From NCBI GenBank assembly GCA_016932355.1, contig JAFGDB010000030.1, positions 1 through 38,438 of the forward strand: 38,438 nt of DNA, written 5' to 3'. The position numbers and the translations under genes are program-made. Positions 1-38,438 of the stretch are shown here, one piece after another (positions within the stretch are counted from its first letter, which is position 1; every line of letters begins with the position of its first letter). This DNA comes from Candidatus Iainarchaeum sp. GTDB taxonomy: Archaea > Iainarchaeota > Iainarchaeia > Iainarchaeales > GCA-2688035. The notes below the pieces were generated by a model. The model saw nothing but the letters and a program-made list of their open reading frames with translations, ran no database searches and was not told where the DNA came from.

Positions 1-2
1 GT

Positions 3-12
3 AAAATATAAA
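3..12 (+). promoter_or_regulatory. Candidate archaeal TATA-like box (AAAATATAAA) about 30 nt upstream of the ATG at 39
   Basis: An AT-rich box is centred about 30 nt upstream of the first ATG. Boxes at 2613, 27801 and 28414 sit at the same spacing from their start codons. No Shine-Dalgarno-like site intervenes, which fits a leaderless or short-leader transcript. Confidence 0.3.
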
Positions 13-38
13 ACTTTCAATTGCAAAAAGCTGGTTGC

Positions 39-560
39 ATGGTTAACAAGCAGGTTGTTTTGGACACTATAAGGAAGATGTTTGATTCGGGCATTGACGA
101 TTCTGTTGTAAAGCAGACTTTGCTTGACATTGGCCTTAGCGAGGATGAGATTTCTGCTTTCATGGCTGAGGCAAAGGGCGTTGATTCAGGCGAGGAAGAG
201 CCTGAAGCAGAAGAGGATTATGAAGAGCCTGTTGAGAGGAAGGTTTCAAGGCAGATTGCTGACGAGCATGCTGCGCAGGAGGCAATGCATGCCACAACCC
301 ATGCTGCAATTGACGGCCATGGCGCAAGGCTTGATGCCCTTGGGGAGAAGATTGGCTCTGTTGAGGAAAAGCTCGGCAAGATTGACTCCCAAACCCTGAA
401 GCCGAGCAACAAGGACCTTGTTGATTTGCTTGCTGCAAGCAACCAGAGGCTTGCCTCCCTTGAAAGGCAGGTTTCAGATTTAAAGGCACTGAACATGGCC
501 TTGAAGAGCATCATGGAGAAAATCCTTGAAACTGACAGGAAAATTCTCGGAAAACTGTAA
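39..560 (+). CDS. Hypothetical protein: small helical N-domain, acidic linker, C-terminal coiled-coil-like region
   Basis: The ORF track gives 21..560 with a TTG start; the first ATG is at 39 (MVNKQVVLDTIRKMF...). Composition is balanced and protein-like, with an acidic E/D-rich linker (GEEEPEAEEDYEEP) and a heptad-like C-terminus (LASLERQVSDLKALNMALKSIMEKILE). The overlapping frames (124..399 +, 160..489 -, 218..601 -) are Q/S/P/R/L-biased shadows. Confidence 0.7.
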   Translation: MVNKQVVLDTIRKMFDSGIDDSVVKQTLLDIGLSEDEISAFMAEAKGVDSGEEEPEAEEDYEEPVERKVSRQIADEHAAQEAMHATTHAAIDGHGARLDALGEKIGSVEEKLGKIDSQTLKPSNKDLVDLLAASNQRLASLERQVSDLKALNMALKSIMEKILETDRKILGKL

Positions 561-572
561 AACAGTTCCTGC

Positions 573-1019
573 TTACTTGAATATCTTTTTGAATGTTTCA
601 ATCAGCTTGTTGCCTGCTTCCCCAAGCCCTGCTTTTCTCTTGAACCTGTACTTGTCTGGAGCGTTTGCCTGCTGGCCTGCGAGGTCTGCTGCGTTTTCAA
701 TGCCCCGCCTGAGTATTGCAGGGTCAGGGTGGCTTCCCTCTGCCTTTCCCACATCTGCCTTGATTCCTGTTACAAGCACTTGGCCTGTTGCCTTTGCAAA
801 GCCCGCTGTCTTGTTTGCAGCCCTTGCAAGGAAGAGAAGCGCTGCCGCAATGAAGCAAATGCCTGAGGCCAGGGGCTGGTCAATGAGTATGAATAAAAGG
901 CATCCTGCAATCAGGATCGGGAAGAGCGCCCCTTCCAGCGTGCTTTTTTCCTCTGTCTCAGCTTTCTCTTTTGAGCCTTTTGTTTCAGGCTTTTCCACTT
1001 TTTTAACTTTTGGAATCAA
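573..1019 (-). CDS. Small membrane protein: K/E-rich N-tail, 2 predicted TM helices, about 75-aa soluble C-terminus
   Basis: TTG start preceded by AAGGGGA about 8 nt upstream (SD-like). Hydrophobic segments are LFPILIAGCLLFILI and ASGICFIAAALLFLA. It lies 27 nt downstream of the preceding minus-strand gene. The overlapping plus ORF 526..1362 is S/P/A-rich and shadow-like. Confidence 0.65.
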   Translation of the reverse strand: MIPKVKKVEKPETKGSKEKAETEEKSTLEGALFPILIAGCLLFILIDQPLASGICFIAAALLFLARAANKTAGFAKATGQVLVTGIKADVGKAEGSHPDPAILRRGIENAADLAGQQANAPDKYRFKRKAGLGEAGNKLIETFKKIFK

Positions 1020-1046
1020 TTCAATGTCCCCTTGCTCCTGCTTCCC

Positions 1047-1376
1047 TCAGAGTCCGCCTGGAAGGCCGCCAAAGCCGCCTGCGTCAAGGCCGCCTCCATA
1101 TAGGTCCATTGGCATTGCCTCTGGCTGGCTTCCGCCGCCCCTGCCAATTATCAGTGAAAGGATTATAAGCCCAAAGAGCACAAAGGGCCAGTATTCCTTG
1201 AGGTATTCCCTTGCAAGGAATAGCACTGCTGTTGAAACAAGCAGCAGCACTGTTGTTCCCAGTGACCTCATTGTGAGGATCATCAGGGCAACTATTGCAA
1301 AAACAAGCCAGTTCTGGTTGAATTGTATTGCAAGCATCATGAGCAGAACTGCAACCATGTAGGTGAATGTGTCCAT
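1047..1376 (-). CDS. Small polytopic membrane protein (about 4 TM) with Gly-rich C-terminal tail
   Basis: ATG start with AAGGGG about 8 nt upstream. There are four hydrophobic stretches, and the tail is GRGGGSQPEAMPMDLYGGGLDAGGFGGLPGGL. Confidence 0.7.
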   Translation of the reverse strand: MDTFTYMVAVLLMMLAIQFNQNWLVFAIVALMILTMRSLGTTVLLLVSTAVLFLAREYLKEYWPFVLFGLIILSLIIGRGGGSQPEAMPMDLYGGGLDAGGFGGLPGGL

Positions 1377-1488
1377 TCAAAATGCCCCTTTTTTGTTCGG
1401 ATTTTTGTGAATTGCAGTTATTGGCTGCAGGCCATTTTTATTTGAATTCCGCAGAGTTTCAGAAACGCGCTTTTCCATTAAAATTTCC

Positions 1489-1749
1489 TCACTTTTTGAA
1501 TATGTCTGCCTTTTCAAAGAAGCCCTTGCCAAACGTGGCAAAAATGAATATTATTACAGGAATCCATACAAGCTCTGGGTGCTGGAAGAATGTAAGGTAT
1601 ACTACAATCACTGCAAACAGTATTGCAAGCTTTGCAGAGCCCATTGCCTTCTTTGCCCATCCAAATACCCATACAAGGTAGAACAGGGCAAGTACTGTCC
1701 AAAGGTCAGTGACCAAAGTTGCTTCATTCAATTGCAGCAGTGTCAGCAC
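1489..1749 (-). CDS. Small polytopic membrane protein (about 3 TM)
   Basis: GTG start preceded by GAGGGTGA 7 nt upstream (strong SD-like). Three hydrophobic segments are present (LWTVLALFYLVWVFGWA, LAILFAVIVVYLTFF, LVWIPVIIFIFATFG). Confidence 0.65.
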   Translation of the reverse strand: MLTLLQLNEATLVTDLWTVLALFYLVWVFGWAKKAMGSAKLAILFAVIVVYLTFFQHPELVWIPVIIFIFATFGKGFFEKADIFKK

Positions 1750-1855
1750 TTTTTTTCACCCTCTTTCCATGTTTTTTTGCAGTGCCTTTATTTTTCCTGC
1801 ATCTCCAAAAGACTTATGGGTTTAGGTATTATTAAAACCTTCTCCCAATGATTTT

Positions 1856-2194
1856 TCAGCCCTTCCTGAGGTTCATTCCAACGCCCCAGATTACTACTGA
1901 GGTTATTGCAAACGTCATTATGAAGTAAAAGAACACATACATTGATGCTGTGAAGTATGCCCATTTTATGACAAGGAAGTATATGAGGACGCCGCTTATT
2001 ATCAGTGAAAGAAGGCCGCCTCCCATATAGCCCCTCACTGTTGTAAAAATGAGGAATACTAGGATTATCCTGATGATTATGTCCGCTGCTGGAAAAACCA
2101 TCATTACAAGCGGGGGGATGAGCGCAAGCACTAAGAATGCGAGGAATATGAACAGAATCATGTTTCCCGCTTCATTGATTGAATGCACGGCCAT
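1856..2194 (-). CDS. Small polytopic membrane protein (about 4 TM)
   Basis: The ATG start shares one nucleotide with the stop of the upstream gene (TAATG on the minus strand at 2192..2196), implying translational coupling. The sequence is almost entirely hydrophobic helices. Confidence 0.7.
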   Translation of the reverse strand: MAVHSINEAGNMILFIFLAFLVLALIPPLVMMVFPAADIIIRIILVFLIFTTVRGYMGGGLLSLIISGVLIYFLVIKWAYFTASMYVFFYFIMTFAITSVVIWGVGMNLRKG

Positions 2195-2583
2195 TACCTC
2201 ATCATCCTCCTTGGGCCGCCCCTTGCCTGTGCCATCATTGCACCCCTTTTCTGCTTTAGGTCAATGCCGTGGCTGATTGGGGTTTGCTCCTGCGGGCCAC
2301 CCATTCCTCCCACGAAGAAGAAGTCAATGAGTATGCCTGAAACGCCGAACAGCAGCAGCATCATTAAAACGTAAACGCTGCCAAAAAACCAGAACGCGCC
2401 AAAAAGCACAAACCAGCTTATTCCCACAATCAGTATTATTGCAAGTGGCCCCTTGCCCAAATGCATTACTATAAAGCTGATGATTGTAAGCAGAACAAAT
2501 ATCTTTAGGACAAAAACCATGTCCCCAAAAAACTCCGTTATGGAGAACAGCACAAAAAGTGCCGGCAGCATTGCTTCAATCAT
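2194..2583 (-). CDS. Small polytopic membrane protein (about 4 TM) with basic C-terminal tail
   Basis: ATG start at 2581..2583, four hydrophobic segments, and a C-terminal tail GGPQEQTPISHGIDLKQKRGAMMAQARGGPRRMMR. An ATTTAAAT box lies about 30 nt upstream. Confidence 0.7.
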   Translation of the reverse strand: MIEAMLPALFVLFSITEFFGDMVFVLKIFVLLTIISFIVMHLGKGPLAIILIVGISWFVLFGAFWFFGSVYVLMMLLLFGVSGILIDFFFVGGMGGPQEQTPISHGIDLKQKRGAMMAQARGGPRRMMR

Positions 2584-2612
2584 TGGAATCCAATAACTAA
2601 ATAATTGTTCTG

Positions 2613-2620
2613 ATTTAAAT
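2613..2620 (-). promoter_or_regulatory. Candidate TATA-like box (palindromic ATTTAAAT) for the small-membrane-protein operon
   Basis: It is located about 30-37 nt upstream of the ATG at 2583. The same octamer occurs at 25962..25969 and 27801..27808. Confidence 0.35.
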
Positions 2621-2731
2621 TAATTTGCTTTAAGGAATGCCCCAAGTTAATTATTTTTTTTGCCTAAATTAAGTCAATTTTAACTGCAGGCCAGGGCCTG
2701 CTTTAGCTGCCGTATCCAATGCAGCTTTGGT

Positions 2732-2751
2732 CACGCGGCAAATTCCGCGTG
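2732..2751 (-). other. Perfect 7-bp stem / 6-nt loop hairpin (CACGCGG-CAAATT-CCGCGTG) between the direct repeats
   Basis: The inverted repeat was read directly from the sequence. It lies in the 3' untranslated region of giant gene 1. Confidence 0.6.
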
Positions 2752-2760
2752 TGAATTAAG

Positions 2761-2783
2761 CCCATTCAGCTTGGGCTGAACGG
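2761..2783 (-). other. 9-bp stem hairpin (one G-U pair in the minus-strand RNA) with a 4-nt loop, 22 nt downstream of the giant gene 1 stop
   Basis: The minus-strand RNA reads CCGUUCAGC-CCAA-GCUGAAUGG. This may be a 3'-end structure or terminator-like element, but no function is established. Confidence 0.5.
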
Positions 2784-2805
2784 ACTGTGCTCGCTGTTGC
2801 TGGCT

Positions 2806-5800
2806 TTAGCTGCCGTATCCAATGCAGCTTTGGCCTGCGGTCAGGCCCTGTTCAAGCTGTTCAATGCTTGTGTATGGCCCTGCTGTTTCATAGAGCTTTT
2901 GCGGGTTCCACCAGAATGCTGTCCTTGTGCCAGAATTTGTAACGCACACATGGCCTGTTTCCACCAGGTCAAACACGTCCTGCAGTGATTCAGCCTTGTT
3001 TACTGAATCCCTGCTGTTGTGCAGCATTCCTGTTATTCCTGAAAGCTCAACTGTTTTTGCTATGTTGCTGTTTGGCGTGATAAACATCATGCCTGCCGGC
3101 TCCAGTGATTTCATGCTGTATATGCCTGCTGTTGGCGTGAAGAAAACAGTTTTCAGGTATGCTGTTCCCTTATAGTCTGCCTTTGGCCAGTCAACTGCGT
3201 ATGCAAACTCCCAGTTCTGCAGCCTGTCAGTGCCTGTTGCCTCCCTGTCTGGCTTGAAGTCAAATGCCTCAAATGCGGGAATTCCTGTAAAGTCAAGGCA
3301 CTGCCCTGCTCCTGTCCAGAAACCGAGGGTTGTTCCAGCCTCCACAGGCGCCAAAGTTTCCTGCAGCTGGTAGAATGCGGAGAATGGCTCATCTGTCTGG
3401 CTTGCGGGCATTTTCAGTACAAGAGGCGTTGCATAATTTGGGCTGAAAACCAGCTTTTTTCCGCTGCTGCCTGTTTCTGTGAAGTCCATTAAAAAGCCCC
3501 TGCTTGAAGCGCTTGTGTTTATCTTCTTCAAATCTGTTACAATGTCTGTTTCCAGGCTGGCTGCTGTAGTGCTTCCGCTTATCCTCCCTGTATTAATGCT
3601 TTCTCCCGGGTAAAAGCTTATCAGTATGTCCTCTTTCCTGTTCTCAAAGTTCAGGCCATAGCCAATCCTGCCGTTGAAGCTTTCCTTTCCAATATTTCCA
3701 TTGAATGGCAGGCTGTAAAATATTGAGTCAGGGTATGGGTTTTCAGCAAGGTATAGGTCCACAACTGTTTCAGAGTCAGGCAGGTCTGCATAGAAGAAAC
3801 GCCAGTCCTCGTTGTGGAAGTTTATTGCAAGCGTTGCATCATAGAGCCCTGCTGAGGAAAGGGTGTTCTGCCCGGAATACCTTGTCCTGAACCTCAAGGA
3901 ATCTGTGTCCTCAAACAGGTTTGCAAGCCTTTCGCTTCCGCTAATGAACCATTCAGGCGGGTCATAGAATGCACTGGTTGTGTAGAATTCCGCAAAGTCG
4001 CTCTGGAAGTCATTGGTGTAGCCGTCCTTCATGAGGTATGCCTTGAAGTGCAGAATTTCCTGCAGTGAGTCAAGGTCTGGAATTTCCTCTGTCCATGCAA
4101 TGCTTTCAAGGTTTGCTTCAACGTAGTATAGGAGTGCAGGCTTGTTGTCGTAAAGGACTGTTGACCTTGGAAGCCAGCAGCTTGCAATGTCTATTGGGGC
4201 AAAGCCCTGCAGGCCAAGCTCGTCAAGCGTTTCATTGAATTCTGCGCCGAGCTCTTCAAGGTTCTCTATTGCGGGGTTTTGCGGGCAGGGCAATGGCATA
4301 TTTTCCCTTAGGAATTCGTCCAGGGCATGCAGCCTTTTGTTGACCATTATGCTGAACTGGGTTGCATCGCAGTAAACTGCCTCATCATTCATGTAATCGC
4401 ATTCATTTATCCCAATGCCTCCGTTTTCTGCCCAGCTCCAGTTGAGCTTTACTTTTGGCAGGGCATCGTGGCCTGTCCTGCCCACAAGCGTTCCCATAAG
4501 GCATGACTCTTCATCTGGCACTGGCGGTATTTCAAGCACAATTTCCTTTGTGTTGAATTTCAGGTGTATTTTCTGCGAGTATGTTTCTGCCCTAAGGTCT
4601 GGCACCTTAAAAGGGCCAAATCCTGAGTTTCCCCTGCTTATCGTTGTGGGGTTTGAATGGTAGTGCCTTGTGCTTGGAATTCTGACTGTTGCGTAAACAG
4701 GCTTTCCTGGCTCAATTGCAGTGTTTGTGAATTTAATGCCTGCCTCCTGCTTGTCATATGTTCCGAAGACCTGTGCATCCTCTGTTTCCCAGGCTGCTGA
4801 AATCCCCTGCTTGTCAACTGTCAGGGGCTGGCTGTCCTCCTTGAGGTTAATTGCATAATCCATTAGCGTGGCGGTAACCCTCTGGTCGCATGGGTCTTCC
4901 CCGAATATGCCGCCGAGCAGGCCGCCTGCAATTGCTCCCAATGCTGCATACGTTCCAAGAATTCCGAAGAACTTGCCTTTGCTAAAGCCTGCTGCCTGGC
5001 CTGTTGCAGCCATTGTGCTGCCCAAACTGCCCATTGATGTTTTTGCTGTTCCCAGGGATGTTCTTGCATCTGCAAGGCCGTTAACTGCAGTGCCTGCTGC
5101 TCCCTGGGCGTCTGTAATTTTTACTCCTGATGCCTCTGCTGCCTGGATTGCGGTTGCAACGCTTGTCTGTGCCTTTGTTATTGCGGCAGATGCTGAATCC
5201 ACCTGCGGGGCGCAGCTTTCACCCTCCGCTGAACAGCACCCGTGTGCAGCACCCAGCTCCAACTCTGATGATTCCAGGCTGCTTTGCACTGTTGCCAGGC
5301 CTGCTGCCATTCCCTGGTTTTCTGCAAGGCTTTCACCCCAGCCTGTGTAGCTTTCGCCCAGGTCAGATGCTGATGTGTCAACCTCGCCAATTGCATTGTC
5401 AATGTCCTTGGTTGAATTGTAAGGGCCTGTGCTTACTGCAGTGGTTTCATTTGGCGAGGCTGTGTTCCTGCCTGTTATTGCATGCCCAAGGCCTGAGGCA
5501 ATCCTGCCAACGCCCCTTCCAATGCTTGCTATTGCCCTTCCTATTTTTGTCCAGAAAGTGCCGTTTGCCGTTGCCTCTATGTTTCCCATTTCGGTGTTTG
5601 CTGCTGCAACTGCTGCCTGTACGCCTGCCCCACACCCCCCTATTGCATTGGAGGCAGTAAGTGCTGCTTTTGTGTCAACTGAGGCTGCTTTTATTGCAAC
5701 ATTCCTTGTCTGGTCTGCTGCGAGCTGTGCTGCATCACCTGCAGTGCTTGCGCCTTGGACAAGGCCGTTTGCCCTTTGCACGCTGTCTACTGCGCCAGTC

Positions 5801-8800
5801 ATGTCAGCTGCCCTTGCAGCATTTATTGCCTGGGTTGTTTGGCTTGCGTGCTCTATTGCTGTCTTTGCCCCCAATAGTGCGGCTATTGCTGCTCCCACGC
5901 CTGCGCCTGCCAGGTCAAACATGCCTTCTTCCTCTGCTGTGCCCCAGTCGCATGCTGATGCATCAACTGAAACTGTTTCAGACAATGCGCTGTTTGTTAG
6001 CTTTGCCTCGTCGCTTGCCCCAATTCCCTTGATGTTTATCTCGTACTTGTCAAGGCTGAAGTCATTGCCTGTTTCAGGGTGCATCAATATGTCAAGGGTT
6101 TGCACCTCCCTGAAGGATGTTCCTGGAACCTTTGCTTCAACGTTTATGCCGTACATTCCAGGAATGCTCTGCCTCCTTACAAGCACTTCCCTTTCAGGGC
6201 TGTCCTTGTTCAGGGTAAAGCTTAGCGGCGTTACTGTGATGCCACCCTCTGCCCCGCCAGAGCAGTTTGGGTTTTGCCTGCACAGTTCAACCATTACATC
6301 TGTTTTCCCACAGTCGCTTGCGTCAACTGTGAATGTTGCGTCCTCCTGGCCTGCGCTTAATTCAACTATGTTCTCTGCGCCAATGTATTTTATGCACTGT
6401 TGCAGGTTAATTATTTTGATGTCTGCGCTTATCTTGCTAGGGCTTGCGCCTACAAATGCCATTCCAGAGCCTGTTGCTATCTCGCCGTCTATTTCCACTG
6501 TGAATTTTGCTGTCTCGCCCAGATGGCCCTGCTTTGGCGTGAGTGTTAGCATTGCATAGTATGTTGAGTCTGCCTGGGCTGTTTTGAACAGCCTTGTCCA
6601 CATTCCAGGTCTTAAAACCTCGCTGTTGCTGCTGCCTGTTTCCGCCTCAATCAATGTGAGCTCAACTGTTCCAAGGGCGTCAGACTGCCATTCAAGCTTT
6701 GCCTGCAGGCTGTCAAGCTCTACAAAGCTGCTTCCTGAAACGCAGTTGTTCTGCACTTCAAATTCTGTTGTTGCCGTGTTTTCAACTGTTGACCCTTCCC
6801 AGTTCTGCTTTGTGATGATTAAGCACGGCGAGTTGTCAGGCAGCTCGCCAATTACTGCCTTGACCTGCAGCGGAACTATCATGTCCCATAAAATGCTTCT
6901 TTCCTGGTTTGTTGCTGTTACAAGGTAATGGCCGTTTACTGTCTGGTTTGTAAAAAGGATTTCCCTTGCGTTTGCGCTGAGCTTTGTCTTGAACATTTCC
7001 CTTGCAATTGCGTTGCCTGGCCTTATTCCAATTCCAATGTGCTGCCTTGAATAGTTCTCCATTGTTGCCTGGTCAAGCAGCCCCTTAAAAGTTCCTGCCA
7101 GTGAAATGTTTTTTATTTCAAGGCCGATTCCTGTAACGTTTTCCACTTCAACTGAAAATGTCTGCTCTTTTGTGCCGCGTGTGTCAAGCACTGAATTTAT
7201 TTTGTTGGGGCTGAACCTCAAAACATTGGTGTCAACAAATACTGTTACTGGCGCAGCGTAGTATTCCGGTTTTTCTGCCTCTATAAGTATTTCGGTGTTT
7301 GGCTCCAGTTCCCCCAAATCAAATGTTGCCCTTCCAGGGCAGCATGTCATTTTTGTGTAGAATTCTGTTGGCCTGTCTGGGTGCGTTATTGTTGCCCTTA
7401 CAAGCGCATCCCTTACCCCAAGCCTTTGGCTTCCAACCTGCTCATCAACTGTAACCTGCAGCTCGTTTGCTATGTATGCTGCTATCACTTCCGGCTGGAC
7501 AGAGATCTGCATCTCCCTTTCGCTTTTCACCCAGGCGGTTATTGTTTTTGTGAAAACAGTCCTTGCATCAGCTATTACCTTTATTTCAATTGAGGCATTT
7601 CCCTGCTTGCTTGGCGTGAACTCAATTTCGCTGCTAATGCTCTTGCCCTTTGTAAAGCTCCCCAAGTCAATTGCCTCAATTTCTTTTGTGGAAACGCTTT
7701 CTGCTGTTATTTCCTGGGCTGAGGCATTTGTTATCTTGTAGCTGGTTATGGTTGAGCCAACCACCGTTATGTATAATTCACTGCTGTCGTACTGCCTTTC
7801 GCTGTTGTTTAGTATGTCAAATGTAAGTGTGTGGCTTGAGCCTGCCCTCATCTCATAAGGCTCATATATGTATAGGCCCATGTCCCCATCAATTATGCTT
7901 TCCCCGCTGTAGCAGAAGTCCTCCTGGCATTCGGATTCTGCGCCCTCCAAAAACTGCAGGTCAAATGTTTTTGCATAGAGTTCCTGCTTTTCCGCTGTTG
8001 ATTCAGCTATTCCAAGCTGCGAATCATACGGCGCCCTGATATAATCTCCTGCCTCATCAACAGCCCACGCCCTGTAGTGCATTGGCAGCCTTGTGTAGGG
8101 TGCTATCTGGCTCTTTACCCTTATCTCAAACCCAAAATAATAATTTCCTGTTTCCAGGCCTGCCCATTCCACGCTTGCCCATTTTGCATCACCTGCTGTC
8201 AAATTCTCTGAATCAGTCTCATAGCCTAAAGGCGCAGTAAAAGATGTCCCTTTCTGCACTGCCCTTACATTGCCTGCAATAACATCCTTTATCACAAGCG
8301 CATCGTTTACAAGCAGCCTTTCATCTCCCACCCTGTAGTGGAAGCCGCCCTGGCCAAAATTGCCTGCTTCAGGAACGCTCAGCTTGAATTTAACCAAATA
8401 CCTGCTGCCTGCCCTCAGCACCTGCACCTGCTTTCCTGCCAGGTCATATAGGCCTTCAAACTGTATTTGGGGCTCGCCCATGATAAGCCTTGGCTCCATC
8501 ACTGCCCTGAATTCAATTGGCTGAGAGGGCCAGAGCTGCTTTGGCATTGTATGCACTGCCATGTAATTTTCATGCCTTACAACAGCGTAAACCCTCTTAT
8601 CTGCCTTGAGCTCGTACTGCCCTGTTCCCTGGGGCAATGGAATTTTTCCCAGGCTTTCGCCTCCCTCTCCAAAAAACTCTGCCTCTGCCTCGTTCACTGG
8701 CCGCTTGTCCTCATCAAGCGCTGTTACCCTCACAAGGCTTTTTCCAATGAACAGGTTTACTGTAAAGTATGTTGCCTCCCTTATGTCAATTTCCTTGCCC

Positions 8801-10293
8801 TCACCCTTGTTGTCGCCGAATGCAGGGAATTTTTCAACATAGGCATAATAGCTTCCTGCCTTTACCCCTGTAAAGCTTGCATTCCCGTTCCTGTCTGTTG
8901 TTGCAGGGGAATAGGGTGCGAGCATTCCTGTTTCCAGGAAGCGGAGCTTTACCTTTGCGTTGTGCACTGGCTTTGCCTCCTCATCCAGGACCTTTACCTG
9001 CACTCTTCCGCTGTTCTGCGGAGTTATCTTTTCAAGCTCAAGCCTTATTTCAGCATCTGCCGTGTCCTCCAGCTCTGCTATTTCGTAAAGGTATTCAGGG
9101 TGCATTGCAATCAATGTGTAGTTTCCCCTGTCCATAAGGTAGAATGAAACATCCTGTGCATCAGCGCCTGTGCTTTTTTCGCTTAGCATGTTCCCTTCTG
9201 AATCCAGAAGCCTTACCTGGGCATTTGCTATGCCCTGCCCTGAGCCTTTTTCTGCAACGCTTACATTGATGGTTGCCTTTACGCTCTTGCTTAAAACAAC
9301 ATCAATTGCGCTTGTTTCATCTGCAAGAATGCTTACCTCTGCAATGTTTGCAAGCGCATAGCCGCCGTCAAGGTCCTCAACTGTTATGCTGTAGTTTCCA
9401 ATTGTTATGCCTGTAAAAATTGCCTCGCCATAGCTCAGCGTGTATTTTTCGTTTACAAGGCTGCCGCTGCTTTCCATAAGCTTTACGCTGAAATTTGTTT
9501 CAGTCAAAAGCTTTCCTGTGCTGTCCTTCACCTTTACCCTCAATGAGCCTTTTCCGATTGCCTGGCCTTCAAGCATTATTATCTGCATGCTGTCTGTTAT
9601 GGCATAGCTTTTGTACTTGTACTTTTCAGGGGCAACAATGGTTGCGTTCATTGCTCCGCAGTCCCTTGACTGCATCACTGTTATAATGCCGTCCATGTCC
9701 TCATCTTCAACCTGCCTTTCAGGCAATTGCGCAAGGTTGTTCTGGCAGTCAAGCCTTACTGTAATAAGCTCGCCTGTTACCCTTTCCCCTGAGCTGTTCT
9801 GGAAAATAAGCTGCCTTTCAATGTATCCTGAAAGCTTTTCAATCAGGACAAGCTTCCTTGTTGCGCTTGCTTCGCTCCCAACAGAAATTGTAGCCTGCTT
9901 TTGCTCATACTCAATGCCATTTACCGTGGTTTCCGCTACCCTTATGTCCACGCTTGAGTCAAATGGCGTGTTGAATGTTATTTTCCCAGTTGAATCGGTT
10001 TGCCTGCTGTTTATTATGCCCCCAATTGTGTAATCAACTGCCACACCCTGAAGGGCATTGCCTGATTCATTCTCAACAAAAAGCGTTACTGTTGCGTGTT
10101 GCCCTATTGGAAGCAATGGCATTACAGCAAAGAATGCAGCCAGCGCCACAACAACTGCTATAAAAACCAGAAAGCTTGGAACAACCTTGTCAATTTCGTC
10201 CACAAGCTTGTATACTGGCGCATGGGTATCAATCTTGTCAAGCAGGCCATACCATTTGTCTTCCAGTGCTGTGTATATGTCTTTCAAGCCCAT
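2806..10293 (-). CDS. Giant signal-anchored surface protein, paralog 1 (2495 aa)
   Basis: Uninterrupted 7,488-nt ORF with an ATG start. The N-terminus is MGLKDIYTALEDKWYGLLDKID...VVPSF followed by a TM helix (aa about 38-61). At least 5 CarboxypepD_reg-like repeats are present (e.g. GRVQVKVLDEEAKPVHNAKVKLRF...TDRNGNASFTGVKAGSYYAYVE). Central motifs are AKWASVEWAG and HYRAWA. An Ala/Gly/Thr/Ser-rich insert is flanked by Gly-rich hydrophobic segments (aa about 1458-1805). The C-terminal module carries VYCDATQFSI and AYLMKDGYTNDFQSDF. Confidence 0.95.
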   Translation of the reverse strand: MGLKDIYTALEDKWYGLLDKIDTHAPVYKLVDEIDKVVPSFLVFIAVVVALAAFFAVMPLLPIGQHATVTLFVENESGNALQGVAVDYTIGGIINSRQTDSTGKITFNTPFDSSVDIRVAETTVNGIEYEQKQATISVGSEASATRKLVLIEKLSGYIERQLIFQNSSGERVTGELITVRLDCQNNLAQLPERQVEDEDMDGIITVMQSRDCGAMNATIVAPEKYKYKSYAITDSMQIIMLEGQAIGKGSLRVKVKDSTGKLLTETNFSVKLMESSGSLVNEKYTLSYGEAIFTGITIGNYSITVEDLDGGYALANIAEVSILADETSAIDVVLSKSVKATINVSVAEKGSGQGIANAQVRLLDSEGNMLSEKSTGADAQDVSFYLMDRGNYTLIAMHPEYLYEIAELEDTADAEIRLELEKITPQNSGRVQVKVLDEEAKPVHNAKVKLRFLETGMLAPYSPATTDRNGNASFTGVKAGSYYAYVEKFPAFGDNKGEGKEIDIREATYFTVNLFIGKSLVRVTALDEDKRPVNEAEAEFFGEGGESLGKIPLPQGTGQYELKADKRVYAVVRHENYMAVHTMPKQLWPSQPIEFRAVMEPRLIMGEPQIQFEGLYDLAGKQVQVLRAGSRYLVKFKLSVPEAGNFGQGGFHYRVGDERLLVNDALVIKDVIAGNVRAVQKGTSFTAPLGYETDSENLTAGDAKWASVEWAGLETGNYYFGFEIRVKSQIAPYTRLPMHYRAWAVDEAGDYIRAPYDSQLGIAESTAEKQELYAKTFDLQFLEGAESECQEDFCYSGESIIDGDMGLYIYEPYEMRAGSSHTLTFDILNNSERQYDSSELYITVVGSTITSYKITNASAQEITAESVSTKEIEAIDLGSFTKGKSISSEIEFTPSKQGNASIEIKVIADARTVFTKTITAWVKSEREMQISVQPEVIAAYIANELQVTVDEQVGSQRLGVRDALVRATITHPDRPTEFYTKMTCCPGRATFDLGELEPNTEILIEAEKPEYYAAPVTVFVDTNVLRFSPNKINSVLDTRGTKEQTFSVEVENVTGIGLEIKNISLAGTFKGLLDQATMENYSRQHIGIGIRPGNAIAREMFKTKLSANAREILFTNQTVNGHYLVTATNQERSILWDMIVPLQVKAVIGELPDNSPCLIITKQNWEGSTVENTATTEFEVQNNCVSGSSFVELDSLQAKLEWQSDALGTVELTLIEAETGSSNSEVLRPGMWTRLFKTAQADSTYYAMLTLTPKQGHLGETAKFTVEIDGEIATGSGMAFVGASPSKISADIKIINLQQCIKYIGAENIVELSAGQEDATFTVDASDCGKTDVMVELCRQNPNCSGGAEGGITVTPLSFTLNKDSPEREVLVRRQSIPGMYGINVEAKVPGTSFREVQTLDILMHPETGNDFSLDKYEINIKGIGASDEAKLTNSALSETVSVDASACDWGTAEEEGMFDLAGAGVGAAIAALLGAKTAIEHASQTTQAINAARAADMTGAVDSVQRANGLVQGASTAGDAAQLAADQTRNVAIKAASVDTKAALTASNAIGGCGAGVQAAVAAANTEMGNIEATANGTFWTKIGRAIASIGRGVGRIASGLGHAITGRNTASPNETTAVSTGPYNSTKDIDNAIGEVDTSASDLGESYTGWGESLAENQGMAAGLATVQSSLESSELELGAAHGCCSAEGESCAPQVDSASAAITKAQTSVATAIQAAEASGVKITDAQGAAGTAVNGLADARTSLGTAKTSMGSLGSTMAATGQAAGFSKGKFFGILGTYAALGAIAGGLLGGIFGEDPCDQRVTATLMDYAINLKEDSQPLTVDKQGISAAWETEDAQVFGTYDKQEAGIKFTNTAIEPGKPVYATVRIPSTRHYHSNPTTISRGNSGFGPFKVPDLRAETYSQKIHLKFNTKEIVLEIPPVPDEESCLMGTLVGRTGHDALPKVKLNWSWAENGGIGINECDYMNDEAVYCDATQFSIMVNKRLHALDEFLRENMPLPCPQNPAIENLEELGAEFNETLDELGLQGFAPIDIASCWLPRSTVLYDNKPALLYYVEANLESIAWTEEIPDLDSLQEILHFKAYLMKDGYTNDFQSDFAEFYTTSAFYDPPEWFISGSERLANLFEDTDSLRFRTRYSGQNTLSSAGLYDATLAINFHNEDWRFFYADLPDSETVVDLYLAENPYPDSIFYSLPFNGNIGKESFNGRIGYGLNFENRKEDILISFYPGESINTGRISGSTTAASLETDIVTDLKKINTSASSRGFLMDFTETGSSGKKLVFSPNYATPLVLKMPASQTDEPFSAFYQLQETLAPVEAGTTLGFWTGAGQCLDFTGIPAFEAFDFKPDREATGTDRLQNWEFAYAVDWPKADYKGTAYLKTVFFTPTAGIYSMKSLEPAGMMFITPNSNIAKTVELSGITGMLHNSRDSVNKAESLQDVFDLVETGHVCVTNSGTRTAFWWNPQKLYETAGPYTSIEQLEQGLTAGQSCIGYGS

Positions 10294-10342
10294 GCCCTAA
10301 AACCAATCCAATTGACTGAACTAATTTTCCCTTTTTTGAGGG

Positions 10343-10378
10343 TTAAAATACCCAATTACTGATTAAAACGCCCAATTA
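10343..10378 (-). promoter_or_regulatory. Two 16-nt direct repeats (TTAAAA[TA/CG]CCCAATTA) spaced 20 nt apart in the 96-bp spacer between giant genes 2 and 1
   Basis: Copies at 10343..10358 and 10363..10378 match at 14 of 16 positions. On the minus strand they read TAATTGGG(CG/TA)TTTTAA, so each contains a TATA-like TTTTAA. They lie 50-85 nt upstream of the giant gene 1 ATG. Confidence 0.35.
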
Positions 10379-10389
10379 ATTGCGCAGCA

Positions 10390-13300
10390 CTAGCTTGCCT
10401 TTATGCATTCCTTCTCTGCAAGGCTTCTCTGCTGGCTGAGCTCCTCAAGCACTGCTTTTGGGTTCCAGAAAAACTGGTTGCTTATCCTGCTGTCCGCGCC
10501 AATAATGCAGACCTTGTTTTCCCTAACCAGTTCAAACACGTCCTCTATTGAGTCAATTGTGCTTGTCCCAAAGCTGTTGTACTCCATTCCTGGAACGCCG
10601 TTGAGTGCAACCTGGCTTCCGCTGCTGTCTGCAGTAATCAGGCTCATGTCATCGCTGTAGGTTGTTTTCTTCATTGTGCTGCTTTTTCCCTGCGGCGTGA
10701 ACACAACTGTCTGGAGGAACACGCTTCCCTGCCTTATCGGGTTGCACCATTCTATTCCATAATCTGTTATGTCTGTTGCCACAGCGCATGACAGGTTGCC
10801 TGTTATGCCGCCGTGCATGTCCCAGGTGTCCTGCCAGGCCTCTGTAACAGGGCTGCCTGTGAAGTCAACGCAGTTTGGCCCAATGCCTGACCATGCCAGC
10901 ATCCTGTTGAATGCTGTCTGGGGCGTATTGTCAACCTCTATTGAATAAAACGCATATGCATGCTCTGTTTTCTCATAGTCAACCTGCATCATTACAGGCG
11001 TTGCATAGCTTGGGCTTAGCATAATGTTTGTTGCTGCTCCTTGCTTTTGCACGTCAAGCAGTATCCCTTTTCTCTCGAGGTTAAGCCTCCTGAAGCTGTC
11101 GCTGCTCCCTGCATCAATCCAGCCATCGAGCACGGGCGTGCTGTTTGCTATATTTGTTGTTGCTATGGGCTGGAAAATGCTGTTGTTTATTTTTATTGTT
11201 TGTTCGCTTGTCTGCCTGAAGTTAATTCCGTATCCCTGCCTTCCGTTTTCGCTGTCTATGCCGACAAGGCCGTCAAACGGCAGGTAGTAAAATGGGCTGT
11301 CGGGCTCTGGTGCGGCCAGCTCAACCAGCTCAACGCTGACTGTTGCATCAGGCTCAGTGCCTGAAAACAGCTGCCAGTCCTGGTTGTCAAACTCAATATT
11401 CAATGTTACTGAGTACTTTCCTGCATCCAGTGGGGCGTGCGGTGCCATGCTGTAGTCAAACTTAAAGCTTTCCCTGTCAGAAAACAGCTTGTGCAGCCCT
11501 GTACTCTCCTCCAGGTAATAGTCCGGGCAGTCAAAGAAGCTTCTCTGCTTGCAGAACATGTCAAAGTCTTCCCTGAAGTCATTGGTGTAAGCGTCTTTTA
11601 TGAGGTATGCGTTGAACTTGATTGTGTCAAGTATTTGTTCCCTTTCTGAATTGCTCCATGCTGCGTTTCCTGCTGCCTCTGTTGCCTCAATGAAGAGCGG
11701 CAGCCTCTTTGTGTTGAACGGCTCGCATTCTACAACGCCGCCTGTTCCAACGTAAAGCTGGACTTCAATTGAGTCATTGCCTGTGTCAGAGTTCTCGCAG
11801 TTGCTGCAAAGCTCTGAGGTAATGCTTGCCTGTACAGTGTAGAGGCCGTCTCCCAACTGTGTGAATTCGCAGTTTGCAACCTTTCTGCTAAGCACGCTCA
11901 TTTCCTTTGTGCAGCTTTTTGCAAGGCTTCCTGTGCCTGCATTCCTCAGGTTTACACTGATTGAAACTGGTATTGGCTCGCTGTTGTTGCTTTCAATTGT
12001 CATCACAATGTTTGCATCGCTCTGCCCTGCCTTGTTTGCCTGGATCTTTGTTATTGCAATGTCATAAGCTGTCCCTTTGATGGGCTGCTCCTTGGCTGCT
12101 GCTTCGCTTGCCGGGCTTGGGCAGTCAAAGGGCTTGTATTTGTCAATGAATTCCTGCAGCCTGTGCAGCTTCTTCAGGGCAACAATGCTGAACTGCGTGG
12201 CATCGCAGTAAATGTAATCAGGGTTGCCCTCAACGCAGCTGTCCTCGCTTATTGAACCCCAGTCCCAGCTGAATGAAACTTTTGGAACTGCGCTCGGCCC
12301 TGTTGTTCCCACAATATTCCCAAGCGTGCAGTTTGGTATTGGCTTGCTTATCCTTTCAATGAGCAGCGGGTCAAACGCGTTGAACTGCAGCCTGAAGCTT
12401 TCCTTATGGTCCTTTCTTTCCTTTACCTCAAGGTCCGGCGTTTCCTTCTCATCAAGGTCATACTCTGTCTTGTATTCCCTTCTCTCATTGTCAACCTTGA
12501 GTATCCTGAACAGCGGTGTTGCTGGGTCTGGCTGCACAACGCTTTCCTTGTTCAAAAACCAGAGCTTTCTGGTTTCAATGCTCAGCTGCCTGTCCTCCTG
12601 CTTTGGTTCTGTGCTTACCTCTGGCTTTGCAGGCTCAAACACCACAATGTCCTCTGACTTGGTTTCAACAAGGGCATTGTCCTCAATTGATGCCCCTGGC
12701 ATGTACAGTTCGGCATCCCTGTAAACAACATCTCTCTCTATTTTTGTAAAGCTGAAGCTGCCTTCGTCCTGCTGGTTGTATGCAATAATGGTTCCTGCAA
12801 GGAATCCCTGCAGGCCCCAGCCAAGGAAGCTCGGCTTTCCCAGGATTGACTGGCCAAGGCCGCTTATCAGGCCGTTTCCAAGCATTCCTGTCAGGCCACT
12901 GCCGCCCCCCCCTAAAAGCGCAAGCCCTGCTGCGCTTCCCAGAACAATTTCTTCCTGTTCTGTCCTTGCTGTTGGGTAGCTGCTTCCTGATACAATTGTT
13001 GCCTTTTCTGTTGCGCCAAACCCCAGAATGCCGCCTGTTTTCTCAACCCTGTAGGCATTGCCTTGGGCATCGTAAACCAAATTTTCAGAATCAATTGGCT
13101 TGAAGTATGTTCTTCCGCCGATCTCTACAGGCACGCCTTTCCTGCCTCCTGCATCTGCAACTGTCCTGCCCTGCTGGAACTGCTCAAATGTAACAGCGTT
13201 TCCTGCAGCGGCAATATTGCCTGCTGCCTGCGGTGCTGGCTGCTGCATTCCGCTTCCAAGCTGGCCCATTGCCCCTGTTGCCAGCCCATAGAGCAGGCCT

Positions 13301-16300
13301 GTTTTCATTGCATCAAGCCAGTTGTGCTCGTCATATTTGACTGTTGCTGTTACAGCCTTGTCATAGCAGTTGTTTGTAAGCTCTGCAGTGTCATAGCCGT
13401 CATATGGGTTTTCCGGGTTGTCAAAGACATCAAACTCGTACCTTGAAAGGTCAAGGCATTTATCGCTTAGTATTCTTGCCCTTACTGTTTTAACCAGCCT
13501 GTACTGCACCTGGTCAGAGTTCTTTGCATAAACCCTTATGAGATATTGCCCTGGCATGTTCTTTTCTGAAAAGACCTCAACCCCTTTGCTGTCGGTTGCG
13601 TTCAATGTAAGCGTGCTGCTGCTCAGCGTCAGCTCTGACTCAAGCTTTACCTCGTTTCTGCTTCCGCAGTTTACTGTTTCCACATCAAAGCTGTCGCTGT
13701 TCTCAGGCTTTATTATGAGTATTTCCTTGCTGACTGCCATGCATTCTGCAAGGTTTGCCACCGTTATTTCTGCAGTGAGCTCGTCAGTCAGCTCCTGCCT
13801 TATGGTGTCAGTCGGGTTTTCCGCTTCAAATACAATTGTTGCAATTCCCTTGCCATTCACCCCGCCGTTTGGCGTGAACTGGAGCACTATGCTCATGCTT
13901 TGCTCTGGCTCAAGTGTGCCGGCAAACTTCTTTGAATAGCCGCTTGTCAGCGTTATTGCGCTGTCAGCTGTCCTCAATGCAAATTCTCCCACCTGGTTTG
14001 TCTGCCAGCTTGCCTTTGCAGCTATGTTCTCCAGCTTTACCGGAATGCCGTTCATGCTGCAGTTGTTCTGAACCTCAAATTCAATCTCTATTGGGTTGCC
14101 CTCGCTTGTCCCCTTCCAGTCCTTTCTTGTAACTGTAAAGCAGCTTGGGTCATCTACCTCCCCGCCAAGGCCAATGCTTATTTTTACAGGCACTGTCTGC
14201 AGCCACTCGCTTCCGTTGTTTGAAACAGTTATGTCAAGCTGGCCTTCCAAGTTTCTGCTCTGCTCAAGCTTCTTTCCCTTTTCCGTTAAGAATGTTTTCA
14301 GGCGCATTTCTTTGAGCTCATCCGCACTTATGGTTTCCTCTACATAGCCATAGAGCCAGTTGTTTGCCTTTTCCTCGTCAATAAGCCCGTAGAACCTGCC
14401 GTTGAGCTTCATGCCCCTTACTTTAAGGCTGAAGGCTGTCTTGTTTTCAATGCTGAAGCTGTTCTCTGCCTCAAAGGCGGTTTTTGCATTCAGCGAAACC
14501 CCGATTGTCGCCGGCTTTGCCACTATCACCTTTTCATCAACCTGCAGCATTCTTTCAAAGGTTTCATAGCTTGGCTTTCCGACTATGAGCTGGACTGTTT
14601 CAGCAGGCTGCATTGACGGCAGGCTTAAGACTGCTATTCCCATCCTGTTTGTTGATTTTGAGGCAATCACTGTGCCAAACCTGTCCTTTATTTTTACCGT
14701 TGCGTTTTCAAGTTCAGCATTTGTCCTCATGTCCCTTGCTGTTACCGTTAACTCGTTTTCAGTGCCGCTTGGCAAGAGCTCTGGTGCAACCACAACGTTC
14801 AGCTGCTTTTCAGCTGCTGCGTTTATTGCAATGCTTTTCTCAAATTGAACCCTCTGCATGCTCCTTATCTGTATGGTTAAAACTGAGCCGCCTGAGTTCT
14901 GCGGCGTTAATACAATTGTCCCGCTTGCGGTGTTGTTTGGCAGCATGTCGCCGATTGAAATCCATGCTGTTTCATTGCCTGCTGCATTTCCCTCAACAAG
15001 CTGGCTTTGCGCCCCATAAACCTTGTAGTTCTGCAGAAGAATGCCCTTATCCTGGTTCAATATCCTTAGCTCGGCGTTGTAGTAACTGTGTGTTTCATAT
15101 TCGCTGTTGTTCAAAACGGTGAAGCTTAGCTTGTATTCCTTGAATACATCCCCATTGTATGAGTCGTTTGCGCTTTCAATAAGGCCTGCTTCCACATCCA
15201 GCATGCTTGCGCTGAAGCAGAACTTTTCGTCGCAGATTTTTTCCGCTCCCATTTGGAAAATTTCCTGCTTTGCCTTTGCATAAAGGCCCTGCTTTCCAGC
15301 AACAGATTCTGCTTCCCCTAAATCACTGTCATATGGGTCCCTTTTGTATGCCATGTCCTCAATTGCCCATGACCTGTAGAACATCTCAAGCTCACCGGAG
15401 CTGATGCTTGTTTCATTGAAGCTTTCCTTGACCTTTAGTTCAACCTCTGCTTCTACAATGCCTGTGCCAATTCCAATCCATTCAATGTTTGCCCATTTTG
15501 CCTCATCGCTGCTTTCATTCTGGCTGTCTGTTTCATACCCTTCATCCGGGGTGTAGCTTGTTGATTTTAGCACATTTGCAATGCCAGGCACGTTTATGCC
15601 CCTTAAAACAGCCTCATCAAGCTCCATAATGCCCTGGCTTCCTGACCTTACATGCATTCCAATCCTGCTGTATGTTCTGTTTGCCGGAATCCTGAGGTTA
15701 AACAATGCAGTGTAAGTTTCCCCATGGGCAAGCGTAACCGCGCTTTTCCCGTTCTTGTAAATTCCCCTGAACTCAATCAATGGCTTTCCTTCAAGTATTT
15801 CTTTTTCAAGCGTGGCTGTAAAGTTCTGCGTTCCCAATGAAATGACTTCTTTCGGGACTGAGGTGAAGTTTGCATAGCCTGGCTTGCTTGCAACTATGTA
15901 GACCTTTTTGTCTGCCCTTGTTTCAAGCTCTACAACACCGTTTGCATCTTCAACCGGCTTGGCGCCGCCGCCAATTACCTGGTTTGTGCCTGTGTCAATA
16001 AAAGCCACCTGTGCAAACTGCACAGGCATTCCTTCCTTGTCAATTACCCTCACCCTTACATTTCCGTTCTCAACAGTTAGCACAACTGTAATGAGTGTTT
16101 TTTCAGCTGACCTCTGGACAAAGTGCTCTACCTCGCTCCAGCCGCTGCTTGCCCCCTTGAATGCAAATGCCTTGTAGTCATTGCTTGGCGCGCCCTTGAA
16201 TGTGGCTATTCCGTTTGCGTCTGTTACCCTTGTGCCAAAGCCTGCGTTGAATCCGCTTTCTGTGTAAAGCCCTACAGTTGCATTTCTTACAAGCCTTCCG

Positions 16301-17595
16301 TCCTGGTCAAGGACCTTTACCTTTAGGTTGCCGCCGCAGTCGCTTGTAAACGGGCTTAGCTTGATTTGCTTTACTGTGCTGCTTATTGTCACATCGTGCA
16401 CTGTCTTGAGGCAGTATGCCTCGTGGTCCACTACAACGCTGTAGGTTGCATCCTGTGCAACAGGGAATTCAACAAGCCCGTTTTGGTCAGCGCTGCTTGC
16501 CTTTGAGTCAATTTCCTCGCTGCCAAGCCTTAGGAAAACGTCTGCGTCATCTACCGGCGCTGAAGTCCTTTCGTCAAGTATCCTGAGCTTTATGTATCCA
16601 ACCACGTTTCTCTCCAGGTGAAGCTGGATTGTTTTCTGCTCGTTTGGTGAAACGGAGAAGGAGGCTGACTCAACAGCAGCATAGCTTCCATAGCCGCTGC
16701 TTTTTACAATGTACCTGCCGGCCTGCCTTGTGAAAACTGCTTTTCCGTTTTCGCTTACTGTGCTTTCAATTGGCCCAACTGCTGTGCCTGTTGAGCTGTC
16801 TTCCCTGTAAAGGTATACTGTTGCCTGGTCGCTTACAAGCTCATTGTTAAATAAAAGCTCAACTGTTATGGTTGCGCTTCCTGAGATTGCCTCCTGCAGG
16901 TATATTGACTGGCTTCTCTGGCTTATTTCAATTGAGTCAAGGGGCTCAAAGCTGCTTGACCTCACGCTTGCAATAAGGCCGTTGCAGTTTGCAGGCTCTG
17001 TTACTGTTGTTGTTCCGCTTGCAACATTTACCTGCCAGGGTGCGATTGAGCTGTTCCTGCAGCTTAGCGTTATTGTTACTGCTTCCCTCACAGGCTGGCC
17101 AAGGCTGTCCTTCAGTGAAATTGTGTATGCCCTGTCTTCCTCGCTTTCAAGTGTAATGTGGTATGGCACTGTGGGCTGGCTTATGGTTATTGTCTGGCTG
17201 TATGAAACAAAGCCCTGTTTTGAAACCTCTATTTTTGCGCTTGCTTCAAATGGCAGCATAACCTGCCCTGTTTCCCCGCTTTGGTTTGTTTGCTGTGCAA
17301 AAACCTGCTGGCCATTGATTGAAACTGTTACTGTTGCCCCTTCCAGGGCAGCGCCGTCTGTGTCAATAACCTTGAATGAGAATGCTGCCCCCTGCGGCCC
17401 AAGCCCAGGGAAGAAAAACAGGCCGTATATAATGAGTATAACAACTATTGCAGCAAATAGTGCAAAGCTTGGGACAATCCTGTCAACTTTGTCAACAAGG
17501 CCTGCAATTGGTATTTTGCTGTCAATTTTGTCAATTGCAGCATACCATTTGTCCTCAAGCCTGAAGTATGTTTCTTTTAGCTTTTCCAGCGCCAT
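10390..17595 (-). CDS. Giant signal-anchored surface protein, paralog 2 (2401 aa)
   Basis: Uninterrupted 7,206-nt ORF. The ATG is preceded by GGAGG about 10 nt upstream. The N-terminus is MALEKLKETYFRLEDKWYAAIDKID...IVPSF plus a TM helix. CarboxypepD_reg-like repeats are present (e.g. GNLKVKVLDQDGRLVRNATVGLY...TDANGIATFKGAPSNDYKAFAF). Central motifs are AKWANIEWIG and FYRSWA. There is a Gly-rich hydrophobic insert. The C-terminal module carries IYCDATQFSI and AYLIKDAYTNDFREDF. Confidence 0.95.
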   Translation of the reverse strand: MALEKLKETYFRLEDKWYAAIDKIDSKIPIAGLVDKVDRIVPSFALFAAIVVILIIYGLFFFPGLGPQGAAFSFKVIDTDGAALEGATVTVSINGQQVFAQQTNQSGETGQVMLPFEASAKIEVSKQGFVSYSQTITISQPTVPYHITLESEEDRAYTISLKDSLGQPVREAVTITLSCRNSSIAPWQVNVASGTTTVTEPANCNGLIASVRSSSFEPLDSIEISQRSQSIYLQEAISGSATITVELLFNNELVSDQATVYLYREDSSTGTAVGPIESTVSENGKAVFTRQAGRYIVKSSGYGSYAAVESASFSVSPNEQKTIQLHLERNVVGYIKLRILDERTSAPVDDADVFLRLGSEEIDSKASSADQNGLVEFPVAQDATYSVVVDHEAYCLKTVHDVTISSTVKQIKLSPFTSDCGGNLKVKVLDQDGRLVRNATVGLYTESGFNAGFGTRVTDANGIATFKGAPSNDYKAFAFKGASSGWSEVEHFVQRSAEKTLITVVLTVENGNVRVRVIDKEGMPVQFAQVAFIDTGTNQVIGGGAKPVEDANGVVELETRADKKVYIVASKPGYANFTSVPKEVISLGTQNFTATLEKEILEGKPLIEFRGIYKNGKSAVTLAHGETYTALFNLRIPANRTYSRIGMHVRSGSQGIMELDEAVLRGINVPGIANVLKSTSYTPDEGYETDSQNESSDEAKWANIEWIGIGTGIVEAEVELKVKESFNETSISSGELEMFYRSWAIEDMAYKRDPYDSDLGEAESVAGKQGLYAKAKQEIFQMGAEKICDEKFCFSASMLDVEAGLIESANDSYNGDVFKEYKLSFTVLNNSEYETHSYYNAELRILNQDKGILLQNYKVYGAQSQLVEGNAAGNETAWISIGDMLPNNTASGTIVLTPQNSGGSVLTIQIRSMQRVQFEKSIAINAAAEKQLNVVVAPELLPSGTENELTVTARDMRTNAELENATVKIKDRFGTVIASKSTNRMGIAVLSLPSMQPAETVQLIVGKPSYETFERMLQVDEKVIVAKPATIGVSLNAKTAFEAENSFSIENKTAFSLKVRGMKLNGRFYGLIDEEKANNWLYGYVEETISADELKEMRLKTFLTEKGKKLEQSRNLEGQLDITVSNNGSEWLQTVPVKISIGLGGEVDDPSCFTVTRKDWKGTSEGNPIEIEFEVQNNCSMNGIPVKLENIAAKASWQTNQVGEFALRTADSAITLTSGYSKKFAGTLEPEQSMSIVLQFTPNGGVNGKGIATIVFEAENPTDTIRQELTDELTAEITVANLAECMAVSKEILIIKPENSDSFDVETVNCGSRNEVKLESELTLSSSTLTLNATDSKGVEVFSEKNMPGQYLIRVYAKNSDQVQYRLVKTVRARILSDKCLDLSRYEFDVFDNPENPYDGYDTAELTNNCYDKAVTATVKYDEHNWLDAMKTGLLYGLATGAMGQLGSGMQQPAPQAAGNIAAAGNAVTFEQFQQGRTVADAGGRKGVPVEIGGRTYFKPIDSENLVYDAQGNAYRVEKTGGILGFGATEKATIVSGSSYPTARTEQEEIVLGSAAGLALLGGGGSGLTGMLGNGLISGLGQSILGKPSFLGWGLQGFLAGTIIAYNQQDEGSFSFTKIERDVVYRDAELYMPGASIEDNALVETKSEDIVVFEPAKPEVSTEPKQEDRQLSIETRKLWFLNKESVVQPDPATPLFRILKVDNERREYKTEYDLDEKETPDLEVKERKDHKESFRLQFNAFDPLLIERISKPIPNCTLGNIVGTTGPSAVPKVSFSWDWGSISEDSCVEGNPDYIYCDATQFSIVALKKLHRLQEFIDKYKPFDCPSPASEAAAKEQPIKGTAYDIAITKIQANKAGQSDANIVMTIESNNSEPIPVSISVNLRNAGTGSLAKSCTKEMSVLSRKVANCEFTQLGDGLYTVQASITSELCSNCENSDTGNDSIEVQLYVGTGGVVECEPFNTKRLPLFIEATEAAGNAAWSNSEREQILDTIKFNAYLIKDAYTNDFREDFDMFCKQRSFFDCPDYYLEESTGLHKLFSDRESFKFDYSMAPHAPLDAGKYSVTLNIEFDNQDWQLFSGTEPDATVSVELVELAAPEPDSPFYYLPFDGLVGIDSENGRQGYGINFRQTSEQTIKINNSIFQPIATTNIANSTPVLDGWIDAGSSDSFRRLNLERKGILLDVQKQGAATNIMLSPSYATPVMMQVDYEKTEHAYAFYSIEVDNTPQTAFNRMLAWSGIGPNCVDFTGSPVTEAWQDTWDMHGGITGNLSCAVATDITDYGIEWCNPIRQGSVFLQTVVFTPQGKSSTMKKTTYSDDMSLITADSSGSQVALNGVPGMEYNSFGTSTIDSIEDVFELVRENKVCIIGADSRISNQFFWNPKAVLEELSQQRSLAEKECIKAS

Positions 17596-17634
17596 CCAGG
17601 GGAGCCTCCAATTTTACCTTGTTCTAATTAATTA

Positions 17635-17644
17635 ATTATATTTT
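17635..17644 (-). promoter_or_regulatory. Candidate TATA-like box (minus strand AAAATATAAT) upstream of giant gene 2
   Basis: An AT-rich box lies 40-49 nt upstream of the ATG at 17595, with a GGAGG SD-like site between them. It resembles the box at 3..12. Confidence 0.3.
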
Positions 17645-17852
17645 ACTATTATTAATTCTTTCCCATTGGCTGTCTAAATCCCTTTTTTGCCTGTTTTGCC
17701 CTTTTTGTTTCTTTCCCTTTGTTCAATTAAACGCGGTTTTTTGCCTAATCCAAGAAGGCATTTATTGCTATTATTATTTCCTTTCCATTAATAAATTTGC
17801 GCTTTGCCTGCCTGGTGCCTAAATCGGCAAAAATTGGTGAAGGAACACGGTC

Positions 17853-17877
17853 AGGCAGCTGCCTTTTTTCCGGAAAA
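17853..17877. promoter_or_regulatory. Two adjacent perfect 12-bp palindromes (AGGCAGCTGCCT and TTTTCCGGAAAA) just downstream of the giant gene 3 stop
   Basis: They were read directly at 17853..17864 and 17866..17877, separated by a single T, and lie 10-34 nt beyond the stop codon at 17887..17889. Function is unknown; a protein-binding site or 3'-end element is possible. Confidence 0.4.
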
Positions 17878-17886
17878 TTAGTGCTT

Positions 17887-20800
17887 TCAGCCTGAGAGCA
17901 GCTTGTCCTTGTTCCAGGCAAGCTCAATGATTTCATCGCCTGGCTTTACGCAGACCTGCTCTTCCTTTATCTTTTCAATGAATGAGGCCAGGGATGCCTT
18001 CTTTGATTCTATGGGTTCGTGCAGCTTGAGGTCAAGCTCGCCCTTCCTGTATCCTGCGCCAACATTTATTTCCTCTGCCGTATTCTCTGATTCAACTTTT
18101 GCGCTGCCCTGGCTGCAGTAAACCACGAGCTTGTATTCCCTTGCAAACGGCACAAATGCAATTCCCCTGAAGGTTTTCTGTGCTGTGAGCTGCTGCTGGA
18201 AGCCGTGCAGCGTAAGGTTGCCAATTTCCTTGCAGAGTGTCCTGCCTTGCTCTGGAGTGTGCTTTTGGTCTGCAAAGTCAGCAATTGTTTGGGGCTGTGC
18301 AGCTGGGGGAGTTCTGGTTGGTCCAGCAGGCGGCCTTGGTTCTGCAAGGCTGGCGCTTGATTTGGCCCTGTATGTGAACAGGCTTGGCTCATTACTTATA
18401 ATGCCCTGCTCTGTAGCGCTAATCTCGTAAAGCATGCCCTCTATCCCTGCTCCTGATACAGGGTTAAGCTCAATTTCCAAGGGGATTGCAACGCTTGGGT
18501 TGTATTCAAAGCTGCCCTTCCCTGCCTTGAGTATTGTTCCCTTGTTGGTTTTGTCAAATGTTTCCCCAAACTTGAAGTTCAGGCTTACAAGGCCCTTTGT
18601 TGTGCTTATCGGGCCTGCGTTGTCCTCCTCTGACCCATAGCTCAGGTATGTCTTTCCTGCTTCAGGCGCGTTTGAGAAGCTTACTCCATAGCCTTCCCTT
18701 GTAGCCTTGTCTGTCCCCTCCCCAAACCTGCCTACTTCCCCGTCAATCGGCAGCTCAAAGAACAGGTTCTTTGCATAGCTTTCATTTATTGCCGCAAGTT
18801 CCTTCTCCAAATCAAGCCCAGCATTCCACTGGGTTTCCGTGCCTGCGCTGAAAATGTATTTAATTGCAACATTGTAAAGCCCTGCCTCTGGCAGTGCGTA
18901 AGTGTACTGTTCTTTGCCCTTCTTTCCAAATGCCCATGCCCGTTCGTCCTCAAAGCTTGTGTAGTTAAGCAGGTCATCGCCGCTGCTTTCTAGCGCAAGC
19001 AGGCCGTACTTCAGCCTGAAGTCCCTTCTCAGGTCATAGCTGTAGCCGTCCTTCACAAGGTATGACTGGAATTCAATTGCCCTTTTCCTGAAATCATCAA
19101 AGCTTGCATAATTGTCTTCGCCTTGGGTTTCAGGCAGCTTCAAATTGCTGACAAGGGCTGCCTTTTCCATTGCCTCTTCCTTGCTTTCTTCACTCATGTC
19201 CTTTTCATGCAGCAGCCCTGCCTTGAAAACAGCCTTGCCCCAGACCTCTTTAAGCAAATCGCTTGAAACAGTTGCAACAGATATTTCAGTTCCATTGCCC
19301 TGTGTAACTATCTCTGGAAGAGTAACATCAATGTCCTGCACTGTGTTCCTTTCGGCTTCAGGCTTTGCCTTGAGCTTGTCATATACTGCCTTGTGGAACA
19401 GCCTGTATTCATTGAATGACATCACATAATTTCCCGCAGAATCCTTCTCTGCCCCAAAGCTTTCAAGCACTGTTTTCTGTGCTGTGTCCACCGCAGGGTC
19501 AGCTATTTCAACAACTATTGCTTCCCTGCTTTCGCTCTTCTCAAGCTCCTTGAGAAGCTCCTCTGTTTTTTCAATTATATCCCACCAGGCGCCTGCCTGG
19601 AAGCCCTTTACTGCCTCGGCCCTTGCCTTTACCGTTTCCGCAAATTCAATTGATTCATCCTCAAGTATTTTTCCGTCCTTCCCCTGGAAGAACACAAGGT
19701 CTTTTTTCAAATAGCCTTTTTGCTCTTTGCCTGGTATTGGCTGGTTGAACTTGTCCTCGATTTTTTGCTGCCTGTGAACCCACCTGAACAATTCTGCAGT
19801 GTTCATGTAATTGCTAATGCTGGTGTCATTGCTGCCTGTTGCTGCCTTGACATTTGCCTTGTTGGCTGTTTCCCAGTTGTTTTTGTTGCTTTCAACAAAC
19901 TGCTTTATGTCGTTTGCCTTTTTGTTCAGTTCAATGCTGAACTGCACTGCATCGCAGAATTTTTCACTGCCCTTGCTTTCCTTTGAATCGCACTCCTGCC
20001 TTTCAATGCTGTCCCATGCCCATTCAAATAGCAATTTGTCAAAGCCGTATTTTGTATAAGCTCCGCCTGTTTCCCCGCCCATGGCCTCACAGGTCTTTAC
20101 CTCTGTCGGCTTTATTGCAGGCTCTGCCTCAGTGCATTTTGTAACGTCAATCTGGCTTAATTCAACGCCATTGTTCAAAATATTTACCCTTACAGGAATG
20201 TTGAATGTTCTTGCCCTTGCCCACTGTGTCGGCCTGCTGAGGGTTGCCTCAACTGTTGTGCTTATTTTTGCGCACTGCACGTTCTTCATGCTGCTCCTGT
20301 CAACTGTTACCTCAATGTTCCAGTTGCCCTTCTGCAGGAGGTTCTGGCACTGGTTCGGAACTGCCCTGAAGTAGAGGGTTACACCGCTTTTTGCATCTGT
20401 GTAGCTGCCCTGCACTGTTTCAATGCTGTCTGTTCCGCTGCAGGGCGGCACCTTCAAAAGGTCCTGCTCCGGGGTAAACTTGTAGGTGTTTCCTGAAAAG
20501 CTCCCCTGGGGAACAAAGCCCTGGTTGTTTCCAAACCTTGAGGCAATGTCAAGGCCGTTTGCATTAATGCAAGCCATTGGGTCCTCGACTGCGCTGCCTT
20601 TGTCATTGCACTTCTGCATCAGTTCTGTTGGAATGCCGACCTGGCCTGCATTCCTCATGCACTGGTCAAGCGTTTCCCCATAACCCCACCAGTCGTTGAG
20701 TATTATCCTGAAATACTTTATGTCCTGGCCTCCAAATGGGTTGTAGTAGTAAACGTTTGCCGTTGCCCTTACCTCTGCCCTGTACTTTGCTGAGGTTGCA

Positions 20801-23800
20801 GTTGCCCTCAGCCCGTAAAGTGTTTCAAACGGCATCTGTGCCATGTATTCACAGAGCTGTTTCCTGTACTGTATGTTTGGCTTTACCTCAAAGTCAACAA
20901 CTTGGAGGGTTCTGCCTGTTTCCTCATCAAGCCCTGTCTTGTATTCGTCCACAAAGTAAACGCTTTCAATAAGCGGGCATGTTCCCTCATAGCCGTAAGC
21001 CTGCTGGTATGCCCAGTTGCTGCTTCCATAGGGGTATGCCCCCATTGGGTTGTAGTACCCCTGGGTTGCATTTCCCTGCTGGCTTGTGTAATAGCCCGGG
21101 CCGAGAATTCCGTTTGTTGCCCTGTACTCATTTGCTGAGTAGGGCTGCCCGGTGAGCGGGTTTGGCATGTTGCCCATTGGCGCCTGGTTTATGTAACCTG
21201 AGGTTTGCGTAAACGGGTTTGGGTATGCCTGAAGCATAATCTTTTCCTGCTGTTCCTGGCCTTCGCTGAGCTGGAATGTGTTTATCTGCTGGCCTGGAAC
21301 CTGGCATGCAAAGTCTATTATCTTGCCTGCCTTTGGCAGCCTCACGCCAACGTCATAGCAGTAGTTGAATACTGATGCATCCTGCGGCCTGCCGACGAAA
21401 TCACTGAGGTTTATGTTGTCCGTGCTTAAGTGTATGCATTCCTCGTCTATCTCGCCTGGCCTGCTTACAATTACATCAACTGTTCCAACCTTGTAAGGGT
21501 CTTCTTGCCCCTTCTTGAGCTTGGCTGTTACGTCAATTGTGTATTTACCCATCCTGTAGCCTGCCTCAATTTTCACTGTCTTGTCTGTGTCTGGGTCAAG
21601 CGAGAAGCTGTCAGAGTCTGTCCTTATCCTTGATGGAACGTCCAAATCAATTTCAACAGCCTCTTCGCATGTGTTCTTTACAATGAAGTTGCTTTCGCCA
21701 AAGCCGTACATCCAGCTCTGGTCTTCCCCCTGGTCATAATACCTTGTGTAGTATGAGGTGTCAAACTGCGAGTATGGGTATGTGCTTCCGCCGTACATGC
21801 TTCCATACCCTGTTCCATATCCTCCATAAGCGCTTCCATATCCTGACCCATAGCTGCCGTATGTTCCGTAGCTGCTTGCATATCCGCCAAGGCCGTTCTG
21901 CGTGTATGGGCTGTATCCGTATCCTGCGCTGCTTCCGTAAAGCCCGTAACCTAAATTCATTGGAACTGTTTCAACCATTACCGGGCTTTCCGCATCTATC
22001 TTTACGCATTCTGAAAGCTTGCTTATGTGTATTTCTGTCGGAAGCCCTAATTCAATCTTTTCATCGCCTCTCTCTGTAATGTTTGTTGCCCTGAATTCAA
22101 TCTTTGGCTTTCCTGATGCTGAGTCAATTGAGCTGTTTGGGGTGAATGTTAATTTTATGCTGCCTTCAAACTCTTCCGGCAGCACGTCTGCAAATGTTGA
22201 GTATGCTTCTGCAAGCGTGATTTCGTTTGCTTCAGGCAGCTCCTCGCTGCTCAGCACGAATTTTCCCAGCCCGTTTTCGTTTCCTGATGCAATCCTTGCC
22301 TCAAAGTCCTTAAGCGCAATGGTTTTCCCGTCCACAGTGCAGTCATTTACCAGTGTAAATTCCTGGCTTTCGCTTTTGTCCTGGCCTGTTATAATTTCCC
22401 ATTTGACTGGCTCTATGCCCAGGCATTCTCCCTCATCCACCTGCTCGCCCAGCCCAATCCTGATTGTGATTGGTATTTCCTGCAGGAAGCTTGCTGATGC
22501 CTTTTCGCTCCTGACTGTTATTGTCAGGCTGCCCTCCATCTTTGCCGGCCTTTCAATAAGTGCGCCTTCCTCTGTAAGCTTCAGCGTCAGGAAGATGTTA
22601 AGGTCTGCGTTTTGCTTTATCTCTGCCCCAAGGTAGTCATCATACCATTCAAATTCAACAAGGTCGTTGCCAAAGCCGTTGAAGCTGAACCTTGTAATTG
22701 TAAGGTCGCTTATTGTCTGGTTGCTTAAGAGTATTTCTTTTTCTATTTCGCTGAGGTAATTGTCAAGCTTTTCGTTTATTTTTGGGGGGCTTACAATAAG
22801 TATTTGCTGGTCTACCTTTGTTTCAAGCTCTGCTTTCCTGTAGCCTGTTTTTTCCGCCCTTACAAGCAGTGTTGCGCCTGTTGCAGGCGCTTCCAGGTTG
22901 TATTCAACCCTGCCCTGGCCGTCGCTTTCTGTTGATTTAAGCAGCACTTCATCCAAGTAAATGCTTACAATTGCGTTGCTCACTGTTTTGCCTGTGCTGT
23001 CACTAACCTTTACCAGAATTTCGTTGTCTATGAGCGGCATTACCTCTTTTGGAATCATTTCAAGCCTCAGCTCCTCTGCCGCTGCAACCCTTACATTAAT
23101 TGCTTCATTCAGCACAGGCTGGTTGTTTGACTTTATGGCAATTGTCAGCGGGTTGTTTCCCTCTTTCTCTGTTTCAAATTCAATTGACCCATATACAACG
23201 CTGTCGCTCTCCATGTTTCCAATGGGCTTTGAAATGCTGTATCCTTCAGCTTTCCCGCTGCTTTCAAGGCCTGTTGCATCCTTTATGCTGTATTCCCCAA
23301 ACCTCAGGCCGTCTGTTTCGCTTCCAAACTCTATTTCGCAGTTTGTAAAGGCCTGCTCGTTTATGCTGCTTATTGTAAAGTATAGCTTGTAGCTGCTTCC
23401 AATTGTTGCGTCGTATTCCTGCACAACATTTATCCTTGTCCTCTTTGCAAGGTCCTCTATGCTGAAGCTCTTGCAGAATGCCTCATTGCACAGGTTTGTT
23501 GGGCCTGCTGATGCAGCAAGGTAATTTGCATTGGCATACAATGCCTGCTTTTCAGAGGTGCTTTCTGCCCCTGCAAGCTCGTTGTCTTTTGGGTACCTTG
23601 TGTAAATGCCTTTTTTGCCCCATGCCCTATACCACATTGGCAAAAGCTGGCCTATTCCTGCGCTTTCCTTTACCTGCACTTCAACCTCTGCAGCGTATGC
23701 GCCTGCGCTGGCATTCTCCCACATGATGTTTGCCCACTTGCTGTCGCCTGTTGTTAAATGAATAGCATCTGTTGGATACCCTTTTGGCGGCGTAAAGGAT

Positions 23801-25851
23801 GTCCCTTTGAGAATGTTTGCTGTTGAGGCATAAATCCCCTTGATGTAGATTGCGTCCTCCTCCATTATGTTGGTCTTGCCCTCAAGGGCTTCGCCTGCCC
23901 TGAAGTGGATTCCAGCCTCATCAAATTCGTCGCCCTTTGCCACAAGCAGGAGCAGCTTTGCAGTGTACTTTTCCCCCTGCCCTAAATCCATTGTTTCAGG
24001 CACCTGTTCCTCTCCCTGGTAAAAGCCCAAAACTTTTACCTGGAGCTCCCCTGGGTCCTTTGCAAGGTTAACTATTATTGGAACAGTGCTGTTCGGGTCT
24101 GGCATTGCTGCAATGCTGTAGTATGGCAGGAAGTCCGCTGCATCAATTTTAAAGTAAACCTTTTTGTCAGCCCTTATGTTTACAGTGTATTTTCCCTCAA
24201 TGTCTGTGATTCCTTCAGCCTCTTTCTCTTCCAGGACTGAGTTCATTACCTCAACTATTGCTCCCTGCACTGCCTGCCCTTCATCGCTTAAGACAGTGAG
24301 CTCAATATTGCCCCACCCAATCGGCAGGACAATTGTTATCCTGTTTTCAATCCTTGGCCTTATTGTGATTGGGTCGCTTGTTTTGCCCTCAAAGCCTTTC
24401 TTTGCTGCGTAAACATAGTATGTTTCCAAAGGCAAATTTGTGAATTCTGCCATTCCGTCAGAGCCTGTTGCCCTGTCGTTTGCATAGATTGTGCCGTCAG
24501 GCTTTTTCAGGATAAGCCTTACGTTGTCAATTGCGTTTCCCCTTGAGTCAACAACCTCTACAACAAGTGTTTGCGTGTTGTCGGAGGTTGCAGGGCTTAA
24601 ATAAATTTCCCTCAGCGTGCCCGAAGCGCTTATGCCTGAAACTGTTGCAATCAGGTAGCCTGCTGCATCAACCTGAATGCCGTATTCCACGCTTTCAGTT
24701 ACAGTGAATTCAGCAATTCCCGCGCTGTCAGTGTATGCTGTGTCAATTGTTGCATAATCCCTCTTCAGGTAAACGGTTGCGTTTTCAACAGGGTCTGTGC
24801 TTTCAACATCCTTTGCAAGAATCCTGATTGTTCCAGCGCTTGCTTCCTGCAAACTAACATTAAATGTTATTATCTGGTCCTTCCTCAATTCTTTGAGGTC
24901 CGGGGCTGCCAGCTGGCTTCCGTCAAAGCCTCCATACCTGCCCTGGCTGTCGTGCGCAACTATGTAGTATGTGCCTGTTGCTATGTTCTCAAAGGATGCA
25001 GTTCCTGCAGAGCTGCTGTAGCTTGTTCCAGCCAATATCTCGTCATCCCTGTAAAGCATTACTGTTACGCCGCTAACTGCCTCGCCTGCCCCATTCTCAA
25101 CAGTCACATTTACTGTGCCTGTGTCTGTTGCAATTGCCTGCAGGAAAAGCTGCGGTGCAGCGCTTGCAATGCTTATAACGCCGTTCACTGCAGAATAGCC
25201 TGCCACAGGGTTTGCAACAAGGCTTCCGCAGTTGCTTGGAACCTGCAATTCGATTACGCCGTTTACGCTTTCCTCTGTCCTGCTGAATGAGCTTGCGTCT
25301 GGGCTGCTGCAGCTGAACCTTACTGTAACAGGGTCTGTGATGAGCTCGTTTGAGCCTGCCTTCATTAGCTGTATGCTCTTTAAAACAGTGCCTGCCACAG
25401 GGTTTAGTGAAACTGTTTTTTCAATTGATTCTGAAACATCAATTGTTTCCTCAAAGCTGCCATAACCGCTTTTTTCAACAAGTATTGTTATTTCGCCTGG
25501 TGCAACAGAGACAAATGCCCTTCCCTCTGCATTGGTTGAAACAATCTGCTCAAGGCCTGCCGAATCAGTTACGGTTATGTCTGCTGCCTGCAGCGCAAGC
25601 CCTGCTTCAGAGTCCTTTACAATAAAGCTTACTGTTGTTCCCTGGAAAACCCCGCCAAGAAGCAGAACCAGGCCTGCAATGATTATTATAATCAGCGCAA
25701 GCACTACAGGGAATGAGGGGATGTTCCTTTTTTCAATTGCGTCCACCAATGGGTACAGTGAGAGGCCCTTTCCCTCAAGCCAGTCCAGTGCCTTGTAGTA
25801 CTTGTCCTCTATTGCAAAATAGCCGTTGCGCAGGCTGTCCTTCAAACCCAT
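17887..25851 (-). CDS. Giant signal-anchored surface protein, paralog 3 (2654 aa)
   Basis: Uninterrupted 7,965-nt ORF with an ATG start. The N-terminus is MGLKDSLRNGYFAIEDKYYKALDWLEGKG...NIPSF plus a TM helix. CarboxypepD_reg-like repeats are present (e.g. QTLVVEVVDSRGNAIDNVRLILKKPDGTIYANDRATGSDGMAEFTNLPLETYYVYAAKKGF). Central motifs are SKWANIMWEN and WYRAWG. It has Gly/Tyr/Ser-rich and Tyr/Gly/Asn/Gln-rich low-complexity inserts. The C-terminal module carries FCDAVQFSI and SYLVKDGYSYDLRRDF. Confidence 0.95.
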   Translation of the reverse strand: MGLKDSLRNGYFAIEDKYYKALDWLEGKGLSLYPLVDAIEKRNIPSFPVVLALIIIIIAGLVLLLGGVFQGTTVSFIVKDSEAGLALQAADITVTDSAGLEQIVSTNAEGRAFVSVAPGEITILVEKSGYGSFEETIDVSESIEKTVSLNPVAGTVLKSIQLMKAGSNELITDPVTVRFSCSSPDASSFSRTEESVNGVIELQVPSNCGSLVANPVAGYSAVNGVISIASAAPQLFLQAIATDTGTVNVTVENGAGEAVSGVTVMLYRDDEILAGTSYSSSAGTASFENIATGTYYIVAHDSQGRYGGFDGSQLAAPDLKELRKDQIITFNVSLQEASAGTIRILAKDVESTDPVENATVYLKRDYATIDTAYTDSAGIAEFTVTESVEYGIQVDAAGYLIATVSGISASGTLREIYLSPATSDNTQTLVVEVVDSRGNAIDNVRLILKKPDGTIYANDRATGSDGMAEFTNLPLETYYVYAAKKGFEGKTSDPITIRPRIENRITIVLPIGWGNIELTVLSDEGQAVQGAIVEVMNSVLEEKEAEGITDIEGKYTVNIRADKKVYFKIDAADFLPYYSIAAMPDPNSTVPIIVNLAKDPGELQVKVLGFYQGEEQVPETMDLGQGEKYTAKLLLLVAKGDEFDEAGIHFRAGEALEGKTNIMEEDAIYIKGIYASTANILKGTSFTPPKGYPTDAIHLTTGDSKWANIMWENASAGAYAAEVEVQVKESAGIGQLLPMWYRAWGKKGIYTRYPKDNELAGAESTSEKQALYANANYLAASAGPTNLCNEAFCKSFSIEDLAKRTRINVVQEYDATIGSSYKLYFTISSINEQAFTNCEIEFGSETDGLRFGEYSIKDATGLESSGKAEGYSISKPIGNMESDSVVYGSIEFETEKEGNNPLTIAIKSNNQPVLNEAINVRVAAAEELRLEMIPKEVMPLIDNEILVKVSDSTGKTVSNAIVSIYLDEVLLKSTESDGQGRVEYNLEAPATGATLLVRAEKTGYRKAELETKVDQQILIVSPPKINEKLDNYLSEIEKEILLSNQTISDLTITRFSFNGFGNDLVEFEWYDDYLGAEIKQNADLNIFLTLKLTEEGALIERPAKMEGSLTITVRSEKASASFLQEIPITIRIGLGEQVDEGECLGIEPVKWEIITGQDKSESQEFTLVNDCTVDGKTIALKDFEARIASGNENGLGKFVLSSEELPEANEITLAEAYSTFADVLPEEFEGSIKLTFTPNSSIDSASGKPKIEFRATNITERGDEKIELGLPTEIHISKLSECVKIDAESPVMVETVPMNLGYGLYGSSAGYGYSPYTQNGLGGYASSYGTYGSYGSGYGSAYGGYGTGYGSMYGGSTYPYSQFDTSYYTRYYDQGEDQSWMYGFGESNFIVKNTCEEAVEIDLDVPSRIRTDSDSFSLDPDTDKTVKIEAGYRMGKYTIDVTAKLKKGQEDPYKVGTVDVIVSRPGEIDEECIHLSTDNINLSDFVGRPQDASVFNYCYDVGVRLPKAGKIIDFACQVPGQQINTFQLSEGQEQQEKIMLQAYPNPFTQTSGYINQAPMGNMPNPLTGQPYSANEYRATNGILGPGYYTSQQGNATQGYYNPMGAYPYGSSNWAYQQAYGYEGTCPLIESVYFVDEYKTGLDEETGRTLQVVDFEVKPNIQYRKQLCEYMAQMPFETLYGLRATATSAKYRAEVRATANVYYYNPFGGQDIKYFRIILNDWWGYGETLDQCMRNAGQVGIPTELMQKCNDKGSAVEDPMACINANGLDIASRFGNNQGFVPQGSFSGNTYKFTPEQDLLKVPPCSGTDSIETVQGSYTDAKSGVTLYFRAVPNQCQNLLQKGNWNIEVTVDRSSMKNVQCAKISTTVEATLSRPTQWARARTFNIPVRVNILNNGVELSQIDVTKCTEAEPAIKPTEVKTCEAMGGETGGAYTKYGFDKLLFEWAWDSIERQECDSKESKGSEKFCDAVQFSIELNKKANDIKQFVESNKNNWETANKANVKAATGSNDTSISNYMNTAELFRWVHRQQKIEDKFNQPIPGKEQKGYLKKDLVFFQGKDGKILEDESIEFAETVKARAEAVKGFQAGAWWDIIEKTEELLKELEKSESREAIVVEIADPAVDTAQKTVLESFGAEKDSAGNYVMSFNEYRLFHKAVYDKLKAKPEAERNTVQDIDVTLPEIVTQGNGTEISVATVSSDLLKEVWGKAVFKAGLLHEKDMSEESKEEAMEKAALVSNLKLPETQGEDNYASFDDFRKRAIEFQSYLVKDGYSYDLRRDFRLKYGLLALESSGDDLLNYTSFEDERAWAFGKKGKEQYTYALPEAGLYNVAIKYIFSAGTETQWNAGLDLEKELAAINESYAKNLFFELPIDGEVGRFGEGTDKATREGYGVSFSNAPEAGKTYLSYGSEEDNAGPISTTKGLVSLNFKFGETFDKTNKGTILKAGKGSFEYNPSVAIPLEIELNPVSGAGIEGMLYEISATEQGIISNEPSLFTYRAKSSASLAEPRPPAGPTRTPPAAQPQTIADFADQKHTPEQGRTLCKEIGNLTLHGFQQQLTAQKTFRGIAFVPFAREYKLVVYCSQGSAKVESENTAEEINVGAGYRKGELDLKLHEPIESKKASLASFIEKIKEEQVCVKPGDEIIELAWNKDKLLSG

Positions 25852-25961
25852 TTTTATTCACTTAATAACTATATAATATTATTTTGTTGTTGTTTATTAA
25901 CTTAACTAAAGCCAGGAAAATGCCGCTTTTTGGCAATTAATTAAAGTCTATCTCTCTTCTT

Positions 25962-25969
25962 ATTTAAAT
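25962..25969 (-). promoter_or_regulatory. Candidate TATA-like box (ATTTAAAT) about 111-118 nt upstream of the giant gene 3 ATG
   Basis: The octamer is the same as at 2613 and 27801. The spacing would imply a 5' UTR of about 85 nt. A second AT-rich box (TTATATA, about 25870..25876) lies closer to the ATG. Confidence 0.25.
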
Positions 25970-26053
25970 AGCTTTTGCTGGGCTTTTTTTTTACGCGCAT
26001 TCTGCCTGCTGTTGGCCCTTTTGGGGAAATGCTTCTTATCTGCTGCTTCCCCA

Positions 26054-27775
26054 TTACGCTGGGACGCAGCCTGTTGGCTTAAACGCATGCCCTGGCCCTG
26101 TCAAAAGCCCTGCCTCAAGCTCGTAAAGGCTGTTGCAGTACCAGCCGCTTCCAGGGTTTAGGCTGCAGCCTGTTGCGCTTGGCTCAGCACCATAAAGGCA
26201 GCTGTTGCCCATTTCCCCAGAATCCCAGGCTGCGGTAAAAGGGATGTATGTGTTGTCCTTGAGGTTTATCCTGTAAATCTTTTCACCTTCCTTGTCAACC
26301 ATGTAAAGAGGGTCTTCCTCCTTGAATGCAAGCGTTACGCTGATGCTTGTTACCTCAGTGCACTTTGAGCTATGCTCTGCAAAATCACCAGTGCACTGCA
26401 TCTCAGCAGCGCTTATTACAGGCCTTTCCCCCCTTTCCTCAATTCCTGCAAAAAGCCCCATTCTCCTTGCCTGCTCCAGCCCAAAGCTGTTGTTCCTGCC
26501 GCACTGCTCTGCATCATAGCCTGGCTGGCTAAAGCCCGGGATGCTTCCAGGATTTCCCTCTGCAATTCCGAGCTTTTTTGAATCAGCTGCCTCAACATTT
26601 ACCTCAATGCTTTCAGCAAGCGCACCGCATTCCTCACCTAAGAGCGTGAACTTGTCATTTTGGTCTACGTCCAAGTAGCCGGAAAGCTTTGCCTTTTTCA
26701 TTACATCGCAGACCTTTGCTGTTGCAAGCTCTTTCAGTGTGCTCTTCATGTCATTGCCGTTGTCATTGTAGCTTGCATTGTATGTTGGGTGGCTTTGCGC
26801 TACTTCAGAGCACCAGCTGTAGCTGCACTGCAGTTCTGTTTCAATGCCCTGTGCCCAGTATTCCCCGAGCTCGCCCCTGTTTTCCCCTGGGCAGAGCTTT
26901 CCAGAGAGGACCTTTTGCTCAGGGGGCTTGAATGGGTCGTTCCTTGGCGCGCAGTACCCATAATCGCACATTCCTAATGCCATGTCCTCAATTGTGTTGT
27001 GCACCTTGGGTGAGAAAAGGCCGTTGTCCTCTGCTGTGTCAATACGGTCAAGCGGGTAATGTGTTAATGCCCTTGCCTCTGCAATTGCCTTGAAAAACCG
27101 CAGCGGAACGTAAATCCTGAAGTTGGTTCTTGGCAGGACCACTTCTTTTAGTTCCTTGCCTGTTGCCTTGTCGTAAACATTGAGCTTTGGAAGGCTTTCA
27201 TATTCATCCTCTGTAAGCCTTTCAAGGTGCAGGTTTACATAGAATGTGCCTTTTGGGCAGCTCTCAGGCATTCCGCCCTCGCATTCTATAATATGGAAGA
27301 AGTCGCCTGCCTCAACGCTTTTCTGTATGGCTGTTTCAAGGCCCTGCTGCAGCCCACTGCTTTCCTCAAAAGTAATCCTGTAGTTTCCAAAATGGGTTTC
27401 TCCGTGGAAAAGCCCCTCCAGTGTTTTTGCCGTGTAGAATGCAAGCGCTTTGCTTCCTGGTCCGCCAAACTTGCTTTCTGCAAAGTCTGCCTGTATTTCC
27501 TCCCATGTCTTGTTGTGCAGCTCAAGTGTTAGCGCATCCCCTGTGAGCCATTCCTCTATCCTGTAGCGCAGGGTAAAGTTTATTATCTGCATTGCGTCAG
27601 CCCTTGCCATTTCGGCAACTGCCTCCAAATCAGACCTTGACTCAATGCCTGCAATTGTTTCATTTGCCTTTGCCTCTGACTGCATCATTGCATTTATGAG
27701 GAGCACTGCAAGAATTATTAACAGGAATGAGACAAGCGCTGTAAAAAGGTTAAAGGCCCTTTGGTTCAGGTGCAT
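26054..27775 (-). CDS. Cys-rich secreted or anchored protein (573 aa) with pilin-like hydrophobic N-terminus
   Basis: ATG start with an ATTTAAAT box about 30 nt upstream. The N-terminus is MHLNQRAFNLFTALVSFLLIILAVLLINAMM: short and polar/basic, then about 22 hydrophobic residues. This partly resembles an archaeal class III (prepilin-type) signal, with R-A before the hydrophobic stretch. All 16 cysteines lie after the hydrophobic segment. I recognised no named domain. Confidence 0.85.
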   Translation of the reverse strand: MHLNQRAFNLFTALVSFLLIILAVLLINAMMQSEAKANETIAGIESRSDLEAVAEMARADAMQIINFTLRYRIEEWLTGDALTLELHNKTWEEIQADFAESKFGGPGSKALAFYTAKTLEGLFHGETHFGNYRITFEESSGLQQGLETAIQKSVEAGDFFHIIECEGGMPESCPKGTFYVNLHLERLTEDEYESLPKLNVYDKATGKELKEVVLPRTNFRIYVPLRFFKAIAEARALTHYPLDRIDTAEDNGLFSPKVHNTIEDMALGMCDYGYCAPRNDPFKPPEQKVLSGKLCPGENRGELGEYWAQGIETELQCSYSWCSEVAQSHPTYNASYNDNGNDMKSTLKELATAKVCDVMKKAKLSGYLDVDQNDKFTLLGEECGALAESIEVNVEAADSKKLGIAEGNPGSIPGFSQPGYDAEQCGRNNSFGLEQARRMGLFAGIEERGERPVISAAEMQCTGDFAEHSSKCTEVTSISVTLAFKEEDPLYMVDKEGEKIYRINLKDNTYIPFTAAWDSGEMGNSCLYGAEPSATGCSLNPGSGWYCNSLYELEAGLLTGPGHAFKPTGCVPA

Positions 27776-27800
27776 GCAAGAAAAGAATAGGCTTTACGTT

Positions 27801-27808
27801 ATTTAAAT
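27801..27808 (-). promoter_or_regulatory. Candidate TATA-like box (ATTTAAAT) for the 573-aa gene
   Basis: It lies 26-33 nt upstream of the ATG at 27775 with no SD-like site between, which fits a leaderless transcript. Confidence 0.4.
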
Positions 27809-27909
27809 ATGTTTTGGAAACGAAATAGCGATTAATGGCAAAAGGCTTTATTGCAGGTTTTTTAAAAGAGCTTCAATCATTTCCCTGGTTTTCCCTCTGT
27901 CAAATTTTC

Positions 27910-28167
27910 CTATTTTTTGAGTGCTGCCTCTTCGTCCATTGTTGCTATAACGCTTGCCCTTGCATAGCTCTCCCTGTCAAGCTTTCCTTCAGCCAAATGC
28001 TTCTGGATTGGAATGCTCTGCCCTCCTGGGCTTGTGGTTATCGGGCAAAACCAGCAATCATGCCTTTTGTTGTGCTCGTTGTTTGAAACAACCAGGGCAG
28101 GCCTTATCTTGTAATCAATCCTGTTTGAGAAGGGGAACCTTGCAAGTATTATGTCGCCTTGCTCCAA
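27910..28167 (-). CDS. PemK/MazF-family type II toxin, apparently truncated by a frameshift (85 aa as read; about 106 aa if repaired, extending to 27848)
   Basis: TTG start with GAGGGG about 6 nt upstream. The N-terminal pattern GDIILARFPFSN...KIRPALVVSN is typical of MazF/PemK. The ORF stops at TAG right after an A6 run. The adjacent frame continues IGKFDRGKTREMIEALLKNLQ*, which matches the usual family C-terminus. Confidence 0.8.
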   Translation of the reverse strand: MEQGDIILARFPFSNRIDYKIRPALVVSNNEHNKRHDCWFCPITTSPGGQSIPIQKHLAEGKLDRESYARASVIATMDEEAALKK

Positions 28168-28178
28168 AAGAAACCCCT

Positions 28179-28388
28179 CTACAGATAGCCTTTCCAGTAG
28201 GCATTGTCTTCATCTTTCCAGGCCTTTGCAAGGGCCTTTTCAGACCATTTTGCGTAATTCTCCTTGGCCATCTTTTCGCGGAACATTTCCCTGATTAGCT
28301 CGCTCCTGCTTTTGTAAAGGCCTTTCCTGACCTGGGCATCTGCCCACTTTTCCATCTGCTGTGTTACATCTGCGCTGATGGTAGTCAT
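28179..28388 (-). CDS. Ribbon-helix-helix (CopG-like) antitoxin
   Basis: The 69-aa protein sits 11 nt upstream of the toxin on the same strand. It has an N-terminal beta-strand-like TISADV followed by two helices (QQMEKWADAQVRKG; SRSELIREMFREKM), as expected for the RHH fold. Confidence 0.75.
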   Translation of the reverse strand: MTTISADVTQQMEKWADAQVRKGLYKSRSELIREMFREKMAKENYAKWSEKALAKAWKDEDNAYWKGYL

Positions 28389-28395
28389 AAGAGAA

Positions 28396-28413
28396 TATAT
28401 AGCGGGCTATATA
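28396..28413. promoter_or_regulatory. Perfect 8-bp inverted repeat with 2-bp spacer (TATATAGC-GG-GCTATATA); candidate RHH operator
   Basis: It lies 8-25 nt upstream of the antitoxin ATG, immediately next to an AT-rich TATA-like box at 28414..28424. RHH antitoxins typically autoregulate through palindromic operators. Confidence 0.5.
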
Positions 28414-28424
28414 ATTTAAAAATA
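28414..28424 (-). promoter_or_regulatory. Candidate TATA-like box (minus strand ATTTTTAAATT) for the antitoxin-toxin operon
   Basis: It lies 26-36 nt upstream of the antitoxin ATG at 28388. Confidence 0.35.
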
Positions 28425-28447
28425 TGCCCCTGTACGCAAAGCTGCCT

Positions 28448-31400
28448 TTACTCCTCTTCCCTGAATTGCATCCAGGCTGACCTTATCTCCCTAATCTTGC
28501 TAAGGTATGTGCTCGGGCTTTTTGTGCTTGTGAAGCTTGTTAAGTAGTTTTCCCCCTTTTCAAGCGAGTTCCTCAGCCTTTGCGCAGCGCACCCTATTAT
28601 TGCATTTACCTCTTTCTCGCTGTTTTTCTGCTTCCACCATTCCTTCTCTATTCCGCAGCCCTTTATGTTTTCAGGCTCATAGAGCAGCACAGCCATCAGC
28701 ATTTCCTCGTCAATGGCTATGCCTTCCTTTTCAGCCCTGTAGTAATCTGCAAAGTACCTTATAACCATCTGGTTTTCGTTGTAGAGGATTGCCTGCTCTT
28801 GGCTTACCTTGTCATTTGGGTATGGCTTTAGCTTTCCAAGGAAACCGGCATCCTCTTTCCCATAATTCTTGCAGTCAGTGTTCCAGTTGCTTTCCTTGCT
28901 GCTTTCAAAGGCTTTTGCCATCTCCCCATACCGCCCTTCCCCAAGAGCCATTATGTTAACGCTTGTCCTGCCCAAGCTGTCTTTGGAAATGGTTACCTTG
29001 TGCGGCTGGTTCTTCACAAGCTCAAGCTCTTTTACAACAGGCTTCTGCGCAATTACATTGCCCTGCTCGTCAACAACATCTGTCATCATGCTTGTTGTAA
29101 ACCTTGCCTGCTCCTGCACGGCATCAGGCCCAATTCCCTCCCAGTACGCCAAATACAGGGCCATGCCTGCAGCGTTTGCAACCAGCCCTGAGAGAACGCC
29201 CTTTGCAAGGCCCTTGCCAAAGTTTGCAAGCTTCTTTGAGAACTTCGGGCTTTCAACATATTCCTTCATGATTTTTGATGCATCGCTTCCAAACTTGCCC
29301 TGCAGCTTTGTTACAACCTCTGCGTTAACCCTTTTCTGCAGCGCCTTGTAAACAGCCTTGTTGTTTGCTGCGTCTGCAGCAAAGTCTGCCATTGAATTCC
29401 TGACAAGGTCTTCAACGCTTGACTGCATCTGCCCAAGGAACCTTGCCTTTTCAGCTTCAGCCATCTTGTCAACCAAGTCATTTATGCTGAATTTCCTGAG
29501 TGCGTTCTTTGGAATTCCTGTTGTGCCTGACAGCTTGGTAATTGCATCATTGTAAATGTCCATCATTGCCTTTTGGGCTGCTGGCTTTGTATAGCCTGTT
29601 TTGGTAACGCTTTTCTTGATTGCGTCCTCAAAATTGCTTCTGCCCCCAAATTCGTCCCATATGCTGTCCATCATGTCTCGGTCAAGCGAATCAAAGGATG
29701 AAATAATTTTCCTTGAAACGCTTTCCTGTACCTCCTTTCCACTGAGCGTTCCAAGCGAGTCCATCTGCATGCTTGCAAATGCCTCGTCCCCTATCTTTCT
29801 TGCGTCAAATATTGTGTTTGTCCTGTTCCTTATTGCATTATCCAGCAGCGAGCCTTTTGCAATTGTCCCTGTGGCAATTCCCTCACCCAGCTGCTTGTTA
29901 AACTCATCCTGCATGTCTGCAAATGCCTTGTCAATAACTGCGTTTGCCACATCCTTCAGCGGCTTGCCCTTCAGGCTTGGCTGCAGTGTTGTAAGGTGCC
30001 AGCTGCTTGGCCTTACCCCTGGCGGGCCTTTTACAAAAAGGTTTTCTGCTGCGGCATCCTTTGCCTTTTCAACGAGCTTTTTCTGCAAGTCATCTGCAAC
30101 TGTTTTAGGCAAGCCTGCCATCTTCTTTGTTATGAACTGTTTTGCATACTCATCCCAAAGGCCTGAGTTTACAAGCGTTCTTGCGCTTGACAATGTAAGT
30201 GTCTTGCTTGTTGCGCTAAGCCCCTCTATCACTGCCTTTGTTCCTGAGAATGTGGCTGCCCCCTTGAGCAGTGTTCCAAACTGTGAGTTTGCCTCATCCT
30301 CTGAGATGTATTCCCCTGGCGTTTCGCCTGCATCCAAATCAACAATGTCTTGCCCTCCAAACACTTTGCTTACTCCATTCAGCACTATTCCAATGGCTTT
30401 TCCAACCGGCCCTAAGGCTGTTTTGACTGCATTGATTGCAAACTCCTTTGCTGCCTTTGTTGTTTCTGTAAGGTCAAGTATTGCTGGCATTGCAGGAAGC
30501 ACGCAGTCAAATGCAACGCTTCCCCATGGCGAGAAGAATGCAATCGGGGCGCATGCCCCCATGTACAACCCCAGTGATGCAATCCTGTCTGGCCTTGCCT
30601 CCTTTTCATAGCTGCTCAGGCCGCTTACTGGTTCTCCAACTGCTGCTGGCCCCATTTCCTCAATTTCCCTCTGCAAAGCGTAAAGCCTTTCCAGCTTTGG
30701 GAATGAGAGTGTGTCAGGGCTTCCCTGCCAGCCTGGCATTGCATAGTATATTTCCTCCTTGCCTTTCTCCATTGCCTTTTCCCTTTCAGTAATCTTCTTT
30801 ACAAGCTCAAGCGGGTGGATTCCGCAGACCTCTATTGCAATTGCATGCGCCTTCTCCGTTTTTCTCCCATCATAAATGCTTCCATAGGCGGTAAGCTCAA
30901 TGCTCTTCACTGATGCAGGGGCAAGCGCAAACTCGTTGCTTCCCTTTACGCACATTACAAACTCTTCCCCATAAAGCTTGTTTTGGGTTGAGCCTTCTGT
31001 GCTTCCAGCTTCCTCTGTGCTTGCAGGCTGACTAGGTTCTGCACTTCCTGGCTGTGCAGGCTCTGGCTTAAGCTCTTTGAGTGAAACCTTTTTGCTTTTC
31101 TCCCCTTTCTGGCCTGCTGTCCTGTTCTCCTCTTTGAGCAGTGGCTCTGCGTCAATGCCCTTCTTCTCATAGTCTGCCTTTTTGTATATTGCAACTGATT
31201 CAATGCCTGCCCTTTCCTGCTTTGCAAGGAAGCTGGTTGAAACCTGCACTGATTCCTTTGCATCGCTCTCCACGCTGAATTCAGCGCAGTTGACCTGGTT
31301 GTTTATCCTTATGCTTTCATCGCCCTTTACTTGGAATGTGGGGTAGAGCTTCCTGAAGTTCTGCCCGCTTTTCATTACAATGTACTGCCCGTCCTCGCTT

Positions 31401-34400
31401 ATGCAGTCCTCTTCCCCAAATTTGTGGATTATGAATGCACCCATTGCGTCTGCTATTCCCTCTGCCATCTCCTTGTTGCTTGGCTCAAACTGGGTTGGCG
31501 CATATGCCTTTACTGTCTTTTCTGAGTCTGGGTTGCCCTCCTTTTCAAGCTCTATTAGGAGAAGGCCGCTTTTTGTGTCTCCCTTTAAAATTGCAAGCGC
31601 ATTGCTGTTTTCGCTTTTTGTTGATGTCCTGCCGTCTGTTTTTCCAAACAGTTCCTGTGCAAGCAGCTTTGGCAGCTCTCCAAGCTCTTGGCTGCTTCCC
31701 TGCACATATCCAGGCCACGCGCTTCCTGAAAGCCCATATCCCTCGTCAACAGGCAGGAAGTTAATAACATTTTGCACATAGTTCCAGCACTGGCCTGTGT
31801 CTGCCCTGTCCTGCTCAATGGTTATTGTCAGGGCAAAGTTCCTGCCTTCCTCTGAGATTATTTCACCATTTGAAACCTGCATTGCCCCGTTTATTTCAAC
31901 ATAGTATTTTCCGCATCCCTTGAATGGCTTTTCAAGGTAGATATTTCCAAATGTGAAGCCTGCACCGCTTATGTCCTCCAGGTCAATTGCGTTTTGCTTT
32001 ACGTCATAGCCCTTGAGCTCTGTCTTGCTGAATTCCCTCAGCTCCTTAATAAGTGTTTCATAGTCCATGAAGTCAAGCTGCAGGAAAACAGGCAGTATTT
32101 CCCTCTTTACATTCATTTCGTCAAAGCTGCAGTGCCTCCTCTCCCTTGCTGCGCACCCTCCAAACTCTGAGGCCTGGTATTTTGCCTTTGCTGCCTTGTC
32201 CTTTGCAAGCGTTACCATGTCATCTGCTTTCCTGACAATGTATTGCGCAAGCTGCTTTGCATCGCAGTATCCATCAGAGCAGTTGCTGCTCAGCAGCGGG
32301 AAGCTCACCCTTTTTGTGTCCTCGCTGTCGCAGACCTTTATGCTTACCTCTTCTGTTGCCTTTCCCTCTGCTGCTGCTACAAGCCTGCCGAGCTTTACTG
32401 TTACTGAAAGCTCATCTGATTCAATTATCTTGTTCTGGTTTACGAGAAGGGCCAGTGCCTTTATTTTTGCCGCCCTGTCCATTTCCTGGCTTCCAACCAT
32501 CCTTAGGCTGAATGTGCTTTCCTGGCTTGGCTGCAGCACGATGTTTGCCGGGAACAGCATGAATGCATTGCTTCCAACTGCGCCTGGCTTTGTTGTGCCT
32601 GTAACCCTCAAGGGTTCGCCGCACTCGTTCTTGAGCTTTACCTGCCTTTCAATTATTGCAGTTGCCTTCTGGCTTGAGAAAACCATGCTTTCAATTGCCT
32701 CTGCCTTCAGGCACTGCGTTCCTGTGTAATTTACTCCAACCTCTGTCCTGCCCAAATCAGGGTAATACCTTCCGTTTATCACGCCTCCAAAGTATACATA
32801 GCCCTGTGCTGGCTCTGTCAGGGCTTCTGACTTGCTTGTTTCAGCGTAAACATGCCTTGTTGGGCTCAGCGCCTGTCCTGGCATCAGGTTTATTGAGCTT
32901 ATTGCTGTGGGCTTTATCTGCGCGCTTATTCCATATCTCCTGTAAGCTGTGTCCTCTATTGCTGCCCTGAATGCTGTTATTGGCGCAAACCCAGTGTTCA
33001 TCAGCTGGATTGGGACCTGGCCATATGCCCTTTCCTCTGCCGCTGCCCTTGCAAGCCACATTGTCAGGGTTGGCGGATAGCTTAAATTGCTGCTGGGGTT
33101 CCAGAGCTCTACTGAAAGCTTTATTGTTTTGTTGAGCTGGTCTGATTCAAGCTCTATGCTGAAGTACCTTCTTTCCTGCATTGCGTAAAGCCTGTCAATT
33201 GTGTTGCTTGCAGTGATTTTCAGCTTTTCAGTTGATTCCTTTTCAATCCTCAATGGTTCAACTGCAACGCTTAAATTTGGGTCTTGCTCCTGGGGCTTTA
33301 CCTTTGCGTTGAGCAAAAGCGAAGCCTCACAGTTGTTTTCAACCTCAATTTCCTGGGTTGCGCTGCTTCCTGCTGTCCCAATAAGCCTGATGACAACCTC
33401 CTCTGTGTCAAATTCCAGGCAGTCTGAGTCAAGCTGCTTGTTGTAGTTTGCCACAAGCCTTGCCGTTGTTTTTGTGGGAAAGCTTCCTGCAGCCATGCCC
33501 TTTATTACAAGGTCTGCCTCGCCGTGAAGGCTTTCCTGGCTTTCATCCGTTGTGCTGACTGAAACAGTTATGTTTGCGCTTCCGCTTCCCTTTCCTGCAA
33601 TTGTGCTCGGCATTTCAACTTTTACAGAGAATTCCTCTGGAAATCCTGAATCCTTCTCAAGCTCGTATGCAAGCCCTGTTATTTCCTGTTCCCCTGTATT
33701 GGTTATTGCTGCTGCCGCGCTTTTGTACTTCTCACCTTTCCCTATGTTAATCTCTATCGGGCTTTCAACTGTGAGAATGCCGTCCTTTGCAATTGTTATT
33801 TCAAGTTCCCCTGTTTTGTAGCCTGGGGCGCTTGCCTCTGCTGTGTAAAGCCCTGGCTCCAGGCTGTTTTTGAAAAGGTATTCGCCGTTCAGGCCCCTTC
33901 TGCTTGCGCCATTGCCTACAACAGTTAACGCGATTTTCCCGCTGCTGTCCTTAAGGCGGATTGTTGCGTTCTCTATATCCTGGCCGTCCTCACTGTCCAT
34001 AACGCTTATTGTAAAGTCCTCTCCAATGCCTATTTCCTCTGGCTTAACTCTCACAAGCATTGTCTTGTTTCGCTCTATCTGGAAGCTTGCTTCCTCATTG
34101 AGGACAATTGCGCCTGAAACAGCCTGCACCTTGATTGATGCTGTTCCCTCTTCAAACGGCTTAAAGTATGCCCTTACCTTCCTGGCCTCTGTTCCAACAG
34201 AAAGGCTGCTTATTGTAATGCCTGTCTGCTGGCCTGATTCAATGAATTCCAGTGGGTTTTCGCTTTCCTGCTGTGCTAATGTAGTTTCTCCAAGTTCGAG
34301 GAAGCCCTGCCCTGAAAGGTCTGTCTGCGCTGGAAGCTGCTCATCTAATATTGGTTCCCCGAGAAAGTCGTCAACCTCATAGCCTGTGAAGTAAATTAGG

Positions 34401-36910
34401 GGGTTTGCTTTGTCAGTGTCTATTTTCAGCGTTGCTGTCCTTTCGGCATCGGCACTGAGCTCTATCTGCAGCGCATAGAGCTCTTCGGTTACCGCCCTAA
34501 ACTCTGCCTTTTCAACGAACAGCCCATTGGGCATTACAAACAGGTAGTTTGCGCAGAGCCCTTCCTCACAGACTGCCTCGCTTGAAAAAACGCTGATTTC
34601 CTCATCATGGGTTTCAGAGTAAAGCCCTGTTTTTGAGGAAACATACCTCTCGTTTCCAAGCTCTGGGTCTGCTGGATGCCTGTAATATTGCTGTGCAATC
34701 TGGCTCCATGCCCTGTAGTGCAGCTCAATGCTTTCCTCAGTTATTGAGTTTCTTGCCTGCACCTTTACGCTCACAACAGTTGTGTTCTCCGGGCTTTCAA
34801 AGTATAGCTCAAGCAGCTTGTTGAGCTGGCCTGTGCTTCCCTTGTTGAGCATGTCTGCTGCCTCATTTCCAGGCAGCGGGAATGGCTGGTAGCTTTTCCC
34901 ATAAAAGTATTTTCCAGTAACTGCATCAAAGCCTGCAATTCCTGCCTGCTGCGAGTCTACAAAGGCTGTGTCATCGCTCCCAAGCCTTACATGGATGCCG
35001 CCTTTTTCAAGCCCTTCAGGCCAGTTTACCTCAAACTTGAGCCAGTAATACTTTCCAGGGGTTATGCCTTCAACCTCAACCCAGTCATCGTTGTATGCCC
35101 CTAAAAAATTTATTTCGGGGGCGAGTGCGTCAACCTCTTCCCCAAGCGTTACCCTTACAGTGTCCTGGCCCTCCACGTTCACCTGCTGGCTGAATGTTTT
35201 GCCCTCGCTTGTTTCAACCCAGAGGTTTACCTCTTTGTTGCCCCTTGAGTCAAAGTAAATGCTGCCATTGCTTATGTTTCCGTCAAAGAGAAGCGCGCCG
35301 CTTGCGCTTTCAATTTCTGCTGTTCCTGTTACAGGGTTTCCCTCGCTGTCAAATATCTGAAGCTCAACAATGTTCACAGGCTTTTCCATCACTATTATGA
35401 GCTGGTTTTCCTTGTTTGCCTCAATCAGCTTTTCTGCCTTGCCCTCCTGCAGGTCCTTTTTTGCCTCAACAACCACTGTTGAGCTGATTGCAGCCTTTAT
35501 TGAGGCATACCCGCTTATGTCTGTTTTAAGCGATGGAATTCCAAGAGGGAGCTCTTTTCCTTCAACCTTTTCAGAGAAGTAGAGGTCTGCGTTGTTTGCT
35601 GCAGCATTGTATGAGTCAAAAACGCTTATTCCAAGGTATGAGCTGTTTGTCTGGTCTGTTGCAGTAAGCCTTATGTCAACGCTCTCTGTTTCAGCAATGT
35701 TCACGAGTTCCCTTGCCGGCAGGTATCCTGCCCTGTAGCCTGTAACATAATACTTTTCTGGTGCAAGGTTTTCAAACAGCGCCATGCCCGCAAACGCTGT
35801 TTCTGTCGCCTCAAGGAAGTTGCCGTTGCTGTCAAAAAGCTGCACTGCTGCATCGCTCAATGGAACATCCGCTGAGTAAACCGTTACCTCAAGCTGGTTT
35901 CCGCCAACTTCCAAATTTACAATCCACTGCTCTTCATCAAGCCTGAGTGTCCTGCTTTCAGCCCTTTCCAGGCTGTCATACCTTAAAAAGCCGTCTTTCT
36001 GCACAATCAGCCTTACACTTGTTCCCTTTGTTATGCTGAACACTGCCTCGCTTCCCTCAAGCACCCTTTCCTCAAGCAAAGTGTCTGTTGTCCTGTCCAT
36101 TGCAATTGCTTTTGCGCCCTCAACTGCCTCGCCAAACTCGTCCTCTATTGAAACAATGAGTGCTGTTTCGCCTGCAAGCGAAATGCTGTCTGGTTCCAAT
36201 TCAATTTCTGCAAGCTCGCCCTCTTTAAAGCTCTTTGCCAGCGTAACCCTTTCATAGCCGTCAGCGCTCACTGAAACAGTTACATCAATGCCCTCTGGAA
36301 TGCCTGTAAAGCTTGCCTTGCCCTCGCTGTTTGTGATTGCGCTCATTGTAATGTCCTGCCATTCAATGCCGACAAGCGCTTCCTTTACTGCATCTCCAGT
36401 AATGCTGTCCACAAGCTGCAGCTCTGCCTGGATCTGCCTGATCTGCCTCTGCATCTGCATCAGGAGCGAGGTTTCATCCCTTGCCACAGTTACTGCCTTT
36501 TCCGAAATGTCAAAGCCCTGCTTTGAGGCTGAAACCACAAGCTCTGCCCCGATCGGTATAGCCTGCAAGTGTATGGTTTCGCCGCTTGCAACTGTTTTCG
36601 GGCCTGTTATCACCTGCCCTGACTGGTTTTTCACTGTTACCTGCACGCCTGAGACAGTCTGGCCAAACTGGTCCTGGAAGCTTACAGTAATGCCAGGGTT
36701 TATTGTGTTTCCGATGAAGACAAGCCCAAACACAAGGGCCAGGACAAGCACAATCAGTGCAACTGTTATTGGGAATGCAGGCAGGCCCTTTTCCTCAAGA
36801 AAGTCGTTGTAGCTGTAAACAGGAATGCCTTTTGCATCCAGGAAGTCGAGCAGTGCATAGTATTTCTCTTCAAGCGCAGTGTATATCCCTGACAGCTTTT
36901 CCCCAAACAT
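28448..36910 (-). CDS. Giant signal-anchored surface protein, paralog 4 (about 2820 aa) with a divergent helical C-terminal module
   Basis: Uninterrupted ORF. The track starts at TTG 36916 (MKMFGEK...), but the first ATG at 36910 (MFGEKLSGIYTALEEKYYALLDFLDAKG...LPAF plus TM) is the more likely start. It has a CarboxypepD_reg-like repeat stalk, a central module ending HYRAWS and LYSET, and a GYCDAKQLAQYIV motif. The C-terminal about 900 aa are unlike paralogs 1-3. Confidence 0.95.
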   Translation of the reverse strand: MFGEKLSGIYTALEEKYYALLDFLDAKGIPVYSYNDFLEEKGLPAFPITVALIVLVLALVFGLVFIGNTINPGITVSFQDQFGQTVSGVQVTVKNQSGQVITGPKTVASGETIHLQAIPIGAELVVSASKQGFDISEKAVTVARDETSLLMQMQRQIRQIQAELQLVDSITGDAVKEALVGIEWQDITMSAITNSEGKASFTGIPEGIDVTVSVSADGYERVTLAKSFKEGELAEIELEPDSISLAGETALIVSIEDEFGEAVEGAKAIAMDRTTDTLLEERVLEGSEAVFSITKGTSVRLIVQKDGFLRYDSLERAESRTLRLDEEQWIVNLEVGGNQLEVTVYSADVPLSDAAVQLFDSNGNFLEATETAFAGMALFENLAPEKYYVTGYRAGYLPARELVNIAETESVDIRLTATDQTNSSYLGISVFDSYNAAANNADLYFSEKVEGKELPLGIPSLKTDISGYASIKAAISSTVVVEAKKDLQEGKAEKLIEANKENQLIIVMEKPVNIVELQIFDSEGNPVTGTAEIESASGALLFDGNISNGSIYFDSRGNKEVNLWVETSEGKTFSQQVNVEGQDTVRVTLGEEVDALAPEINFLGAYNDDWVEVEGITPGKYYWLKFEVNWPEGLEKGGIHVRLGSDDTAFVDSQQAGIAGFDAVTGKYFYGKSYQPFPLPGNEAADMLNKGSTGQLNKLLELYFESPENTTVVSVKVQARNSITEESIELHYRAWSQIAQQYYRHPADPELGNERYVSSKTGLYSETHDEEISVFSSEAVCEEGLCANYLFVMPNGLFVEKAEFRAVTEELYALQIELSADAERTATLKIDTDKANPLIYFTGYEVDDFLGEPILDEQLPAQTDLSGQGFLELGETTLAQQESENPLEFIESGQQTGITISSLSVGTEARKVRAYFKPFEEGTASIKVQAVSGAIVLNEEASFQIERNKTMLVRVKPEEIGIGEDFTISVMDSEDGQDIENATIRLKDSSGKIALTVVGNGASRRGLNGEYLFKNSLEPGLYTAEASAPGYKTGELEITIAKDGILTVESPIEINIGKGEKYKSAAAAITNTGEQEITGLAYELEKDSGFPEEFSVKVEMPSTIAGKGSGSANITVSVSTTDESQESLHGEADLVIKGMAAGSFPTKTTARLVANYNKQLDSDCLEFDTEEVVIRLIGTAGSSATQEIEVENNCEASLLLNAKVKPQEQDPNLSVAVEPLRIEKESTEKLKITASNTIDRLYAMQERRYFSIELESDQLNKTIKLSVELWNPSSNLSYPPTLTMWLARAAAEERAYGQVPIQLMNTGFAPITAFRAAIEDTAYRRYGISAQIKPTAISSINLMPGQALSPTRHVYAETSKSEALTEPAQGYVYFGGVINGRYYPDLGRTEVGVNYTGTQCLKAEAIESMVFSSQKATAIIERQVKLKNECGEPLRVTGTTKPGAVGSNAFMLFPANIVLQPSQESTFSLRMVGSQEMDRAAKIKALALLVNQNKIIESDELSVTVKLGRLVAAAEGKATEEVSIKVCDSEDTKRVSFPLLSSNCSDGYCDAKQLAQYIVRKADDMVTLAKDKAAKAKYQASEFGGCAARERRHCSFDEMNVKREILPVFLQLDFMDYETLIKELREFSKTELKGYDVKQNAIDLEDISGAGFTFGNIYLEKPFKGCGKYYVEINGAMQVSNGEIISEEGRNFALTITIEQDRADTGQCWNYVQNVINFLPVDEGYGLSGSAWPGYVQGSSQELGELPKLLAQELFGKTDGRTSTKSENSNALAILKGDTKSGLLLIELEKEGNPDSEKTVKAYAPTQFEPSNKEMAEGIADAMGAFIIHKFGEEDCISEDGQYIVMKSGQNFRKLYPTFQVKGDESIRINNQVNCAEFSVESDAKESVQVSTSFLAKQERAGIESVAIYKKADYEKKGIDAEPLLKEENRTAGQKGEKSKKVSLKELKPEPAQPGSAEPSQPASTEEAGSTEGSTQNKLYGEEFVMCVKGSNEFALAPASVKSIELTAYGSIYDGRKTEKAHAIAIEVCGIHPLELVKKITEREKAMEKGKEEIYYAMPGWQGSPDTLSFPKLERLYALQREIEEMGPAAVGEPVSGLSSYEKEARPDRIASLGLYMGACAPIAFFSPWGSVAFDCVLPAMPAILDLTETTKAAKEFAINAVKTALGPVGKAIGIVLNGVSKVFGGQDIVDLDAGETPGEYISEDEANSQFGTLLKGAATFSGTKAVIEGLSATSKTLTLSSARTLVNSGLWDEYAKQFITKKMAGLPKTVADDLQKKLVEKAKDAAAENLFVKGPPGVRPSSWHLTTLQPSLKGKPLKDVANAVIDKAFADMQDEFNKQLGEGIATGTIAKGSLLDNAIRNRTNTIFDARKIGDEAFASMQMDSLGTLSGKEVQESVSRKIISSFDSLDRDMMDSIWDEFGGRSNFEDAIKKSVTKTGYTKPAAQKAMMDIYNDAITKLSGTTGIPKNALRKFSINDLVDKMAEAEKARFLGQMQSSVEDLVRNSMADFAADAANNKAVYKALQKRVNAEVVTKLQGKFGSDASKIMKEYVESPKFSKKLANFGKGLAKGVLSGLVANAAGMALYLAYWEGIGPDAVQEQARFTTSMMTDVVDEQGNVIAQKPVVKELELVKNQPHKVTISKDSLGRTSVNIMALGEGRYGEMAKAFESSKESNWNTDCKNYGKEDAGFLGKLKPYPNDKVSQEQAILYNENQMVIRYFADYYRAEKEGIAIDEEMLMAVLLYEPENIKGCGIEKEWWKQKNSEKEVNAIIGCAAQRLRNSLEKGENYLTSFTSTKSPSTYLSKIREIRSAWMQFREEE

Positions 36911-37237
36911 TTTCAAAGACCACTTTTCAAGGCTTTCTTTTTCGGCTTTTTTTTTATTCCTGATTTATTCTTTCTTTCCCAAGGCTTTCCTTTGGTCAAA
37001 GAAAGGCTTTTCACTTTATTACTCTGCCTAATTAATTTCTATGGCATCTTCTATATTAACCTTTATATCAAGGCATTTTTTTCCCTTCTGGAAAAACCAC
37101 AATAAAAAAAGGGCAAACTAATATATTAAAGTAATTATTGCAGCGCCCCAGCTTCAAACAGGTATTTTTGGGTTTCTATTTCATTGATAGAAACGATTAT
37201 TAAGAACTTTAATTATGTTTATAGCGGTGAATCTTCT

Positions 37238-37996
37238 GTGGCATTTCAGGACTCGGCTATTGAGTTTGTTGAAATAAGGCCAATGAACCTTTCAGGATAC
37301 ACCCTGATTGAGGGCTTTCCGGGAATGGGCCTGGTTGGGACAATTGCAACCAAGTATTTGAGCGAGAAGCTCAACCTGCAGGAAATCGGCTACCTTGACT
37401 CTGACATGTTTATGCCAATCATAAGGGTTCATGACGGCCTGCCTGTGCACCCCACGAGAATTTACGTTGACGACAAAAAGAGGATTGTGCTGCTTGTTTC
37501 AGAGCAGATTGTTCCGCAGGTTTTCACTGACAAGCTGGGAAAGGCAATTGTTGACTGGATCCAGAAGAAGAAAATAAAGCGGGTAATCAGCTTAAGCGGC
37601 ATAAGGGCTTTGCCTGCCAGAGAGGGCAAGCAGAGGGTTTACGGAATTGCCTCTGACAACGGAAGCAAGAAAATGCTCAACGATTTCAATATTGAGGTAA
37701 TAAAGGAGGGCATTACAAGCGGCATTACTGCCTTGATGATGCTTGAGTTCAAGGACCGCTCCATAGAGGCGTTCAGCCTTTTGGGCAATGTGCAGATTGC
37801 CGCAGACTACAAGGCTGCCGCTGCCCTGATTGAAAAGCTGAATGAAATGCTTGGCCTTAGCATTGATGTTGCGCCACTCCAAAAAGAGGCAAAGGAAACT
37901 GAGAAGGCCCTGCTTGAGCACATCAAAAAGCTGAAGCAGGTCACTGACAATGCCCAGCGCTTTGAAAGCCAGCCCCAGACCCCAATGTACACCTGA
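37238..37996 (+). CDS. PAC2-family (proteasome assembly chaperone-like) protein
   Basis: It contains the family-typical LIEGFPGMGLVG motif near the N-terminus and a length of about 250 aa. The ORF is open from TTG 37184. GTG 37238 has a GGTGA SD-like site 7 nt upstream and is my preferred start; ATG 37283 is a further alternative. Confidence 0.8.
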   Translation: MAFQDSAIEFVEIRPMNLSGYTLIEGFPGMGLVGTIATKYLSEKLNLQEIGYLDSDMFMPIIRVHDGLPVHPTRIYVDDKKRIVLLVSEQIVPQVFTDKLGKAIVDWIQKKKIKRVISLSGIRALPAREGKQRVYGIASDNGSKKMLNDFNIEVIKEGITSGITALMMLEFKDRSIEAFSLLGNVQIAADYKAAAALIEKLNEMLGLSIDVAPLQKEAKETEKALLEHIKKLKQVTDNAQRFESQPQTPMYT

Positions 37997-38082
37997 ACCA
38001 AGCCATTGGAAAATAGCCCTATTTTTTCCTGAGCAGAAAGGATTAAAAACATGGAAAGCCAAGACTTATTTGAGGTCATGGA

Positions 38083-38438
38083 ATGCCAAGGGCAAGAGCA
38101 CAGGAAAGAAGGCCGCCTGTTCAGGCAGCTGCAGAGCACGCTGCAGGCCATGCGCCAGCGCCTTTGGTTGATTTCAGCCTGCTTGACAGGGCAATTGCCC
38201 AAAGACTTGAGGAAGCCGAAAAATATATGGGCAAATTCCATGCAATTCCCTCTGTTAAGAGGGCATCAAAGGCAAAGCTCATTAGGTCTGGCCTGTTTAA
38301 GCCAGGCTGGGGCGGCTGGGATATAGCGCATCCTGTCAGGCTTTTTGGAAAAATTGCCACTTCCAAACTCGGAAAGGTTGAAAAGACTGATGAAGGAAGG
38401 GTGCTTAACCAGCCAGGGCGGTTTGCTGCCAAGAGTGA
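38083..38438 (+). CDS. Partial hypothetical ORF running off the window end (start and frame uncertain)
   Basis: Frame 1 is open from ATG 38083 to the last base. From about 38160 it reads protein-like (LVDFSLLDRAIAQRLEEAEKYMGKFHAIPSVKRASKAKLIRSGLFKPGWGGWDIAHPVRLFGKI...). The first about 25 codons are Ala/Pro/Arg-rich and doubtful. A competing ORF, 38051..38326 in frame 3, has an SD-like AAAGGA upstream. Confidence 0.35.
   Translation, partial: MPRARAQERRPPVQAAAEHAAGHAPAPLVDFSLLDRAIAQRLEEAEKYMGKFHAIPSVKRASKAKLIRSGLFKPGWGGWDIAHPVRLFGKIATSKLGKVEKTDEGRVLNQPGRFAAKS

What the first reader, a model, noticed from the sequence alone, without database searches (positions are those of the whole stretch)
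573..36916. Whole co-directional block as a candidate cell-surface or host-contact apparatus
Apart from the toxin-antitoxin pair, every protein in this 36-kb minus-strand block is predicted to be membrane-embedded or extracytoplasmic. That covers four giant signal-anchored proteins, one Cys-rich protein with a pilin-like N-terminus, and five small polytopic membrane proteins. No cytoplasmic enzyme, ATPase or regulator is present. The flanking genes on both sides are on the opposite strand and look like housekeeping genes (PAC2-like chaperone, coiled-coil protein). The arrangement suggests a dedicated surface-structure locus in which the small membrane proteins could act as insertion, anchoring or partner subunits for the giants. 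This is a hypothesis; nothing in the sequence proves a functional link.
Basis: inference. Interest (0 to 1): 0.8.

Follow-up and report, generated by a model that had tools for sequence, protein, structure and literature searches.

The report
Conserved giant surface-protein cluster of Iainarchaeota
This 36-kb block is a gene cluster conserved in the tiny-celled archaeal phylum Iainarchaeota (DPANN), encoding four ~280-kDa membrane-anchored surface proteins, one pilin-like protein and five small membrane proteins, none with a known relative, and it most likely builds a major cell-surface structure.

Summary
The minus strand carries four paralogous giants (2401-2822 aa, one N-terminal membrane anchor each), a 573-aa Cys-rich protein with a type IV pilin-like N-terminus, and five small membrane proteins. 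A MazF/RHH toxin-antitoxin pair sits between two of them.

In all 35 species-level genomes recovered with one small protein as bait, mostly Iainarchaeota (DPANN) MAGs, the small proteins lie in the same order. A G1-type giant lies directly upstream wherever the contig reaches that far. Four divergent contigs show giant - pilin-like protein - giant, and one contig reproduces the whole order.

The four giants are ancient paralogs kept in fixed positions. The toxin-antitoxin pair and PAC2 are not part of the conserved set. The 'flanking' coiled-coil gene is.

No component matches a known secretion, pilus, transporter or S-layer family. The pilin-like protein gives a confident model (pLDDT 92) with no fold match.

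I read the block as a core envelope assembly: a canopy or S-layer-like structure of four colossal Ig-rich proteins on a small-protein membrane base. A role in host contact is possible but untested.

One caveat applies. PolB and a methionine aminopeptidase stay syntenic too, so gene order alone does not prove a functional link.

The parts
28448..36916 (-). Giant G4 (2822 aa; likely true start is the ATG at 36910). N-terminal anchor module, CarboxypepD_reg/SpaA-type beta-sandwich domains in the first ~1050 aa, and a distal ~1750 aa with no family match. A hydrophobic Gly-rich segment lies at aa 2569-2591.
   Evidence: G4-type orthologs always lie upstream of the pilin-like gene.
26054..27775 (-). 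P573: a Cys-rich extracytoplasmic protein with a type IV pilin-like (class III) N-terminus. The window has RA|FNLFTALVS; the family consensus is KG|FNLFTALVS. The model has a 75-residue N-terminal helix followed by a globular part of unknown fold.
   Evidence: 82 homologs; those that carry an organism name are DPANN MAGs. Invariant F8, L10, F11, T12, A13 and several conserved Cys. AF2 pLDDT 92.3, pTM 0.86. No PDB or viral fold match. No PDB sequence match.
17887..25851 (-). Giant G3 (2654 aa). N-terminal anchor, at least four CarboxypepD_reg stretches plus Big_1/Ig-like hits in the first ~1000 aa, and a distal part with no family match.
   Evidence: G3-type orthologs always lie directly downstream of the pilin-like gene.
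10390..17595 (-). Giant G2 (2401 aa). N-terminal anchor, CarboxypepD_reg/Big_1/bMG3-type domains, a Gly-rich hydrophobic segment at aa 1549-1572, and a C-terminal ~420 aa shared with G1.
   Evidence: G2-type fragments precede the G1-type gene in nearly all related loci where a fragment is visible (L027 scores as G1-type).
2806..10293 (-). Giant G1 (2495 aa). N-terminal anchor, a beta-sandwich stalk, and a conserved Cys-containing beta-rich C-terminal ~700 aa.
   Evidence: A complete G1-type gene (2209-2665 aa) ends just upstream of the first small protein in the 21 genome loci with enough upstream DNA.
4894..5931 (-). G1 residues ~1455-1800: an Ala/Gly/Ser/Thr-rich, indel-rich hypervariable insert. 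It is bracketed by two glycine-zipper hydrophobic segments (LAGAGVGAAIAALLGA and FFGILGTYAALGAIAGGLLGGIFG).
   Evidence: sequence; top-residue frequency 0.20-0.26 and 40-53% gaps at aa 1501-1800, against 0.40-0.58 elsewhere. Gly-zipper Pfam hits occur in 3 of 20 orthologs.
10099..10293 (-). N-terminal anchor module of G1: a ~40-aa conserved cytoplasmic leader (LEDKWY..LD......P....VD.I.K.VPSF) plus a TM helix. The same module is found at 17386-17595 (G2), 25612-25851 (G3) and 36683-36916 (G4).
   Evidence: Alignment. A profile search found 1043 representative proteins, always at residues 1-~115 (nearly all at 1-90); the longest hits listed are 2300-3200 aa.
2194..2583 (-). S129: a small ~4-TM protein with a basic C-terminal tail. 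D21 and D87 are invariant; E17, K27 and H41 are nearly invariant.
   Evidence: 122 homologs, alignment. Median identity to the 35 genome loci is 51%. No Pfam, NCBIfam or PDB match.
1856..2194 (-). S112: a small 4-TM protein whose start overlaps the S129 stop. It is a distant paralog of S129.
   Evidence: Present after S129 in 35 of 35 loci. hhalign probability 97.6% against S129.
1489..1749 (-). S86: a small ~3-TM protein and the best-conserved member (median 53% identity).
1047..1376 (-). S109: a small ~4-TM protein with a Gly-rich C-terminal tail.
573..1019 (-). S148: a 2-TM hairpin plus an ~80-aa soluble C-terminal domain. In more distant genomes a ~114-aa protein of the same architecture occupies this position.
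21..560 (+). cc179: a cytoplasmic protein with a small N-terminal domain, an acidic linker and a C-terminal coiled coil. It converges on the block and is co-conserved with it. It is a possible member but this is unproven.
   Evidence: Homolog detected in 31 of 35 genome loci, and in the other four the contig ends too soon. It lies on the opposite strand except in L036 and L037, and is co-directional with the small genes in L037.

Best explanation
The block is the core of a lineage-specific cell-envelope assembly of Iainarchaeota (DPANN archaea).

How I think it works (inferred):
- The four giants are inserted as N-in signal-anchor proteins. A conserved ~40-residue leader stays in the cytoplasm.
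- About 1000-1400 residues of divergent transthyretin/Ig-like beta-sandwich domains form a stalk tens of nanometres long.
- The paralog-specific, Cys-containing distal ~1000-1500 residues associate with one another into a heteromeric canopy, that is, an S-layer-like lattice or head complex.
- The pilin-like P573 is cut by a prepilin peptidase encoded elsewhere. Its long hydrophobic helix sits in the membrane next to the giants' anchors.
- The five small proteins (about 17 TM helices) form the membrane platform that gathers and holds these five single-pass anchors.

Shown: predicted topologies, paralogy, positional orthology, synteny, and absence of known-family membership.
Inferred: physical association, stoichiometry, the canopy architecture and the platform role.
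For: 1. Topology and composition fit exported, disulfide-bonded glycoproteins: one N-terminal TM each, 22-28 Cys and 15-23 sequons. Beta-sandwich domains fill the membrane-proximal third.

2. The four paralogs diverged before the sampled species did, and each keeps its position G4-P573-G3-G2-G1. This is expected for non-redundant subunits of one assembly.

3. The order is conserved.
- The order giant-S129-S112-S86-S109-(S148-like) holds in the 35 genome loci wherever the contigs extend. L036 carries an inversion.
- One contig (L001+L005) reproduces the entire order.

4. Genes are tightly packed, with an overlapping S129 stop and S112 start.

5. G1 orthologs are evenly conserved over the whole ectodomain except one hypervariable insert. 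There are no recent internal repeats. This resembles lattice proteins and differs from repeat adhesins.

6. The small TM proteins are the most conserved members, at a median 49-53% identity against 33% for G1. They carry invariant acidic residues.

7. The N-terminal anchor module occurs at the start of every listed hit, and the longest hits are giant-sized.

8. A precedent exists: a single 292-kDa, 19-Ig-domain, Cys-containing S-layer protein rising 37 nm in Pyrobaculum (bioRxiv 10.64898/2026.08.21.746120).

9. The block lies among housekeeping genes at uniform GC.
Against: - There is no expression, abundance or imaging evidence.
- No sequence or fold similarity to any S-layer protein was found.
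- The anchor is N-terminal, whereas the colossal SLPs use a C-terminal TM.
- Downstream housekeeping genes (PolB, M24 peptidase) are syntenic as well, in 23 and 12 of the 35 loci. The small proteins could be neighbours by descent only.
- Four different giants in one lattice has no precedent.
- I could not check whether these genomes also encode a conventional S-layer protein.
Confidence: 0.45

Rival explanations
1. Host-contact apparatus. The giants are long tethers or adhesins that bind a partner cell. The glycine-zipper segments and the hypervariable insert of G1/G2/G4 engage or insert into the partner's envelope. The small proteins anchor the base.
For: - The organism is a DPANN archaeon. 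From my own knowledge, most cultured DPANN are ectosymbionts.
- The proteins are very long and N-anchored.
- G1 has a hypervariable exposed insert flanked by glycine zippers.
- The G1 C-terminal model gives weak adhesin-like fold hints: CLIPPER domain probability 0.87, Flo5 and Esp at E>0.05.
- One distant G3-type ortholog carries a CAP domain.
Against: - Conservation is even along the ectodomain and the tip is no more variable than the stalk.
- There are no recent repeats.
- The set is a fixed four-paralog set in a housekeeping neighbourhood, not a variable island.
- From my own knowledge, Iainarchaeota have been proposed to be at least partly free-living.
- No lectin, protease or lytic domain was detected.
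Confidence: 0.25
2. Only the giants and P573 form a unit. The five small membrane proteins, and cc179, are unrelated housekeeping membrane proteins that remain adjacent through inherited gene order.
For: - PolB, an M24 peptidase and two further unknown genes keep their order downstream in 12-33 of the 35 loci.
- Local synteny in this lineage is therefore generally conservative.
- No direct evidence links the small proteins to the giants.
Against: - The small genes are co-directional with the giants and separated by short gaps, and no locus shows them without a giant upstream where enough DNA is visible.
- The upstream boundary of the block varies (PAC2, EpsH-like or other genes) while the giant-to-small-protein junction does not.
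- The small proteins were found only in DPANN MAGs, the same taxon range as the giants.
- In the rearranged locus L036, S129-S112 stayed with G1.
Confidence: 0.15
3. A novel export or pilus-like machine. P573 is a (pseudo)pilin, the small proteins form a membrane channel or platform, and the giants are its cargo or tip proteins. It might be powered by the HerA-like ~500-aa protein encoded two genes beyond the window edge in relatives.
For: - P573 has a class III-like signal and a 75-residue N-terminal helix.
- The small TM proteins are highly conserved and carry invariant acidic residues.
- A conserved ~500-aa neighbour gives its three best PDB profile hits to HerA-family proteins, at E 0.03-0.1.
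Against: - There is no PilB/FlaI-type ATPase, PilC/FlaJ platform or prepilin peptidase in the window or in 10-kb flanks of relatives.
- The HerA-like matches are not significant and by eye I see no canonical Walker A motif in the alignment.
- P573 is ten-fold larger than typical pilins and matches no pilin fold.
- The giants carry ordinary signal-anchor TMs, which the Sec pathway could handle.
Confidence: 0.1

Closest known systems
Colossal Ig-rich S-layer proteins of Thermoproteota (PySLP of Pyrobaculum arsenaticum; bioRxiv 10.64898/2026.08.21.746120)
   Same: - About 290 kDa.
- Single-pass membrane anchor.
- A stalk of many divergent Ig-like domains, with the Cys residues confined to the non-stalk (lattice-forming) part.
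- Exposed parts more variable than contact parts.
   Different: - The anchor is N-terminal with a conserved cytoplasmic leader, not a C-terminal TM plus basic tail.
- There are four paralogs rather than one protein.
- No detectable sequence or fold similarity.
- The cluster also includes a pilin-like protein and five small membrane proteins.
SlaA/SlaB-type multi-component S-layers of Sulfolobales, and tetrabrachion of Staphylothermus
   Same: A canopy is held far above the membrane by a membrane-anchored stalk, and several gene products build one layer (as summarised).
   Different: - No coiled-coil stalk.
- No homology.
- Much larger subunits.
- Extra small polytopic membrane proteins.
Archaeal type IV pilin-like surface proteins (class III signal peptides, for example the Sulfolobus bindosome substrates; own knowledge)
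   Same: P573 has a short basic leader, [KR][GA]|F, and then a long hydrophobic helix. It is a large non-filament-like globular protein that uses a pilin-type anchor.
   Different: - No assembly ATPase or platform protein nearby.
- The +2 residue is Asn.
- The fold of the globular part is unknown.
Giant repeat adhesins (RTX/Bap/SiiE type) and the SPEARE giants of Nanohaloarchaeota (own knowledge)
   Same: Very long surface proteins rich in beta-sandwich domains, in SPEARE's case in a DPANN organism.
   Different: - No near-identical tandem repeats.
- No T1SS.
- No protease or nuclease domains.
- Fixed four-paralog set with even conservation.
Exosortase/archaeosortase sorting systems
   Same: A small exosortase/archaeosortase-family gene heads the cluster in 4 of the 7 loci where the region upstream of G4 is visible, the window included. 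It passes TIGR04178 at 34-47 bits against a cut-off of 23.
   Different: - It is absent from this window.
- No giant or P573 ortholog inspected has the C-terminal motif-TM-basic signal these enzymes recognise.
- It matches no defined subfamily.

Membership tests
Type IV pilin-like (class III signal peptide) proteins, tested on P573 | Short basic leader, then Gly/Ala at -1, then a ~20-residue hydrophobic helix | tested here: met
   The window has MHLNQRA|FNLFTALVSFLLIILAVLL. In 47 homologs the consensus is KG|FNLFTALVS, with F8, L10, F11, T12 and A13 invariant.
Type IV pilin-like (class III signal peptide) proteins, tested on P573 | Recognised by a curated pilin model or a pilin fold | tested here: not met
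   The only hit is a sub-threshold ComGF N-terminal match (E=0.037, 14 bits against a cut-off of 80). Foldseek gives no pilin match (best E=0.48). The model does have a 75-residue N-terminal helix.
Type IV pilus / archaellum-type assembly systems | Adjacent PilB/FlaI ATPase, PilC/FlaJ platform protein and prepilin peptidase | tested here: not met
   None is present in the window or in the 10-kb flanks of related loci.
Archaeal S-layer proteins | Match to a known S-layer domain or a solved SLP | tested here: not met
   No S-layer Pfam family appears among the hits. There is no PDB sequence or fold match.
Archaeal S-layer proteins | Tandem Ig-like domains plus a membrane anchor that raises a lattice-forming region | tested here: inconclusive
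   Ig/transthyretin-like domains and a TM anchor are present. The anchor is N-terminal, and lattice formation cannot be judged from sequence.
Archaeal S-layer proteins | Very high abundance and a 2-D lattice on cells | not testable with these tools
   This needs proteomics or cryo-ET of an Iainarchaeota enrichment.
Repeat adhesins (RTX/Bap type) | Many near-identical tandem repeats and a dedicated T1SS | tested here: not met
   TRF finds only two trivial 2-copy arrays. Protein self-comparison finds almost no internal repeats. There is no ABC, MFP or TolC gene.
Alpha-2-macroglobulin family | MG domains above threshold plus a CxEQ thioester | tested here: not met
   bMG3 reaches threshold only in G2 (36.3 bits against 34.9) and MG4 only in G3 (28.3 against 24.7); neither gives a stretch that passes on its own, and both are below threshold in the other giants. 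No CxEQ motif occurs in any giant.
Exosortase/archaeosortase substrate system | A sortase gene in the locus and a C-terminal motif-TM-basic signal on the substrates | tested here: not met
   There is no homolog in the window (tblastn). The window's giants have no C-terminal TM, and the ortholog C-terminal tails printed show none by eye. The sortase is present in relatives L001, L002, L003 and L048.
Known transporter, secretion or insertase subunits, tested on the five small proteins | Match to any curated membrane-protein family | tested here: not met
   There are no Pfam or NCBIfam hits above threshold. For S129, all 34 family members were scanned and the best hit is DUF6720 in 3 members. The PDB profile search gives only SecG at E=3.7.
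Type II toxin-antitoxin (MazEF-like), tested on 27910-28388 | A PemK/MazF toxin next to a small DNA-binding antitoxin | tested here: met
   PemK_toxin E=5e-12, 46 bits against a cut-off of 23. RHH_1 is weak at E=0.003. The genes lie 11 bp apart with the antitoxin first.

The most novel reading that the evidence does not exclude
The cluster encodes a previously undescribed kind of archaeal cell-surface machine. A membrane base is built from three mutually paralogous small TM proteins plus two others, with invariant acidic residues. This base holds, and possibly energises, four colossal arms. Glycine-zipper hairpins and hypervariable inserts on those arms enter a partner cell's membrane, giving DPANN cells their intercellular bridge. 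The neighbouring coiled-coil and HerA-like proteins would form the cytoplasmic part.
Probability: 0.12. Interest if true: 0.9.

Novelty: new variant of a known kind. Interest (0 to 1): 0.62.

Why it matters
DPANN archaea have genomes of about 1 Mb (own knowledge). This one locus would therefore take roughly 3% of the coding capacity, yet it consists entirely of proteins with no known relative.

If it builds the envelope, it defines how a whole phylum constructs its surface. It would also extend the newly recognised 'colossal' Ig-rich surface-layer principle to a heteromeric, N-anchored form.

If it mediates host contact, it is a candidate for the long-sought attachment or bridging apparatus of an uncultured DPANN lineage.

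Either way it offers concrete targets:
- four positional ortholog families of giants;
- a confidently modelled new fold (P573);
- a diagnostic N-terminal anchor module;
- five small membrane-protein families.

These can be used in metaproteomics, cryo-ET labelling and complex prediction.

Tried and rejected
- Pfam and NCBIfam scans of all proteins, of 500-aa tiles of the distal halves of G2-G4, and of 20 G1 orthologs. Only generic beta-sandwich families were found in the proximal part.
- PDB sequence searches with G1, the G1-ortholog profile, the P573 profile and the S129 profile. Nothing was found.
- Structure prediction plus Foldseek for P573 against PDB and viral libraries, and for the G1 C-terminus against PDB. 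There were no significant matches.
- Alpha-2-macroglobulin idea. Rejected because no thioester motif is present.
- Archaeosortase-substrate idea. Rejected for this window because there is no sortase gene and no C-terminal signal.
- Split-archaeosortase idea for S129+S112. Not supported: neither protein gives an Exosortase_EpsH or other Pfam/NCBIfam hit, and tblastn with an EpsH-like protein finds nothing in the window.
- Mobile-element or virus origin. Rejected because GC is uniform, the window has no tRNA gene and no integrase or other mobile-element domain among the proteins scanned, and the block is conserved in a housekeeping context.
- HerA-like ATPase as the motor. The conserved ~500-aa neighbour in relatives gives only non-significant HerA hits, and by eye I see no canonical Walker A motif in the alignment.
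- Literature. Eight searches and five papers gave no description of this cluster. The 101-kDa Micrarchaeota S-layer protein (PF05123) is a different protein.
Full report
**1. What is in the window**

Bases 573-36916 of the minus strand carry twelve real ORFs in one direction.
- Four giants: G4 28448-36916, G3 17887-25851, G2 10390-17595 and G1 2806-10293, of 2401-2822 aa.
- A 573-aa protein, P573, at 26054-27775.
- A two-gene toxin-antitoxin pair at 27910-28388.
- Five small hydrophobic proteins: S129 2194-2583, S112 1856-2194, S86 1489-1749, S109 1047-1376 and S148 573-1019.

A 63-aa ORF at 17745-17936 has no counterpart elsewhere and is probably spurious.

Hydropathy gives each giant one strong N-terminal TM at about residues 30-79. 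P573 has one at residues 5-36. The small proteins have 2-4 each.

The giants are paralogs. They share 24-32% identity over 600-1500 residues, and G1 and G2 also share a ~420-aa C-terminal region.

Pfam finds CarboxypepD_reg, SpaA, Big_1, SdrD_B and macroglobulin-like beta-sandwich domains only in the first ~1000 residues. The distal 1400-1800 residues match nothing, even when tiled or scanned across 20 orthologs.

PemK/MazF (E=5e-12) plus a weak RHH match form the toxin-antitoxin pair. PAC2 (E=3e-46) lies on the other strand upstream. GC is uniform, and the window has no tRNA and no Rfam match.

**2. Where it comes from**

P573 has 82 homologs and S129 has 122. Those that carry an organism name come from 'Diapherotrites', 'Iainarchaeum', 'Micrarchaeota' or unclassified archaeon MAGs.

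A scan of one genome per GTDB species, using the S129 alignment, returned 35 loci. They are mostly Candidatus Iainarchaeum MAGs and include Ca. Iainarchaeum andersonii SCGC AAA011-E11.

The closest is a Ca. Iainarchaeum MAG (isolate Meg22_1416_Bin_183), with 83% identity for S129. The window is therefore from an Iainarchaeota (DPANN) archaeon.

**3.

Small proteins and giants:
- All 35 genome loci have S129 followed by S112.
- S86 and S109 follow wherever the contig continues. The one exception is L036, where an inversion moved them.
- A fifth protein follows in most loci. It has S148 architecture: a 2-TM hairpin plus a soluble tail.
- In the 21 loci with at least ~8 kb of upstream DNA, a complete 2209-2665-aa giant ends just before S129.
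- In shorter loci, a truncated giant or tblastn hits appear at the contig edge. The exceptions are L021, which has only 213 bp of upstream DNA, and L037, where an MNT-HTH gene lies upstream.

Giants and P573:
- Look-ups seeded with P573 homologs of 30-57% identity show giant - P573 homolog - giant (- giant).
- So do two more distant homologs, at 35-41% identity over about half the length.
- One 86-kb contig (L001+L005) reproduces the whole order: EpsH-like - 2876 - 575 - 2728 - 2428 - 2509 - 138 - 130 - 81 - 108 - 123 aa, then an opposite-strand 167-aa gene.

Best-match scoring shows positional orthology:
- the giant before P573 is always G4-type;
- the one after it is always G3-type;
- the one before S129 is always G1-type;
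- the one preceding that is G2-type in nearly every locus where a fragment is visible (in L027 it scores as G1-type).

What is not conserved:
- The toxin-antitoxin pair, PAC2 and the 63-aa ORF have no counterpart in any related locus.
- In relatives the G4-P573 gap is 22-147 bp. Here it is 672 bp, so the toxin-antitoxin pair is an insertion.

**4. A caveat on synteny**

The conserved order does not stop at the block. Of the 35 genome loci, 31 carry a homolog of cc179 (window 21-560), and it lies on the opposite strand in all but L036 and L037.

Beyond it come an unknown ~500-aa protein, a ~155-aa coiled-coil protein, PolB and an M24 peptidase. These are present in 33, 28, 23 and 12 loci respectively.

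Gene order in this chromosome region is therefore generally conservative. Synteny alone cannot prove a functional link.

Four points still favour a link between giants and small proteins:
- They are co-directional and tightly spaced, and the S129 stop overlaps the S112 start.
- The junction between them is invariant while the upstream boundary varies (PAC2, EpsH-like or other genes).
- The taxon range is the same.
- S129-S112 stayed next to G1 in the inverted locus L036.

cc179 may belong to the unit. In L037 it is co-directional with the small genes and is followed by the ~500-aa gene.

**5. The components**

*(a) Anchor module.* The first ~40 residues of all four giants share a motif (LEDKWY..LD......P....VD.I.K.VPSF) directly before the TM.
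- A profile of residues 1-87 searched against 1.84 billion representative proteins found 1043 hits at E<=1e-3 and 473 at E<=1e-10.
- The match always lies at the very N-terminus (residues 1-~115, nearly all 1-90). The longest hits listed are 2300-3200 aa; the many shorter ones are probably fragments from short contigs.
- Among the 150 hits listed, the module always opens the protein, so it looks diagnostic of this giant family.

*(b) Ectodomains.* Across 22 G1-type sequences (G1 and 21 orthologs) conservation is flat, with a top-residue frequency of 0.40-0.58.
- The exception is residues ~1500-1800, at 0.20-0.26 with 40-53% gaps.
- That insert is Ala/Gly/Ser/Thr-rich and is bracketed by two glycine-zipper hydrophobic segments.
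- G2 and G4 have similar segments. G3 does not.
- There are no recent internal repeats at the DNA or protein level.
- The G1 C-terminal 696 aa models as beta-rich domains (pLDDT 75). The only fold hints are weak and adhesin-like or sandwich-like.

*(c) P573.* The family consensus N-terminus is KG|FNLFTALVS, with invariant F8, L10, F11, T12 and A13. This is a class III, type IV pilin-like signal.
- The model is confident (pLDDT 92.3, pTM 0.86). It has a 75-residue N-terminal helix and a globular Cys-rich body.
- It has no PDB or viral fold match (best E=0.48 and 0.17) and no PDB sequence match.

*(d) Small proteins.* These are the best-conserved members, with median identity to the 35 loci of 53% (S86), 51% (S129) and 49% (S112). 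G1 is at 33%.
- S129 has invariant D21 and D87, and nearly invariant E17, K27 and H41.
- S129, S112 and probably S86 are distant paralogs, with hhalign probabilities of 97.6% and 91%. Scores for TM proteins can be inflated.
- None matches any Pfam, NCBIfam or PDB entry.

**6. Interpretation**

All members except cc179 are membrane or extracytoplasmic proteins. The four giants are ancient, non-redundant and retained one of each. That is what subunits of a single hetero-oligomeric structure look like.

Several features resemble structural surface-layer proteins more than fast-evolving adhesins:
- even conservation with one exposed hypervariable insert;
- divergent, non-repetitive Ig-like domains;
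- conserved Cys pairs;
- a housekeeping chromosomal setting.

The recently described Pyrobaculum 'colossal' S-layer protein is the nearest precedent. It is 292 kDa, has 19 Ig-like domains, rises 37 nm above the membrane and carries its Cys residues in the lattice-forming part.

This cluster differs from it in several ways: N-terminal anchoring, four paralogs, no detectable homology, and the extra pilin-like and small membrane proteins.

My preferred model (confidence 0.45) is an envelope canopy on a small-protein membrane platform. The rivals are:
- small proteins unrelated to the giants, at 0.15;
- a novel export or pilus-like machine, at 0.10.

**7. Known or new**

Eight full-text searches and five papers produced no description of this cluster.
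- Surveys of archaeal 'dark matter' and of uncharacterised membrane proteins list other DPANN families and a different putative secretion system.
- The Micrarchaeota S-layer protein is an unrelated 101-kDa protein.

I rate this a new variant of a known kind, namely archaeal giant Ig-rich surface proteins. There is a modest chance that the whole assembly is a new kind of machine.

Noticed in passing
window 27910-28388; also L002 788-1939, L007 2145-2682, L037 53-673, L047 20763-21191: The MazF/RHH pair is an insertion between G4 and P573. Relatives carry other small insertions at different intergenic positions of the same cluster: HEPN + nucleotidyltransferase (L002), an MNT-HTH gene (L037), a PIN gene (L047), and two unannotated small reverse-strand genes (L007). 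The long intergenic gaps seem to attract such modules.
   Followed up: partly
L001 428-1099, L002 213-782, L003 278-826, L048 312-857: A small (181-223 aa) exosortase/archaeosortase-family gene heads the cluster in 4 of the 7 loci where the region upstream of G4 is visible, the window included. By eye its Cys, Arg and His motifs (ELCTG, N..RI, HN.LFR) look intact. It passes the TIGR04178 signature but fits no named subfamily. No giant or P573 inspected has the expected C-terminal sorting signal, so its substrate is unknown. It is absent from this window.
   Followed up: partly
L010 12846-14372 and 14655-15128, and equivalents in 28-33 loci; just beyond window position 1: Beyond cc179, relatives always encode an unknown ~500-aa protein and a ~155-aa coiled-coil protein, followed by PolB and an M24 peptidase. 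The three best PDB profile hits of the ~500-aa protein are HerA-family proteins (E 0.03-0.1, not significant), and by eye I see no canonical Walker A motif in its alignment.
   Followed up: partly
L047 11557-20697; L009 12224-14590: A distant G3-type giant (3046 aa) in a MAG labelled Micrarchaeota carries a CAP (PF00188) domain. One genome has a 788-aa Peptidase_M64-like gene (E=8.5e-6, just below threshold) inserted after the small proteins.
   Followed up: no
L002 2084-9979, C-terminal ~120 aa: By eye, the C-terminus of this G4-type ortholog resembles lytic-transglycosylase motifs (..WQESKCNPNEADGGLCQLT.. and ..FNRGQG..). The window's G4 does not conserve them, and no Pfam hit is on record.
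   Followed up: no
L012, L015, L019: Three contigs with the typical Iainarchaeota cluster sit in MAGs labelled Chloroflexi bacterium, Thaumarchaeota archaeon and Falkowbacteria bacterium. These are probably binning contamination or mislabelling in public genomes.
   Followed up: no
window 5429-6559 (+), 29601-30611 (+), 8467-9147 (+) and others: Long antisense ORFs (up to 376 aa) lie inside the giants. They go with a strong strand composition bias, with plus-strand AT skew of -0.2 to -0.36 across the block. They are most likely artefacts of the A-rich coding strand, not genes.
   Followed up: partly
window 36910-36916 and 573-1019: Start-codon details. Orthologs begin at the position of the ATG at 36910, so the TTG at 36916 is probably not the G4 start. 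S148 starts at a TTG with a Lys/Glu-rich 30-aa leader that is not conserved in orthologs, so its true start is uncertain.
   Followed up: partly
window intergenic regions 27776-27909, 25852-26053, 28389-28447: AT-rich (33-37% GC) spacers with TATA-like boxes (ATTTAAATA, TTTTTAAATTATATA) lie about 25-35 nt upstream of several start codons. This suggests several promoters and short or absent leaders rather than one long operon. No archaeal promoter tool was available.
   Followed up: no

What the first reader, a model, noticed from the sequence alone, without database searches (positions are those of the whole stretch)
2806..36916. Tandem array of four giant paralogous signal-anchored proteins occupying about 81% of the window
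Four uninterrupted minus-strand ORFs of 7,488, 7,206, 7,965 and 8,469 nt lie head to tail. They are colinear paralogs. Each has a conserved N-terminal cytoplasmic motif plus one TM helix, then 5 or more repeats of about 85-95 aa. The repeats fit the CarboxypepD_reg-like pattern ([VI]x[VI]xVxDxxGxP[VI]xxAxVxL ... TDxxGxAxFxxxxxGxYxxxxxxxGY). A conserved central module follows (KWA[NS][IV][EM]W ... [FHW]YR[AS]W ... LYA[KN]), then further beta-rich segments, a paralog-specific insert, and a shared C-terminal module in paralogs 1-3. I saw no catalytic motifs (no HExxH, no obvious nucleotide-binding loops) and cannot name a family. NxS/T sequons are frequent, as expected for archaeal surface proteins. 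Giant surface proteins are proposed host-contact factors in episymbiotic archaea (the SPEARE protein of Nanohaloarchaeum antarcticus is one example). Four diverged copies in tandem would fit adhesion or antigenic diversification. That functional reading is inference.
Basis: partly seen in the sequence, partly recalled or inferred. Interest (0 to 1): 0.85.

Follow-up and report, generated by a model that had tools for sequence, protein, structure and literature searches.

The report
Conserved giant surface-protein cluster of Iainarchaeota
Four real, very large membrane-anchored surface proteins sit in a fixed-order gene cluster found in at least 71 species genomes, most labelled Iainarchaeota (small DPANN archaea), so they look like distinct parts of one uncharacterised cell-surface structure rather than variable copies of an adhesin.

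Summary
Four uninterrupted minus-strand ORFs (2495, 2401, 2654 and 2822 aa) are colinear paralogs at 24-28% identity. Each has a conserved 45-aa cytoplasmic leader, one TM helix and about 14 beta-sandwich domains. Paralogs 1-3 share a C-terminal module of about 700 aa.

The interpretation needs correcting. The genes belong to a cluster of about 36 kb with the order P4, pilin-like 573-aa protein, P3, P2, P1, then 4-5 small polytopic membrane proteins. That order recurs in 71 species-level genomes, most labelled Candidatus Iainarchaeum. Two are complete chromosomes, in which the parts held keep the order. Each paralog has its own orthologs at its own position, with 45 of 45 concordant in the 15 complete loci. 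This argues against antigenic diversification and favours four non-redundant subunits of one envelope apparatus.

No catalytic domain occurs in the window. One P4 ortholog ends in NlpC/P60, Amidase_3 and Glucosaminidase domains, which hints that the distal tip meets bacterial cell walls.

Function is still inferred, either cell-cell contact or an S-layer-like coat. A similar cluster was mentioned in one sentence for the Diapherotrite Ca. Forterrea in 2018. The finding is therefore a dissected member of a noticed but uncharacterised kind. NxS/T sequons are not enriched.

The parts
28448..36916 (-). P4, giant protein 4 (2822 aa from TTG). The likely true start is the ATG at 36910, because orthologs begin MF/MI-xEKL. 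It has the leader, one TM helix and a beta-sandwich region colinear with P1-P3 to about aa 1200. A 'YCDAKQ' trace lies at aa 1551. The C-terminal ~800-1000 aa is lineage-variable.
28451..30919 (-). Variable C-terminal 'payload' region of P4 (aa ~2000-2822). It is helical with hydrophobic segments. The last 260 aa form a domain with conserved W, C and E residues and no known family. In ortholog P0044 this region is replaced by NlpC/P60 + Amidase_3 + Glucosaminidase.
26054..27775 (-). M573, a 573-aa Cys-rich protein with a prepilin-like (class III) N-terminus. Most orthologs whose N-terminus is held in the locus begin [KR][GA]-F-[NT]-L-F-T-A-L. It is a conserved cluster member between P4 and P3.
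   Evidence: weak ComGF minor-pilin N-terminal match
17887..25851 (-). P3, giant protein 3 (2654 aa). It has the leader, TM helix, beta-sandwich chain with a Tyr/Gly/Ser-rich insert, and the C-terminal module with a long helical insert.
10390..17595 (-). P2, giant protein 2 (2401 aa). It has the leader, TM helix, about 14 beta-sandwich domains, a Gly-rich hydrophobic linker and the C-terminal module.
17398..17595 (-). Example (P2 aa 1-66) of the conserved cytoplasmic leader YxxLEDKWYxxLDxxDxK.P.xxxxDxxDxxxPSF followed by the TM helix. All four paralog families share it. It is the best-conserved segment of the proteins.
13261..15828 (-). P2 aa 590-1445, the central region. The AlphaFold2 model has mean pLDDT 81 and shows an all-beta chain of about 8 beta-sandwich domains.
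10393..12528 (-). P2 aa 1690-2401, the C-terminal module shared by P1-P3. It has the invariant YCDATQFSI motif, conserved Cys residues and a CARDB-like insert in P2. The fold is otherwise unmatched and the second half is poorly modelled.
2806..10293 (-). P1, giant protein 1 (2495 aa). It resembles P2, with two G/A-rich hydrophobic segments (aa 1458-1480 and 1775-1796) flanking a low-complexity Ala/Gly/Ser/Thr region before the C-terminal module.
2194..2583 (-). S1, a 129-aa polytopic membrane protein. It is a conserved cluster member and is related to S2 and S3.
1856..2194 (-). S2, a 112-aa polytopic membrane protein and conserved cluster member.
1489..1749 (-). S3, an 86-aa polytopic membrane protein. 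It is the most conserved protein of the cluster.
1047..1376 (-). S4, a 109-aa polytopic membrane protein with a Gly-rich tail and conserved cluster member.
573..1019 (-). S5, a 148-aa protein with two hydrophobic segments. It is detected in only about a dozen of the loci.
21..560 (+). CC179, a 179-aa coiled-coil protein with a weak DUF7310 match. It is convergent with the cluster and is the conserved downstream neighbour in most loci. Whether it belongs to the system is unknown.

Best explanation
The window carries almost the whole of a conserved gene cluster of about 36 kb, found in genomes mostly labelled Iainarchaeota (formerly Diapherotrites, DPANN). The cluster encodes one multi-subunit cell-surface apparatus.

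Shown:
- Four ancient, non-redundant paralog families of giant type-II (N-in, C-out) membrane proteins occur in fixed order.
- They sit together with a prepilin-like 573-aa protein and four to five small polytopic membrane proteins.
- Each giant has a strongly conserved 45-aa cytoplasmic leader, one TM helix and an ectodomain of about 14 beta-sandwich domains.
- Three of them end in a shared Cys-containing module of about 700 aa with no detectable relative of known structure.
- P4 instead ends in a lineage-variable region.

Inferred mechanism:
- The common leader and TM helix dock all four giants onto a membrane platform formed by the small S1-S4 proteins. This bundles them into a hetero-oligomeric fibre or canopy that projects tens of nanometres from the cell.
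- The distal C-terminal modules mediate contact with other cells or surfaces.
- The variable P4 tip carries payloads. In at least one lineage these are three peptidoglycan hydrolases, which implies contact with bacterial cell walls.

The cluster is a core structural system, not a set of interchangeable or antigenically varying adhesins.
For: - Gene order and breadth. The order P4, M573, P3, P2, P1, S1, S2, S3, S4, (S5), with a convergent coiled-coil gene, is seen or partly seen in 73 loci from 71 assemblies. These are almost all Candidatus Iainarchaeum. The complete chromosomes CP010424.1 (AR10) and CP064981.1 keep the order in the parts held.
- Positional orthology. In 15 loci holding the complete interval, 45 of 45 giants have 10 of 10 top hits at the same position.
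- Whole-length conservation. Giants are 30-67% identical to orthologs. S1-S4 are more conserved still, at 41-85%.
- Leader. It is the most conserved segment and is shared by all four families.
- Topology. The positive-inside charge bias supports N-in orientation.
- Structure. The central 856 aa model confidently (pLDDT 81) as a chain of beta-sandwich domains. Foldseek matches only multi-Ig/MG chains.
- C-terminal module. The profile finds 803 clusters at 50% identity. All 150 listed hits carry it at their C-terminal end, most in proteins over 2,000 aa and the rest shorter, probably partial.
- Small proteins. S1-S3 are mutually related (hhalign 97% and 90%).
- M573. Most orthologs whose N-terminus is held start [KR][GA]F[NT]LFTAL.
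- P4 tip. P4 ortholog P0044 sits at the P4 position of its cluster and carries NlpC/P60, Amidase_3 (E 1.6e-19) and Glucosaminidase.
- P4 variability. The P4 C-terminal ~800-1000 aa is conserved only among close relatives.
- Genome share. About 36 kb is about 3% of the 1.05-1.24 Mb complete Iainarchaeota chromosomes.
Against: - No experiment or expression data bears on any member.
- No physical interaction between the giants, or with S1-S5, is shown. Co-occurrence is the only link.
- The peptidoglycan-hydrolase payload is seen in only 1 of about 26 P4 orthologs. The window's own P4 tail has no recognisable enzyme.
- The cluster is present in genomes predicted to be free-living (AR10, Ia. andersonii). 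That fits a housekeeping envelope role at least as well as host contact.
- The number of giants varies from 3 to 5 among loci.
- The C-terminal module model is poor (pLDDT 57), so its function is open.
- Some P1/P2 family members have mid-protein hydrophobic segments whose membrane status is unresolved.
Confidence: 0.6

Rival explanations
1. The cluster encodes an S-layer-like cell envelope. The four giants, anchored by their N-terminal TM helix, and in P1/P2 perhaps by a second hydrophobic hairpin, form the proteinaceous coat of Iainarchaeota, with no specific role in host contact.
For: - The cluster is conserved across the genomes examined and takes a large share of the genome.
- It is present in lineages predicted to be free-living.
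- Ig-like beta-sandwich chains are the commonest building block of archaeal S-layer proteins, and a broad S-layer survey names no Iainarchaeota SLP among those it reports (10.1101/2024.05.28.596244).
- Hydrophobic hairpins between ectodomain and C-terminal module in the P1 family would let the chain return to its own membrane as an arch.
- The proteins evolve at a moderate, not hypervariable, rate.
Against: - Known archaeal S-layers use one or two proteins with a cleaved signal peptide and a C-terminal or lipid anchor. These are four 250-300 kDa proteins with an uncleaved-looking N-terminal anchor and a conserved cytoplasmic leader.
- There is no match to any S-layer family.
- There is no sequon enrichment.
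- The peptidoglycan-hydrolase tip in P0044 is not expected of a lattice protein.
Confidence: 0.25
2. The four genes are tandemly duplicated adhesins maintained for adhesion breadth or antigenic/phase diversification.
For: The genes are tandem paralogs with a shared architecture. Copy number varies between 3 and 5 in some genomes, with extra P1-like copies. P4 has a variable C-terminus.
Against: - The paralogs are only 24-28% identical, and each has position-specific orthologs across the phylum. The duplications are therefore ancient and each copy is individually retained.
- There are no DNA repeats that could drive recombination between copies.
- Orthologs are conserved over their whole length.
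Confidence: 0.05
3. The giants are a scaffold for capturing or degrading polymers, in the manner of a cellulosome. They act as extracellular scaffolds that bind polysaccharide, peptidoglycan debris or mineral surfaces for nutrient scavenging, and are not a cell-cell device.
For: CarboxypepD_reg, Big_1 and CARDB-like domains are common in carbohydrate-active and surface-binding proteins. The hydrolase cassette in P0044 could serve to scavenge murein fragments.
Against: No carbohydrate-binding or catalytic family was detected in the window proteins or in four other long orthologs. No cohesin/dockerin-like pairing modules were detected.
Confidence: 0.1

Closest known systems
The 42-kb region with five >1,800-aa membrane-anchored proteins in the Diapherotrite Candidatus Forterrea multitransposorum (Probst & Banfield 2018, PMC5905446)
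   Same: Same phylum. Several giant membrane-anchored proteins are encoded side by side and take up 3-5% of a tiny genome. The authors speculated on the same cell-cell interaction role. Some loci here also hold five giants.
   Different: The paper gives one sentence and a cartoon. It offers no family definition, no domain anatomy, no accessory genes and no comparison across the phylum.
Giant1-5 cluster of Apilactobacillus kunkeei (Pedersen et al. 2026, PMC12863079)
   Same: Five consecutive genes encode 3,000-8,000-aa extracellular proteins and occupy about 6% of a 1.5-Mb genome. The structures are elongated and the positional homologs are conserved among strains.
   Different: That system is bacterial. 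Giant1-4 have an N-terminal beta-solenoid like serine-rich-repeat adhesins, and the cluster evolves by recombination within a narrow clade. The archaeal proteins are beta-sandwich chains with an N-terminal signal anchor and are conserved across a whole phylum. The resemblance is in architecture only.
SPEARE protein of Nanohaloarchaeum antarcticus
   Same: It is a giant DPANN surface protein proposed to mediate host contact.
   Different: From memory, SPEARE is a single protein of over 5,000 aa with serine-protease, adhesion and restriction-endonuclease domains. No such domains were found in the window proteins.
Archaeal S-layer stalk/canopy proteins built of Ig-like domains, such as Sulfolobus SlaA/SlaB and the Haloferax S-layer glycoprotein
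   Same: They are membrane-anchored chains of beta-sandwich domains that project from the archaeal membrane.
   Different: Their anchors are C-terminal or lipid (PGF-CTERM) and they use one or two proteins. The four giants carry no PGF motif or C-terminal TM helix, and no S-layer family matched.
Alpha-2-macroglobulin/complement MG-domain proteins and hydin-type ASH-domain chains (best Foldseek matches)
   Same: They contain long strings of MG/Ig-like beta-sandwich domains. There are weak bMG3/MG4 Pfam matches.
   Different: The TM-scores are only 0.1-0.2. There is no thioester CGEQ motif and no bait or TED region. The resemblance is at the level of the repeated domain fold.

Membership tests
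CarboxypepD_reg (PF13620) domain-containing proteins | At least one match above Pfam's gathering score (32.3 bits). | tested here: met
   P1 scores 54 bits, P2 71, P3 111 and P4 87, with 2-5 stretches each. This names only the repeat, not the protein family.
Iainarchaeota giant-protein cluster (defined here) | Gene order P4, prepilin-like protein, P3, P2, P1, S1-S4. | tested here: met
   The window has this order. The same order is seen in the 73 genome loci and in L001 and L075-L079.
Iainarchaeota giant-protein cluster (defined here) | N-terminal leader YxxLE[DE]K[WY]Y...D...P[SA]F followed by a TM helix in every giant. | tested here: met
   All four window proteins have it, as do nearly all full-length orthologs with an intact N-terminus.
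Iainarchaeota giant-protein cluster (defined here) | C-terminal module with the invariant [YF]CDA[TV]Q[FA]SI motif. | tested here: met
   P1 (aa 1975), P2 (1797) and P3 (1966) have it. P4 has only a CDAKQ trace at aa 1551, with hhalign probability 12%.
Archaeal S-layer proteins | Match to a known SLP domain family, or a C-terminal anchor (TM helix or PGF-CTERM). | tested here: not met
   No SLP family appears in Pfam or NCBIfam. The anchor is N-terminal, and there is no PGF motif or C-terminal hydrophobic segment.
Archaeal S-layer proteins | Forms a 2-D lattice and is among the most abundant cell proteins. | not testable with these tools
   This needs cryo-ET or proteomics.
SPEARE-type DPANN giant proteins | Serine protease plus restriction-endonuclease domains in one giant protein (definition recalled from memory). 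| tested here: not met
   No protease or nuclease family was found at E <= 0.1.
Alpha-2-macroglobulin / thioester-containing proteins | Thioester CGEQ motif and TED domain. | tested here: not met
   No C[GL]E[QN] motif is present. Only MG-like repeat matches below the gathering score were found.
Type IV pilin-like (class III signal peptide) proteins, for M573 only | Short basic N-terminus, [KR][GA] followed by a hydrophobic helix starting with F. | tested here: met
   The window sequence is MHLNQRA/FNLFTALVSFLLIILAV. The same motif is present in most of the 29 orthologs, the exceptions being N-terminally truncated ORFs. There is a weak ComGF N-terminal match, E 0.037.
Type IV pilin-like (class III signal peptide) proteins, for M573 only | Processing by a prepilin peptidase and assembly by a FlaI/PilB-type ATPase and platform. 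| not tested
   No such genes lie in the window or in the 10-kb flanks examined. The rest of the genome was not available.
Peptidoglycan hydrolases (NlpC/P60, Amidase_3, Glucosaminidase) | Pfam match in the window's P4. | tested here: not met
   These domains are present only in ortholog P0044. The window P4 tail has no match in Pfam, the PDB profile search or PHROGs.

The most novel reading that the evidence does not exclude
The cluster encodes a new kind of archaeal contact-dependent machine. Four giant stalk proteins are recruited through a dedicated cytoplasmic leader onto a platform of small membrane proteins. They bridge the gap to a bacterial partner. Distal hydrophobic hairpins (P1/P2) and exchangeable P4 payloads, such as peptidoglycan hydrolases, breach the partner's envelope. 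This would imply that Iainarchaeota, often considered free-living, are epibionts or predators of bacteria.
Probability: 0.15. Interest if true: 0.85.

Novelty: new member of a known kind. Interest (0 to 1): 0.6.

Why it matters
Iainarchaeota have genomes of about 1 Mb. No representative is cultured to my knowledge, and whether they are free-living or symbiotic is disputed. A cluster that takes about 3% of the genome and recurs in fixed order in at least 71 species genomes is probably central to their cell biology.

This work defines four orthologous giant families, a shared cytoplasmic leader, co-conserved small membrane proteins and a variable P4 tip. Together these give concrete handles:
- HMMs to profile the cluster across DPANN.
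- Targets for metaproteomics and cryo-ET.
- A testable link to bacterial cell walls through the P0044 hydrolase cassette.

The leader and the central and C-terminal modules match no curated family searched here (Pfam, NCBIfam, PHROGs) and would merit family definitions.

Tried and rejected
- Sequence searches of P1 and P4 against the PDB found nothing beyond Ig-like repeats.
- NCBIfam and PHROGs scans of the giants, their tails, M573 and (NCBIfam only) S1-S5 found nothing meaningful.
- A profile of the P4 C-terminal 260 aa against the PDB found nothing. I considered NlpC/P60-like or lysozyme-like readings of its 'DC.NY' and 'E..MAVLL.QPE' motifs. I rejected them because there is no conserved His and no profile match.
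- The structure model of the C-terminal module is mediocre (pLDDT 57). Foldseek against the PDB and BFVD matched only the CARDB/Ig insert.
- A search with the leader alignment, meant to find other architectures carrying it as a test of the sorting-signal idea, returned only short contig-end fragments.
- An archaeosortase (EpsH-like) gene sits just upstream of P4 in L075. It suggested a sorting link, but upstream context differs in other genomes and the giants lack C-terminal sorting signals. I rejected it as a core component.
- Pfam scans of four unusually long relatives (P0049, P0066, P0120, P0134) found no enzymes.
- G....GK[ST] matches lie in confidently modelled beta-sandwich or equivalent regions. 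They are not Walker A motifs.
- Literature searches found no description of this locus apart from the Forterrea sentence.
Full report
**Observation.** The window holds four uninterrupted minus-strand ORFs of 2495 (P1, 2806-10293), 2401 (P2, 10390-17595), 2654 (P3, 17887-25851) and 2822 codons (P4, 28448-36916). Stop-free frames of this length cannot arise by chance.

BLASTP shows they are colinear paralogs. P1/P2 are 28% identical over aa 1-1468 and 32% over the last ~420 aa. P3 behaves similarly. P4 matches over about the first 800 aa. Profile-profile comparison extends P4 colinearity to about aa 1200 and gives a weak trace of the C-terminal 'YCDAxQ' motif at aa 1551.

CarboxypepD_reg is above Pfam's gathering score in all four, together with overlapping Ig-like families (Big_1, SpaA, SdrD_B, bMG3/MG4). 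HExxH is absent.

The N-flank of the single strong TM helix has 5-8 Lys/Arg against 0-1 behind it, so the orientation is N-in, C-out. NxS/T sequons are not enriched over shuffles. At the DNA level the paralogs share nothing longer than 99 nt, so collapse or expansion during assembly is not an issue.

The giants are not alone.
- Between P4 and P3 lies a 573-aa Cys-rich protein (M573, 26054-27775). Its N-terminus, MHLNQRA/FNLFTALVSF..., is prepilin-like.
- Downstream of P1, on the same strand, lie five small hydrophobic proteins: S1 to S5, of 129, 112, 86, 109 and 148 aa.
- A convergent coiled-coil gene (21-560) closes the region. A PAC2 proteasome-chaperone gene lies beyond P4.
- The 672-bp gap between P4 and M573 holds a MazF/PemK toxin (E 5e-12) and an RHH-like antitoxin. 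In five other genomes this gap is only about 60-145 bp, so the toxin-antitoxin pair is a local insertion.

**Where it comes from and how conserved it is.** P2 and P4 have dozens of full-length homologs, all unnamed proteins of uncultured archaea. Scoring the P2 hits against the four window proteins shows separate orthologs for P1, P2 and P3.

A scan of one genome per GTDB species, using the invariant peptide [YF]CDA[TV]Q[FA]SI, gave 147 confirmed matches. The best 80 fall in 73 loci from 71 assemblies. Almost all are labelled Candidatus Iainarchaeum. They include the complete chromosomes of AR10 (CP010424.1, 1.24 Mb) and CP064981.1 (1.05 Mb), and Ia. andersonii. A few are labelled otherwise (Falkowbacteria, Chloroflexi, Thaumarchaeota, Micrarchaeota); I take these to be bin labels rather than true hosts, which I did not check.

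Translating all loci and classifying ORFs against the window proteins gives one order everywhere: P4, M573, P3, P2, P1, S1, S2, S3, S4, (S5), then the coiled-coil gene on the other strand. Fifteen loci hold the whole M573-to-S1 interval with three intact giants. In these, all 45 giants have 10 of 10 best hits in other genomes at the same position.

Identities to the window run from 30-36% (AR10) to 64-67% (closest relatives) for the giants. S1-S4 run from 41-55% to 69-85%. In one genome where PAC2 is also nearby, PAC2 is 72% identical against 54-63% for P4, M573 and P3. The giants therefore evolve somewhat faster than a housekeeping protein but are conserved end to end.

Some genomes have an extra P1-like gene or lack P1, so there are 3 to 5 giants. 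Genes upstream of P4 are not conserved: an archaeosortase-like gene in one genome, restriction-modification and helicase genes in another, and PAC2 here.

**Anatomy.** The most conserved stretch of the giants is the first ~45 residues. The motif is YxxLE[DE]K[WY]YxxLDxxDxK.[IV]P[VI]Y..xDxx[DE]....P[SA]F, and it runs straight into the TM helix. All four families share it.

The ectodomain begins with 5-6 repeats of about 85 aa of the CarboxypepD_reg type.

An AlphaFold2 model of P2 aa 590-1445, built on 12 sequences, has mean pLDDT 81. It is an all-beta string of about eight beta-sandwich domains. Foldseek against the PDB returns only other multi-Ig chains: hydin/CPC1, PrgB Ig domains, and alpha-2-macroglobulin and complement. 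TM-scores are 0.1-0.2. There is no thioester motif.

A variable low-complexity linker follows. In the P1 family it is flanked by two hydrophobic G/A-rich segments. These are strongly hydrophobic in orthologs P0019 and P0021, weaker in P2 and absent in P3.

The C-terminal module of about 700 aa in P1-P3 has many invariant Cys, Trp and Gly residues. It models only moderately (pLDDT 57, first 400 aa acceptable). Foldseek matches only its CARDB-like insert in the PDB and BFVD.

An exhaustive profile search over 1.84 billion representative proteins finds 803 clusters, 523 of them at E <= 1e-30. All 150 listed hits carry the module at their C-terminal end, most in proteins over 2,000 aa and the rest shorter, probably partial.

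S1, S2 and S3 are related to one another (hhalign 97% and 90%). None of the small proteins matches a curated family. Most M573 orthologs whose N-terminus is held begin [KR][GA]F[NT]LFTAL. There is a weak ComGF minor-pilin N-terminal match.

**The P4 tail.** P4 orthologs conserve the first ~1800 aa. The last 800-1000 aa are shared only among close relatives. One ortholog, P0044 (3374 aa), sits at the P4 position of its own cluster. It ends in NlpC/P60 (aa 2869-2943), Amidase_3 (2999-3171, full-length match, E 1.6e-19) and Glucosaminidase (3232-3315). These are three peptidoglycan hydrolases.

The window's P4 instead ends in a helical region, a hydrophobic segment and a domain of about 230 aa with conserved Trp, Cys and Glu residues. 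That domain has no detectable relative.

**Interpretation.** The evidence shows a vertically inherited, fixed-order cluster recurring across Iainarchaeota-labelled genomes. Each giant is individually retained. This is the signature of non-redundant subunits of one structure, not of copies kept for antigenic variation.

The best-supported mechanism is partly inferred. A common cytoplasmic leader and TM helix tether all four giants to a shared membrane partner. The co-conserved S1-S4 proteins are the obvious candidates for that partner. The chain of about 14 domains would project tens of nanometres if extended; this is my estimate from domain count, not a measurement. The C-terminal modules and the variable P4 tip would form the distal, interacting end.

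The hydrolase cassette in P0044 shows that this end is extracellular. In at least one lineage it is aimed at bacterial murein.

Whether the structure is mainly a cell-cell contact device or an S-layer-like coat cannot be decided here. Its presence in lineages predicted to be free-living, and the lack of any named Iainarchaeota S-layer protein in a broad survey, keep the coat model alive. The N-terminal anchor, the four-protein composition and the hydrolase tip argue against a classical S-layer.

**Comparison with what is known.** No curated family covers the leader, the central region or the C-terminal module.

The literature held here has one pertinent statement. Probst & Banfield (PMC5905446) reported, for the Diapherotrite Ca. 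[quoted passage not shown] That is very probably the same kind of cluster, but I could not test homology.

A bacterial analogue in architecture is the Giant1-5 cluster of Apilactobacillus kunkeei (PMC12863079). SPEARE-type proteins differ in domain content.

The finding is therefore a member of a kind already noticed, namely tandem giant surface proteins in small-genome DPANN. It has never been dissected. The family structure, leader, accessory genes, breadth across species genomes and P4 payload appear to be new descriptions.

**Verdict.** The feature is real, unusual in scale and biologically important for a poorly known phylum. Its function remains inferred and its existence is not wholly new. 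Interest 0.6.

Noticed in passing
window 27910-28388 (-): A type II toxin-antitoxin pair lies in the P4-M573 intergenic gap. It consists of a MazF/PemK-like toxin (27910-28167, Pfam E 5e-12) and an RHH/CopG-like antitoxin (28179-28388, weak match). In five other genomes this gap is only about 60-145 bp, so the pair is a window-specific insertion within the cluster.
   Followed up: partly
window 36910-36916 (-): The P4 ORF is listed from a TTG at 36916. Orthologs start MF/MI-xEKL, so the ATG two codons downstream (36910) is the likelier start, giving 2820 aa.
   Followed up: yes
window 37184-37996 (+): A PAC2-family proteasome assembly chaperone gene (Pfam E 3e-46) lies divergent from P4. A 72%-identical copy lies near P4 in L078 but not in other genomes, so the context upstream of the cluster is not conserved.
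   Followed up: partly
L075 9186-9857 (+): An exosortase/archaeosortase-like gene (PF09721, 223 aa) and seven unannotated genes lie directly upstream of the P4 ortholog on the same strand in one relative. This was not seen in the other genomes examined, and the giants have no C-terminal sorting signal.
   Followed up: partly
window P1 aa 1458-1480 and 1775-1796 (about 4906-5920, -); orthologs P0019 aa 1498-1516 and P0021 aa 1519-1537: Two hydrophobic G/A-rich segments flank a low-complexity Ala/Gly/Ser/Thr stretch between the ectodomain and the C-terminal module. They are strongly hydrophobic in some P1 orthologs. They may form a second membrane hairpin, and their meaning is unresolved.
   Followed up: partly
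window P3 aa ~1290-1360 (about 21770-21980, -): A Tyr/Gly/Ser-rich low-complexity insert (GYGLYGSSAGYGYSPYTQNGLGGYASSYGTYGSYGSGYG...) sits inside the beta-sandwich region of P3. It is also present in the P3 orthologs P0023 and P0024.
   Followed up: no
loci L056, L060, L061, L065, L069, L071, L073, L074 versus L010, L020, L030, L039, L055: The number of giants varies. Several genomes carry one or two extra P1-like genes. In others the P2-like gene is followed directly by S1, with no P1. S1-S4 are present in both cases.
   Followed up: partly
window 21-560 (+): A coiled-coil protein with a weak DUF7310 match and a highly conserved C-terminal 'MEKILETDRKIL' is the convergent downstream neighbour of the cluster in most loci. 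Its function, and any link to the cluster, are unknown.
   Followed up: partly
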